From Pseudomonadota bacterium (GTDB lineage Bacteria; Pseudomonadota; Alphaproteobacteria; Rhizobiales; Xanthobacteraceae): a stretch of DNA of 52,515 bases. Positions 1 through 52,515 of the stretch are shown one piece after another (within the stretch, counting starts at the first letter, position 1; each line of letters starts with the position of its first letter). The translations under genes and the position numbers were made by a program. Location of the stretch: NCBI GenBank assembly GCA_016195095.1, contig JACQAE010000073.1, positions 1 to 52,515 on the forward strand, in the 5' to 3' direction. The notes beneath the pieces were generated by a model. It was not told where the DNA came from. It saw nothing but the letters and a program-made list of their open reading frames with translations, and made no database searches.

Positions 1-300
1 GCGCTCGTTTGCGGCTTCTGCGCCGGCGAACCTTCAACCCTTCCTCAGTATAAATCCGAATGAGCTTTTTGCGGTTCATCTTGATTCCCTCGCGGGCCAG
101 CAAAATGCCCAGCCGCCGATAGCCGAAGCGCCGCCGCTCCATTGCCAGCTCCCGCATCCGTAACCGGATCGCGGCATCGTCAGGTCGGCGGTGCCGATAG
201 CGCAGAACGCGCTGCGACACCCGATGATTGAACACGCCCGGCGCTCGCTCAGCCCGAAGCTCTCCCGGGCATGGACGACGCCCGATCGCCTGGCTGTCAA
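1..300 (-). pseudogene. IS3-family transposase remnant (OrfB N-terminal region), frame-broken, no OrfA
   Basis: The minus-strand translation gives ARESFGLSERRACSIIG. After a 1-nt frame break near position 220 it continues VSQRVLRYRHRRPDDAAIRLRMRELAMERRRFGYRRLGILLAREGIKMNRKKLIRIYTEEGLKVRRRRSRKRA and runs off the left edge. This is the characteristic start of IS3-family OrfB. Only 66 bp separate it from the next gene, so the OrfA part is missing. Confidence 0.75.
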
Positions 301-365
301 TCGGCGTTTAAACGGGACCCCGTTTCGGCGTGCAATAGTGATGTCGAGAGGCTCGGATTCGCCAG

Positions 366-1196
366 TCAGTTAACGCGCAAAGCTTCGGCGCTCATCAGAT
401 CAATGCCCACGACCCGCGCGGCGCCGGCCAGTCGCGCAACATATTGCGCAAGTGCGCGCCGCTGCACGCTTGCGTGCAGGTATTCGGCGATCCGTTCGGA
501 AACAACGTCAAACGGCAGCTCGCGCCCGGCAAGTCTGCGATCAAGGCGAATGATGTGAAATCCGTAGCGCGTGGCGAAAGGCGCTCCGCCTATGCACCCG
601 GGTTCGAGCGTTACCAATGCCTGCTCGAATTCACGCGTCGTGTGACCGTGAATAATCTGACCAAGGCAGCCACCTTGCGCGGCGGACGGACATGCGGAAT
701 GGGCCCGTGCCATCGCGGCGAAACGATCCGGCTGTACCCGCAAGGCATTCAGCACCGTATTAGCGCGCGAGCGTGCGTCATCGTAGAGTTTCCGACAAGT
801 CCGGTCGGCCGCGAACAGGATGTGCGCCGCCTCATAAATATCACTTGAGCGAAAACGCTTGCGATTTCGATCGTAATAATGCCGGCACGTTTCAATGTCC
901 GCGCGCGGAACGCGCACTTCCTTCGCGATAAGAGTGCGAATGACGGCCTCTTCGGCCGTCTCCCGCTGACCACCTGCGTTCTCGATCGGCTCCGCGACAA
1001 TTCCAAGCCGGCTTGCCTCCTGCACCAACAATTCGCGTACCACCAAAGCCCGCGCGGCCGCCTTCCATGCGCCCAGTGGGGTTGTTGAGGGATGCTGTTG
1101 AACCTCGCCGGCGATGACTTCGCGAGAAATCCGCACGCCATTGACGTGGACGCCGTTTCCTTTCGACAGGTTCATCTGCTGCGCTGAACAATTCAT
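366..1196 (-). CDS. PpiC/parvulin-type peptidyl-prolyl isomerase (SurA/NifM-like), co-oriented with the nar genes
   Basis: 276-aa ORF with a rotamase-like C-terminal half (AAHILF..., CLGQIIHGHTTREFEQAL, RYGFHIIRLD). The ATG lies 5 nt after the narI stop, with GGAG about 9 nt upstream. Confidence 0.75.
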   Translation of the reverse strand: MNCSAQQMNLSKGNGVHVNGVRISREVIAGEVQQHPSTTPLGAWKAAARALVVRELLVQEASRLGIVAEPIENAGGQRETAEEAVIRTLIAKEVRVPRADIETCRHYYDRNRKRFRSSDIYEAAHILFAADRTCRKLYDDARSRANTVLNALRVQPDRFAAMARAHSACPSAAQGGCLGQIIHGHTTREFEQALVTLEPGCIGGAPFATRYGFHIIRLDRRLAGRELPFDVVSERIAEYLHASVQRRALAQYVARLAGAARVVGIDLMSAEALRVN

Positions 1197-1201
1197 TGCG
1201 G

Positions 1202-1933
1202 CTACTCCGCGGAAAGCGTGTTCGTACCGCGAGCGGCGATCTTGGCCGATCGGGCGCTGCGCACCACCTGATAGCCTCGGCGACCAAGGTACCAGACCGG
1301 CGCGCTCCAGACGTGGACGAGTCGCGTGAAGGGAAAGACAAGAAAGAGTGTCATGCCGAGGAATAGATGCGCCTTGAATATTGGGTGAGCATCGGCAATG
1401 AGCGCGGCAACGCCCGGCTGCAACGTCAGGATTCCTTGCGCCCAGGTCATAAATTTCACCATTTCGGCGCCGTCAAGATGGTCAAGCGAGATAAATATTG
1501 TCGCGAGGCCCAAGAACAACTGCGCATAGATCAAAAGCAGAATTGCGACGTCGCCGAAGGACGATGTCGCGCGGATGCGCGCGTCGAACAATCGTCGATG
1601 TACGAGGAGGGTAAGCCCGATAAAGCAGGTGATTCCAGCGACGCCTCCAACGACAATCGCCATCCACTGTTTGAGCGAGTGGGAAATACCGAGCGCGTCG
1701 AAAAGTCGGATCGGAGTGAGCAGTCCGAAAAAATGTCCAAGAAAAATCACAAGGATCCCGACATGGAGTAAATTTGACCCCCATATCAGCTGGCGGCGTC
1801 GCAAAAGCTGGCTTGATCCACTGCGCCACGTATATTGTTCGCGGTCGAAGCGGAACCAACTGCCGACCACGAATACCGTCAGGCAAAGATATGGATACCA
1901 GCCGAACACAATATGATTGACAGCGTCGCGCAT
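1202..1933 (-). CDS. narI: Respiratory nitrate reductase gamma subunit (cytochrome b)
   Basis: Start trimmed to MRDAVNHIVFGWYPYLCL... (ATG at 1933). Multi-TM protein with the NarI-type N-terminus and conserved His residues. It follows narJ by 10 nt. Confidence 0.9.
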   Translation of the reverse strand: MRDAVNHIVFGWYPYLCLTVFVVGSWFRFDREQYTWRSGSSQLLRRRQLIWGSNLLHVGILVIFLGHFFGLLTPIRLFDALGISHSLKQWMAIVVGGVAGITCFIGLTLLVHRRLFDARIRATSSFGDVAILLLIYAQLFLGLATIFISLDHLDGAEMVKFMTWAQGILTLQPGVAALIADAHPIFKAHLFLGMTLFLVFPFTRLVHVWSAPVWYLGRRGYQVVRSARSAKIAARGTNTLSAE

Positions 1934-1943
1934 GACTTTCACC

Positions 1944-2666
1944 TCATAAGCGCGGCAAGACGGCGCGTCGCGCCGGTGTGCCAACGCCGGGGGCGGGCCG
2001 ACGTCCGGCGCGAACTTTGGCAATCAAGCCATCCCTGCAGGAATGTTCGTCGGGTCCGAATTTGACGGGCGCGTCCTCCCATGCCGCGTCGAGCGCTGCG
2101 AGATCGGTCGCGTCCGGATCTGGCTCTGAAAGAAGCGCGGCAACGTCCGCGGGCTTTGGCTTGCTCGCCGCCAGCGCGACAAGCGAGCGAAATACCGATT
2201 CGTATGCCGAATGGCGCTTGCGCAGGCGCTCGCCAAGGGCTGTCAGAATATGCGCTGTTTGGCCAAGGAAATGGTAGGCGTCGGCGCGCGGTAGAATGCA
2301 CAGGAATTCCAGGAACAGCGGCAGAAAATCGGGAAGCTCTGTGGGGTCAACCTCAAGTTTGTTGCGTTCATATGTCGACTTGAGATCAATCATCGCCTGC
2401 CCGCGATCGCGGCTCTCGCCATGGACGTGCTCAAACAGATACAGCGACAGCGAGCGTGTGCGGTCGAAGAGCAGCACATAGCGCTCCTGCAGGTCGTACA
2501 AGTCGCCGATCGCGATTTCCTCGAGCAATCGGTCGAGATGCCGGCGCAACTTCGCCGGAAACAAGGCCTCGCCGTCAAGCGCCGCACGAATTTCCGGCAC
2601 GCCCAGTTGCAGTTCCAACGTCGGATAGGTCAGCAATGCCGAGAGAGCCTTGAAGGTCTGGGTCAT
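1944..2666 (-). CDS. narJ: Nitrate reductase molybdenum cofactor assembly chaperone
   Basis: Begins MTQTFKALSALLTYPT... and contains ...LYLFEHVHGESRDRGQAM.... Its ATG overlaps the narH stop (ATGA at 2664-2668). The position between narH and narI is canonical. Confidence 0.9.
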   Translation of the reverse strand: MTQTFKALSALLTYPTLELQLGVPEIRAALDGEALFPAKLRRHLDRLLEEIAIGDLYDLQERYVLLFDRTRSLSLYLFEHVHGESRDRGQAMIDLKSTYERNKLEVDPTELPDFLPLFLEFLCILPRADAYHFLGQTAHILTALGERLRKRHSAYESVFRSLVALAASKPKPADVAALLSEPDPDATDLAALDAAWEDAPVKFGPDEHSCRDGLIAKVRAGRRPAPGVGTPARRAVLPRL

Positions 2667-4186
2667 CAGGTAACCTCCATCGGCGTTCTGGCGCGCCGGG
2701 TCGTGCCGAAAAGGTTGGCCCCGGTCGTGCCGCCCGAGCAGCCATTGCCGAATGAAAAGCCGCACGAGCCACGCAAGTCCTGCGCGTCTTCGCTCACCTC
2801 GCGGTGCGCGGTCGGGATCACGAAGCGGTCCTCGTAGTTGGCGATCGCCATGAGTTGATACATGTCCTCGATGGCGGGACCGGTGAGTCCGACACGCTTT
2901 GCGATATTTTCATCGATGATGCCGTCAACTGTTTTGGCGCGCATATAGGCGCGCATAGCCAGCATTCGTTCCAATCCGAGCGCGACCGGTTCTTCCTTGC
3001 CCGCGGTAAGCAGGTTGGCGAGGTATCTGAGTGGAATGCGGAGCGACCGCACGTCCGGCATCTCGCCATCATGGCCGATCTTTCCGGCCTGGGCCGCCGA
3101 TTGGATCGGGGACAGTGGCGGCACGTACCAGACCATCGGCAAGGTGCGGTATTCCGGATGCAGCGGGAACGCGATCTTCCAGTCCATCGCCATCTTCCAG
3201 ATCGGCGAGCGCCGCGCCGCCTCAAGCCATGCCTCCGGAACGCCATCGGCACGCGCCTGCGCGATTATTGCCGGGTCATTTGGATTCATGAAGATGCGGA
3301 GCTGGGCCTCGTAAAGGTCTTGCTCATCCGGCGCGCTGGCGACCTCCTCAATGCGATCTGCGTCGTAGAGCACGACACCGAGGTAGCGTATGCGGCCGAC
3401 GCAGGTTTCAGAGCATACGGTGGGCTGGCCAACCTCGATGCGCGGGTAGCAGAAGATGCACTTCTCGGACTTCCCGCTCGACCAGTTGTAATAGACTTTC
3501 TTGTAGGGACATCCCGACACGCACATGCGCCAGCCACGGCACTTGTCCTGATCGATCAAAACTATGCCGTCCTCCTCGCGCTTGTAGATCGCCCCAGAGG
3601 GACAAGCGGCGACGCAGGCGGGATTGAGGCAGTGCTCGCACAGCCGCGGCAGGTACATCATGAAGGTATTTTCGAACTGGCCATAAATTTCCTTCTGTAC
3701 GCCCTCGAAATTGCAATCTTGCGAGCGTTTCGAGAATTCGCCGCCGAGGATTTCCTCCCAGTTCGGACCCCATTCGATTTTCTCCATGCGCTCACCGGTA
3801 ATGAGCGAGCGCGGCCGCGCTGTCGGAAACGCCGACAACTCGGGCGCGTTCTGCAAATGCTCGTAGTCGAACGTGAAAGGCTCGTAGTAGTCGTCGATTT
3901 CCGGCAGGTCCGGATTGGCGAAAATCTTCGCCAGCACGCGCCACTTCGAGCCGATCTTGGGCTCGATCTTGCCGTTGCGCTTGCGCACCCAGCCGCCGTT
4001 CCAACGGTCTTGGTTTTCCCAGTCCTTGGGATAGCCGATGCCGGGCTTGGTTTCGACGTTATTGAACCAGGCGTATTCCATGCCTTCGCGATTGGTCCAG
4101 ACGTTCTTGCAGGTGACGGAGCAGGTGTGGCACCCGATGCATTTGTCGAGGTTGAGCACCATCGCGATTTGCGCGCGGATTTTCAT
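2666..4186 (-). CDS. narH: Respiratory nitrate reductase beta subunit (Fe-S)
   Basis: 506 aa starting MKIRAQIAMVLNLDKCIGCHTCSVTCKNVWTNREGMEYAWFNNVETKPG, with several Cys clusters typical of NarH. ATGA overlap with the narG stop. Confidence 0.97.
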   Translation of the reverse strand: MKIRAQIAMVLNLDKCIGCHTCSVTCKNVWTNREGMEYAWFNNVETKPGIGYPKDWENQDRWNGGWVRKRNGKIEPKIGSKWRVLAKIFANPDLPEIDDYYEPFTFDYEHLQNAPELSAFPTARPRSLITGERMEKIEWGPNWEEILGGEFSKRSQDCNFEGVQKEIYGQFENTFMMYLPRLCEHCLNPACVAACPSGAIYKREEDGIVLIDQDKCRGWRMCVSGCPYKKVYYNWSSGKSEKCIFCYPRIEVGQPTVCSETCVGRIRYLGVVLYDADRIEEVASAPDEQDLYEAQLRIFMNPNDPAIIAQARADGVPEAWLEAARRSPIWKMAMDWKIAFPLHPEYRTLPMVWYVPPLSPIQSAAQAGKIGHDGEMPDVRSLRIPLRYLANLLTAGKEEPVALGLERMLAMRAYMRAKTVDGIIDENIAKRVGLTGPAIEDMYQLMAIANYEDRFVIPTAHREVSEDAQDLRGSCGFSFGNGCSGGTTGANLFGTTRRARTPMEVT

Positions 4187-7100
4187 TCTGCGGCCTCCGT
4201 CCTGGGCATTAAGGCAAGGTGGGCGGGCTGATCGTCATTTGGCTTGTCGAGCCAATCGACCTTCGTCATTTTGCGGATGATGACGAATTCATCGCGGTTG
4301 GTGCCGATCGTGCCGTAATAGTTGAATCCGTAGGACTGCTGGGCGTAGCCGCCGATCATGTGGGTCGGTTTCACCACGGTGCGCGTCACCGAATTGTGAA
4401 TGCCGCCGCGCTGGCCGGTTATCTCCGAGCCCGGCACATTCACGATCTTTTCCTGCGCGTGATACATCATGCACATGCCGATTTTCACACGCTGCGAGAC
4501 GACGGCGCGTGCGACCAGCGCGCCATTGGTGTTGTAGGCCTCGATCCAGTCATTATCGGCAATGCCGGCCTTCCTGGCGTCGGTCTCGCTGATCCAGACG
4601 ATCGGACCGCCACGCGACAGCGTGAGCATCAGGAGATTGTCGGTATAGGTGGAGTGGATGCCCCACTTCTGGTGTGGCGTGATGAAATTGAGCACGATCT
4701 GCTTTTCGCCGTTCGGCTTGGCGTCGATGACGGGCTTCACCGCCTTGAGATCGACCGGCGGGCGATAGACGCACAGCGCCTCGCCAAACGCGCGCATCCA
4801 CAAGTGATCCTGGTAAAGCTGCTGGCGGCCGGTAAGCGTGCGCCAGGGGATCAATTCGTGGACGTTGGTGTAGCCGGCGCTATAGCAGACCTTCTCCGAC
4901 TCCAGTCCCGACCAGATTGGCGACGAGATGATCTTGCGCGGCTGCGCCACCACGTCGCGAAAGCGAATTTTCTCGTCTTCCTTCGATAGGGCGAGATGCT
5001 TGTGATCGCGTCCGGTCATCATCGACAGCGCGTCCCAGGCTTTGACCGCGACCTCGCCGTTGGTTTCCGGCGCCAGCGTCAAGATCACCTCTGTGGCGTC
5101 GATGTCGGTCTCGATTTTCGCGAGGCCCTTGGTCGCGCCTTCATCGATCACCGTTCCATTGATCCGCTTGAGCAGATCGACTTCGTGCTCGGTGTTCCAG
5201 GTCATGCCCTTGCCGCCATTGCCGAGCTTCGACATGAGTGGGCCGAGCGCGGTGAAGCGCTTGTAGAGGTTGGGATAGTCACGCTCGACCAAGGTCACGG
5301 CCGGCATGGTCTTGCCGGGGATCGGCTCGACCTCGCCTTTCTTCCATTCCTTGACGTCGAGCGCCTGCGCGATCTCGGCCGGCGTGTCGTGCAGGATCGG
5401 GGTCAGCACCACGTCCTTCTCGACGCCGAGAACTTCCGGCGCGACCTTGGAGAACTGCCTGGCAATGGCCTTATAGATGTCCCAATCGCTCTTGCATTCC
5501 CACACCGGATCGACCGCGGCGGTGAGCGGGTGAATGAAGGGATGCATGTCCGAGGTATTGAGATCGTTCTTCTCGTACCAGGTTGCGGTCGGCAGCACGA
5601 TGTCGGAATAAACGCAGGTCGTCGACATGCGGAAATCGAGCGTCGCCAGAAGATCGAGCTTTCCCTGCGGGCCGCGGTCGTGCCAAGTGACCTCCTTCGG
5701 TTTCTTGCGACCGGTTTCGCCGAGGTCCTTTCCCTGCACCCCGTGATTGGTGCCAAGCAGGTGTTTGAGGAAGTATTCGTGCCCCTTGGCGGACGACCCG
5801 AGCAGGTTTGAACGCCAGACAAAGAGGTTGCGTGGCCAGTTTGCGGGATGGTCAGGATCCTCACAGGATAACTGCAATTCGCCGGATTTTAGCGCCTCGG
5901 CGACGTAGTCCTTCGCCTCCACGCCCATCGCGGCAATGTTCTTGGCGACGACGAGTGGATTCTGCTTGAGCTGCGGCGCCGACGGCAGCCAGCCCATGCG
6001 TTCCGCGCGCACATTGTAGTCGATCAGCGCGCCATCCCACGGACCCGCCGGGGCGGTTGGCGAGAGGATTTCATCGATACCAAGCGTTTCATAGCGCCAT
6101 TGATTGGTGTGCGCGTAGAAGAACGACGTCGAGTTTTGTTGGCGCGGCGGCCGGCTCCAGTCGAGCGCGAACGCCAAAGGCAGCCAACCTGACTGCGGGC
6201 GCAGCTTCTCCTGCCCGACGTAATGCGACCAACCGCCACCCGATTGTCCGACGCATCCGCACATCACCAGCATATTGATGACGCCACGGTAATTCATATC
6301 GCTGTGGTACCAGTGGTTCATCGCCGCGCCGATGATAACCATGGAGCGGCCCTTGGTTTTTTCGGCGTTGAGCGCGAATTCGCGCGCGACCGTGACGATC
6401 TGGTCGCGCGGCACGCCGGTGATCCCTTCCGCCCAGGCGGGCGTGTAGGGTGTATTCTCGTCATATGATTTAGCCACGTGCTCGCCGCCAAAGCCGCGAT
6501 CGAGTCCATAATTCGCGACGAACAGATCGAACACGGTCGCAACCAACGTTTCGCCGTCCTTGAGCGTGACACGCTTGGTCGGAACTTTGCGGGTGAGCAC
6601 ACTCGGATGATCGCTGCCCTTGAAGGCATCGTGCTCGCGATTGCCGAAATAGGGAAAGTCGACGTCCGCAAGTTCGTTCGTCGCGCCGGCGAGCGTCAGC
6701 CGCAGGCTGGTGTCGCGCCCGTCGGAATCCTTTTGTTCGAGATTCCACTTGCCCTTCTCGCCCCAGCGGAAACCGACGGAGCCCGCGGGAACGACCGCGC
6801 CTTTGGATATGGCATCGAACGCCACGGTCTTCCACTCGGGATTGTTCGTCTCGCCAAGGCCGTCCGCAAAATCGCAAGCGCGCAGCAACCGGTCGGGCAG
6901 GAGGCGATCGCCTTGCTTTGTCAGTCGGACAAGCATCGGCATGTCGGTGTATTGGCGAACATAGTCTTCAAAATATTGCGCCTGCCGATCGAGATAAAAT
7001 TCGCGCAAAATGACGTGGCCCATGGCCATCGCAAGCGCGGAATCTGTGCCTTGCTTGACGGAAATCCACAGGTCGGCGAATTTCGAGGCCTCGGAATAAT

Positions 7101-7947
7101 CGGGGCAAATGACGACGCTCTTGGCGCCGCGGTAGCGCGCCTCGGTGTAGAAATGGGCGTCGGGCGTGCGCGTCTGCGGCACATTCGAGCCCCACAGGAT
7201 GAGGAAGCCAGAATTGTACCAGTCGGCGGATTCCGGGACGTCGGTCTGTTCGCCCCAGGTTTGCGGCGAGGACGGCGGCAGGTCGCAGTACCAATCGTAG
7301 AACGACATGCAGACGCCGCCGAGCAGCGACAGATAGCGCGACCCCGCCGCGTAGGACACCATCGACATCGCCGGAATCGGCGAAAAACCGACGACGCGAT
7401 CGGGCCCGTATTGCTTGACCGTGTAGGCGTTGGCGGCCGCGATGATCTCGGTCACCTCGTCCCAGGTCGCACGCACGAAGCCGCCGAGGCCGCGCTTGCT
7501 GGTGTAGGCCGCGCGCTTCTTGGGATCCTCGACGATCGACGCCCAGGCCGCGACCGGCATGCGCATGGCACGCGCCTCGCGCCACAACCTCAGCAGGCGC
7601 GATCGCACTAGCGGATATTTCACGCGGTTGCCCGAGTAGAGGTACCAGGAGTAGCTGGCCCCGCGCGAGCAGCCGCGTGGTTCGTGATTAGGAAGCTCTG
7701 GCCGCGTGCGCGGATAGTCGGTTTGCTGTGTTTCCCAGGTGACAATGCCGCCCTTGACATAAATTTTCCACGAACAGGAACCCGTGCAATTGGCGCCATG
7801 GGTCGAGCGCACGATCTTGTCGTGTTGCCAGCGTTTGCGGTAGCCGTCCTCCCAACGGCGGTCCTCGTGCGTGGTGATGCCGTGGCCGTCGGAGAATGTA
7901 TCCGGGAGCCGTCGGAAGAAAGTGAGGCGATCGAGAAAATGGCTCAT
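4183..7947 (-). CDS. narG: Respiratory nitrate reductase alpha subunit (Mo-bisMGD)
   Basis: 1254 aa. The N-terminus MSHFLDRLTFFRR is a vestigial Tat motif. The FS0 motif HGANCTGSCSW is present and the length is typical of NarG. ATGA overlap with the narK stop. Confidence 0.97.
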   Translation of the reverse strand: MSHFLDRLTFFRRLPDTFSDGHGITTHEDRRWEDGYRKRWQHDKIVRSTHGANCTGSCSWKIYVKGGIVTWETQQTDYPRTRPELPNHEPRGCSRGASYSWYLYSGNRVKYPLVRSRLLRLWREARAMRMPVAAWASIVEDPKKRAAYTSKRGLGGFVRATWDEVTEIIAAANAYTVKQYGPDRVVGFSPIPAMSMVSYAAGSRYLSLLGGVCMSFYDWYCDLPPSSPQTWGEQTDVPESADWYNSGFLILWGSNVPQTRTPDAHFYTEARYRGAKSVVICPDYSEASKFADLWISVKQGTDSALAMAMGHVILREFYLDRQAQYFEDYVRQYTDMPMLVRLTKQGDRLLPDRLLRACDFADGLGETNNPEWKTVAFDAISKGAVVPAGSVGFRWGEKGKWNLEQKDSDGRDTSLRLTLAGATNELADVDFPYFGNREHDAFKGSDHPSVLTRKVPTKRVTLKDGETLVATVFDLFVANYGLDRGFGGEHVAKSYDENTPYTPAWAEGITGVPRDQIVTVAREFALNAEKTKGRSMVIIGAAMNHWYHSDMNYRGVINMLVMCGCVGQSGGGWSHYVGQEKLRPQSGWLPLAFALDWSRPPRQQNSTSFFYAHTNQWRYETLGIDEILSPTAPAGPWDGALIDYNVRAERMGWLPSAPQLKQNPLVVAKNIAAMGVEAKDYVAEALKSGELQLSCEDPDHPANWPRNLFVWRSNLLGSSAKGHEYFLKHLLGTNHGVQGKDLGETGRKKPKEVTWHDRGPQGKLDLLATLDFRMSTTCVYSDIVLPTATWYEKNDLNTSDMHPFIHPLTAAVDPVWECKSDWDIYKAIARQFSKVAPEVLGVEKDVVLTPILHDTPAEIAQALDVKEWKKGEVEPIPGKTMPAVTLVERDYPNLYKRFTALGPLMSKLGNGGKGMTWNTEHEVDLLKRINGTVIDEGATKGLAKIETDIDATEVILTLAPETNGEVAVKAWDALSMMTGRDHKHLALSKEDEKIRFRDVVAQPRKIISSPIWSGLESEKVCYSAGYTNVHELIPWRTLTGRQQLYQDHLWMRAFGEALCVYRPPVDLKAVKPVIDAKPNGEKQIVLNFITPHQKWGIHSTYTDNLLMLTLSRGGPIVWISETDARKAGIADNDWIEAYNTNGALVARAVVSQRVKIGMCMMYHAQEKIVNVPGSEITGQRGGIHNSVTRTVVKPTHMIGGYAQQSYGFNYYGTIGTNRDEFVIIRKMTKVDWLDKPNDDQPAHLALMPRTEAAE

Positions 7948-10727
7948 GATCGGCCATCCGTCATCGCACCAGCGGTGGCGTGGCGGACGGGTGGCGGCAT
8001 TCCGGCGCGTTCAATGTCATGCAACAGCCCGCCATGGCGCGTGTAGAAGAACCAGGTGACCAGGAGACAGCTGATATAGAACGCCAGGAAGAACCACAGT
8101 GCCGCCTCCGGGCCGCCCGTGGCGGAAATCGAGGTGCCGTAGCTCTTGGGGATGAAAAACGCGCCATAGGCCGCGACTGCGGAGGTGAAGCCGATAATGG
8201 CGGCGGACTCCATATCGGCCTGCCGCGTTCGCTCGCCGACCGCCAGGCCGGGCGCCAGTCGCTTGACCTCTTCACGCATGATCGCGGGGATCATCTGGAA
8301 CGTCGATGCGTTGCCAACGCCAGTCGCGAAAAACAGGATCATGAACATCGTGAAGAAGCCCCAGAACGCATAAGGCTGGTCCTTGATACCGAGGAAGTAG
8401 AGGACGCCCAACACGGCGGCGATCATGAGCGCGAATACCCACAAGGTGACGCGGCCGCCGCCGTAACGGTCGGAGACCCAACCGGTGGCGGAGCGCGACA
8501 ACGCACCGACCAACGGACCGAGGAAGACGAACTTGAGCGAGTCAATCTGCGGGAACTGCGTCTTGGCGAGCAACGGGAAGCCAGCCGAATAACCGATGAA
8601 CGATCCGAAAGTGCCGGTGTAGAGCCAGCACATGATCCAGTTGTGCTTGCGCTGGAATATCACCGCCTGATCGGCGAACGACGCTCGCATGGCGGCGATG
8701 TCGTTCATGCCGAACCAGGCTGCGATGGCCGAGATCGCGATGAAGGGGACCCATACGAAACCCGCGTTTTGCAACCACAGTCGCGTCGTCTGCCCGGCTT
8801 GCGATGTGGTCTGCGGCTCGCCACCGAGCCAGCCGAACACGCCGGCTGTGATCGCGAACGGGATGACGAACTGCACGACGCTGACGCCGAGATTGCCGAG
8901 GCCGGCGTTGAGCGCCAGCGCATTGCCCTTTTCCGATTTTGGGAAGAAGAAGCTGATATTTGCCATCGAGGAGGCAAAATTGCCGCCACCAAACCCGCAC
9001 AAAAGTGTGAGCGAAAGAAAGATAATGTAGGGAGTGTCCGCGTTCTGCACCGCAAGGCCGATGCCAACCGCCGGTATCATCAACGACCAGGTCGCAATTG
9101 ACGTCCACAGCCGGCCGCCGAATATCGGCGGCATGAAGGAATAAAAGATGCGCAGCGTCGCCCCCGACAGGCCGGGCATCGCCGCAAGCCAGAACAACTG
9201 ATCGGTCGTAAAAGTAAATCCTACCGCTGGGAGCTTGGCGACGACCACCGACCACACCATCCAGACCGCGAATGCCAGCAGTAATGCCGGAACAGAGATC
9301 CAGAGATTGCGTTGGGCGATGGCGCGTCCCTGCGCCTCCCAGAAGCCTTTGTCCTCCGGTCGCCAATCCTCCAGTATGTGTTCGCCGAGCACGCCGACAT
9401 GTTTCTCCTCATGAATCGGCTGCATTTCCGGCAATTCGGGCAATTGGCGCAGCGTCGGCGCCATTGCTTCACGCTCCATGCGCTGAACTGCCAGGTGCAT
9501 CCACAACAACGCGATGGAGACGAAGAGGAACAGCAACATGAAGCAGCTCGTCCAAATCCCGGTGAGATCATTGAGAGCCCCAAACGCGATCGGGAGCACG
9601 AATCCGCCGAGGCCGCCAATCATGCCGACGAGGCCGCCCACGGAGCCGACATTGTTGGGGTAGTAGACGGGGACGTGCTTGTAGACCGCGGCCTTGCCCA
9701 GGCTCATGAAGAAACCGAGCACGAACACCAACACCGTAAACGTGGCAATGCCCATCTCAAGATGGAAGCTGATCGGGCCGCTTATGCCTTTGATCGTATA
9801 TTGGGTGGGTGGATAGGAAAGAATGAAGGTGATGATGACCGATACGATGAAGGTCCAATACATCACACGCCGTGCGCCATACTTGTCGGACAAATGCCCG
9901 CCATAGGCGCGAAAGACGCTGGCAGGTATCGAGTAGGCCGCGCCGAGCATCCCGGCGGCCTCGATACTGACACCATAGACACCGATCAAATATCGCGGCA
10001 GCCAAAGTGCCAACGCGACAAATGCGCCGAATACAAAGAAATAGTAAATCGCAAACCGCCAGACCTGGACGTTCTTGAGCGGCTCAAGCTCAAGCCAGGC
10101 ACTTTTCGGTTTCTCGCCGCGGGAGCGGCGGGCGCGCAACACCGGATCGTCGCTGGTGGCGAGCCAGAACACCACGGCCATCAACGCGATCGTTGCCGCC
10201 CAGACCTGCGCCACCATGTGCCAGCCGTAGGCCACAAGGACAAACGGCGCGATGAATTTGGTTACCGCCGCTCCGATGTTGCCCGCCCCGAAAATGCCGA
10301 GCGCCGTCCCTTGCCGTCCAGTCGGATACCAGCGCGACACATAGGCGACCCCGACGGCAAAAGACCCTCCGGCGACCCCGATGCCGAGCGCGGCAACGAG
10401 CATCTGCGGGTAGGTCGTTGCGTAAGTGAGGAGCCATGTGGCAGCGGCCGCGGCCAGCATGGTGAGCGTGTAGACCAGCCGCCCACCATATTGATCGGTC
10501 CAAATTCCCAAGAAAATGCGTACAAGTGATCCGGTAAGGATTGGCGTACCGACGAGCAGGCCAAATTGAGTCTCGTTCAAGCCGAGGTCGTTCTTGATCT
10601 GGATGCCGATGATCGAGAAAATCGTCCACACCGCGAAACAAACGGTAAACGCAATAGTCGACATCCATAATGCGATGCCCCGCCCTTCTTGCTCCTTGAG
10701 AAACCGATCGCGCATGGTGCTTTTCAT
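7944..10727 (-). CDS. narK: Fused two-domain MFS nitrate/nitrite transporter (NarK1-NarK2 type)
   Basis: More than 920 aa with two tandem roughly 12-TM MFS halves joined by a hydrophilic linker (...MEREAMAPTLRQLPELPEMQPIHEEK...). The ORF extends to 10769, but an FNR-type box sits at 10784-10797, so the ATG at 10727 (MKSTMRDRF) or 10715 is the more likely start. Confidence 0.9.
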   Translation of the reverse strand: MKSTMRDRFLKEQEGRGIALWMSTIAFTVCFAVWTIFSIIGIQIKNDLGLNETQFGLLVGTPILTGSLVRIFLGIWTDQYGGRLVYTLTMLAAAAATWLLTYATTYPQMLVAALGIGVAGGSFAVGVAYVSRWYPTGRQGTALGIFGAGNIGAAVTKFIAPFVLVAYGWHMVAQVWAATIALMAVVFWLATSDDPVLRARRSRGEKPKSAWLELEPLKNVQVWRFAIYYFFVFGAFVALALWLPRYLIGVYGVSIEAAGMLGAAYSIPASVFRAYGGHLSDKYGARRVMYWTFIVSVIITFILSYPPTQYTIKGISGPISFHLEMGIATFTVLVFVLGFFMSLGKAAVYKHVPVYYPNNVGSVGGLVGMIGGLGGFVLPIAFGALNDLTGIWTSCFMLLFLFVSIALLWMHLAVQRMEREAMAPTLRQLPELPEMQPIHEEKHVGVLGEHILEDWRPEDKGFWEAQGRAIAQRNLWISVPALLLAFAVWMVWSVVVAKLPAVGFTFTTDQLFWLAAMPGLSGATLRIFYSFMPPIFGGRLWTSIATWSLMIPAVGIGLAVQNADTPYIIFLSLTLLCGFGGGNFASSMANISFFFPKSEKGNALALNAGLGNLGVSVVQFVIPFAITAGVFGWLGGEPQTTSQAGQTTRLWLQNAGFVWVPFIAISAIAAWFGMNDIAAMRASFADQAVIFQRKHNWIMCWLYTGTFGSFIGYSAGFPLLAKTQFPQIDSLKFVFLGPLVGALSRSATGWVSDRYGGGRVTLWVFALMIAAVLGVLYFLGIKDQPYAFWGFFTMFMILFFATGVGNASTFQMIPAIMREEVKRLAPGLAVGERTRQADMESAAIIGFTSAVAAYGAFFIPKSYGTSISATGGPEAALWFFLAFYISCLLVTWFFYTRHGGLLHDIERAGMPPPVRHATAGAMTDGRS

Positions 10728-10783
10728 CCCGGCCTGCGAGGCAACGTCGACGACTATGCCTAGTTGCATTGGCCGTTAAGGCG

Positions 10784-10797
10784 TTGACGTATGTCAA
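10784..10797. promoter_or_regulatory. FNR/FixK/Dnr-type CRP-family box TTGAC-GTAT-GTCAA upstream of narK
   Basis: Perfect 5-4-5 palindrome TTGACgtatGTCAA, 57 nt upstream of the ATG at 10727. This matches the TTGAT/C-N4-G/ATCAA anaerobox pattern expected for nar operons. Confidence 0.65.
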
Positions 10798-10929
10798 ATT
10801 CACAAGCGGGATGATCGTCGAACATTCCCCATCCGCGTCGCCAAAGCGCGAATAGTGGAATTTCAAGACGATTTAATTTTGGTAGATTGAAAAAATTTCA
10901 GCCCGAATGTAGCAATCACGTCGCAGGTC

Positions 10930-11177
10930 AGCGGAAATTTGCGGACCAAAACGGGGATGCGCTCGTTGCTGCGGCAGTTGCCGGACGGGGTTTGATCTAT
11001 CAGCCAACATTCATCATCAATGCCGAACTACGGGCAGGCCGACTCATATCGTTCGTACCTGATCATCCAACAGTCGAATTTCCTGGCGTGTTCGCGGTCT
11101 ACGCCTCCGATCGCCGCGCGCTCGCCAAGGTTCGCACCTTCATCGACGTTCTCGAAAAGCGGTATTGCCAGCGATGA
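10930..11177 (+). pseudogene. LysR-family regulator, C-terminal stub only
   Basis: Only the last roughly 80 aa of a LysR substrate-binding domain are present: NGDALVAAAVAGRGLIYQPTFIINAELRAGRLISFVPDHPTVEFPGVFAVYASDRRALAKVRTFIDVLEKRY. There is no HTH domain upstream, and AT-rich junction sequence lies at 10860-10930. Confidence 0.7.
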
Positions 11178-11359
11178 ATCGTGCGAAGGGACGCGGGCAT
11201 GCCTGCACGCCGATCGCAGCGGTGGGCGCAAAGAGCCACCCGGTCGGGTCGCGTCTGCGCTGCGACGACTACCACACAGCCCAGCGGTCGTCGTCGCCCA
11301 TCATGTTGAGCTGATCTCATCGATCACTGCGGCGAAAATCCGAGCCTAAAGCGGGATCG

Positions 11360-12331
11360 CTACGCCGCCACGGCGTGCTCGTGGTCCGGACAGGTATGGA
11401 CCTCGATCGTGACATGCGACAGTCCGTCGATCCCCGCCAGCCGTTCCTTGTATATGGTCGGAGGTTCAGGATGGTCGGTGACGATAGAAGCAATCACGCC
11501 AAGATGTCCGGGCCCAAGGCGCCAGACGTGAAGATCGAGAACACGGTCGCCGCCGATTTCCAGCCGCTCGCGTGTCGTCCGCATCAATTTCAAACTTGGC
11601 ACCGTGTCAAGCAGCACCGCGCCGGCGGAACGGATAAGTCCCAGGGACCAGAATGATATGACGATGGCACCGACAATTCCCATCACCGGATCAAGCCAAG
11701 CCCAGCCGAAAAACCGACCCGAGAGCAGCGCCACGATCGCGAGCACCGACGTCAGCGCGTCCGCGAGCACGTGCAGATAGGCCGACCGAATATTGGTGTC
11801 GTGGGCATGATGGTGCTCGTGCGTGTGCCAATCGGCATTTGCTTCATCATGCCCGTCATTGGCGTGGTCATGGCTCGGATCGAAAAGCAGCCATGCGCTG
11901 ACGACGTTCACCGCAAGGCCGATCACCGCAACGACCGCGGCTTCCTCGAAGCGAATGGGCACCGGTGCAATGAGCCGAACTACGGATTCGTAACCGATAA
12001 ATAGCGCCACTAGCGCGAGAATGATGGCGCTCGAGAACCCGGCCAGCTCGCCCAACTTGCCCGTTCCGAATGAGAAGCGTGCGTCATGCGCGTGCCTGCG
12101 CGCCAAACCATAGGCCAGCGCGGTGATGGCGAGCGCGGTCACGTGGGTCGACATGTGCCAGCCGTCGGCAACCAGGGCCATCGAGCCAAAGAGGGTGCCG
12201 GTGACAATTTCCACGACCATCATCACCGCAGCCAGGCCGACCACGAACCATGTGCGGCGTTCATGGTGGTCGTGCCGCTCGCCGAGAAACCTGTGTTCGT
12301 GTTGCCAATGATCAATGGAATGACTGTGCAT
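11360..12331 (-). CDS. Cation diffusion facilitator (CDF) divalent-metal efflux protein, DmeF/CzcD-like
   Basis: Begins MHSHSIDHWQHEHRFLG. Has six TM segments and a His-rich loop HDHANDGHDEANADWHTHEHHHAHD. CDF signature region ...LVADGWHMSTHV..., LHVLADALTSV.... Start trimmed to the ATG at 12331. Confidence 0.85.
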   Translation of the reverse strand: MHSHSIDHWQHEHRFLGERHDHHERRTWFVVGLAAVMMVVEIVTGTLFGSMALVADGWHMSTHVTALAITALAYGLARRHAHDARFSFGTGKLGELAGFSSAIILALVALFIGYESVVRLIAPVPIRFEEAAVVAVIGLAVNVVSAWLLFDPSHDHANDGHDEANADWHTHEHHHAHDTNIRSAYLHVLADALTSVLAIVALLSGRFFGWAWLDPVMGIVGAIVISFWSLGLIRSAGAVLLDTVPSLKLMRTTRERLEIGGDRVLDLHVWRLGPGHLGVIASIVTDHPEPPTIYKERLAGIDGLSHVTIEVHTCPDHEHAVAA

Positions 12332-12680
12332 CGGACCATTCTCGCCGTCGGATGATCCGCAACTTAACAGCCTGGCGGCGAGTTCGCCAACGCAAACAAT
12401 TGGCCACGAAAATCGCCTCCTGAGCACGCCGGTAGCCATGCCATGACGCGCCGGAGTTTGTGTCGCCGTCCGCGGTTAGGACAGCGTTTGCGGCGTCATG
12501 GCGGGGCAGCGCCACCAATCAACGTCCGCCCCGTTCCAACCACGACCATTCACCGCTATCATCACGTCCGGGAACCTTGGCCGCCGTCGTGACGTTGCAA
12601 GGATTGCGTGCGGCGCCAAGCGCGTGCGGGCAAGCCATTGCAGCGCGTTTCACGCGGCCTTGACGAGGATCGGCATCGCG

Positions 12681-13178
12681 ATGGTTTTGAAGCGGCCGCC
12701 GCCATTGGATCGCATTGACGTCAAGATCCTGGCCACGTTGCAAACCGACGGCCGATCGACCATTCAGAAACTCGCGCAAACGGTCGCGATGTCCTCGCGG
12801 GCATGCCTCGAGCGCGTGCGCAGGCTCGAGTCTGCCGGCATCATTCGCGGCTACCAGGCGCAGATCGAATTGAGCCGGCTATCGCGACCCGTCCATGTCG
12901 TTGCCGAGATCGTGCTCGAGAAGCTTGGCGGGCAGGAGCGCTTCGAACGGCGGCTCTTGGAGTTAGATGAGGTTGTCGAGTGCTGGGAGGTGTCCGGCGA
13001 TGTCGATTATGTCGCGCGGTTCGTTTGCGCCGACCTGGCGCGGTATGAGGATTTGACCGGGGCCCTGATCGACGACCCGCAGCTCGGGATCGCGCGCGTC
13101 GTCAGCCATATCGTGCTGCGCGCGGTGCGCGTATTCGCCGGTTATCCGAAGTCGCTGCTGGTTCGCCGGACGGATTGA
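12681..13178 (+). CDS. Lrp/AsnC-family transcriptional regulator
   Basis: Begins MVLKRPPPLDRIDVKILATLQTDGRSTIQKLAQTVAMSSRACLERVRRLESAGIIRGYQA (HTH), followed by a RAM-type C-terminal domain. The N-terminal extension of the ORF was trimmed. Confidence 0.85.
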   Translation: MVLKRPPPLDRIDVKILATLQTDGRSTIQKLAQTVAMSSRACLERVRRLESAGIIRGYQAQIELSRLSRPVHVVAEIVLEKLGGQERFERRLLELDEVVECWEVSGDVDYVARFVCADLARYEDLTGALIDDPQLGIARVVSHIVLRAVRVFAGYPKSLLVRRTD

Positions 13179-13437
13179 CCGCCTGAGTCCGGCATAATTG
13201 AACGTCTGGTTCGATGGCGTCGCTGACGACCGTTTCGGCGGCGTGGGAGCCGCAACTCCGCCAAAGCCGCCGTCGCGCCACGCCGGATAAGCCGCAACGG
13301 CTATGCATTCCGCGCTAAGGTGATTGTGGGTTGGAGCATGATCGCCAAGGACGCGAACCAGTCCCGACAAGACCGTGCTCGAGGAAATGGTCGAGACCCG
13401 GTTCTGATTGTGTTGGGAACGATCGAACCCTTGGAAA

Positions 13438-14685
13438 ATGGATGTTTTGGCGATGGATGCCATGACGCAGGCCGTTATACTTGAGGAGCGTTATTGCGCG
13501 CGCAACTATGCGCCGCTGCCAGTAGTGCTGGCGCGCGGTCAAGGCGCGTATCTATGGGATACGCAAGGCCGGCGTTATGTCGATATGATGTCGGCTTACT
13601 CTGCCGCTAGTCATGGCCACGCGCATCCGCGCATCCTTGCGGTCCTTGCCGCGCAGGCGCGACGCCTCGCGGTCCCCTCTCGCGCCTATTACAACGATCA
13701 ACTGGGGCCGTTCCTGAAGGACCTCTGCACGGTCAGCGGCCTCGACGCGGCGCTGCCGATGAACACCGGCGCGGAGGCCGTCGAGACCGCGATCAAGGCG
13801 GCGCGGCGCTGGGCCTATCGCGTCAAGCGAGTTGCACGCGACCAGGCAGAAATCGTCGTGGCAAGCGGGAACTTTCACGGTCGCACGACGACCATTGTCG
13901 GATTTTCCTCCGAGGCCGACTACCGCGACGATTTCGGACCGTTCACCCCCGGGTTTCGGTCGGTTCCGTTCGGCGATCTTGCCGCGATGGAGCGCGCGAT
14001 CGGGCCAAACACCGCCGCGATTCTTGTTGAACCGGTGCAGGGCGAGGCAGGCATCGTCGTGCCGCCGCGCGGTTGGCTTACTGGCTTGCGGCGGATTTGC
14101 GACGCGCGTGGCGTGCTCCTCATCCTCGACGAGGTGCAATCGGGCCTGGGCCGAACGGGCGCCTGGTTTGCGTTCGAGCATGACGACATTCGCCCGGATG
14201 GATTGATCCTCGGTAAGGCGCTGGGTGGCGGCGTCCTGCCGGTATCGGCATTCGTCGGCCGCAGGGACGTCATGGACGTTTTCACGCCTGGCTCACATGG
14301 TTCCACGTTTGGTGGAAACCCGCTTGCAGCGGCGGTCGGACGCGAGGCGCTCGCGATCATTCGCGACGAGGGCCTGGTCGAACGCAGCCGCGATCTCGGC
14401 GCTCACGCGCTCGCGCGACTGCGGGCGATTGACAGCCCAGCGCTCAAGGAAATACGCGGACGCGGCCTGTGGATTGGCGTTGAATTCGACCCGCGAGTCG
14501 CAAGCGCGCGCCTGGTTTGCGAGCGCCTCCTCGCCAGGGGCGTGTTGTCGAAAGAGACCCACGGTACGGTTGTTCGGTTGGCGCCGCCGCTGATCATCGC
14601 GCGTGATGATCTCGATTGGGCGCTCGACCAATTTGCGGCAGTCGTGGCCGAACTATCGCCGCGCCGCCGCCCTGCGGCGGCGTGA
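13438..14685 (+). CDS. rocD: Ornithine--oxo-acid aminotransferase (class-III PLP enzyme)
   Basis: Motifs EERYCARNYAPLPVVLARGQGAYLWD, DEVQSGLGRTGAWFAFEH and LGKALGGGVLPVSA (PLP Lys). The start is uncertain; ATGs at 13438, 13453 and 13462 are all possible. Confidence 0.85.
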   Translation: MDVLAMDAMTQAVILEERYCARNYAPLPVVLARGQGAYLWDTQGRRYVDMMSAYSAASHGHAHPRILAVLAAQARRLAVPSRAYYNDQLGPFLKDLCTVSGLDAALPMNTGAEAVETAIKAARRWAYRVKRVARDQAEIVVASGNFHGRTTTIVGFSSEADYRDDFGPFTPGFRSVPFGDLAAMERAIGPNTAAILVEPVQGEAGIVVPPRGWLTGLRRICDARGVLLILDEVQSGLGRTGAWFAFEHDDIRPDGLILGKALGGGVLPVSAFVGRRDVMDVFTPGSHGSTFGGNPLAAAVGREALAIIRDEGLVERSRDLGAHALARLRAIDSPALKEIRGRGLWIGVEFDPRVASARLVCERLLARGVLSKETHGTVVRLAPPLIIARDDLDWALDQFAAVVAELSPRRRPAAA

Positions 14686-14698
14686 CGAGGTTTGCGCG

Positions 14699-15592
14699 AT
14701 GCCATTGCGATCAAAACCGCGATTCCTGATGTGCAGGCCGCGACATTTCGCGGTCTCCTACAGGATCAATCCGTGGATGGACCCGAATTCCTGGGCTCTT
14801 GACGGTCGCGCACTAGCGTCGTCGTCACGCCGCGAATGGGCGCGATTGCATCAGTGCCTTGTCGATTGCGGGGCGCGGATCGAGCTTGTCAGCCCGGTGC
14901 GGGATGTTCCGGACCTCGTATTCACCGCCAACGCGGCCGTCGTGCTCGACGGCAAGGCGCTGCTCTCGCGCTTCCGATACCCGCAACGGCGGCTGGAGGA
15001 AGCGCATTTCGCGGCGGCCTTTCAGAAGCTTCGCCGTCGCGGCGTCATCGATATCGTCGAGACGCTTCCACAAGGTCTGGTGCTGGAAGGCGCCGGCGAC
15101 TGCGTTTGGGACGGGGTGCGCAAGCTGTTCTGGATGGGTTACGGCCCGCGTTCGGACTTTTCGGCGTGCAACAGCGTGGCCGGCGTATTCGGTGCCGAGG
15201 TGGTCGCGCTCGAGCTTGCCGACGCGCGCTTTTATCACATGGACACGGCGTTGCGGCCGTTGCCGCGGGGCGAAGTCATGTACGTCCCGGGTGCCTTCAC
15301 CCGGAAAGGCCGCGCGGTCATCGAAAGGCTGGTCAAGCCGGTCGACAGGATCGCGCTCGCCATGGACGATGCGCTGAGCCTCTCGGCGAACGCGGTCTGC
15401 GTTGACACGACCATTGTCGTGTCCGGGTGCAGCGTCGGTCTGCGGAAGACTCTGGAAGCGCGAGGGTATCGCGTATTGTCGGTTCCCCTGCGCTCGTTCC
15501 TGCATAGTGGTGGGAGCGCATTTTGTCTTACGCTCAGGCTCGACCTGCGTTCGGGGGATTTGGCGACGACGCGTCCCTCGATTGCCGCCTGA
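14699..15592 (+). CDS. Guanidino-group-modifying enzyme (amidinotransferase/DDAH/arginine deiminase superfamily)
   Basis: Begins MPLRSKPRFLMCRPRHFAVSYRINPWM. A C-terminal HSGGSAFCLTL carries the catalytic-Cys context typical of this fold. GAGG lies 9 nt upstream of the ATG, and the gene starts 13 nt after the rocD stop. Confidence 0.75.
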   Translation: MPLRSKPRFLMCRPRHFAVSYRINPWMDPNSWALDGRALASSSRREWARLHQCLVDCGARIELVSPVRDVPDLVFTANAAVVLDGKALLSRFRYPQRRLEEAHFAAAFQKLRRRGVIDIVETLPQGLVLEGAGDCVWDGVRKLFWMGYGPRSDFSACNSVAGVFGAEVVALELADARFYHMDTALRPLPRGEVMYVPGAFTRKGRAVIERLVKPVDRIALAMDDALSLSANAVCVDTTIVVSGCSVGLRKTLEARGYRVLSVPLRSFLHSGGSAFCLTLRLDLRSGDLATTRPSIAA

Positions 15593-16103
15593 CAGGGGCC
15601 TTGCAGCCTCTGCGCCCACCGCTTGGCACCGAAATCCCAAAGGTCCAAGCGCTGATCGACCGAAGGAACGATCGCCGGACGTCGGAATCACGCTGACGAG
15701 GCGCGGGCCATATTCAGGCGCTTAGAATGCCGATCGTCGTATAGCCGAATGTCGCCACACGTGACGTTGCGGCAGGCCTCCAGACCGGCAATTTGCTAAT
15801 CGTCATTAAGCTTGGTGCCAAATTTCCTCGGCACTTGGCGCGCCGACTTCAATGGTTGGCATGAAACCTATCGTGCGGCGCGGTGCCGGCAACGATGCGC
15901 GATTTGCATGCGCAAGCAGAGGCGCGCGTTCCTCGTGCCCGGTTCTTGCGCGGCCGAACTGTCTCGCGGCGAGCGCTTGGAAACGGGTGGCTATAGCTCG
16001 ATCCACCACCTCGGATGAAATCAAGGATCCGGCGTGCCGGAATGTTGGTCGCCGATCGGCCTCTGGAAAACCGCCCGCTCGAGAAAAATCGTAACGGTGG
16101 ACA

Positions 16104-16122
16104 CGCCGGCGTCACGCCGGCG
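16104..16122 (-). terminator. Candidate hairpin downstream of the DUF2189-like gene
   Basis: CGCCGGCG-TCA-CGCCGGCG forms an 8-bp GC stem about 45 nt past the stop. The only T-run lies some distance away, so an intrinsic terminator is not assured. Confidence 0.3.
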
Positions 16123-16163
16123 GGTCCCAAGAGTGGGTGTGTTCTTCGACGCGGCAATGGTCA

Positions 16164-16946
16164 TCACTCCACCACGCGGCGGTAGAGATGCCAAGTTGCG
16201 TGGCCGAGCACCGGCATGACGATGGCAAGCCCCACAAAAAACGGCAGTGAGCCGATGATAAGCCCGGCGGCGACAACGAGACCCCAGAGCGCCATTGTGG
16301 CCGGATTGGCGATAACCGCGCGGATCGATGTTGCGACCGCCACCGGCGCGCCGACGTCCCGGTCGAGAAGCATCGGAATGGATACGACAGAGATAGTCAT
16401 CACGATGACGCCGAACAGCACGCCGATGGCACCGCCAAAGGCGATGAGCCTGTGGCCCGGTGAGGTCGTGAGCACGTCGTTGATGAAATGCGTGGGCGAT
16501 ATGGGCGCGCCCATGCCGACAAAGTGATAGAGCCCATGCGCCACCGCGAGCCAGCAGAGGAAAATGACCACCAGAAGAAGGGCGAGCGCGGATATGGCCC
16601 CGATCGACGCCGACCGCAGCACGTCGAAGGCGTGGGTCCAGGAGGTGTCGAGCCCAAGCTCGCGTCGCCGGCTCATCTCGTAGAGCCCGGCCGCGGCGAC
16701 AGGTCCAATGAATGCAAAGCCGGCCGTGAGTGGAAAGAGCAGGTGGATCACGTCGTTCTGGAAAATAACAAGGGCCAAGAATAGGCCGACGATTGGATAA
16801 ATGAGGCTCAGAAACACGACGTGGCTCGGCATTGCCACGAAATCGTCAAAACCTTTGGCGAGCGCATTTTTGAGATCGGCCACTCCAATCCTGCGGACGG
16901 TTGCAGGGATCGAGCCATCGCCGGTAACCGCATGGAAGTTCGCCAT
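16164..16946 (-). CDS. Integral membrane protein, DUF2189-like
   Basis: 260 aa with multiple TM helices and the N-terminus MANFHAVTGDGSIPATVRRIGVADLKNALAKGFDDF, as remembered for the DUF2189/COG5473 family. A strong GGAGGA lies 7 nt upstream of the ATG. Confidence 0.65.
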   Translation of the reverse strand: MANFHAVTGDGSIPATVRRIGVADLKNALAKGFDDFVAMPSHVVFLSLIYPIVGLFLALVIFQNDVIHLLFPLTAGFAFIGPVAAAGLYEMSRRRELGLDTSWTHAFDVLRSASIGAISALALLLVVIFLCWLAVAHGLYHFVGMGAPISPTHFINDVLTTSPGHRLIAFGGAIGVLFGVIVMTISVVSIPMLLDRDVGAPVAVATSIRAVIANPATMALWGLVVAAGLIIGSLPFFVGLAIVMPVLGHATWHLYRRVVE

Positions 16947-16969
16947 GGTCGTTCCTCCAGGGCTGTGGT

Positions 16970-17044
16970 GCGCGGCATCATGTTGCGCGGCATCGTGTTG
17001 CGCGGCATCGTGTTGCGCGGCATCGTGTTGCGCGGCATCGTGTA
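16970..17044. repeat. Tandem repeat, 5 x 15 bp (GCGCGGCATCGTGTT)
   Basis: Five head-to-tail copies: the first has one A/G difference, the last one T/A difference. They begin 24 bp upstream of the DUF2189-like ATG, inside the divergent intergenic region. Confidence 0.95.
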
Positions 17045-17250
17045 TTGTGCCGCTTCATGCCGGCCGTTTCGAGCGACGCAAGTTGACATGATACCGCTAT
17101 CGGGGCGCGACGGCCATGGGGCGATGCCCGCCGTCGGCGCCCACCCATGCTCGACCAACCGGCGTCGGATGTGCATTCTTGTGGATGTTCAACTTTATTT
17201 GTTCGTCGGAGTTCGCGAAGAACTCGCCCTTGTCATTGGTTGAAACGGCC

Positions 17251-17775
17251 ATGATCCGACCTTGCGCAAATCAGAATGCCGACGGGCAGGGTGCGCTCGA
17301 CCAACCGGCGCCGCCATCGGCAACGACGCGACGGCGGATTTTCCAACGAATGTTGTTGGGCTTGGCGGCGCTCGTTCTCGTTGACAAGGCCGCGCACGGC
17401 GAGGACGCGCGCCGCAACGGCGCGCGCGGCGACCACTCCGCGCCGATCGACTTGCATAGCGCCGCCGGGCGATTTCGCATTCGCCTCGCCGGGCTCGCGC
17501 GCGAGGAACGCTTGAATCACCTGCACGGCTTTGCGTTGTCGCTCGCCACCGCCGACGGCCAGCCGGTCGGCGGTGCGTCCATCGTCCTGCGCGGCAAGCA
17601 GCGCACGGCGCTTAACCCATTGCCGACGTTGCCGCGGGTGCGGCCCGGCCCGCGTCCTGGCGCCTACCGGGTCGAGGGGCTGCGCTTTCACGTGAGCGGC
17701 GCATGGCTCCTGGAAATTGCGATCGAATTCGAGCAGAGTCGCGATCACGTTGCTTTCGACATCGACGTGAAGTGA
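17251..17775 (+). CDS. Hypothetical exported protein with a twin-arginine-like leader (possibly a FixH/YtkA-like beta-sandwich)
   Basis: TRRRIFQRMLLGLAALVLV leader followed by a roughly 120-aa beta-rich domain. The stop is 4 nt before the peroxidase gene start. Start chosen at the ATG at 17251; the fold assignment is a guess. Confidence 0.55.
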   Translation: MIRPCANQNADGQGALDQPAPPSATTRRRIFQRMLLGLAALVLVDKAAHGEDARRNGARGDHSAPIDLHSAAGRFRIRLAGLAREERLNHLHGFALSLATADGQPVGGASIVLRGKQRTALNPLPTLPRVRPGPRPGAYRVEGLRFHVSGAWLLEIAIEFEQSRDHVAFDIDVK

Positions 17776-17779
17776 GACG

Positions 17780-19030
17780 ATGATGCAGCCGCTTTTCCTC
17801 GTCGCCCTCGCTGGTCTTGCGCTTTGCGCGCTTGATGCAGCGCGTGCGCAGCCGGCGCGGGATGCGACACCGGCCTGGACGGCGGCCGAGCTGGACATCC
17901 TGCGCACGCTGACACTGTCGAGCCTACCACGGCCGGCGCGCGATCCCTCCAACAAATATGCCGAGGATCCGCGCGCCGCCGATTTCGGGCATCGGCTGTT
18001 CTTTGATACGCGGCTGAGCGCGAATTCCAGCGTCGCCTGCGCCACCTGCCACCAGCCGGCGCGCGCCTTCACGGACGCAAGGCCGCTGGCGGTTGGCATT
18101 GGCGTGACGCCGCGCAACGCCCCGACCATTGTCGGCGCTGCGCATAATGTCTGGTTCTTCTGGGACGGCCGCAAGGACAGTCTATGGTCGCAGGCCTTGG
18201 CGTCGATCGAAAGCCCGCTCGAACACGATATGCCGCGCGCGCGCGTTCTTGACGTCATCCGCGCCAATCGCGACCTGGGCGCCGACTATGTGGCAATCTT
18301 CGGAGCGCTCCCGGCGCAAGGCGATCGCGAGGGCGTCAACCGCGCCTTCGCCAATATCGGCAAGGCGATCGCCGCCTATGAACGGCGCATCATGCCGGGG
18401 CCAGCGAAATTCGACCGCTATGTCGAGGCGCTGCTGGAGGATCGCCGGCCAGCGCCACAAGACGACTTGACGCTCGATGAGCGCCAGGGTTTGCGGGTTT
18501 TCATTTCCGATCAGCTCGGCCGCTGCCTGCGCTGTCACAACGGCCCGCTATTCACCAATCAGCACTTTCATAATATCGGCGTCGCTGAGCCGCAGCGCCA
18601 GGAACGCGCGCACGCGGATGTGGCGCAATCGATTTTGGCACAGGGCCGCATCGCCGGCGCCGAAATCGTCCTCGCCGACGAGTTCAATTGCACTGGAAAA
18701 TATTCGGATGCACGGCCCGGCGAATGCGCGGAACTCGATTTCATCCGCCGCGACAGTCCCGAATTGCTTGGCGCGTTCAAGGTGCCGACGCTGCGCAACC
18801 TGACCAGGACCGCGCCCTATATGCGCTCGGGCGACCGACGCACGCTCGAAGACGTCATGTGGCACTATCGCACCCTGCCGCAAGCCCGCGTCGGCAAGAG
18901 CGAGCTCAACGACCTGCCGATCACGGCGACCGAGTTCGATCAGCTCGAAGCGTTCTTGCGCACGCTCGAAGGCCAGATCGACGCGCCGGCCTTGTATCTG
19001 CGTCCACCGATATCCGCGCAGGCGAAGTGA
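17780..19030 (+). CDS. Di-haem cytochrome c peroxidase / MauG family
   Basis: Signal peptide, two CxxCH motifs (CATCHQ, CLRCHN) and conserved FFDTRLS, PTLRN and PYMRSG segments. Confidence 0.9.
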   Translation: MMQPLFLVALAGLALCALDAARAQPARDATPAWTAAELDILRTLTLSSLPRPARDPSNKYAEDPRAADFGHRLFFDTRLSANSSVACATCHQPARAFTDARPLAVGIGVTPRNAPTIVGAAHNVWFFWDGRKDSLWSQALASIESPLEHDMPRARVLDVIRANRDLGADYVAIFGALPAQGDREGVNRAFANIGKAIAAYERRIMPGPAKFDRYVEALLEDRRPAPQDDLTLDERQGLRVFISDQLGRCLRCHNGPLFTNQHFHNIGVAEPQRQERAHADVAQSILAQGRIAGAEIVLADEFNCTGKYSDARPGECAELDFIRRDSPELLGAFKVPTLRNLTRTAPYMRSGDRRTLEDVMWHYRTLPQARVGKSELNDLPITATEFDQLEAFLRTLEGQIDAPALYLRPPISAQAK

Positions 19031-19051
19031 GGCGCGGCGGGAGACCGCGCC
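19031..19051 (+). terminator. Candidate hairpin immediately after the peroxidase stop
   Basis: GGCGCGG-cgggaga-CCGCGCC forms a 7-bp stem. There is no U-tract. Confidence 0.25.
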
Positions 19052-19146
19052 CTGCCATGGGCCGGCCGATGTCGGCCATGCACGTGCCGAAAAGTTTGCA
19101 ACTTTATGATTTGCACCTTTTCGCCGCGATACGTTAGGCTTTGCCG

Positions 19147-19632
19147 ATGCGCCGTCTCATCCTGCTCGCCGCGATCGCGCTGTTGGCTGGTGCGCCGACA
19201 CGCGCTCGCGCGCAGGACTTCAGGACCGGTCTCGACGCCTTCAATGCCGGCGACTTCGCGAGCGCCTACGCGTCGTGGTCGCCCTTGGCGCAGCGCGGCC
19301 ATGCCAAGGCACAGGCCGCGCTCGGCTTTCTCTATTATGCCGGCAAGGGCGTCGCGCGCGACGACGCCAAATCCCTGTTATGGTTTGGCCGCGCCGCGGA
19401 GGCCGGCCAGCCCACCGCGCAGTTCTTCCTTGGGTTGCAATATTATTATGGACGCGGCGTGCGGCGCGATCTCGCGCGCGCCTATTCATGGTGCGACATC
19501 GCGCTGACCAATGGCTACACGGAAAGCCTTTTTTGCCGCGACGCCGTAGCGCTCGAAATGTCCGCCGAGGATATGCGGCGATCAACCGAACTAACATCCG
19601 AATTCCTGGCCACACACGAATTTCGCAACTAG
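19147..19632 (+). CDS. Secreted Sel1-repeat (TPR-like) protein
   Basis: Signal peptide MRRLILLAAIALLAGAPTRARA followed by Sel1 repeats (AKAQAALGFLYYAGKGVARDDAKSLLWFGRAAEAGQPTAQFFLGLQYYYGRGVRRD). Confidence 0.85.
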   Translation: MRRLILLAAIALLAGAPTRARAQDFRTGLDAFNAGDFASAYASWSPLAQRGHAKAQAALGFLYYAGKGVARDDAKSLLWFGRAAEAGQPTAQFFLGLQYYYGRGVRRDLARAYSWCDIALTNGYTESLFCRDAVALEMSAEDMRRSTELTSEFLATHEFRN

Positions 19633-19634
19633 TG

Positions 19635-19835
19635 GTTCAATCCGATATTTGTGTTCCAAATGTCGGGGTCGAGCCGTTAGCGTCGCCTTTCCGAAGTTCG
19701 CTTCACGCCGCCGCACCTCTCGAGCGAACGTCGGAATAGCAAAGGACCCGAGAAAACGACGATTCTCGTTTGATTCTGGTTGCGAAATTCTCCCGGTGAA
19801 CGAGCGGCGAAGATAGCGAGAACTTCGCGACCACC
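19635..19835 (+). repeat. Structured intergenic element, copy A (paralog of 45665-45855); candidate sRNA or REP/MITE-like unit
   Basis: Aligns in the same orientation with 45665-45855. Shared blocks are TTCAA..GATAT, CCGAAGTTCGC, GAC.CGAGAAAAC.ACGATT.TCGT, TTGCGAA.TTCTC..GGTGAAC and GAGAA.TTCGC.ACC.CCACA. Three hairpins are conserved in both copies. Confidence 0.8.
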
Positions 19836-20269
19836 ACACGAGTCCATTTTTCACGCGATCCTTCTTTCAGGAATCCGGTTGCCATTTTTGGGATCATGCC
19901 AGGCGCGCTTCGCGCGTCGCCTGGAACGCCAAGCGCTCGTTATCCAATTGCTCGGTCACGTTTTTCGCTAGCGGTGGCGCCGCCTCGGTCGACATGCGCC
20001 GCAAGATCGCTGGGCAAGGGTCGCGATGCCGTAGCGCCTGGGTGGCATCGCGCGTGGCGTCGGCCGCAAAAAGTCTCCGGCACCGTAAGTCGCGCGACAA
20101 TTTGGAATCGCAGTAATTCCACTTATCGCAATAATCCCACTTGAGGTGGCGGCGAAATTGGCGCAGGCTTTGGCTCCTAAATGGACCAACGAAATTCAGT
20201 TGAAACTCCGGCCGGCAAGGCGCGAGAGGTGCGATTTCGTGGGCAAGTGGGAAACCTGGGGAGGCGACA

Positions 20270-20977
20270 ATGTCGGAAGATTGTCGAACAGTGCAGCAAG
20301 GCTGCGATGCACTTTTGCATGACGATCATCTGCGCGATGATCGACCGCATCACAATCATGGATCCACGGTCGCTGGGCCGCTGAGCGGCATCGCGCGCGC
20401 GAAGGCGACGCGGCGCGCCTTCATCAAGGGCGTCATTGCATCCGGCGCCACGATCGGCGCAACCGGATACCTGTTCCGTGCCGGCGGCGCGCAGGCGCGC
20501 AGCGTCGGCGCCGTAGAGCGCCTGGTCAGCCTCAAGGTGAACGGCCAGGTGCGCCGCGTCGACGTGCTGCCGCACGAGACCCTCGCCAATACGCTGCGCT
20601 ACAAGCTTGGCCTGACCGGGACCAAGCTGTCTTGTGATCGCGGCGAGTGCGGCGCCTGCACGGTCATGATCGACAGCACGGCCATTTATTCGTGCACGAC
20701 GCTCACCCACGCCGTCGCCGATCGCGAGATCACCACTGTCGAGGGCGTCGCCAAGAACGGGCAATTGCACCCCGTCCAGAAGGCATTCATCGAGGAAATC
20801 GGCCCGCAATGCGGCTTCTGCACGCCCGGCCAGGTGATGTCGGCGGTGGCGCTGCTCAAGGCCAATCCGAACCCGACCATCGAAGAGGCGCGGCGAGCCA
20901 TGTCCGGCAATCTGTGCCGCTGCGGTTCCTACCAGCAGTACCTTGCTGGTGTCATGCGCGCGGCGAAGGGAGGCTGA
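20270..20977 (+). CDS. paoA: Tat-exported [2Fe-2S] small subunit of a molybdenum hydroxylase (PaoA-like)
   Basis: Twin-arginine motif ATRRAFIKG. Two 2Fe-2S motifs (CDRGECGACTV; CGFCTPG ... CRCGSY). GGGGAGG lies 7 nt upstream of the ATG. Confidence 0.85.
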   Translation: MSEDCRTVQQGCDALLHDDHLRDDRPHHNHGSTVAGPLSGIARAKATRRAFIKGVIASGATIGATGYLFRAGGAQARSVGAVERLVSLKVNGQVRRVDVLPHETLANTLRYKLGLTGTKLSCDRGECGACTVMIDSTAIYSCTTLTHAVADREITTVEGVAKNGQLHPVQKAFIEEIGPQCGFCTPGQVMSAVALLKANPNPTIEEARRAMSGNLCRCGSYQQYLAGVMRAAKGG

Positions 20978-20978
20978 A

Positions 20979-23261
20979 ATGGCTGAATACAAGCTCGTCG
21001 GTAAGAATTTCACGCCGCCCGATCTGGTCGCAAAGGTTACCGGGGCGGCAAAATACGCCGAGGATTTCCAAGCCGAGGGCATGCTGCATGCCAAGTTGCT
21101 GCTGTCGCCCATGCCGCATGCGCGCGTGCGCAACATCGATACATCGGCGGCGATGGCGATGAAGGGCGTGGTGGCCATCATCACGCCCGACGACGTGCCG
21201 CAATTTCCCCCGCCGGTCGATCCGATCCTCTATCGCGAGCCGACCTTCGCGGGCGCGCCGATCCTCGCCGTCGCCGCTGAGAGCGAGGAAATCGCCGCCG
21301 CCGCCATCGAGGCGATCAAGGTTGATTTCGAACAACTTAAGCACGTCATTGATCCGCTAGATTCGCTGTTTCCCGGCGGCACCAACGCGTTTACCGGCGG
21401 CAATGTCGCCAACGTCCGCCTGCCCTTGCAGACGGTCAAATGGACCGCCAAGGACTTCCAGGGCTTCGACCAGGGCAAGATGCCGATGGGCAAGCCGGCG
21501 GAGGAATGGGCCTATGGCGATCTCGATGCCGGCTTCAAGAAGGCCAAGGTGGTCATCGAGCGCAGCTTCCTGACGGCCGGCACGTCGCATCACTCGATGG
21601 AGCCGCGCTCGAACATGGCCTATTGGCAGAACGGCAAGTGCTATGTGCACGGCTCGATGCAGAGCCAGTCGTTCGTGGTGCCCAATATCGCGCGTTTCCT
21701 CGGCATCAAGCCGCAGGACGTGGTGTTCGTCGCCGAATATTGCGGCGGCGGCTTTGGCTCGAAAGGCACCGGTTATCCTCTGGTGTCGATCTCTGGCCAT
21801 CTGTCCAAGAAGGCCAATGGGCGTCCGGTCATGCTGCGCGTGTCGCGCGAGGAGGAATACGCGCTCGGCTCCGGCCGTGCCGGCTTCCAGGGTTGGGCCA
21901 AGATCGGCCTCGCGGAGAACGGCCGCATCACCGCCATGGATATTTTCGTCGTCCAGGACAATGGACCGAATATCGGATTTTGGGATTTCCGCAATTGCGG
22001 CCACGCCGCGCAAATCTGCTTCCAGCCGGAGGCTATGCGCTGGCGCGGCACGGCGGTGCTGACCAACACGCCGCCGCGCGGCCCGCAGCGCGGCCCGGGC
22101 GAAAATCAGACGGCCATGGCGCTTGAGCCGCTGCTCGACGAGGCCGCCCGCGAACTGGGTATCGATCGACTGGAAGTCCGCCGCGTCAACGCGCCTGACA
22201 ATGACGGATTTGATGGCCACGACGCCAAGGGCAAGCTGACCAGCGCCTACCTCAAGGACGCGTTGGTCAAGGGCGGCGAATTGTTCAAGTGGGAGGAAAA
22301 GAAAAAGCTGTCGGGCAAGCGCAGCGGCCATAAGGTCGTTGGCGTAGGCGTCGCCAGCGCCTTTCATGCCGGCGGCTCGAACGGTTTCGACGGTCTCGTT
22401 CGCATCCTGCCCGACGGTAAGCTCTACGTTCATTCCGGTGTGGGAAATCTCGGCACCTTCTCCTATGCCGCGACCTCGCGCGTTGCCGCCGAGGTGCTCG
22501 GCTATAATTGGGACAACGTGGTCATCGTTCGCGGCCGCACCGATCGGCATCTGCCTTGGATGATTGGCCAGTTCGGCTCCAACACCGCCTATACCGCCTC
22601 GCGCGCCAATTACGTGGCGGCGATGGACGCCAAGGAAAAGCTCCTGGAGATTGCCGCGCAACTATTGGGCGGCGCTGCCGATGATTATGACCTCAAGGAC
22701 GAGAAGGTGGTGCATCGCAGCGACGCGGCAAAATCGATGACCTTTGCCGCGCTCGCCACCAAGGCGATCGAGCTTGGCGGCAAGTTCTCGGGCAAGGAAT
22801 TGCCCGCCGACATCAATCCGCTCACCAAGGCGTCGGCGACGGCATTGGCGGGATCGGGGCTGGTCGGCGTCGCCAAGGATAAGTTGGCCAAGCGCGGCAT
22901 GGTGCCGGCCCTGTGCGCCGGGTTCTGCATGGTTGAGATCGACACCGAAACCGGTGCGCTGGAAATCAAGGAATATCTCGGCGTGGCCGATTGCGGCACC
23001 GTCCTGCATCCCGAGGGATTGCAGGCGCAGATGCATGGCGGCGCCATCATGGGCTTCGGTCTCGCGGTCACGGAGCGCATCGTCTTCAAGGGCATCGGCG
23101 AACCGATCCAGGGTGCCGCCGCCGCGGCGTTGCTCAACGCCATTTCGGACGCCCTAGGCGGGCACTATTTCCACCGCACGCCAATCGTGCGCGACATGAT
23201 CGTCAATGCACTCGCCAAGCGGCCGCAGTCCTATCGGGCGCTTCAGGCCAACACGATGTGA
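20979..23261 (+). CDS. paoC: Molybdopterin-binding large subunit of a xanthine dehydrogenase/aldehyde oxidase-family enzyme (PaoC-like)
   Basis: Begins MAEYKLVGKNFTPPDLVAKVTGAAKYAEDF. Also contains HHSMEPRS and GGGFGSK, with a C-terminal KGIGEP (active-site Glu context). The ATG is 1 nt after the small-subunit stop, with GAAGGGAGG upstream. Confidence 0.85.
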   Translation: MAEYKLVGKNFTPPDLVAKVTGAAKYAEDFQAEGMLHAKLLLSPMPHARVRNIDTSAAMAMKGVVAIITPDDVPQFPPPVDPILYREPTFAGAPILAVAAESEEIAAAAIEAIKVDFEQLKHVIDPLDSLFPGGTNAFTGGNVANVRLPLQTVKWTAKDFQGFDQGKMPMGKPAEEWAYGDLDAGFKKAKVVIERSFLTAGTSHHSMEPRSNMAYWQNGKCYVHGSMQSQSFVVPNIARFLGIKPQDVVFVAEYCGGGFGSKGTGYPLVSISGHLSKKANGRPVMLRVSREEEYALGSGRAGFQGWAKIGLAENGRITAMDIFVVQDNGPNIGFWDFRNCGHAAQICFQPEAMRWRGTAVLTNTPPRGPQRGPGENQTAMALEPLLDEAARELGIDRLEVRRVNAPDNDGFDGHDAKGKLTSAYLKDALVKGGELFKWEEKKKLSGKRSGHKVVGVGVASAFHAGGSNGFDGLVRILPDGKLYVHSGVGNLGTFSYAATSRVAAEVLGYNWDNVVIVRGRTDRHLPWMIGQFGSNTAYTASRANYVAAMDAKEKLLEIAAQLLGGAADDYDLKDEKVVHRSDAAKSMTFAALATKAIELGGKFSGKELPADINPLTKASATALAGSGLVGVAKDKLAKRGMVPALCAGFCMVEIDTETGALEIKEYLGVADCGTVLHPEGLQAQMHGGAIMGFGLAVTERIVFKGIGEPIQGAAAAALLNAISDALGGHYFHRTPIVRDMIVNALAKRPQSYRALQANTM

Positions 23262-23276
23262 TGAGGGAGCCCTGTC

Positions 23277-24278
23277 ATGATGATCAAGGATGTCATTCCG
23301 GGCTTCGAGCTGTTTCGGCCGCGCACCGTGGCCGATGCGGTCACGCTGCTCGACCAGCACAAGAAAGACGCGTGGAAGATCGCCGGCGGCAATGATTCGC
23401 TGTCCTGGTTCAAGGACCGCTTGAAACGTCCCAAGGTGGTCATCGACCTGACCGGCATCGCGGAAATGAAAGGCGTCAAGGAGACCGCCGACGGTATCGA
23501 GATCGGCGCGCTGACGACGCTCACCGACATCGAGAACAGCGCGGTCATAAGAAAAAGTTACCGGCTCATCGCCGACGCCGCGTCGAAAGTGGCAAGCCCG
23601 CAGATCCGCAACGTCGGCAGCATCGGCGGCAATCTCGCGCAGGACGCGCGCTGCTGGTATTATCGCACGGGCCTGCCCTGCTATCGCGCCGGCGGCAATG
23701 CCTGCTTTGCCGACACGCCGGAGGGGCAGAATCGCGAGCACGCGCTGTTTGACGCTAACCGCTGCGTGGCGGTCTCCCCCTCCGACATCGCCCCGGTCAT
23801 GATCGCACTCGATGCCAAGATGGTGATCCGCGGCGCCAAGGGCGAGCGCGTTGTCGCGGCGGAGGACTTTTTTGTCGGGCCGCGTATCGACATCACGCAT
23901 ATGACGCAGATGCAGCCGGAAGAGCTGCTCGTCGCCATCCGTATTCCCAAGGCATGGGCCGGCGCGCGGTTCTATTTTGAGAAGGTCACTGACCGCAACG
24001 CCTGGGATTTCCCGCTCGTCAACGTCGCCGCCGCGCTGCGCACCGACGCCGGCGGCGTCGTCCAGGAGGCGCGCGTCGCCATTGGCGGAGTAGCGTGCAC
24101 GCCACGACGAATCGGCGTCGCCGAGGAAACAATCAAGGGCAAGAAGGTCGATCAGGATCTGGCGCAGCTTGCCGGCCAATCCTCGACGCGCGGGGCGCGG
24201 CCGCTCAATTATAATCACTTCAAGATTCCACTGATGGCCAATCTGGTCATGCGCGGCGTGCGCGACGCGGCGAGCTGA
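23277..24278 (+). CDS. paoB: FAD-binding subunit of the molybdenum hydroxylase (PaoB-like, with extra Cys cluster)
   Basis: FAD-binding PCMH-type domain (IAGGNDSL..., IRNVGSIGGNLAQ). Four Cys in CWYYRTGLPCYRAGGNACFA...CVAVSPSD, as remembered for the 4Fe-4S-containing PaoB subgroup. Confidence 0.8.
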   Translation: MMIKDVIPGFELFRPRTVADAVTLLDQHKKDAWKIAGGNDSLSWFKDRLKRPKVVIDLTGIAEMKGVKETADGIEIGALTTLTDIENSAVIRKSYRLIADAASKVASPQIRNVGSIGGNLAQDARCWYYRTGLPCYRAGGNACFADTPEGQNREHALFDANRCVAVSPSDIAPVMIALDAKMVIRGAKGERVVAAEDFFVGPRIDITHMTQMQPEELLVAIRIPKAWAGARFYFEKVTDRNAWDFPLVNVAAALRTDAGGVVQEARVAIGGVACTPRRIGVAEETIKGKKVDQDLAQLAGQSSTRGARPLNYNHFKIPLMANLVMRGVRDAAS

Positions 24279-24302
24279 AGAATCGAGAGGTGCAAGGTCA
24301 AT

Positions 24303-24359
24303 CGGCCCGGGACTTCGGCATGCCGAAATTGGATTGGCATGACCAGCGGACCCGGGCCG
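24303..24359. other. Nested palindromic element after the FAD-subunit gene
   Basis: Outer 9-bp stem CGGCCCGGG...CCCGGGCCG encloses a perfect 14-nt palindrome TTCGGCATGCCGAA. Confidence 0.5.
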
Positions 24360-24525
24360 GATAATGTCCGCGCGGAGGCGTCGCGCACTTGCCGGCAAGG
24401 AAGCTCGCGCGATGCTGCCCGCCATTGCGGCGGGCGCGCGCGCGAATGCCCCAATTTGCGACGGGCAAATGATTGCCGGGCGAAAAAATCCTGGCGAGCG
24501 CAAATGGTCGGCGCGGGAGTGAGCT

Positions 24526-25428
24526 ATGGCCGATTTTTCGGTTGGCGTCGTCGGGCTCGACGCCTTGGGATCGGCGTTGACGCGCCGGCTGGACGAAAAG
24601 GGCATTGGCAATACCGCGACCGATCTCAATCCACGATTGTTGCAAGCGCACCTTGCGGAGGGTGGTAGCGCGCCGGCCGGCTCGCCCTTCGACCTCGCGC
24701 AGCTTTGCGATCTTGTATTGGTGGCGGAGACTTCCGACGCGACCTTGCGGGAGGCGGTGCTCGGCCCAACCGGATTGGCGCATGCGCTGCGCCCCGGCAC
24801 GATCATTGTCGATATGAGCGAGGCTTCGCCGCAGACTGGCGCGGCGCTGGCGCGCGCGCTTTATTCGAAGGGAACGATCTGGATCGAAGCGACGCCCGTT
24901 GGCGGCGCGCCGGAGGCGCTCGCGGGCGAACTCACGCTCTTGACTGCCGGCGCCGGCGACGCGCTCGAGCGCGTGGCGCCGCTATTGGGCGTATTTGCCT
25001 CAAAATTGTTGCGGCTTGGCGAGATCGGTTCTGGACCATTGGCCAAGGCGCTCGTCTCCACGCTCGGCGCCATGTCGCTCGCGATATTCACCGAAATGAT
25101 GATCGTCGCCAAGAAATCCGGGCTCGACCCTGCCGGTGTACTCGCCGCCATTCCGATCCTGGCGCCGCGGAACGGAACGCCGCCGGCGGCCGTTTCCGCG
25201 CAGGTGCTCTCTGGCCTCTTTGAATCGGGCATTTCAAGCCGCCGCATCGCGGACGACATCAGCCAGGTTCTCGACGCGGCGCGCGCCGCGTCGGTGCCGG
25301 TCGTGCATGCGAGCCTGGTGCAGGCCGCCCACACTAGCGCCGGCTACGGCCCCGCCGCGACCGGTGATCATATGGACCTCGCGCGCTGGATGGCCAACAA
25401 TGCCGGTGTGCGGTTTGGCGAGGGGTAG
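24526..25428 (+). CDS. Beta-hydroxyacid dehydrogenase family protein (3-hydroxyisobutyrate/6-phosphogluconate DH-like NAD-binding fold)
   Basis: 300 aa. The N-terminal VGVVGLDALGSAL is an atypical dinucleotide motif, and the central GSGPLAKAL contains the conserved Lys. GGGAG lies upstream of the ATG. Confidence 0.7.
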   Translation: MADFSVGVVGLDALGSALTRRLDEKGIGNTATDLNPRLLQAHLAEGGSAPAGSPFDLAQLCDLVLVAETSDATLREAVLGPTGLAHALRPGTIIVDMSEASPQTGAALARALYSKGTIWIEATPVGGAPEALAGELTLLTAGAGDALERVAPLLGVFASKLLRLGEIGSGPLAKALVSTLGAMSLAIFTEMMIVAKKSGLDPAGVLAAIPILAPRNGTPPAAVSAQVLSGLFESGISSRRIADDISQVLDAARAASVPVVHASLVQAAHTSAGYGPAATGDHMDLARWMANNAGVRFGEG

Positions 25429-25517
25429 GCGACGCACGCGCGCTTGCGGCGCGGCCGCTGGGCAAGTCCACGGGCGCGCGTGGCGAAGCGGCGGGTCAAC
25501 CATTGGAAGACGGGACG

Positions 25518-25694
25518 ATGCAGTTTTTTCGCTATTCCAAATCGATCTATGGCGGGCAGGAGCAATTGGTGGGCGCTTCCTGGGATCTGCTGCCCTGGTT
25601 CGTCGCCGCCGGTGCCGCCTTTATCGCGCTACACGCGCTCGCGATGGCGCTTGCCAAGGCGCGAGCACGCAAGACGCAACGGCAAGACGGCTGA
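25518..25694 (+). CDS. Small single-TM hypothetical protein
   Basis: MQFFRYSKSIYGGQEQLVGASWDLLPWFVAAGAAFIALHALAMALAKARARK contains one clear TM helix. The stop is 9 nt before the cytochrome b gene. Coding status is uncertain. Confidence 0.35.
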   Translation: MQFFRYSKSIYGGQEQLVGASWDLLPWFVAAGAAFIALHALAMALAKARARKTQRQDG

Positions 25695-25703
25695 GTACAA
25701 GCG

Positions 25704-26366
25704 ATGGACGTATCGCCAACCAGAAAATCGCAATCCGCCGACACCGGCGAGCGTGTCGCGCGGCATCATCTCCTTGATCGCCTTTACCACTGGCTGATGG
25801 CGGTCGCGACGCTGGTATTGATGGCGTCGGCGTTCCTGCCGATCCTTGGGGTGAAATTCCAATGGCTCGAAATGCATTGGATGAGCGGGGTGCTGCTTGC
25901 CGTGCTGATCGCGATCCACGGCGTGCGTGCCGTTTTGTGGCAGGATTGGCGCGCCATGATGATCGGTGTCGATGATGGTCGTGAATTATGCCGCAGCTTC
26001 GCGCGTGCGCTGGGCTTCGGCGGCGCGTCCCCCGCGCTCCCGGGAAAGTACGATGCCGCGCAAAAATTCTATCACCTGGGCATGGCGGCGCTGGTTCTGG
26101 CGGTGATCGCGAGCGGATTGCTGATGTTGCTCAAGATCGATACGCCGTTCTGGCGTCGCGATCCATATTGGTTTTCGGGGGCGACGTGGGGCATTATCTA
26201 CGTGGTTCACGGCCTCGCGGCCATGGCGATGGTCACAATGCTGATGATCCATGTCTATTTCGCCTTGCGCCCGGATGAATGGTATCTCACGCGCTCGATG
26301 TTGCGCGGCTGGATCACACGCAAGGAATATTCCGAGCACCACGACGCCGCACGCTGGAAGGCGTGA
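25704..26366 (+). CDS. Membrane b-type cytochrome (FdnI/PhsC/Ni-Fe-hydrogenase cytochrome b family)
   Basis: Four TM helices with His residues placed for haem ligation (HHLLDRLYHW, IAIHGV, FYHLG, VVHGLAAMAMVTMLMIHVYF). Confidence 0.75.
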   Translation: MDVSPTRKSQSADTGERVARHHLLDRLYHWLMAVATLVLMASAFLPILGVKFQWLEMHWMSGVLLAVLIAIHGVRAVLWQDWRAMMIGVDDGRELCRSFARALGFGGASPALPGKYDAAQKFYHLGMAALVLAVIASGLLMLLKIDTPFWRRDPYWFSGATWGIIYVVHGLAAMAMVTMLMIHVYFALRPDEWYLTRSMLRGWITRKEYSEHHDAARWKA

Positions 26367-26415
26367 GCGGGTCGGCATCTTCCCGTTGACGCGGACGCTG
26401 AAAGAAGGACCCGCC

Positions 26416-26709
26416 ATGACGGCGCAAGAGCCACGCATGCCGCAAACAGCGGCCGACGCGATCGATGTCATCGAGGCCACCTATGAGCTGATGTTGGCGT
26501 ATGCCGCGCAGGGACGCGCGCGCGAGGAGGATGATCCGCTGGGCATTCGCGCGGCGCTTCGGCGCGCGGACAGCGCCTTCGACCTGCTCGAGGCGGCGAC
26601 CCCGCGCGACATGGGCGTGCCCGTGGGTGCCGAGGCGGCGACCGCCGCCATGCTCGCCGTGCTGCGGCAGGATATCGCCAAGGCGCGCGCGGCCTTCCTA
26701 AGCGTTTGA
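26416..26709 (+). CDS. Hypothetical helical protein (97 aa)
   Basis: MTAQEPRMPQTAADAIDVIEATYELMLAYAAQGRA... with GAAAGAAGGA upstream of the ATG. No family was recognised. Confidence 0.45.
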   Translation: MTAQEPRMPQTAADAIDVIEATYELMLAYAAQGRAREEDDPLGIRAALRRADSAFDLLEAATPRDMGVPVGAEAATAAMLAVLRQDIAKARAAFLSV

Positions 26710-26791
26710 TTCCAACTCCGCAAAAAAACGGCCGGGTAGGATTACGTCTTAACCTGGCGCCATTGCATCGAGAGCCTTATCGCTTCAAATT

Positions 26792-26909
26792 GAATCATGC
26801 GATCGCTCCAAGACTTTGATCGAGCATGACCCTCTCTGAAAACCGATTTCTTTTTTCGCGATCATGCTCTTGTGCGGCAAGATTCGCGGTCTGGGGCGCA
26901 TTGCGATTC
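26792..26909. repeat. Long imperfect inverted repeat (REP/MITE-like intergenic element)
   Basis: Left arm GAATCATGCGATCGCTCCAAGAC..GAGCATGA and right arm TCATGCTC..GTCTGGGGCGCATTGCGATTC flank a central CTCTCTGAAAACCGATTTCTTTTTTCGCGA. From memory it resembles a repeat family common in Rhizobiales intergenic regions. Confidence 0.55.
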
Positions 26910-27174
26910 CATTAAATCGGCAAACGCTTGATGGTCTTTGGCTTTGTCGCGTTTTCCCTGGCGAATTGGTTCTCACGTTGCCGGAATATGCGCTCATTGG
27001 TGCTCAAGATCATCGTCGCAGACTTCGCCGGCGCCGGGCAATAGCGGCTCTCACAGGCAATCACTCGCGCCGGGACGCCAGCCATTCCGCGTGTCAATCG
27101 CCGACCGCCGTGGCCGCGCCGCATTCTCCGCAAGCCGATACCGCGACAGCGGACCGCCGTCGATTGCCGGCGTC

Positions 27175-28179
27175 TTATCCGGCGGTTTCGCTGGTTTCCA
27201 TCAGCCCGGAATTGCGGCGGATTGCCCGACGCGTCATCTTTTGCGCGAGATTTTTCGCGACCCCGGGCCGGCTCCAGGGACAGACGGCGATGCAAATCGC
27301 GCAACCATACGTTTCGTGGAAATAGCCGATGCATTTATCGAAATCGACATACCATTTCTGATCGCCGCGAACGACCTGTTTGTCTTCGAAAATTGCCTGC
27401 GGCGGGCATGCATTCGTGCAGAGTTGGCAGCTTGTGCAGAAATCGTCGGCGCCAAACATGTCGGGTTGATCGACAACAAGCGGCATGTCGGTTCGCACGG
27501 CGGCGAGCCGAAATGACGAACCCAACTCACGATTGATGATCGAACCGTGCTTGCCGAGCTCGCCAAAACCCGCGGCAAGCGCCGCCGGGACAAGGCTGAC
27601 CGGCCCGGCCAACGGCCCGCCATGTGCGTCGGCATGATAGCCTTGCGCATGAATCCAGTTGGCGAGTTTGCGCGCCGCGCGGGTTCCCCGATTGTATTTT
27701 TCCATGACTTCGATGCCGGCGGCGATGGCCGGCGCGGTCGAGAGATGGTCGTAATCCATGGCAACGCCGAGCACGATTAGCCACGGCTCCGTCGCCTCAT
27801 ATCTGTCGTATACCCAGAGCGGGTCGAGGCGGACGATACCGACGAGATCGGCCTCGTGAGCGCGCGCGAATTCCTTGACCTTCGCCGACCACGCTTGGGC
27901 GGTATTCTCGACGACCACGGGCGCCACCGGTTCGCGTTTGGTCGGGCCACGATCGCCACGGCGCAGCACCGCCTTCAAGCGTGGATCGGAATCCATGCGC
28001 TCGAACAGCGCCTGTTGCAGTCTCGCGAACGGCATTTCCAGATTCATATGCCAAAAGATCGGACTCGGTCGGCGCCGCCGTGGCTCGCCGAGGCCGTTGA
28101 CTGTATTGCCCGACACAGACGGAAACAGGCGTCCGAGTGCCTCGGGCATTCGATATAGCGCTCGTTTCACCACGCCCAT
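27175..28179 (-). CDS. 4Fe-4S dicluster protein of the QueG / reductive-dehalogenase-like superfamily
   Basis: Motifs GELGKHGSIINRELGSSFRL, CTSCQLCTNACP and CIGYFHETYGCAICIAVCPW. The start is uncertain because there are several in-frame ATGs. Confidence 0.7.
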   Translation of the reverse strand: MGVVKRALYRMPEALGRLFPSVSGNTVNGLGEPRRRRPSPIFWHMNLEMPFARLQQALFERMDSDPRLKAVLRRGDRGPTKREPVAPVVVENTAQAWSAKVKEFARAHEADLVGIVRLDPLWVYDRYEATEPWLIVLGVAMDYDHLSTAPAIAAGIEVMEKYNRGTRAARKLANWIHAQGYHADAHGGPLAGPVSLVPAALAAGFGELGKHGSIINRELGSSFRLAAVRTDMPLVVDQPDMFGADDFCTSCQLCTNACPPQAIFEDKQVVRGDQKWYVDFDKCIGYFHETYGCAICIAVCPWSRPGVAKNLAQKMTRRAIRRNSGLMETSETAG

Positions 28180-28222
28180 ATCCGCTCCTACCTTATTTTC
28201 ATTCGCGCCGACTGACCCCGCG

Positions 28223-29509
28223 TCAAAGACGGCGGTCGACGAATCGCGGCGTCTTGACGCTGCTCTCGAATTCCTTGGCCAGCGTGCCGCGATCCAGAAC
28301 GATCACAACCGGCGTCAGTCCGAATGTGTTTTTTACCGACTCTTGAAATTCCGCCGCAACGGCACCGCTTTCCGCCTCGCGCCGAACCTCGACCGATATC
28401 TGCAAATTCTCAAGATCGCGCGTCGTCACCAGCTCGGCCTTGAAATCATTGATATGGACATTCTGGAAAACAAAATCCTCGAATTCGGTGTGATTGAGGT
28501 TGATGCCGCGTATCTTGAAAAAGCCGGTGGTTCTATGCGCGTGCCTGAGGATGGGGAATACGGAAAAGGGGCCTGCGCCATCGACGCTTTCGCGCCAGGT
28601 CACGAGATCGCCGGAACTCCAGCGCAGGAATGGCGTGACGTTGTTGGTCCAGAGCGGCGTGACCACCAAGGTACCGACTTCATCCTCGGGGACGGGCTCG
28701 AGCGTCGCCGGATCGAGTACCTCCATCAGGTACATATCGCTCCAAACACGAAAGCCTTGGCCGGCCTCGTCTTCGGCGCCCATCAGCCCGGCTTCGGTCA
28801 TGCCGAAGGTGTCGCGCACTTGCGCACCCCATTGGCGTGCCAGCTTTGTGCGTTTGGCGTCGGACAATGGCTCGGCCGAGCACAGGATTGTGGTGACCGA
28901 ACTCTCGGCAAGATCGATGCCCTGCGCCTCGGCCAGATTGGCGAGGTGCAGCCCGTAGCTGCTCATGCCCATCCAGATGTTGGGTTTCAGCCGCTGAATG
29001 AGCTCAAGCTGCATCCGCGAAGGCGTGGTCGCGCCGGAGCCGGCCCAATTCGCGGCGATGCCGGCGAGGCCCGCCGCGCGCGCCATCAAATGACCGACCG
29101 GATGGATTCCGAGCGGAAATGAAACATGCGCCGCGCCGCCCTGCGCACAGCCGGTGCAGGCGTAGGTCCGCGCAAAGCTCGCGAGTGTATATTCGACGTC
29201 CGTGAAACTTCGCGGATAGAACAGCGGCGCGCCCGTGGAGCCGCCAGAGCGCCAGTATTCTGCGATGCCATCTGCAGGAGTGAGGCAGAAATCGCCATAA
29301 AATTCCTGATCGGAGAGGTTGCGCAACATTTCCTTGTCAAGAATTGGAATCTTGCGCCATACGTTTGGATCTTCGAGTTTGCGCAGGTCGATGTTGTCGA
29401 GTTTCCCCTTGTAGAAAGGGACGCGCCGCGCCTGATCGACAGCACGCCACTTACGGTTGCGTTGGATGTCTTTAATTTCGTCTCGCGATGTCGGCAGCCG
29501 CAGCGGCAT
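28223..29509 (-). CDS. Adenylate-forming enzyme of the PaaK / CapK / coenzyme F390 synthetase family
   Basis: Contains YWRSGGSTGAPLFYPRS (AMP-binding loop of the PaaK family), then ...TEAGLMGAE... and a C-terminal ACT-like tail. Start trimmed to MPLRLPTSRDEIKDIQ (ATG at 29509). Confidence 0.8.
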   Translation of the reverse strand: MPLRLPTSRDEIKDIQRNRKWRAVDQARRVPFYKGKLDNIDLRKLEDPNVWRKIPILDKEMLRNLSDQEFYGDFCLTPADGIAEYWRSGGSTGAPLFYPRSFTDVEYTLASFARTYACTGCAQGGAAHVSFPLGIHPVGHLMARAAGLAGIAANWAGSGATTPSRMQLELIQRLKPNIWMGMSSYGLHLANLAEAQGIDLAESSVTTILCSAEPLSDAKRTKLARQWGAQVRDTFGMTEAGLMGAEDEAGQGFRVWSDMYLMEVLDPATLEPVPEDEVGTLVVTPLWTNNVTPFLRWSSGDLVTWRESVDGAGPFSVFPILRHAHRTTGFFKIRGINLNHTEFEDFVFQNVHINDFKAELVTTRDLENLQISVEVRREAESGAVAAEFQESVKNTFGLTPVVIVLDRGTLAKEFESSVKTPRFVDRRL

Positions 29510-30244
29510 AAAAATCAATCCGTCGAGCTTTGTACGATAACACGCCAATCCATCGACGTTTGCAATACATTTTGCGGACACCGGATCGCGGTTTCGTCCA
29601 TCGCGCGTCGCCGCGCAATTTCGTTTGTGTCATGCCGCCGATGCGCCGATGCGCAATGCGCCGTTCCGCTCGGTGATCAATATGCATGAAGAAATTTCGC
29701 GGAATAGATCGCGGCTATTGCGGCGTGGTGTCGAGATGGGTGAGCATCAAGAGGGATGATTGACGCAGCGCGCGCGGACGGCTCGCGGCCGCGTTCAAGG
29801 TGAAATCGTGCTTGATGCGGTTCGGGGGCGGCAGGGTGAGGTAAGCGATATCGCGTTTAATCTCCGCGTGCCGCCGCCGCTTTGTCGCTCATTCGATCAA
29901 AACCCTCGGTGGCATCGCCACCATGCCGCGTAATCCGCGCAGATCCGAGATCACAATCAGCATGCTGGTCTCGATCGTCGGATTCGTGGCTTCGTCCCAT
30001 CGAGAATATGCTGGGCGCGCGATCCAGCAATGCCAGCATCGGGCTATTCGATGATGCCATTCGACGCTCTTTCCTTGCCACCTTATTGTCAGCCGACAAA
30101 TTTCCCGATAAGGGAGCGGATCGTGGGCCCAATTTTGAATTTGACGTGTTTGTGCTTTTCAGGCCGATTGTCCAAGACTTCGGTACAGGGGGATGCCCAA
30201 CCAGAAAGCGAGGAAGTCGGAGCAATTCAGTGGGGTAGGGTTCC

Positions 30245-31453
30245 ATGCATATTGTTGTGAGCGAAAATTTTGCTCCCGGCGATACGTCGACCGCCGAATT
30301 CATGTCGGCGATTGCCGAGGAAATCGCCCGCGATCGGCGGGTGGTGGTCCTGTCTGGAACCCCCGGTTCGTCAGCGCAGCGAGATGATTGCAACCTGCAG
30401 GTTGTCGAATTTTCCAATTGGCGGCCCGCGAAAAAATCGTTGACGTTGCGCGCCCTAGCCATGACTTGGTTCTGTTTGGCGACGTTCGGATTTGTCTTGC
30501 GGCGGAGCACGCACCTGACGCCGGTTATCGTTGTGACCGCGCCGTTTCTTCTGCCTTACTCAACCGTCCTGGCGGCTTGGATCAAACGCGCGCCGACGGC
30601 TCTTATTGTTTTTGATCTTTATCCCGATGCCATCATTGCCGCCGGGCTCATCACTCCCAACTCGCTGCTTGCACGGCTCGTGCGGCGGTTCAATGAATGG
30701 CTCTACCGCGCGCTTGACGTCATTGTGATCATTGGTCGCGACATGGAGAACCATTTCGCCCAATACCGCGCCGCGACCGCCCACAAGCTCGAATACATCC
30801 CGAACTGGGCAACGGTGTCGCCTCGATTGCGTCCGATTGACCAATGCCATCCGTTTCGCGCGGGCCGTTCGGATTGCTTTTTTGTCGGTCTTTCGGGAAA
30901 TCTAGGGTTCACGCATGATCCGGAAACGGTTTTCGCCGCCGCGCGACGGTTGGCGAATAATGATCGTATTTGCTTCTTGCTCTCGGGCTGGGGGCTTGGC
31001 TGGGAGCGGATCAAGCGCCTGCAACAGGCGGAGAGGTTGCCGAATATTCGGCTTATCGAGCGGGTGCCATCGGCGCAGCTCGAGGACTTTCTCGCTGTCG
31101 CGGATGTATGGATCATTCCCTATCGCAAGCACATGGCCGGCGTTTCGGTACCGAGCCGGTTCTATAATCTGCTCGCGGTCGGCCGACCGATCATTGCGCT
31201 TGCCGAGGCCGATGCCGAGCACGCGATGATCCTGAGCGAACACGACGTGGGCTGGGTCGTCCCGCCCGAGGACCCCGATGCGCTCGCCGCCACGATCTGC
31301 AACGCGGCCGCGGACCACGCGGCGGTGGCGGCGAAAGGGCGGCGGGCGGTCGGCATTATTGGCGACCGGTTCACGCGCGCGGCATCCGGCCGCGCCTATC
31401 GAATGCTGGCCCAGAGGCTGTGCCGGCCGGTGGGCTCGACCCTATCGGCATGA
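30245..31453 (+). CDS. Glycosyltransferase family 4 (GT-B fold, WcaI-like)
   Basis: Begins MHIVVSENFAPGDTSTAEFMS. The C-terminal half has ...FVGLSGNLGFTHD... and ...RFYNLLAVGRPIIALAE..., typical of WcaI-like GT4 enzymes. Confidence 0.8.
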   Translation: MHIVVSENFAPGDTSTAEFMSAIAEEIARDRRVVVLSGTPGSSAQRDDCNLQVVEFSNWRPAKKSLTLRALAMTWFCLATFGFVLRRSTHLTPVIVVTAPFLLPYSTVLAAWIKRAPTALIVFDLYPDAIIAAGLITPNSLLARLVRRFNEWLYRALDVIVIIGRDMENHFAQYRAATAHKLEYIPNWATVSPRLRPIDQCHPFRAGRSDCFFVGLSGNLGFTHDPETVFAAARRLANNDRICFLLSGWGLGWERIKRLQQAERLPNIRLIERVPSAQLEDFLAVADVWIIPYRKHMAGVSVPSRFYNLLAVGRPIIALAEADAEHAMILSEHDVGWVVPPEDPDALAATICNAAADHAAVAAKGRRAVGIIGDRFTRAASGRAYRMLAQRLCRPVGSTLSA

Positions 31454-31462
31454 GGTTCGCGC

Positions 31463-32416
31463 ATGGCATCAGCCGGTGAGCGTATTGTATTGCTGACCGG
31501 CGCGAGCGGATTTCTCGGGCCCTATATCGCGACCGCCGCGATCGAGGCAGGTTGGCGAGTTCGCGCCGCGTTGCGCAAACCGGCCGCCAATATCGGTGCA
31601 GATGCGGTGTTCGTCGGCGCCATCGGGTCTCGGACCGATTGGACCGCGGCACTCGCCGGCGTCGATGCCGTCGTTCACCTTGCCGCGAGGGTCCATCGTC
31701 CGCGCGCGGTTCAGCGCGTCGAGCGCGACGCCTACGTGGAGGTAAATACCGAGGGGGCGTTGTGCCTGGCACGCGCGGCGGCGGTGGCGGGCGTGCGGCA
31801 TTTCGTGTTCATGAGCAGCATTTTTGTAAATGGACTGGCGACCGATGGTCGCGCCGCGTTCAATGAAATGGACTTACCCGCGCCCGGCAGCGTTTATGGG
31901 GAGACCAAGGCCGCCGCCGAGGTGGGTCTGCGCGCGATTGTCACCCAGTCCGCCATGGCCTGCACCGTCATCCGCCCGCCGATGATCTATGGCCGCCACG
32001 CCAAGGGCAGTTTTCGTGCTCTTGTGCGCGCCATATCGGCCGGCCTGCCGCTGCCCTTTGCCGCGGTGCGTAACCGGCGTGCGTTTGTCGCCGCCGAGAA
32101 TGTCGCGAGTTTTGTCGCCTGGCGCCTCGCCGGCGGCGCGCATGGCTTCGAGACCTTTATCGTCGCCGACGATGAGCAGCTCTCCACCGCTGAACTCTCC
32201 CGCCATGTGGCTCGCACTCTGGGTCGGCGGGCGATGCTATTTCCATTTCCGACGACGATGCTGAGGGCGGCGCTACGAATAGCGGGCTTGTCGGATTTGG
32301 CGGACAGTACGCTCGGGTCGCTGGAAGTGGACACCGGTAAGGCGCGCGCCGCCGGGTGGCGGCCGGCCGTGACGATGGAAGAGGGCCTGGCACGTGCACT
32401 GCGGCCAGAAAGGTGA
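31463..32416 (+). CDS. NAD-dependent sugar epimerase/dehydratase (extended SDR)
   Basis: RIVLLTGASGFLGPYI (Rossmann motif) and YGETKAAAE (YxxxK); 317 aa. Confidence 0.8.
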   Translation: MASAGERIVLLTGASGFLGPYIATAAIEAGWRVRAALRKPAANIGADAVFVGAIGSRTDWTAALAGVDAVVHLAARVHRPRAVQRVERDAYVEVNTEGALCLARAAAVAGVRHFVFMSSIFVNGLATDGRAAFNEMDLPAPGSVYGETKAAAEVGLRAIVTQSAMACTVIRPPMIYGRHAKGSFRALVRAISAGLPLPFAAVRNRRAFVAAENVASFVAWRLAGGAHGFETFIVADDEQLSTAELSRHVARTLGRRAMLFPFPTTMLRAALRIAGLSDLADSTLGSLEVDTGKARAAGWRPAVTMEEGLARALRPER

Positions 32417-32759
32417 TGATGCGTCGGTCACCGGCCGTCGCCCCACGCGCGCGCGACAGCGAAACGCGCGCGCCATGTCACGCTGACATTGGGTTGTCAC
32501 GTGTTTCGGCGCGCGCGCTTACGTCCGGCTCGGTCGCCGCTGTATGACTCCCGGCTGTCGCGAGCGAAATTTCGGCTCAAATTTGTTGCCGAGAAACCAT
32601 TGCTTTTTCCGGGCTCGATCACCCGCAATGCGCACCATGCTGCTCCGCCTTGCCATGTCGGAATTCGCGAATACCGCTGCAATTCGGTGAGCCCGGCTTG
32701 CCTGGTCAAGGCAATTGAGATATCGACGTGGACGCCGCAGCCGCCGCTTGAGGAGCCAA

Positions 32760-34073
32760 ATGCGAGGTAAAGGACAGGCACTTTATCGGCGGGCGCGCGA
32801 AATTATTCCAGGCGGCACGCAATTGCTGTCCAAGCGGCCGGAAATGTTTCTACCGGAACAGTGGCCCGCCTATTACCGATCCGCCAAGGGTGCGGATGTC
32901 GTCGATCTCGACGGGCGCACCTATCTCGATATGACTTATTGCGGGATTGGCGCCACGGTTCTTGGCTATGCGGATCCCGACATTGACGCGGCTGTGAAAG
33001 AGGCAATCGATCTTGGCGCCATGTCGACGCTGAATTGTGCCGAGGAGGTGGAACTCGCCGAGCTGGTCATCGAATTGCATCCGTGGGCCGAAATGGTGCG
33101 CTTCGGGCGCGCCGGCGGCGAAGCCATGGCGGTTGCGGTGCGCATCGCGCGCGCGGCGACCGGCCGTGACATGCTGGCGTTCTGCGGCTATCACGGCTGG
33201 CACGATTGGTACCTCAGCGCCAATCTCGGCGAGACGACGGCGCTCGACGGGCATCTCCTTCCCGGCCTCGATCCCGCCGGCGTTCCGCGCGGGCTTGCCG
33301 GCCTCATGCGACCTTTTCATTACAATCGCCTGGACGAGATCGAGGCGATCGTCGCCGAACATGGCGACCGGCTGGCCGCGATCGTCATGGAGCCGGTGCG
33401 CAGCAGCGAACCCGACAAGGGCTTCCTTGATGGTATCCGCCGGCTGGCCGATTCGTGTGGCGCGGCATTGATATTCGACGAGGTGACCTCCGGCTTTCGC
33501 ATCAATACCGGCGGCGCGCATCTCGCCTTTGGCGTGGATCCGGATATCGCGGTATTCGCCAAGGGCATGGCCAACGGTTATCCGATGGCGGCCATCATCG
33601 GCCGGCGTTCAATGATGGATGCCGTGCAGGACACCTTCGTGAGCAGCACCATGTGGACCGAGCGTGTCGGCCCGGCCGCCGCGCTCGCAACGATACGCAA
33701 GCATCGCGAGCGCCATGTCGCGCGCCATCTCATGCGCATCGGCAAGCGGATACAGGAGGGATGGGAAAAGGCGTCGCGCGATGCGGCGCTGCCGATCCAT
33801 GTTTCTGGCATCCCGCCGCTTGGCCACTTTGCGTTCGATATTCCTGCCGCGCAGGAGGTGCGCAGCCTGTTCACGCAGATGATGCTTGATCGCGGCATCC
33901 TCGCCGCAGGGTCGTTTTATGCGATGTACGCGCATACCGACGCGCATGTCGACCGCTACCTCGCGGCGGCCGCGGATGTCTTTCGCGAGTTGAAAACGGC
34001 GGTCGATCAGAACGCCGTCCTGCAGCTCCTGCGTGGTCCCGTGGCGCATTCCGGGTTCAAGCGGCTGACCTGA
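32760..34073 (+). CDS. Class-III PLP aminotransferase, glutamate-1-semialdehyde aminomutase-like
   Basis: Motifs ALYRRAREIIPGGTQLLSKRP, FDEVTSGFR and FAKGMANGYPMAA (PLP Lys). GAGGAG lies upstream of the ATG at 32760. Confidence 0.8.
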   Translation: MRGKGQALYRRAREIIPGGTQLLSKRPEMFLPEQWPAYYRSAKGADVVDLDGRTYLDMTYCGIGATVLGYADPDIDAAVKEAIDLGAMSTLNCAEEVELAELVIELHPWAEMVRFGRAGGEAMAVAVRIARAATGRDMLAFCGYHGWHDWYLSANLGETTALDGHLLPGLDPAGVPRGLAGLMRPFHYNRLDEIEAIVAEHGDRLAAIVMEPVRSSEPDKGFLDGIRRLADSCGAALIFDEVTSGFRINTGGAHLAFGVDPDIAVFAKGMANGYPMAAIIGRRSMMDAVQDTFVSSTMWTERVGPAAALATIRKHRERHVARHLMRIGKRIQEGWEKASRDAALPIHVSGIPPLGHFAFDIPAAQEVRSLFTQMMLDRGILAAGSFYAMYAHTDAHVDRYLAAAADVFRELKTAVDQNAVLQLLRGPVAHSGFKRLT

Positions 34074-34180
34074 GGTAAGCCGAAAAATTGCAGATATTTC
34101 CGATAACCTCACGGCCCGCTCAATACCGCGCCATCGGAAACGAATTCCCGTCCAAATCGCCGGCGCGCTGAGCGCGCATT

Positions 34181-34846
34181 CTATGTCGCTACGCCAAATA
34201 TATCGCGTATCACGTCGCGTTGCGTGGGTGACGTTCTCGCTTTTGGATGCATCCCGTGCAACACCGCGTCGCCGGCAAGCTGCCCGCCATCGATGATGAT
34301 CGTTCCCGTCGACACAAAGGTGTTGGCGGCGACGCCGGTGCGGCCGATCACGCGGCTGGCGCCATACATCACCACGCCGCGGCCGAATGCTGGATACTCG
34401 TTGGCGAGGTTAGATCCGACCGTGCAATTGTGGTAACAGAGAAAATAGTCGCTATAGGTCGCTCGCCCGAGCACGGTGCCGACCGGGTGTTGCACGGCGA
34501 AAATCGCCGGCAGTCCAACTTCGTAATAGGCGTCGAGTGCGTGCAGCGCCTTGTTCAGCGCATAGGCCTTGTCGGCTATCGGATGGCCTGGCTTTTCGGT
34601 GAACGCGCAATTCGCCAAGTAATACAGGAAAACCGCGTATTGATCGCTGTGGTAATGCAAGAAGCGGGCGCCCTGCGCGTCATAATAGCCTTTCAAACGA
34701 ATCCGCGAAAAGCAGTAGTCGACGCGGTCAAGCGCGAGACCAACGAAACGGGGGAGATCGCCGAGGTCCGCGCCGTCGGGAAATAGGCCCTCGAATTGCC
34801 GGCGCACATATTGGGCAAGGTCCGCGCGTTCGAGCGACAGTTTCAC
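34181..34846 (-). CDS. Hexapeptide-repeat acyltransferase (serine O-acetyltransferase/CysE-like)
   Basis: C-terminal left-handed beta-helix repeats (GRGVVMYGASRVIGRTGVAANTFVSTGTIIIDGG). A GTG start at 34846, 4 nt after the hisF-like stop, is proposed because the longer ORF would overlap hisF by 176 nt. Confidence 0.65.
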   Translation of the reverse strand: MKLSLERADLAQYVRRQFEGLFPDGADLGDLPRFVGLALDRVDYCFSRIRLKGYYDAQGARFLHYHSDQYAVFLYYLANCAFTEKPGHPIADKAYALNKALHALDAYYEVGLPAIFAVQHPVGTVLGRATYSDYFLCYHNCTVGSNLANEYPAFGRGVVMYGASRVIGRTGVAANTFVSTGTIIIDGGQLAGDAVLHGMHPKARTSPTQRDVIRDIFGVAT

Positions 34847-34850
34847 GGAC

Positions 34851-35627
34851 CTAGTTCCTGCTGCCGACGCCGGCGCGCACGTTGAGCCCGCGCGAGGCGA
34901 GGTGACTTCGCAATTTGATCGGACTGTGGTCGGTAAACAGGAACATCGAGGAAATCGCCACGGCGGACGCGCCGCTTTCCAGGGCATCAATCGCGTGTTG
35001 CAGTGAACCGCAACCACCGGAAACAATCAGTGGAACACCGAGGCGTCCCGCCAGCAGGTGAATCATGTCGAGGTCGTAGCCGTCCATCGTGCCGTCGCGG
35101 TCGATCGATCCAAGCAAAATCTCCCCGCAATGCAAATCCTGGCACCGCAGCGCCCATTCGACGGGATCAAGCGGCACGCGCTCGCGCCCACCGTCGATGA
35201 AGACGTTGCAGTGGCGCGGACCGACCTTGCGATAGTCAATCGACACGGTCATGCATTGATCCCCGAAAATTCGCGCGGCCTCGCGCACGAATTGCGGTCG
35301 GCGCACGGCTTGCGAATTCACCGACACCTTGTCGGCCCCCGCGCGCAACAACGCGGCAACGTCGTCGGGCGTTCGCACGCCGCCACCGACCGTAAACGGC
35401 ATGAATATCTCTTCCGACATGCGCTCGATGACATCGACGACGCGCGCGCGCGATGCCTCGCTCGGCACGATATCGAGAACGATCAGTTCGTCGACGCCAT
35501 AATCGTTGTACACCTTCGCGGTCGTGACCGGATTTCCCGCCATGCGTTCATTCTCGAAAAAGCGGACATACTTGACCAGCCGTCCGTCGCGCAGCAGGAA
35601 CTTGGGGATCAGACGCTTTTTCAGCAT
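34851..35627 (-). CDS. hisF: Imidazole glycerol phosphate synthase cyclase-subunit paralog (HisF/WbuZ-like)
   Basis: MLKKRLIPKFLLRDGRLVKYVRF..., VGGGVRTPDDVAALLRAGADKVSVNS, PLIVSGGCGS. The location inside a glycan locus points to the sugar-amidination paralog rather than the histidine-pathway enzyme. Confidence 0.85.
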   Translation of the reverse strand: MLKKRLIPKFLLRDGRLVKYVRFFENERMAGNPVTTAKVYNDYGVDELIVLDIVPSEASRARVVDVIERMSEEIFMPFTVGGGVRTPDDVAALLRAGADKVSVNSQAVRRPQFVREAARIFGDQCMTVSIDYRKVGPRHCNVFIDGGRERVPLDPVEWALRCQDLHCGEILLGSIDRDGTMDGYDLDMIHLLAGRLGVPLIVSGGCGSLQHAIDALESGASAVAISSMFLFTDHSPIKLRSHLASRGLNVRAGVGSRN

Positions 35628-35636
35628 CGGCGCGCG

Positions 35637-36287
35637 TCAGGGATTCCAGCGCAGAAAATTGCCGAGCAATTCGATACCGCTGTCCTGGCTCTTTTCCGGG
35701 TGGAATTGCGTCGCGACGATATGATCGCGCGCGACAATGGCGGTGATTGATTGGCCGTACTGCGCGCATCCCACCACATCGCGCTCGTCGTTGCAGTGCA
35801 TGGAAAAACTGTGGACGAAATAGAATGCGAGATTGCCTGGCCGGATCGCGGCCAGGGCCGGATGCTCGCGCATCTTGCTCACCGTGTTCCAGCCCATATG
35901 CGGTATCTTGAGTTCCGGGTCGTTGGGGCGAATGCGCCTTATGTCGGCGTCGAGCCAGCCAAGACCGCGGTGCGGCTCGCCATCGTCGGCGTGCTCCTCG
36001 GAGGCGCGGGCGAGCAGTTGCATGCCGAGACACACGGCAAGGAAGGGCTTGCCCTTCTCGCGCACCACACGCTCAAGCACGTCGTCAAGGCCGCGCGCGC
36101 GCAACTTCGCCATCGCGTCGCCGAAGGCGCCAACGCCCGGCAGGATCACGTGCGAGGCGTCCTCGATGGCCGCCCGATCCTGCGAAATGACGGGATCGAA
36201 CCCGCAATATTCAACGGCATTGCGTACCGAGCGAATATTGTTGATGCCGTAATCGACGATTGCAACGTGTAACATGTTCGACGGCAT
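35637..36287 (-). CDS. hisH: Glutamine amidotransferase subunit paralog (HisH/WbuY-like)
   Basis: VAIVDYGINN, the catalytic Cys in FLAVCLGMQLL, and ATQFHPEKS. Confidence 0.85.
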   Translation of the reverse strand: MPSNMLHVAIVDYGINNIRSVRNAVEYCGFDPVISQDRAAIEDASHVILPGVGAFGDAMAKLRARGLDDVLERVVREKGKPFLAVCLGMQLLARASEEHADDGEPHRGLGWLDADIRRIRPNDPELKIPHMGWNTVSKMREHPALAAIRPGNLAFYFVHSFSMHCNDERDVVGCAQYGQSITAIVARDHIVATQFHPEKSQDSGIELLGNFLRWNP

Positions 36288-36289
36288 TT

Positions 36290-37084
36290 CTACTCAACGT
36301 AAGGGCGAATAAAAGCCGAAAGATTCCTGTTGGCGATATTCTGCCTGACCTGCTCGGGCGACGGCCTCCGACTTAGATATTCGCGCGCCACCTCGTCGTG
36401 AAAATCAACGTTTTTCGTATACCGCATTTCCCGCGAGCGATCCTGCGGCACAGGCGGTTGATCGAATAGCGTTCCATTCTTAATGTGATGACACATCGCA
36501 TTCTGTACGACATCGACCGACACCATCCCTAGCACAAAAGGATCGATCGCTTGGGCACGTGGCAAGGCGTGAAGAAGAATTGGTCCGTTGTCGAGACCCT
36601 TTGTAATCATGTGAATGGTGCCGAAAATGTAGTCCGGCCGCCCGTCGTAAGCAGCCCAGAAGTTACAGGAGTTTCCTCGATAATACGGTGAGGCGCCCAT
36701 ATGGATATTAACCGCACGGTTGGCGATCAGAATCTCAGCCAGCGGTCCCTTAAGGAAGCTCGCACCAAAAACCACATAATAGTCTGATTGAAGCGCGGGT
36801 TCTAGCGCGGTGACGTCGATGTCGTTCAAGTCACCCAGGAATAAAGCTAGCGACCGACAGTTTTTTGGCGGCATCGCAATGTCACCGAACACCCGTTTCT
36901 CGGCCGCACGGACGTGAGAAAAATATTCCTCCATGATCGGTGAAGCGACATAAAAGTCCTTTTTCTTGCCGGGAAACAATGTCGTACATTCTTGGACGGC
37001 AAATACTTCGCTAGCGATCGCCGACAGCTTCTCGATAAGACGGAAATGACGCGGCTGATTACTGGTAAAGACTGTAATTTTCAT
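36290..37084 (-). CDS. Formyltransferase-domain protein
   Basis: NIHMGASPYYRGNS and HMITKGLDNGPIL match the N..H...P.YRG and H....D.G catalytic motifs of the Fmt/PurN/ArnA formyltransferase fold. The gene is visibly more AT-rich than its flanks. Confidence 0.7.
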   Translation of the reverse strand: MKITVFTSNQPRHFRLIEKLSAIASEVFAVQECTTLFPGKKKDFYVASPIMEEYFSHVRAAEKRVFGDIAMPPKNCRSLALFLGDLNDIDVTALEPALQSDYYVVFGASFLKGPLAEILIANRAVNIHMGASPYYRGNSCNFWAAYDGRPDYIFGTIHMITKGLDNGPILLHALPRAQAIDPFVLGMVSVDVVQNAMCHHIKNGTLFDQPPVPQDRSREMRYTKNVDFHDEVAREYLSRRPSPEQVRQNIANRNLSAFIRPYVE

Positions 37085-38079
37085 TTCTTCATTTCGAATC
37101 TGAGAACGGCATGGTCGATGCGCGGCAATTCAAGACTCGAATAACGCGCCTGCCCAGCATCTGACCGAAATCCTATCTTAATTCCCAATTCCCGCAATAT
37201 CCCCAATGTGGACGGAGTGTACGAACCGCAGGGGTGAGACATCGCGATTGGCTTCTCCCGTAAGATTTCAAATAATGTCGCGGCATTTGCCTCATATTCC
37301 AGCGCCTGCGCGTCGTGAGGCAGGTCGGACAATTGCGTTGGATGTGTCTGGGAATGCAGGCCGATGATATGTCCCCGGCGGTGCAGATCCGCAATTTCGG
37401 CAGGCCCCATCAATACGTTCTGTGCAATCTGCCGTGGTTCAAAACCCTGCTTTGCGAGCATGTCGTCCATAATGCGGAAATAGCGCTCACGTCCAAACAA
37501 CGCATCCCGACTTTGCCTGAACCGACAATCGTTCAAACTGTAGTATGTGGGATAAAACGAAAAATTTGATCGGTCGAATTCGTCGAGCCATTGGGTGACG
37601 GTATCGCCATATCGTTCGATCGCCGCAGCAAAAAATTCCGCATAGAAGTCCTCAATATCGGCAAAATTCACCGTTCGAAAATGCCGATAGATCTCGATCC
37701 GCGGCAAAGTGCCGTCAGCAGCGAATCCTGTGTAAACGAACCAGAATGCCGTCAGTCCGTAATGAGCAAGCACCGGGCTTGCAACGTCGTACTGGCAACG
37801 GAGGTTATCGTCGAATGTCAGACAAATCTGATCGGGCTTGATGCGATCTTGTAGATATCCCGCCAGCCAATCGTTCGCGGACAAAATGCGACCCGGCCCA
37901 AGCCAATTGATAAGGCCGGCAAGCTCGTCAGCCGATATCGCACCTTGGCCCCGCGGATGCCGGCTGTCGCAAAAATGATGAAACATCACCGCGGGCGCAA
38001 CATTCGGACTCAATTCAGCCGAGCCTCGCAAACGCGTCCATGCGTTCACCCGATTTTCGTTCCAGGATGATTCGTCCAC
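37081..38079 (-). CDS. Polysaccharide deacetylase (CE4 / NodB-homology domain)
   Basis: ICLTFDDNLRCQYD (TFDD motif) and IGLHSQTHP (His motif). ATGA overlap with the formyltransferase start. The N-terminus overlaps the preceding gene by 34 nt, so the start is uncertain. Confidence 0.75.
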   Translation of the reverse strand: MDESSWNENRVNAWTRLRGSAELSPNVAPAVMFHHFCDSRHPRGQGAISADELAGLINWLGPGRILSANDWLAGYLQDRIKPDQICLTFDDNLRCQYDVASPVLAHYGLTAFWFVYTGFAADGTLPRIEIYRHFRTVNFADIEDFYAEFFAAAIERYGDTVTQWLDEFDRSNFSFYPTYYSLNDCRFRQSRDALFGRERYFRIMDDMLAKQGFEPRQIAQNVLMGPAEIADLHRRGHIIGLHSQTHPTQLSDLPHDAQALEYEANAATLFEILREKPIAMSHPCGSYTPSTLGILRELGIKIGFRSDAGQARYSSLELPRIDHAVLRFEMKK

Positions 38080-39227
38080 GGAACCGCCGTCCGATCCCAG
38101 GTATCCATGTCAGGCATGACGCGGCCCTGCTCGATATTGTTTTGTGAAAACTGCCACGGACTAACCTCATGCTGGGTCGCGATCTCGATGAACTCCTGCT
38201 CCGAGATGCGCAAATAGTCCAACAACAAATCGAGGCTCGGCGGCCGCTTGCCGTCGTACTGCCGGACCAGCTTCTCGCCTTCCTCGCGCGACAGACGCTT
38301 GTTGCGAATATCGATATTGACCAGGTGGTTGGTGCGCCCCATGCCGCGCTTGATGTATTTGAGATAATCGCGCACGCCCTGGAAGAAACATTCGATCTTC
38401 TCATAGTCGTATTCCGGTGGAATTCCCTCGACCTCCTGTCCCTTCCAGCCAAGCTCGCGCTTGATGATCTCGACGTGCTTCTTGGTATCCCACTTGATAT
38501 AGCTGCCGAGGCAGATGGAACGGCACTTGATGCGCATGAGGTCCTTGCGCGGCGGATAGGCGAACGGATAAAGGTCGCGCTTGGCCACGCGGCCGCCAAG
38601 AAACTCGTACATGTCGTCGGCGGTAATGCCGAGATTCATTACGCGATTGAACCGCTTCTCGTCGACTTCCTCCATCTCGTCATAGGAATAGAACGACTGG
38701 TATTCGGCGAGACTTTCGCCCCAGATCAGCAGCGGCGTCTGGTAGCGAATGGCGATCTGCATCGTATGGGCGTAAATGCCGGTATGGCAGTGCCAGCAGA
38801 AATCGCCGCGCCGCTTGAGCGATTCCAGCATCAGCTCGCGCACGACATGCCAGTTCGGCGTGAAGTTGAGCACGTCGACGCCGAGAAGTTTGAACACGCG
38901 TGTGTTGTTTTTCTCGATTAGCGGCCGATAGAACCAATGGTCGAAACGCACCACCAGCGGCTTGAGGCCGAGCTTGCGCACCACGTACCATAGCTGGAAC
39001 ACGCTGTCCTTGCCGCCGGAATAGGGCACGATACAATCATAAAGGTCCTTGTCTCGGTGCTGAGCGACGAGTTCCTGAAGCTGGCGCGCGCGCTCTTCCC
39101 AGTCGATTTGCGTATCGCGTACCTCGATCTGCCGGCAAACGCTGCACGTTCCGGTCGCGTCGAAGGTCGTCGCCTCCGCCGTCTCCGGCAGCATGCAATT
39201 GCTACAGCTCAACATCGGACATCTCAC
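38046..39227 (-). CDS. N-acetyl sugar amidotransferase (PP-loop ATP pyrophosphatase; WbuX/WbpG/PseA family)
   Basis: N-terminal Cys-rich CSNCMLPETAEATTFDATGTCSVC, then the PP-loop VPYSGGKDS, then ...CWHCHTGIYAHT.... Confidence 0.85.
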   Translation of the reverse strand: MRCPMLSCSNCMLPETAEATTFDATGTCSVCRQIEVRDTQIDWEERARQLQELVAQHRDKDLYDCIVPYSGGKDSVFQLWYVVRKLGLKPLVVRFDHWFYRPLIEKNNTRVFKLLGVDVLNFTPNWHVVRELMLESLKRRGDFCWHCHTGIYAHTMQIAIRYQTPLLIWGESLAEYQSFYSYDEMEEVDEKRFNRVMNLGITADDMYEFLGGRVAKRDLYPFAYPPRKDLMRIKCRSICLGSYIKWDTKKHVEIIKRELGWKGQEVEGIPPEYDYEKIECFFQGVRDYLKYIKRGMGRTNHLVNIDIRNKRLSREEGEKLVRQYDGKRPPSLDLLLDYLRISEQEFIEIATQHEVSPWQFSQNNIEQGRVMPDMDTWDRTAVPWTNHPGTKIG

Positions 39228-39250
39228 TTTTCTCGAAATTCACCAAAGAC

Positions 39251-40066
39251 CTACCACGCCGTCCAGCCGCCATCGACGGCCAAGCATTGGCCGGTGACAT
39301 AGGCCGACAAGTCACTCGCCAAATAGGCAATAGCCCCCTTCATATCCTCCTCGCGCGCCATCCGCGCAAGGGGTGTGCGCGCCACGTAGCGGCTCAGGAA
39401 TGGCTCTGCGGTGTTGCGGTAGACGCCCCCCGGCGCGACGGCGTTGACGCGGATATGCGGCGCCAGCGTCGTGGCGAGCCAGCGCGTCATCTGCATAAGC
39501 CCGCCCTTGCTCGCGGCATACGCCGCCGGGTTGCCCATTGCCGTGCCGTCATAAAGTCGCCAGTCGGGCCCCACCAGTCCATAGATCGAGGACACATTGA
39601 CGACACTGCCGTGGCCGGAAGCGCGCAAATCGTCCGCTGCCGCCTGGACCAACAGGAACGGCGCCGTGAGATTGACTTCGAGGGCGCGCCGCCATGTGGC
39701 GCCGGATTGTTGGGCAAAAGGCACCGTCCATCCGTCAAGGCCGCTGGTACCGACGAAGGCGGCGCAATTGACGATCACGTCAATGCGCGAAAAGCGTTCG
39801 CACACGCGGCCGGGAAGCGCGCCGACAGCGGCGCCTTGCTCAAGATCGCAATCGAACGCCGCCGCGCCAACCGACCAACGCTCGATAATTTTTTCGGCGG
39901 CCGCCGACGCGCGGTCGCGGTCGATATCGACGACCGCAATGCTGGCGCCAAGCTCCGCCAGCGCGTGCGCGACCGCGGTTCCGATATGACCGGCGCCGCC
40001 GGTGACAATGGCCACGCGACCTTGCAACGACATGAGCTCGCGCAGCGTGCGCTCGCCGACCGTCAC
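39251..40066 (-). CDS. Short-chain dehydrogenase/reductase (PtmA-like position)
   Basis: VAIVTGGAGHIGTA (TGxxxxxG) and YAASKGG (YxxxK). Confidence 0.85.
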   Translation of the reverse strand: MTVGERTLRELMSLQGRVAIVTGGAGHIGTAVAHALAELGASIAVVDIDRDRASAAAEKIIERWSVGAAAFDCDLEQGAAVGALPGRVCERFSRIDVIVNCAAFVGTSGLDGWTVPFAQQSGATWRRALEVNLTAPFLLVQAAADDLRASGHGSVVNVSSIYGLVGPDWRLYDGTAMGNPAAYAASKGGLMQMTRWLATTLAPHIRVNAVAPGGVYRNTAEPFLSRYVARTPLARMAREEDMKGAIAYLASDLSAYVTGQCLAVDGGWTAW

Positions 40067-41169
40067 CCGAATACCCTCTGGAATTCGTCGGACGCGCGTT
40101 GCAAATCGTCAAGGCGGCCGACGTCGATCCAATATTCCCGCAATGGAAAGACGACCGAAGTCTTGCCCTTGGCGAGCGCACGTTCGATCAGCGTCGGCAT
40201 GTCCACCGCCTCGTTCGGCGCAACGAAGTCGAGCGCGTCTGGGTCAAGCAGATAGACGCCGGCATTGATAAAGTATTTGTGTGTCGGCTTTTCACGGATA
40301 GCGAGCAGGCGATGGTCGTCGAATTCAACCACGCCGAACGGCACCGTGACCGTATGTTCGCGCACGCAGACGGTGGAGAACGCCTGATGCTCGCCGTGAT
40401 ATTTCAGCATCTGCTCGAAATTGACGGTGGTGAGCAGGTCGCCATTCATCACGAAAAAAGGCCGCGTCGGCCGCTGTGGCATCAGCGAAAGGGCTCCCGC
40501 GGTCCCCAGCCTTTCAGTTTCTCGAAGGTAGTCGATTTCAACGCCCCAGGCCGAGCCATCGCCAAAATAGTCCCGGATCATCTCGGCCTTGTAATTGACA
40601 GAGATAAAAAACTTGCCAAATCCCGCCTTGATGAAACCGGTTAGAACGGTTTCGAGAATTGGCTTGTCGCCAACGCGAATGAGCGGCTTTGGAATTTCGT
40701 CGGTCAGCGGCTTGAGCCTGGTGCCAAATCCGCCCGCCATCAGCACGACCCAGTGGTCGGAATGTGACGGCAGCACGAGGTCGTCGATGAGTTTCACGTC
40801 GACCACCGCGCCCATGCCATCGACAATCGGGAGCTGATGGATCGAATGCCGCCGCATCAAGGCTATGGAGGCCTCGTTGGAAATCCCAACTGGCGCAGTG
40901 ATTGGGTCCGTATTCATGATCTGCCCGACGGGAGCATCGAGGCCGATGCCGCCCAGCAACGCCCGCCGCACGTCGCCATCGGTCAGAGTGCCAACCAGAC
41001 GCTCGTCCCGATGAATGAGCGCAATCTGAGAGCGACTTTGCTCAATCGTCCTGATGGCATCGACGATTGACGTCAATTCCGTCACCCAAATTGATTTCCA
41101 TCTCGATGCCATACCGATGTTTGGACCGCGCTCAAGATTTATGACTAACGGGGACGGCCTGTGGTTCAC
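40063..41169 (-). CDS. CBS-domain sugar-phosphate nucleotidyltransferase (PtmE-like)
   Basis: The N-terminus carries a CBS pair (LVGTLTDGDVRRALL...; IHQLPIVDG), followed by VVLMAGGFGTRLKPLTDEIPKPL (G-x-G-x-R-L nucleotidyltransferase signature). The start may instead be the ATG at 41112. Confidence 0.8.
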   Translation of the reverse strand: MNHRPSPLVINLERGPNIGMASRWKSIWVTELTSIVDAIRTIEQSRSQIALIHRDERLVGTLTDGDVRRALLGGIGLDAPVGQIMNTDPITAPVGISNEASIALMRRHSIHQLPIVDGMGAVVDVKLIDDLVLPSHSDHWVVLMAGGFGTRLKPLTDEIPKPLIRVGDKPILETVLTGFIKAGFGKFFISVNYKAEMIRDYFGDGSAWGVEIDYLRETERLGTAGALSLMPQRPTRPFFVMNGDLLTTVNFEQMLKYHGEHQAFSTVCVREHTVTVPFGVVEFDDHRLLAIREKPTHKYFINAGVYLLDPDALDFVAPNEAVDMPTLIERALAKGKTSVVFPLREYWIDVGRLDDLQRASDEFQRVFG

Positions 41170-41236
41170 TACGGGAAAGCCCGCGATTTTCTCGCTGAAT
41201 CACCACTCAATCCAACGCCTTTTTGCGGTAATGTAT

Positions 41237-41276
41237 CTTCCTAACTTTACACCCGGGACTTCTTAACTTTACACCC
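41237..41276. promoter_or_regulatory. Two 18-bp direct repeats (CTTCYTAACTTTACACCC) spaced 22 bp centre to centre
   Basis: CTTCCTAACTTTACACCC at 41237-41254 and CTTCTTAACTTTACACCC at 41259-41276 (17/18 identical). They lie 68-107 bp upstream of the PtmE-like ATG in an AT-richer 280-bp spacer. Confidence 0.6.
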
Positions 41277-41449
41277 CGCGAATGGTCAAGCCAGGCAGTA
41301 CGCAAGTATCTCCCAATTCCATTAGGGGAAAGACTCCGTGCCATTCTCGCAGAAAATCAAAGCAAGACCAATATAACGACACCATATTCCCATGCGAGCG
41401 CCGTTCGAACACGTTAGACCGAACCACCGGCAAACAGGGGGCGGCACAT

Positions 41450-42370
41450 CTATTTTGCAGCCACGAGAATAAGCGCCCCGTCTCCGTACATCAGTTTGGC
41501 GAGTGGACTGTCGTAATGGTGGTAAAGCGGGGCCAAAATTTTTCGGACGTTTCGGTACGTCGGCTTGCGCGCCACTCGGCGCCAGGAGCTAAACCCGGCC
41601 TCGCCGAGAAGTCCGGCCATCTCCTCGTAACCGTATGTCCTGTAAATTGGGGCTTGCATCCGGTCGCGAACGGTCAGAATGAAGTCCTGCTCCAGAAGAT
41701 TACGCAAGCTTTCAAGGAGCGTGATGCATTGCCGATATGAAGCCGAGCCGTCATCGTCGATCTGCGGGATCAACCAGTCGATTTGTTGCTTGATCCACTC
41801 GGGGGTCATCTCCCTGTCGACTAAAGCCTTAAACGCATCGTTGGTGCGATACTCATCGCGCATCGCATCCATGACGATCCGAGTCATCAGGCCGCCACTG
41901 CCGAGGACTGCAATATTTGCCAAGCCACCTTTCTTAAGGACACGGGCTATTTCGCTAAGTGCCTTCCGGTCGTCATCGACGCTATGAACCACCCCCTGGC
42001 AGAGAACGAAATCGAAGAAATCGTCCTTGTAAGGCAATGCAGCAAGAGTGCCGACATCGAGTTGCCAGCGACCCTGAAAGCCTTGTTCGCTCTCAAGAAC
42101 CCGCGTTGCCGTTGCGGTAAACGAGTTATTCACGTCCATTGCATGGACATATTTTGCGCCGAGATCAAGCAGGTTCGCAGTACCGGGAACCGCGGACCCG
42201 CAACCCAAATCGCCACAAATCCTACTCTTAAAGTAATCCGCCGGGACGCCAAGTTGATCGGCGGTGATGAGGCGCCGGACTCGATTCAGTATGACTGGAT
42301 TGTTAGCCTGCTCGATGTGAATGTTGTCGAACACAGCCCGCGTTTGGTGGTCCAAATGGTCGGTCGTCAT
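41450..42370 (-). CDS. Class I SAM-dependent methyltransferase
   Basis: Motif I is DLGCGSAVPG. Acidic post-I and motif II segments (FDFVLCQGVVHSV) are also present. Start trimmed to MTTDHLD (ATG at 42370) with GGGAGAG 6 nt upstream; the longer ORF would overlap the carbamoyltransferase by 32 nt. Confidence 0.8.
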   Translation of the reverse strand: MTTDHLDHQTRAVFDNIHIEQANNPVILNRVRRLITADQLGVPADYFKSRICGDLGCGSAVPGTANLLDLGAKYVHAMDVNNSFTATATRVLESEQGFQGRWQLDVGTLAALPYKDDFFDFVLCQGVVHSVDDDRKALSEIARVLKKGGLANIAVLGSGGLMTRIVMDAMRDEYRTNDAFKALVDREMTPEWIKQQIDWLIPQIDDDGSASYRQCITLLESLRNLLEQDFILTVRDRMQAPIYRTYGYEEMAGLLGEAGFSSWRRVARKPTYRNVRKILAPLYHHYDSPLAKLMYGDGALILVAAK

Positions 42371-42401
42371 GAAGGCTCTCCCAGTTTCTGCGGGTGCCGA
42401 C

Positions 42402-44126
42402 TTACGCATGCTTTTCAACAATGAACGACCCAAGAACGAGGCTCTCGATGCCGCTGTTGAAAAAAGTCGTCAGAGCATCGTCGGGCGAAAGAACGATCGG
42501 CTCGCCATTGATGTTAAAGGACGTGTTGAGAACGATGGGATAGCCGGTCTTTTCCTCAAACGCTTTGATGACGCTGTAAAAAAACGGATTGTGGTCAGCC
42601 TTCACAGTTTGTACGCGTCCCGATCCGTCGACGTGAGTAATGGCAGGAAGTGCGTCGCGGTATTGGCCACGTACCGAAACAACCTTTTCCATATATGGGG
42701 ATTCGAATCCCTGCGGCACGTCGAAGTATTGAGGTGCCTTCTCGAAGAGAACCGCGGGAGCGAACGGGCGGTAGGATTCGCGATATTTGACGCTGGCGTT
42801 GATGCGGTCTTTGGCATCCTTTCGCCTGGGGTCGGCAAGGATCGAGCGATTGCCAAGGGCTCGCTCGCCAAATTCCATCGGCCCCTGGAATAGCGATACG
42901 ATCCGACCGTTTTCAAGCTGACTCGCAATCGTTTGGTGCACGTTTTCGACGCGACGATGCCGAATGCCTCGACGTCGCAGCGCCGTTGTAATTTCGGCGT
43001 CACTGAATGCAGGTCCGATTTCGCTCGGATTATAGGCGAATTCGCGCGCCGCGCCATGCACGCAATGAGCGATATAAAGGCCGGCCCCGATGCTATTACC
43101 GACATCCGACGGCGCATAGGAAACATACATTTCCCGAAACGGTGTCTTGTCGACGAGCTTGCCGTTAAAGACAGAGTTCATGAAGAAGCCGCCACTCAGC
43201 GCCACCGCGGGACAACGCGTTCGCTCATAGAGGTGCTTTAGAAAATGAACCGCGACATCCTCGGCCACAGATTGCATCGCGCGGCCGACGGCATAATGCC
43301 ATTCTCCGACCTCTTCTCCGGGCCTGCCTACGCGGCCACCAAACAGTTCGACAAACTTCGATGTATAGAGCTTTGGCTGGTCGAGTAGCGCGCCTTTATA
43401 GAAAGACTGGTCCAGCTCAATTGTTCCGTCATCATTGAGACGAATGGTACTGCGGATCGCATCTTCAAATTTCCTGCTATCCGCGTCAAAAGCCGAGAGG
43501 GCCATGACCTTCCACTCGTCGCTGTCGGGGCGGTAGCCAAGAAATTCGGTGAAGGTGGCATAATACATGCCCAATGAATTGGGAATGTGTTGAACCTGCA
43601 GCAACTTGATATCGTTGCCCCGCCCGTGGCTCCACGTAGTGCACTCGAACTCGCCACGCCAGTCGCAGGTCAAGATCGCCGCTTCTTCGAGCGGCGACAA
43701 GAAGAAGGCATTGGCGGCGTGCGCACGGTGATGCTGTAGGTAGTAGATTTGCGGGAGACGGTTCCCGTCGGCGAAGTCCATGCGCACCCAATCAGAGTCG
43801 CCGCGACCGGTCATTTCCATCAGGTTGTCGGGCACGGAGTAGAAATAATCCTCACGCCGGCTACGTTGGCCCGAGATGAGCGGATTGAATTTCTGCCAAC
43901 CGGCTCCGGGGTTCCATGCCTGCACAACGGCCTTGCATTCGTCCAATGCGATGCCGGCCTTGGCAAGACAAAATTCAACGGATTTGCGAGGAAAAGCACG
44001 GGTCAGTTTTTCGCGATTGAACCGCTCTTCGGGGCAGCCGGCGACAAGGCGCCCATTTCTGATCAGAGCGGCCGAAGAATTGACCTCTCCATGACTCAGA
44101 CCCAATATCCATTTATCGGGGGTCAT
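42402..44126 (-). CDS. Carbamoyltransferase (NodU/CmcH family)
   Basis: 574 aa starting ILGLSHGEVNSSAALIRNGRLVAGCPEERFNREK. The C-terminal domain has ...AITHVDGSGRVQTV... and ...VLNTSFNINGEPIV.... AAGGA lies upstream of the ATG. Confidence 0.88.
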   Translation of the reverse strand: MTPDKWILGLSHGEVNSSAALIRNGRLVAGCPEERFNREKLTRAFPRKSVEFCLAKAGIALDECKAVVQAWNPGAGWQKFNPLISGQRSRREDYFYSVPDNLMEMTGRGDSDWVRMDFADGNRLPQIYYLQHHRAHAANAFFLSPLEEAAILTCDWRGEFECTTWSHGRGNDIKLLQVQHIPNSLGMYYATFTEFLGYRPDSDEWKVMALSAFDADSRKFEDAIRSTIRLNDDGTIELDQSFYKGALLDQPKLYTSKFVELFGGRVGRPGEEVGEWHYAVGRAMQSVAEDVAVHFLKHLYERTRCPAVALSGGFFMNSVFNGKLVDKTPFREMYVSYAPSDVGNSIGAGLYIAHCVHGAAREFAYNPSEIGPAFSDAEITTALRRRGIRHRRVENVHQTIASQLENGRIVSLFQGPMEFGERALGNRSILADPRRKDAKDRINASVKYRESYRPFAPAVLFEKAPQYFDVPQGFESPYMEKVVSVRGQYRDALPAITHVDGSGRVQTVKADHNPFFYSVIKAFEEKTGYPIVLNTSFNINGEPIVLSPDDALTTFFNSGIESLVLGSFIVEKHA

Positions 44127-44549
44127 TCAGCTGCGGTCCTTAATTTCATTCCCTGATCATGTCGCCGTCGGCATCATCGCGTGTGACACTGATGCGGTAC
44201 AGACTTTCCGCGATTCACAATTCCGCTTCAAGGGTTCGTCTAGCCGACATTCGCGCGTTGGACAACGGTTACAAATGCCAGGCCGGGCATTTGGCAATTC
44301 GCACGAATTGCGTTATTGGCCATCATTCGCGAGCGGAGAGCGTTTTAGGCCTTGGCTGCATGGCATTTGCGACCATACACGGTCATTATTGGCCTTTGCG
44401 CATCGCAGCTCGCCAAAAAATTGGTTGTGACGGGCGACCTATTGGGACGCCATGCCCCGCGTCCAGACATTGTTTGCATTCAAGCCCCGCCCGCCGAGAT
44501 CATCGCCGCGCTTGTTGAGCGCACGACACCGCGCCATTCGGAATGCGGC

Positions 44550-45656
44550 TCAACTCACGTCGATCGGTTGGTCAATCTCGTAATCGCGACCTGCCAGTCG
44601 ACCTAAATAATCCCAGTGCATTAACGGAGGAACTCCGTCGCCCGCTCGCTTAGCGGCAAGATTCGTATCGGTGAAAGGTTGACCGGTCCGTATTGGGGTG
44701 GCCGCAACCAAGCATCGCCGCGCAATCGCCCTGTTCGCGAGTTCTTCGGCAGCCGGCACCTTATGTCCGTTGCCCAAACCAGCCTCGATCTCCCGGATGC
44801 CGCGTACCATGGCACCCAAATCATCCCGTTCGATCGACGCGCGATGATCCGGACCTGGTAAGTTTCGATCGAGCGTGAAGTGTTTTTCGATGACTTGGGC
44901 GCCGAGCGCAACAGCCGCCATCGGAAAGTGTATTCCGTGCGTGTGATCGGAGAATCCAACTGGCACATTGAACGCGTGTCGCAGTGTCGTCATCGCGCGC
45001 AGATTGACGGATGAAGGCGGTGCCGGATATTCCGTCGTGCAATGCAGCAGCGTCACCTGTTCGTTGAGGATACGCCACACATCCGCATCGTTGAAAATCG
45101 AGGCAAGCGTCGCCGATCGGGGAAATTGATTGCTCGGTCGTGTGTATCCAAAGGCGATCACCGCCAGCGCCTGCTCCACCTCTGCCAGCGTCGACATGCC
45201 GGTGGAGAGGATGATCGGCAGTCCAAATCGCGCGAGATGCAATAACAGTGGCGCGTTGGTCAGGTCGCCGGAACCGACCTTCAGTGTCTTGACGCCGACG
45301 CGTTCCACGAGATGGTTGGCGCTTTCGGCGTCAAACGGCGTGGACATGAATGTTATGCCTGCGCGTTCGCACGCCTGAGCAATCGCGCATTCGTCGTCGG
45401 CGCTCAATTCGAGCGCGCGCAGCATCTCAAGCTGCGATTGTCCAGTGCCGGTCGTGGCCTCTTGGTAATTCGCCTTTGCGGCCGTGGCGGTTGCCAGTCG
45501 GTCGGCACGAAAGGATTGAAACTTCACGACGTCGGCGCCCGCGCTTGCGGCAGCGTCGACTAGCGCCAACGCACGCTCGCGGCTGCCATTGTGGTTCACG
45601 CCGGCTTCCGCAATGATCCAAGTGCGATTGTCCATGATGCTCGGCTTGGTTTTCAC
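44550..45656 (-). CDS. neuB: Nonulosonic acid synthase (N-acetylneuraminate/legionaminate/pseudaminate synthase family, with SAF domain)
   Basis: WIIAEAGVNHNGS, ...VKFQSF..., FSDHTHG and a C-terminal SAF-like domain (RCLVAATPIRTGQPFTDTNL). Confidence 0.88.
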   Translation of the reverse strand: MKTKPSIMDNRTWIIAEAGVNHNGSRERALALVDAAASAGADVVKFQSFRADRLATATAAKANYQEATTGTGQSQLEMLRALELSADDECAIAQACERAGITFMSTPFDAESANHLVERVGVKTLKVGSGDLTNAPLLLHLARFGLPIILSTGMSTLAEVEQALAVIAFGYTRPSNQFPRSATLASIFNDADVWRILNEQVTLLHCTTEYPAPPSSVNLRAMTTLRHAFNVPVGFSDHTHGIHFPMAAVALGAQVIEKHFTLDRNLPGPDHRASIERDDLGAMVRGIREIEAGLGNGHKVPAAEELANRAIARRCLVAATPIRTGQPFTDTNLAAKRAGDGVPPLMHWDYLGRLAGRDYEIDQPIDVS

Positions 45657-45664
45657 TGCCGTCG

Positions 45665-45855
45665 CTTCAAATTGAGATATCTTGCGCTTAGACTGGCGTT
45701 CCCTATCCGAAGTTCGCTTTACCCTGCGGCGCCACTTTGGCGAACTTCAGATCTAATAAGGACACGAGAAAACAACGATTTTCGTGGGGTTTCGATTGCG
45801 AAGTTCTCTTGGTGAACCAGAAGAGAGGTTTAAGGAGAATTTCGCAACCGCCACA
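45665..45855 (+). repeat. Structured intergenic element, copy B (paralog of 19635-19835)
   Basis: See copy A. It lies in the divergent neuB/neuA intergenic region and ends 126 bp upstream of the neuA-like ATG. Confidence 0.8.
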
Positions 45856-45980
45856 TTCGATGGTCGTCATAAAAGAGCGCCCTGCCAAATGCAACGCGGC
45901 CGCGCCGGCCGGGCGCAACGCGGTGAACGGTTGCGAGGCCCACGGTGCCGGCCCATGCCCGGTGCGGGACGAAAGCCACC

Positions 45981-46718
45981 ATGTTAGCGTCGTTGGAGAT
46001 ATTATTCCTTTTGGTCGGCCGCGCGGGATCAAAAGGCCTCCCGGGAAAGAATTTGCGCGAAATCAGCGGCTTAAGCCTTGTCGGCCACAAGGCTCGGTCG
46101 GCGCGCCGGGCACGCCATTGCGCGCGGCTGATCGTTTCCAGCGACAGCGCCGAGATTCAGGCCGAGGCTAGGCGTTTCGGCGCGGAAGTCCCGTTCACGC
46201 GGCCCGCCGAACTGGCAACCGATACGGCATCGTCCAGCGCCGTCGTTTTGCATGCCATGGATTGGATCGAAACCAATGAAGGGCGCGCTTACGACGCGAT
46301 CATGTTGCTGGAGCCGTCCTCGCCATTCGCGCGCGCGGACCATTATGACGCGGCGGTTGAATTATTCGCCGAAAAGCGGGCGGACCTCGTCGTCGGCGTT
46401 CGCGCGGTGGACGTTGCAAGCGCGTTCGTTGGAAAACTGGGCGCGGACGGATCGATCCGCGAGGCCGTTGAGAAAATCTTGCGGATCAAGGCGCTGCGCC
46501 GCCAGGACCAGGAGCTGGAAGTCACGATGAATGGCGCGCTTTATCTGATCGGCTGGCAGGCCATGCGCGAAAGCAGGCAGATCTATTCCAATCCCGCCAC
46601 GAGCTACGGCCTCCTGATGGACCGACTGCATTCGATCGAGATCGAGACGGAAGCCGACCTCGGCTATGCGACCTATGTCATCGATCAAGGCATGCTTGAT
46701 CCGCGGCCGTGGCGGTGA
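45981..46718 (+). CDS. neuA: CMP-nonulosonic acid synthetase (acylneuraminate cytidylyltransferase family)
   Basis: MLASLEILFLLVGRAGSKGLPGKNL matches the (P)ARxGSKG(I/L)PxKN loop. Start trimmed to the ATG at 45981. Confidence 0.82.
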   Translation: MLASLEILFLLVGRAGSKGLPGKNLREISGLSLVGHKARSARRARHCARLIVSSDSAEIQAEARRFGAEVPFTRPAELATDTASSSAVVLHAMDWIETNEGRAYDAIMLLEPSSPFARADHYDAAVELFAEKRADLVVGVRAVDVASAFVGKLGADGSIREAVEKILRIKALRRQDQELEVTMNGALYLIGWQAMRESRQIYSNPATSYGLLMDRLHSIEIETEADLGYATYVIDQGMLDPRPWR

Positions 46719-46726
46719 GGACGACA

Positions 46727-47893
46727 ATGCCGGCCGCCCGCCGCCGTATCGCCGTCGTCACCGGCTCGCGCGCCGATTACGGTCTGCTGCGCGAGGTGAT
46801 GCGGCGCTTGCGCGCGGCCGATGACGTCGACTTGCAGGTCGTCGTCTGCGGCATGCATCTGGCGCCGAAATTCGGCTCGACCTGGAGGGCAATCGAGGCC
46901 GACGGCTTCGCCATTTCCGCCAGGGTGGATTTTGACCTGGGTGAGGACAGTGCCGCCGCGGTCGCGCGCAGCACCGGCGTCGGAACGATCGGGTTCGCCG
47001 CGGCGCTGCCGGGACTCGCCCCCGATATTGTCGTCCTGCTCGGCGATCGCTACGAAATCGCGGCGGCCGCCGTGGCCGCGACGATACTGAATTACCCTAT
47101 CGCGCACATTCACGGCGGCGAGATCACCGCCGGCGCCTTCGACGACGCATTTCGCCATGCGATCACGAAAATGGCTTGCCTGCATTTTGTCGCCGCGGAA
47201 CCCTATCGGCAGCGCGTTATCCAGATGGGCGAAGACCCGGCTTGCGTGTTCAATGTCGGGGCGCCCGGCCTCGATCAGGCAAGCAGCGCGGCAGGGACCG
47301 GTCGCCAAGCGGCGCTCGACAGCCTAAAGGTCGCCGGCCCCTATCTGCTCGTCACGCTGCACCCCACGACCGCGCGGCCGGGAGCCGACGCGCCGACCGC
47401 CGCGGCGATGCTCGGTGCGCTGGCGCGCATCAAGGACCGCGCGATCGTCTTTACCGGCGTCAACGCCGATCCCGGTAACGGTGCGATCGAGGGTGCCATA
47501 CGCGATTTCGTCGATGCCCATGGCGATCGCGCGCGTTTGTTCACGTCGCTCGGCAGCGAGCGCTATTGGCTGGCGCTGTCGCACGCCGACGCGGTGATCG
47601 GCAATTCGTCGAGCGGCATCGTCGAGGCGCCGGCGGTCGCAACGCCGTCGGTGAATATCGGCGAACGCCAGCAAGGACGCCTGCGTGCGGCCTCGATCAT
47701 CGATTGCGCGATCGACGAGGCGGAGATTTTCGCCGCGGTGCGGCGGATTCTTGACGGCGGGTTCCGCCCCGATCCGTCGGTCGTGCCGCCCTATGGGCGC
47801 GGCGGCGCGTCAGCGCGGATCGCCGACATGCTGGCCCGAATCGACCTCAGTCGCGCCTTCCCCAAGCGTTTCCGCGACCTGCCGCGCGGCTGA
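46727..47893 (+). CDS. neuC: Hydrolysing nucleotide-sugar 2-epimerase (NeuC/LegG family)
   Basis: RRIAVVTGSRADYGLL, LGDRYE and HIHGGE. GAGGA lies upstream of the ATG at 46727. Confidence 0.85.
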   Translation: MPAARRRIAVVTGSRADYGLLREVMRRLRAADDVDLQVVVCGMHLAPKFGSTWRAIEADGFAISARVDFDLGEDSAAAVARSTGVGTIGFAAALPGLAPDIVVLLGDRYEIAAAAVAATILNYPIAHIHGGEITAGAFDDAFRHAITKMACLHFVAAEPYRQRVIQMGEDPACVFNVGAPGLDQASSAAGTGRQAALDSLKVAGPYLLVTLHPTTARPGADAPTAAAMLGALARIKDRAIVFTGVNADPGNGAIEGAIRDFVDAHGDRARLFTSLGSERYWLALSHADAVIGNSSSGIVEAPAVATPSVNIGERQQGRLRAASIIDCAIDEAEIFAAVRRILDGGFRPDPSVVPPYGRGGASARIADMLARIDLSRAFPKRFRDLPRG

Positions 47894-48217
47894 GCGCGCG
47901 GGCCACCGCGGTCGCGGGCCATTGGCTTTGCCAACGGTGCGTCGCTGCGGCGCCGATCCGGGGCGGCGAATTGACAAACATGACGTTGTATTGTTTCAAG
48001 GCGGCCACCACGCGATCCTGCGGATTTTCCAGGCTGCGGGACCGGTGTAACCGAAGACACTGGCGTTGTTCAGACCAAATTCTTCCGGGCCGGCACCTCG
48101 CGATGCTACGGGCAAAACGCAACTGGCAACCAGCCATGACGCCATGCGCGCCGGTGCCCATTTCGGTCGCGCGTCGCGTGGCAATCGCACGCCCAGACGC
48201 GCGGAGGGGAACGAAGC

Positions 48218-49177
48218 ATGACGCAGCCTTTGTTTGATCTTGCTGGCGCGCGGGTATTTGTTGCAGGTGACCGCGGGATGGTCGGCTCCGCCATCGTTCG
48301 CCGGCTGGCGTCGGAGAAATGCCGAATTCTCACGGCGGAGCGCGACCTTGTCGATCTGCGCCGCCAGGCGGCGGTTGACGATTGGTTTTCCAAGAACGAT
48401 CCGGATGTGCTGGTCATCGCCGCCGCGAAAGTTGGCGGCATTCATGCCAACAACACGATGCCGATCGAATTTCTCTATGACAACCTAATGATCGAGGCGA
48501 ACCTCATCCACGCCGCCGCCGCGGCCGGGGTCAGGAAGCTATTGTTCCTCGGCTCCTCTTGCATCTACCCCCGCGAGGCGCCGCAGCCGATGCGAGAGGA
48601 CGCCTTGCTCACAGGACCATTGGAGCCGACCAACGAGTGGTACGCCGTCGCCAAGATCGCCGGTATCAAGCTCGTGGAAGCCTATCGGCGGCAAAACGGC
48701 GCCGATTTCGTCTCCGTGATGCCGACCAATCTTTTCGGCCCGCGCGACAATTATCACTCAAAGCACAGCCATGTTCCGGCCGCGCTGATCCGGCGCTTTC
48801 ATGAGGCCATGGCGGCGCGCGCGCCGCATGTCGTGGTGTGGGGTAGCGGCGCGCCGCGGCGCGAATTCCTCTATGTCGATGACCTTGCGGACGCCTGTAT
48901 TTTTGTCCTCAAGAATTATTCGGGCGACGGGTTTCTCAATATCGGCACGGGCACGGACGTCACCATCGCCGAATTCGCGCGCTTGGTGGCGACCGCGACC
49001 GGATTTAAAGGCGAGATCGTGTTCGACACATCGCGACCGGACGGTGCGCCGCGCAAATTGCTCGACGTGTCGAAACTCCACGCGCTCGGCTGGCGACACA
49101 AGACCGAATTGCACGAGGCGTTGGCGCTCACCTACCGGGACTTTCTGGCGGGTGGCGGCCGCAACCAGGCCGAATAA
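48218..49177 (+). CDS. fcl: GDP-L-fucose synthase (GDP-4-keto-6-deoxymannose 3,5-epimerase/4-reductase)
   Basis: [33 protein letters not shown] and [15 protein letters not shown] lies upstream of the ATG. Confidence 0.88.
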
Positions 49178-49407
49178 GCGCCTGAATGCGCTGGCGCCGC
49201 TGCCTGTTCGCGCGCCCCTCGCCGCCCGAGGACGTGCATGCACGTGGCCCGCAGCGCACCGCGTCGCAACCCCGCCCGCAAGACCATGCCCAACGCACCC
49301 TATCGGTCGCCAGCGAGGGCATTATTCCGCTCTCTTGCCTTGCTCGGGGGCAAGGAGTAATTTCTCATTCCACCCTAAAACAGGCTCTGTTGCGGAGATT
49401 GGAACGT

Positions 49408-50565
49408 ATGACGAGCTTGGACCACGCTGCGGGCGCGTTACCTGCGGGCGCCGTGACCGCGGACAGCGCGGCCTTGCCGGTCCCGCCGTTCCGCGGCACG
49501 TCTCTGCCCGACATCGACTATGCGTCTCATCCCGCGTATGGTGGAACGTTCCAGCCGTCGACCGCGCGCGAGCGGCTGCAGGCGCTGGTGACTTTTCTGC
49601 GCAGCTTTGCCTTTGTGACGTTCCGGCGCATCGTCGATTACGACAATATGCCGTTGCTGAGCAAAGAGGTCGGTGGCGGACGCCTCACGCCGGCGATCGC
49701 CGCGCGTTACATGGTGATATTCCCGCGCTTGCGCATTGGCCGGATCTTGCGCTCCTTGCTTGGCCAGCGCCGTGCCGCGGTTCCGGCGAACCGGGCGCTA
49801 TGCGACCGGCTCTTCAGCGATGGCATCGCCTGTCTACGATTATCCGAGGAAGAGATCGAGGCGGTCCGACGCGTCACCGCGCCCGGATTTGCCAAACTCG
49901 ATCGGCGCCGCATGGAGATTTCGCTGGAGAAGCGCAAGTTCGACGACAACGTGTATTGGTGCACGCGATCGGCCGACCCGCAGGCGTTCGAAGCCATCGA
50001 GCGAATTTTCCGGCGGCATGGAATTACCGACGCCGCCAGCGCCTATCTTGGCCGCCCGGTCGGCGTGAAACATATCAATCCGCAGATCAACGAGGAAAAT
50101 TACGCATTTTGGAAACGGCTGTTCGCCGACACCAAGGTGCCCGATCCGTGGACGAGTTACCTGCACGTCGACGCCACCTACGGCATGCTCAAGGGTGCAA
50201 TCTATATTCATGACATCGGCCCCGACAACGGGCCGTTCTGCTACGTGCGCGCCAGCCATCGCGCCAAAGTGGGCGGGTTCGAAGGCCTGATCCGCCGCAC
50301 CAACGATTTCTGCGGCTTTTCCGGACGTCGCCCCGAGGCGCGCAGGAAGTTCATGGCGCTGCCGCGCGTGCTGCGCAAGAAGGCCGATTTCGGCGGCGAT
50401 GTGCTCGACAGCTCGCCTGACGCCACGTGTTTGAAGGAAGGCCATCTTGCGGTCACCTCGGATTACGGCAACTGCGTCGTGTTTGACGGGAAGGGCATCC
50501 ACCGCGGCGGCATGGTGAACAAGGGCGAGCGGCGCTGCGTCTTTATCGTTCTGGCGGAAATCTAG
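49408..50565 (+). CDS. Fe(II)/2-oxoglutarate dioxygenase, PhyH-like
   Basis: YLHVDATYG (HxD), IHDIGPDNGPFCYVRASHR (D...NGP....SH pattern of the PhyH family) and a distal GKGIHRGG. This frame was chosen over the overlapping 48801..50213 ORF, which has low-complexity Arg/Ala-rich content. Confidence 0.65.
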   Translation: MTSLDHAAGALPAGAVTADSAALPVPPFRGTSLPDIDYASHPAYGGTFQPSTARERLQALVTFLRSFAFVTFRRIVDYDNMPLLSKEVGGGRLTPAIAARYMVIFPRLRIGRILRSLLGQRRAAVPANRALCDRLFSDGIACLRLSEEEIEAVRRVTAPGFAKLDRRRMEISLEKRKFDDNVYWCTRSADPQAFEAIERIFRRHGITDAASAYLGRPVGVKHINPQINEENYAFWKRLFADTKVPDPWTSYLHVDATYGMLKGAIYIHDIGPDNGPFCYVRASHRAKVGGFEGLIRRTNDFCGFSGRRPEARRKFMALPRVLRKKADFGGDVLDSSPDATCLKEGHLAVTSDYGNCVVFDGKGIHRGGMVNKGERRCVFIVLAEI

Positions 50566-50736
50566 CACTCGATGCCGGCCGAATCGCGCGAAGCGGTTCG
50601 CGGGCGACATCATGCCGCGAATTTGGCAATCGGCCGCGTTCATGATTGCCGATCGATTCAACGCAAAGTCGTCGAGGTCCAGCGGGCGGCGATCGCGCAC
50701 GTGAGCGATCAAACTCCACCGCGCGGTTGCGGCGCG

Positions 50737-51534
50737 CTAGGCCCCCCGACCTTTGCGTGACGGCCGGTTGAGGTAGTCCGCCAGCTGCTCGGGGCCAAAA
50801 AAGGCCGCATGTTTTCGCAGAACGCCGTCCTTGCGAACGAGAGCAAGGTCAATTTGCGCCAGGGCACCGTCGAGCGATCGATTGTGGCCTTCCAATACGT
50901 CATAGACCGCGAACCCAGCCTCGTCGCAGTAGCGCACGATGTCGGCGAATTCCGGGATTGCATGGCGCAGCGGCAGCAGCGAGGTCTCGACAATCATTAG
51001 GTCGATCTCCGCGATGCGCCGGCCGAGCCCCTTGAGAACCTCAATCTCGGCCCCCTGGGTGTCGATCTTCAAGAGCACCGGACGGGCGATGTCCGCCGGC
51101 AACAGCGAGTCAAGCCGTCGCATCGGCGTTGGTCGCGCCTCCCCGTCCAACGCCGCCCCCTCGACCTGCGCAAAGAGGCTCGACCCGGAAATGTCATCAT
51201 GGACATTGAAGGTGACCTCGCCGTCCGTGGCGCCGGCTGCCACCAGGAAATATTCGGCGTTCAATCGCTGCTTGAGCTGATCCAGAACCGGCCGGCATTC
51301 GGCGACGGGCTCGACCAAATAATAGCGCGCGTGCGGCAATGACCGATAGAGGCCGGGCGTGCCGAAGGCGACGCCCACATCGATCACGGTCTGCACATTG
51401 AAATCGAGCGCCTTGAGATGGCGAAAAAAGATGGGAAAGCTGCGCGTCGGCGCGTCCAGTCGCTGTAGGCGCACGCCGAATGGCGCAAGCGCATGGTTGA
51501 TCCCGCGGAAGGCTGCTGAGATCAACGCGTTCAT
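50737..51534 (-). CDS. FkbM-family methyltransferase
   Basis: VIDVGVAFGTPGLY (SAM motif I) and LLKIDTQGAEIEVLKG (FkbM signature). Confidence 0.82.
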   Translation of the reverse strand: MNALISAAFRGINHALAPFGVRLQRLDAPTRSFPIFFRHLKALDFNVQTVIDVGVAFGTPGLYRSLPHARYYLVEPVAECRPVLDQLKQRLNAEYFLVAAGATDGEVTFNVHDDISGSSLFAQVEGAALDGEARPTPMRRLDSLLPADIARPVLLKIDTQGAEIEVLKGLGRRIAEIDLMIVETSLLPLRHAIPEFADIVRYCDEAGFAVYDVLEGHNRSLDGALAQIDLALVRKDGVLRKHAAFFGPEQLADYLNRPSRKGRGA

Positions 51535-51737
51535 GGATTATCCGTCGTGATTTTCGCGACTTCCGCGGCGGCACGCGGGGATACGACGCGCGGCCCGCGC
51601 CAGCTTGCGACACGTGTCCCGGTTTGGTAGAGCACCGGGCATAGGTGGTCAAGCCGTGCGCCGAACGGCGCCTTCGCGCTGGGCGCCGCGATCGCCCAAG
51701 ACCAAATTTTCCGCTGGCGCGATACCCGGGTATCGAC

Positions 51738-52515
51738 ATGAAGGTTCTGGTGACCGGAAGCGCCGGATTCATCGGCCAGGCCGTGGTTGACGCGCTGCGC
51801 GCGAAAGCATGGTCGGTCGCCGGCCTCGATCGCGCGGATGCCGCGGGCGGCACGGCGTGCGACTACAGGTGCGATCTCCTCGACGCGGATCGATTGACCC
51901 ATTGCGTGCGCGAATTCGCGCCGCACGCCATCGTGCATCTTGCCGCGCGCACCGATCTCGACGAAAAAACCAACCTCGCCGGCTACGCCGCGAATATCGA
52001 TGGCGTGGAGAACCTCATCGCGGCGGTTCGCGCCACGCCGTCGGTGCGGCGTGCGATCTGGACGTCGTCGCAGCTCGTCTGCAAGATCGGCTATGTTCCA
52101 CGCGATGACACGGACTACAATGCGGACACGCTTTATGGCCAAAGCAAGATCCGCACTGAGAGGATCGTGCGCGATAGCGACGGCGGCGGGCGCGAGTGGT
52201 GCCTGGCGCGCCCGACCACGGTCTGGGGACCGGGCATGAGCGCGCATTATAGGCGCTTTCTGCGCATGATCGAGCGTGGCTATTATTTTCACGTCGGCCG
52301 GGCACCGATTTGGAAGTCTTACAGCTATATTGGCAATATCGCGTTTCAGTACACGCGCCTCCTCGAGGCGCCGGTAGACCGGCTCCAGCGCAAGACGTTC
52401 TACCTCGCGGATTATGAGCCGATCGATCTGTTGGCTTGGTGCGATGCCCTTGGCCGCGCGTTTGGATCGCGCGCGATCCCGCATTTGCCGCGTGGCGTCG
52501 CCGCGGCCCTCGCCG
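51738..52515 (+). CDS. NAD-dependent epimerase/dehydratase (extended SDR), 3-prime partial at the window edge
   Basis: Own translation from the ATG at 51738: MKVLVTGSAGFIGQAVVDALRAKAWSVAGLD...YGQSKIRTERIV...FYLADYEPIDLL, open to the end of the window. It is absent from the ORF track because no stop is reached. The listed 51531..52484 minus ORF is its antisense shadow. Confidence 0.8.
   Translation, partial: MKVLVTGSAGFIGQAVVDALRAKAWSVAGLDRADAAGGTACDYRCDLLDADRLTHCVREFAPHAIVHLAARTDLDEKTNLAGYAANIDGVENLIAAVRATPSVRRAIWTSSQLVCKIGYVPRDDTDYNADTLYGQSKIRTERIVRDSDGGGREWCLARPTTVWGPGMSAHYRRFLRMIERGYYFHVGRAPIWKSYSYIGNIAFQYTRLLEAPVDRLQRKTFYLADYEPIDLLAWCDALGRAFGSRAIPHLPRGVAAALA

Follow-up and report, generated by a model that had tools for sequence, protein, structure and literature searches.

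What does a cluster make in which nonulosonic-acid genes stand among enzymes for amidino, formyl, carbamoyl and methyl transfer, and is it one self-contained pathway? The cluster occupies the right-hand part of a stretch of 52,515 nucleotides (the window, from a Bradyrhizobium-like alphaproteobacterium). We assigned gene identities from Pfam and NCBIfam models (bit scores compared with cutoffs), PDB matches and inspection of motifs, and found about 21 genes (Table 1), fewer than the 25 proteins counted in an earlier note on this DNA. The NeuB, NeuC, NeuA, CBS-nucleotidyltransferase and SDR genes that the note named were recovered where, or close to where, it had placed them, and the unusually dense tailoring set that it described was borne out, every enzyme type in it being found, with the qualification that its 'hexapeptide acyltransferase' is just a weak CysE-like match. 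We think it likely that positions 28.2 to 52.5 kb are the left 24 kb or so of a locus for a surface polysaccharide (O-antigen or capsule) of the Wzx/Wzy type, which follows the GDP-linked route to make, and then uses, a heavily modified CMP-legionaminic acid; that is, the window probably holds the left two-thirds of a cell-surface glycan cluster centred on legionaminic acid (Leg), a sialic-acid-like sugar.

Table 1. Genes of the putative legionaminic acid locus, with the model matches on which each assignment rests
Feature	Position	Strand	Evidence
PaaK/CapK-like adenylate-forming ligase	28223-29581	-	AMP-binding 50 bits; NCBIfam PaaK 141 bits, far under equivalog cutoff
GT4 glycosyltransferase, WcaI family	30245-31453	+	Glyco_trans_1_4, Glyco_trans_4_4; NF007640 145 bits
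Extended SDR, epimerase/reductase type	31463-32416	+	Pfam Epimerase 93 bits
Class-III GSA-aminomutase-like PLP enzyme (P0001, 437 aa)	32760-34073	+	Aminotran_3 148 bits
221-aa protein, faintly like CysE-type left-handed beta-helix acyltransferases	34181-34846	-	NCBIfam cysE 23.6 bits
WbuZ/HisF-like cyclase subunit, acetamidino module	34851-35627	-	TIGR03572 286 bits (cutoff 300); His_biosynth 213 bits
HisH/WbuY-like glutaminase subunit	35637-36287	-	TIGR01855 223 bits
Sugar N-formyltransferase-like protein (264 aa), cassette 1	36290-37084	-	Pfam, weak, 21.9 bits
CE4 (NodB-type) de-N-acetylase, cassette 1	37081-38079	-	Polysacc_deac_1 55 bits
WbuX/PseA/PtmG-type N-acetyl sugar amidotransferase	38046-39227	-	TIGR03573 398 bits (cutoff 203)
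PtmA-like classical SDR	39251-40066	-	NF006619 179 bits (cutoff 255)
PtmE-like CBS + nucleotidyltransferase, sugar-1-phosphate guanylyltransferase	40063-41169	-	NTP_transferase 150 bits; CBS 49 bits
Class-I SAM methyltransferase, cassette 2	41450-42433	-	Methyltransf_11 61 bits
TobZ/NodU/CmcH-family carbamoyltransferase, cassette 2	42402-44126	-	Carbam_trans_N 129 bits; Carbam_trans_C 223 bits
NeuB, LegI-type nonulosonate synthase	44550-45656	-	TIGR03569 454 bits (cutoff 400)
NeuA/LegF-like CMP-nonulosonate synthetase	45945-46718	+	CTP_transf_3 52 bits
NeuC/LegG, hydrolysing NDP-sugar 2-epimerase	46709-47893	+	TIGR03568 418 bits
Fcl, GDP-L-fucose synthase	48218-49177	+	NF047922 497 bits (cutoff 500)
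PhyH-like Fe(II)/2-oxoglutarate dioxygenase, backbone	49408-50565	+	PhyH 23.6 bits (cutoff 22)
FkbM-family methyltransferase	50737-51534	-	Methyltransf_21 55 bits; TIGR01444 64 bits
Extended SDR, backbone, runs off window end	51645-52515	+	Epimerase 92 bits

The core is assigned to the Leg type because NeuC has GDP/UDP-N,N'-diacetylbacillosamine 2-epimerase as its top PDB match (321 bits, against 164 bits for GNE), because NeuB exceeds the TIGR03569 cutoff and stays under that of the PseI model (233 bits), with SpsE as its top PDB match, and because PtmA and PtmE are neighbours, as they are in all relatives. The NeuA-like protein is likewise under the cutoff of the PseF model (105 bits). The curated equivalog cutoffs are not reached by WbuZ, PtmA and NeuA, and no homolog of PtmF (GFO/Idh/MocA) lies within the window. 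The earlier identification of a GDP-linked, Leg-type nonulosonate locus is upheld by these scores and adjacencies (for the canonical Leg gene set, see PMC4481668). By analogy with Campylobacter and Legionella, WbuX (85-90% identical to its relatives), HisH and WbuZ would convert an N-acetyl to an acetamidino group. The combination of PtmA, PtmE, WbuX and a methyltransferase also resembles the Campylobacter flagellin glycosylation island (PMC4481668), and a locus for O-glycosylation of flagellin or another protein might have been supposed; we consider this quite improbable, given that flagellar, Maf and FlmG-type genes are absent from the window and that a Wzx-like flippase and a Wzy-like polymerase are part of the cluster in relatives.

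The window lacks LegB, LegC, Wzx, Wzy and any priming transferase, as the earlier note had reported, and two explanations had been offered, namely non-orthologous replacement and continuation of the locus to the right. Under the first, the locus is complete and one of the two extended SDRs acts together with the class-III aminotransferase in place of LegB and LegC; the aminotransferase beside the core is indeed highly and broadly conserved (at the same position, with 73-85% identity, in five other clusters), and enzymes of class III are able to aminate the carbonyl groups of sugars, the C-6' aminotransferases among its PDB matches being examples. However, the left-hand SDR scores 51 bits on the LegB model (cutoff 475) and has the YxxxK motif without the T-D/S-E dehydratase pair, the terminal SDR scores 22 bits, also lacks the acidic pair and is not LegB, and relatives that carry the same aminotransferase and terminal SDR encode authentic LegC and LegB within that cluster. 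The window's final gene is itself cut off, and we regard replacement as highly improbable; the class-III protein, a predicted PLP enzyme, is a conserved member of the backbone. Synteny favours continuation to the right. Relatives with the same backbone have a right arm that encodes a Wzy-like polymerase (TIGR04370, 42.8 bits, cutoff 40), a Wzx-like flippase, a 463-aa protein weakly resembling Capsule_synth, a NeuD/PglD protein (TIGR03570, 206 bits, cutoff 161), and true LegC (TIGR04181, 513 bits, cutoff 420) and LegB (TIGR04180, 506 bits, cutoff 475), the LegC, LegB, Wzy-like and Wzx-like genes lying 1-9 kb beyond the terminal SDR; the arm is conserved across four relatives, with partial copies in three more. 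Because the relatives' cluster continues in this way we take the window to be truncated, and the apparently missing genes most likely lie past its end, where LegB, LegC, Wzx and Wzy would be expected from the synteny of the relatives.

The same comparison resolves the rest of the locus into a backbone and insertions. Thirteen relatives (Bradyrhizobium genomes and soil alphaproteobacterial MAGs) share, in the same order and at 60-90% amino-acid identity, the class-III aminotransferase; the 221-aa acyltransferase-like protein, WbuZ, HisH, WbuX, PtmA, PtmE, a variable slot and NeuB/LegI; NeuA/LegF, NeuC/LegG, the PhyH-like protein and a second slot; and the terminal SDR (62-71% identical to its Bradyrhizobium and MAG homologs). 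To this backbone the window adds three blocks: CE4 with the formyltransferase-like gene (cassette 1, between HisH and WbuX), the methyltransferase with the carbamoyltransferase (cassette 2), and Fcl after NeuC. The first two have low GC3 (0.57 for both genes of cassette 1 and 0.63 for both of cassette 2, versus 0.70-0.81 for the backbone, NeuB at 0.65 excepted). None of the 13 relatives has both cassettes together; each recurs beside Leg genes in unrelated bacteria, and for this reason we conclude that both are exchangeable Leg-tailoring modules. No exact match to the window was found among GTDB representatives, and a single 2.7-kb Logan contig matched. In line with the earlier note, no characterised cluster proved syntenic: literature searches turned up none, and a plasmid search returned only patchy matches to single genes. 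Leg derivatives with acetamidino, N-methyl and N-formyl groups are known already; only the carbamoyl chemistry and this particular combination are without precedent. The note's view of an undescribed combination holds to that extent; the combination is better described as a conserved backbone with cassettes that each recur in other Leg clusters than as one exotic pathway.

The odd feature of the locus is the position of cassette 2. Between PtmE and NeuB the relatives carry a PglD/NeuD-type N-acetyltransferase (LegH), whereas in the window, which has no PglD/LegH-type acetyltransferase, exactly this slot is filled by the carbamoyltransferase/methyltransferase pair. The carbamoyltransferase is 72% and the methyltransferase 56% identical to those of one cluster (L042) in which NeuB and PtmE are just 48-53% identical. 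It adjoins NeuB or LegC in eight clusters, in three of which (L042-L044) the methyltransferase accompanies it. Within flanks of at most 10 kb, and in clusters that are not phylogenetically independent, PglD occurs in none of nine Leg clusters with the carbamoyltransferase versus 13 of 14 without it. This distribution, together with the shared slot, suggests an undescribed carbamoylated legionaminic acid. The enzyme would place its carbamoyl group either on the Leg skeleton or on the GDP-sugar that precedes it. Its PDB matches (7XB6, NovN, GdmN and TobZ; E values of 1e-71 to 1e-87) are all O-carbamoyltransferases acting on diverse hydroxyl acceptors, and O-carbamoylation would be the default for the family; a more novel option would be that the 4-amino intermediate is N-carbamoylated instead of being acetylated by LegH.

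Cassette 1 can be read by analogy with known N-formyl chemistry. The CE4 protein carries the TFDD and HSxxH motifs; the formyltransferase-like protein retains an intact triad (N126-x-H128...D165) and has the PseJ formyltransferase as its closest PDB entry (E value 1e-4). Together they may replace an N-acetyl group with N-formyl, in keeping with the 5-N-formyl-Leg of Halorubrum and with PseJ-type chemistry; N-formyl-Leg with a formyltransferase encoded in the cluster has a precedent (PMC6137143). The pair occupies the same slot in L045 and, in Paenibacillus (L046), lies behind a Leg operon of canonical type; in both it coexists with PglD.

It might be argued that most tailoring enzymes (the carbamoyl-, methyl- and formyltransferases, CE4 and PhyH) decorate other sugars of the repeat unit, for instance an amino sugar or fucose, in the manner of the methylated or carbamoylated glycans of rhizobia. 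Fcl and the WcaI-family GT4 imply at least one further sugar, the acceptors of the carbamoyltransferase's characterised relatives are varied, and the FkbM position is a slot that in some relatives holds an MBOAT/AlgJ-like pair, an O-acyl module. Against this, the carbamoyltransferase (usually with the methyltransferase) and the CE4-formyltransferase pair stay tightly linked to LegC, NeuB and PtmE, often with overlaps, even in marine MAGs, Rhodospirillales and Paenibacillus, distant lineages whose other glycan genes differ. Such a pattern is to be expected of enzymes that take their substrate from the Leg pathway. We therefore judge a general assignment to other sugars unlikely, and prefer the Leg pathway as the target of both cassettes; some tailoring enzymes may nevertheless act on another sugar of the repeat unit. 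The two methyltransferases, the PhyH-like dioxygenase, Fcl and GT4 would supply either extra decoration or a second, fucose-type sugar. Fcl is found between NeuC and the PhyH-like gene in none of the relatives, and Gmd is absent from the window. A separate locus for the tailoring genes was considered and rejected: in agreement with the earlier note, they are embedded in the same co-directional strings as neuB, neuA and neuC, with overlaps of 4-34 bp.

At the left edge, the leftmost gene plausibly belonging to the locus is the PaaK/CapK-like ligase, and two relatives have homologs of the GT4, at 56-58% identity, on their left arm. The 221-aa protein has neither a Pfam nor a PDB match; it is always downstream of WbuZ, with 70-80% identity in relatives. 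The PhyH-like reading frame probably begins at 49408, which makes its product 385 aa long, and its HxD...H triad is kept in seven homologs (60-67% identity in relatives).

ORF calling with Pfam and NCBIfam scans recovered essentially all of the gene types that an earlier note, made from the sequence alone, had named between 28.2 kb and the end of the window. A co-directional string on the minus strand comprises, in order, NeuB, a carbamoyltransferase, a Methyltransf_11 methyltransferase (MT), a PtmE-like CBS-nucleotidyltransferase, a PtmA-like SDR, WbuX, a CE4 deacetylase, a 264-aa formyltransferase-like protein (Fmt), HisH, WbuZ/HisF and a 221-aa weakly CysE-like protein, with overlaps of 4-34 bp between several of these genes. 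Divergent from NeuB, the plus strand carries NeuA, NeuC, Fcl and a PhyH-like gene, which are followed by an FkbM methyltransferase (minus strand) and an SDR (plus strand) that is cut by the window end; the left arm consists of plus-strand genes for a GT4, an SDR and the class-III aminotransferase, together with a minus-strand PaaK/CapK-like ligase gene. The gene earlier called a hexapeptide acyltransferase is present as the 221-aa protein, and its assignment comes down to one CysE-like match of 23.6 bits. The shadow ORF listed in the table and others like it were dropped as genes (no family match), no Rfam family or tRNA turned up anywhere in the window, and a promoter and terminator scan gave counts at or below the shuffled expectation.

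Coordinates of features in the window and in homologous loci fetched for comparison (L numbers)
Sequence	Feature	Start	End	Strand
Window	narI, narH, narG; 941-aa protein	1202	10769	-
Window	Reductive-dehalogenase/QueG-like 4Fe-4S protein	27175	28179	-
Window	Shadow ORF (rejected)	29857	30510	-
Window	Co-directional string, 221-aa gene to NeuB	34181	45656	-
Window	Formyltransferase-like Fmt	36290	37084	-
Window	CE4 deacetylase	37081	38079	-
Window	Two 18-nt direct repeats	41237	41276	
Window	Methyltransferase (MT)	41450	42433	-
Window	Carbamoyltransferase	42402	44126	-
Window	PhyH-like ORF (probable start)	49408		+
L003	MBOAT-like gene and possible AlgJ-like partner	2598	5165	
L005	Block with FkbH, MaoC/SDR and CE4	14228	19670	
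L006	PurN-like formyltransferase	3993	4682	-
L010	MBOAT-like gene and possible AlgJ-like partner	3378	4913	
L012	MBOAT-like gene and possible AlgJ-like partner	7441	9988	

Four lines of evidence (NeuB, NeuC, the PtmE/PtmA pair, and true LegB and LegC in relatives) point to the legionaminic acid (Leg) branch, in agreement with the GDP-linked legionaminic-type core proposed earlier. NeuB is of the NeuB/LegI type (TIGR03569, 454 bits against a cutoff of 400; PseI model, 233 bits against a cutoff of 340), and its top PDB match is SpsE, which is reported to belong to a legionaminic pathway (PMC7439481). NeuC (TIGR03568, 418 bits) is predicted to be LegG, the 2-epimerase acting on diNAc-bacillosamine, its top PDB match being the GDP/UDP-N,N'-diacetylbacillosamine hydrolysing 2-epimerase (321 bits, versus 164 bits for the ManNAc-forming GNE). 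NeuA matches CTP_transf_3 above the Pfam cutoff, with PseF as its sole equivalog match (105 bits, below the cutoff of 206). The NeuB/A/C set as a Neu5Ac or pseudaminic acid (Pse) pathway was ruled out by the equivalog scores together with the PDB matches of NeuB and NeuC. The PtmE-type architecture (CBS plus sugar-1-phosphate nucleotidyltransferase) is present and adjoins the PtmA SDR with a 4-bp overlap (PtmA model NF006619, 179 bits, below the cutoff of 255); this pair is the signature of Leg clusters, as listed in a published table for Plesiomonas, Vibrio fischeri, E. coli and Campylobacter (PMC4481668). The acetamidino module is also present, with WbuX at 398 bits (cutoff 203), HisH at 223 (cutoff 105) and WbuZ at 286, just below its cutoff of 300. 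Pfam found no PtmF, that is, no GFO_IDH_MocA match, among the window genes of the region, nor any PtmF in the Bradyrhizobium-type loci L040, L041, L045 and L047.

When the terminal SDR was used to search the GTDB representatives, homologs with 62-71% identity came up in Bradyrhizobium (B. betae P42, ORS 111, SRL28 and B. tropiciagri) and in alphaproteobacterial MAGs from soil; we mapped the relatives' loci, reached through homologs of this SDR and of the class-III aminotransferase, with all window proteins. A common backbone at 60-90% identity runs class-III aminotransferase; 221-aa gene, WbuZ, HisH, WbuX, PtmA, PtmE, PglD, NeuB; NeuA, NeuC, PhyH-like gene and (FkbM); SDR. Beyond the SDR, on its right, the loci of the relatives go on with a membrane protein matching the polymerase model TIGR04370 (Wzy-like, 42.8 bits), a Wzx-like flippase (Polysacc_synt, 20-24 bits, below cutoff), a conserved 463-aa protein with weak Capsule_synth resemblance, LegC (513 bits, cutoff 420) and LegB (506 bits, cutoff 475).

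Family scans of the window genes bear out the earlier statement that LegB (the 4,6-dehydratase), LegC (the aminotransferase), Wzx, Wzy and a priming transferase are absent there; no initiating transferase was seen in the relatives either. Of the two explanations then offered, non-orthologous replacement of LegB and LegC is not supported, because genuine LegB and LegC occur in the very relatives that have this aminotransferase and the terminal SDR, and because both window SDRs fail as LegB candidates (22-51 bits on the LegB model, with the dehydratase acidic pair missing). The other explanation, that the locus continues to the right, fits the gene order of the relatives: LegB and LegC probably lie outside the window, beyond the terminal SDR, and the simplest reading, inferred from the relatives, is that the window ends mid-locus.

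Measured against the backbone, one departure is an insertion of the MT and carbamoyltransferase genes between PtmE and NeuB (GC3 0.63). Of 12 backbone relatives, 11 have a PglD/NeuD acetyltransferase, the LegH type (TIGR03570, 206 bits), at exactly this slot; the remaining one, locus L006 of a soil MAG, carries a PurN-like formyltransferase there in place of PglD, a second example of acyl-donor swapping at the LegH slot. For LegH itself we found no gene in the window and no degraded remnant in the intergenic gaps. Across the visible flanks of the loci examined, a PglD-type gene occurs in none of nine Leg clusters with the carbamoyltransferase and in 13 of 14 without it (matches to PtmE were disregarded, as the PglD HMM is contaminated by fused PtmE ORFs), an exclusion with a Fisher p of 1.2e-5 over samples that are not phylogenetically independent. 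The closest carbamoyltransferase homologs (57-79% identity) lie outside the Bradyrhizobium-type clusters, in Leg operons of Rhodospirillales and of marine and other MAGs, for example LegB-LegC-NeuC-NeuB-Carb-MT-(PhyH)-PtmE-PtmF-NeuA-PtmA-WbuX-HisF-HisH and LegB-LegC-Carb-MT-NeuB-NeuC-PtmE. The cassette is closer to these operons (72% identity for the carbamoyltransferase, 56% for the MT) than are the flanking core genes (48-53%), which indicates that the two-gene cassette replaced LegH horizontally. A repeat search found no IS elements or long repeats flanking the inserted cassettes; its sole finding was a pair of 18-nt direct repeats, CTTC(C/T)TAACTTTACACCC, which lie 22 nt apart at the cassette junction, in the low-GC interval that separates PtmE from MT, and may represent an insertion scar or serve in regulation.

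The carbamoyltransferase has a full-length two-domain architecture (N- and C-terminal Pfam domains both well above cutoffs), and the H132/H133/H136 cluster is among the residues that do not vary in 26 homologs. This architecture is common to the O-carbamoyltransferases TobZ, NovN, GdmN and NodU (PDB matches at E values of 1e-71 to 1e-87); these enzymes act on antibiotic or Nod-factor hydroxyls, whereas the window subfamily is embedded in Leg operons at the LegH position and reaches only 108 bits on the NodU equivalog model (cutoff 1000). Because every solved relative (TobZ, NovN, GdmN) is an O-carbamoyltransferase, O-carbamoylation of Leg would be the default expectation. We regard as improbable, yet worth stating, a widespread but undescribed Leg branch of bacteria from soil and the sea in which the enzyme would stand in for LegH and N-carbamoylate GDP-4-amino-4,6-dideoxy-GlcNAc, giving a 7-ureido Leg; what chance this reading has, it owes to the steady placement of the gene at the LegH position and to the absence of LegH. 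The N-carbamoyl step would perhaps be followed by N-methylation, an MT being often paired with the carbamoyltransferase. If true, 7-ureido Leg would be a new class of nonulosonate N-substituent made by a sugar N-carbamoyltransferase, unlike all solved relatives of the family, and in the window a single sugar would then bear N-carbamoyl, acetamidino and N-formyl modifications together.

A second cassette, CE4 plus Fmt, is inserted between HisH and WbuX (GC3 0.57, versus 0.70-0.81 for the backbone). We consider it a mobile, Leg-associated two-gene module, because the pair recurs at the identical slot in locus L045 (61% and 76% identity) and, in Paenibacillus thiaminolyticus (L046), directly after a canonical LegB, LegC, LegG, LegI, LegH, PtmE, PtmF, LegF operon. 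The succession of a deacetylase and a formyltransferase suggests that an N-formyl group takes the place of an N-acetyl group. The Pfam score of Fmt is weak, but its catalytic N-x-H...D triad is present; its nearest solved structure is the nonulosonate-pathway formyltransferase PseJ (PDB 6CI2), although the likeness is marginal (25 bits over a 70-residue stretch) and PseJ belongs to the Pse pathway, not to that of Leg. A formyltransferase gene among leg genes is known from Halorubrum sp. PV6, whose product is 5-N-formyl-legionaminic acid (PMC6137143); that cluster serves an archaeal N-glycan with no CE4 partner reported, and the window Fmt is of a distinct 264-aa family. None of the 13 backbone relatives carries both this cassette and the carbamoyltransferase cassette.

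Gene content, order, co-orientation and the recurrence of modules were observed directly, and family chemistry suggests how the products might act together. PtmE and PtmA would supply a GDP-linked HexNAc, from which LegB and LegC, encoded outside the window, would form the 4-amino-4,6-dideoxy intermediate; LegG, LegI and LegF (here NeuC, NeuB and NeuA) would then yield the CMP-nonulosonate. WbuX/HisH/WbuZ would convert an N-acetyl to an acetamidino group, as for Leg5Am7Ac, CE4/Fmt would install the N-formyl group, and the carbamoyltransferase would add the carbamoyl group. Fcl is a third insertion relative to the backbone, between NeuC and the PhyH-like gene, and its Gmd partner is missing from the window. 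The presence of GT4 and Fcl implies that the repeat unit contains one or more additional sugars, and some of the tailoring may therefore act there.

Legionaminic acids with acetamidino, N-methyl-acetimidoyl or N-formyl groups are already known, as is the GDP-linked pathway. In Campylobacter jejuni and C. coli the leg-ptm genes produce CMP-legionaminic acid by the GDP-linked route, and PtmG/PtmH give Leg5Am7Ac and Leg5AmNMe7Ac. The Campylobacter cluster and the Leg clusters of Plesiomonas, Vibrio fischeri and E. coli (Elg) have in common with the window a PtmE-type CBS-nucleotidyltransferase, PtmA, LegI, LegG, LegF, a WbuX-family amidotransferase and a SAM methyltransferase. The window differs from Campylobacter-type clusters in having no PtmF or LegH, in that LegB and LegC are not adjacent (they would lie to the right), in its context of a Wzx/Wzy polysaccharide rather than flagellin, and in its extra CE4/Fmt, carbamoyltransferase, PhyH, class-III aminotransferase, Fcl and PaaK-like ligase genes. 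The O-antigen locus of Legionella pneumophila serogroup 1, whose product is a polymer of 5-acetamidino-7-acetamido-8-O-acetyl-legionaminic acid that is partly N-methylated, resembles the window in serving a Leg-based surface polysaccharide, in its acetamidino (and N-methyl) chemistry and in having helper genes of the HisH/HisF type; the Legionella locus draws on UDP-linked precursors and is not known to have PtmE or any carbamoyl or formyl module.

We found no syntenic characterised locus among 72,556 plasmids, including rhizobial megaplasmids, where only single genes matched; a blastn of 7.6 kb matched Sinorhizobium over only 148 nt, within the carbamoyltransferase gene. The Pse-type rkp-3 K-antigen region, compared on plasmids only, showed no synteny, and PseI scored below its cutoff. 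The particular combination, which the earlier note did not recognise as a described pathway, lacks precedent. In the literature available we found neither a nonulosonate cluster of Bradyrhizobium nor a carbamoylated form of Leg or Pse, which does not show that none exist. The locus is best described as a Wzx/Wzy polysaccharide locus based on Leg, with slot-wise modular exchange of tailoring cassettes. One of these exchanges, that of LegH for a carbamoyltransferase, has no described counterpart. The unusually dense and mixed tailoring set claimed earlier is present, its density being largely a matter of cassette accretion and window truncation.

Nonulosonic acids are major determinants of the recognition of bacterial surfaces by hosts, phages and antibodies, and their N- and O-substituents set serospecificity. 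Bradyrhizobium-type soil bacteria have a conserved Leg backbone with discrete slots for acetyl, formyl, carbamoyl/methyl and O-acyl cassettes, and variation of this kind in the O-antigen or capsule of rhizobia that live with plants could bear on symbiosis and on resistance to phages. A carbamoylated Leg derivative is a concrete, testable prediction: among the Leg clusters examined, whether of soil or marine origin, each one that carries the carbamoyltransferase has it in place of LegH. The enzymes of the locus would serve the chemoenzymatic synthesis of modified nonulosonates.

Several further observations concern the variable slots and the surroundings. Where the window has its FkbM methyltransferase, flanked by the PhyH-like gene and the SDR, L003, L010 and L012 have a gene that looks like an MBOAT (AlgI-like) O-acyltransferase and next to it what may be an AlgJ-like partner, marking a variable tailoring slot. 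The calls in L010 and L012 were judged by eye, Pfam having matched MBOAT only in the corresponding genes of L040 and L041, and in L010 the genes belong to a longer block with a Wzx-like gene in it. The B. betae-type loci (L005, L006, L038 and L010) carry, before the 463-aa gene in the right arm, a block of a ~100-aa ORF, FkbH, a 344-aa protein, MaoC/SDR and CE4, a possible glyceryl or hydroxyacyl N-acyl donor pathway; the ~100-aa ORF, which has no family match, may be an ACP (a PP-binding gene occurs beside FkbH only in L041). The class-III aminotransferase, at 32760-34073 of the window, is one of a very large family with high conservation (at least 120 homologs listed, 64-100% identical; at least 8000 candidates at E <= 1e-30), and one 691-aa member (P0115) is fused to NTP_transf_3/CTP_transf_3 cytidylyltransferase domains, which hints at a CMP-activated or nonulosonate-type substrate for the aminotransferase.

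Left of ~27 kb the window holds unrelated housekeeping genes (narGHI and narK, along with genes for a CDF transporter, a regulator of the Lrp type, a dehydrogenase of the molybdo-flavoprotein kind and cytochrome b561). The respiratory nitrate reductase genes narI, narH and narG, unrelated to the glycan locus, are accompanied by a 941-aa protein with three MFS_1 stretches, possibly a fused NarK-type transporter, and the QueG-like 4Fe-4S protein (TIGR02486, 117 bits, sub-cutoff) directly abuts the PaaK-like ligase. The sole public contig found with window-identical proteins (L001, Logan SRR12113409, 2748 bp) encodes HisF and HisH at 100% and the aminotransferase at 98.7% identity; exact look-ups of the FkbM protein and of the long PhyH-like ORF gave no record. 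In L003 (CAWEVH010000006.1, from a MAG labelled Thermoleophilaceae), ~7 kb of backbone is followed by DNA of GC 0.69-0.79, and one protein is identical over its full length to part of a slightly longer ORF of Bradyrhizobium sp. SRL28; L003 is probably a chimeric contig or a very recent transfer.
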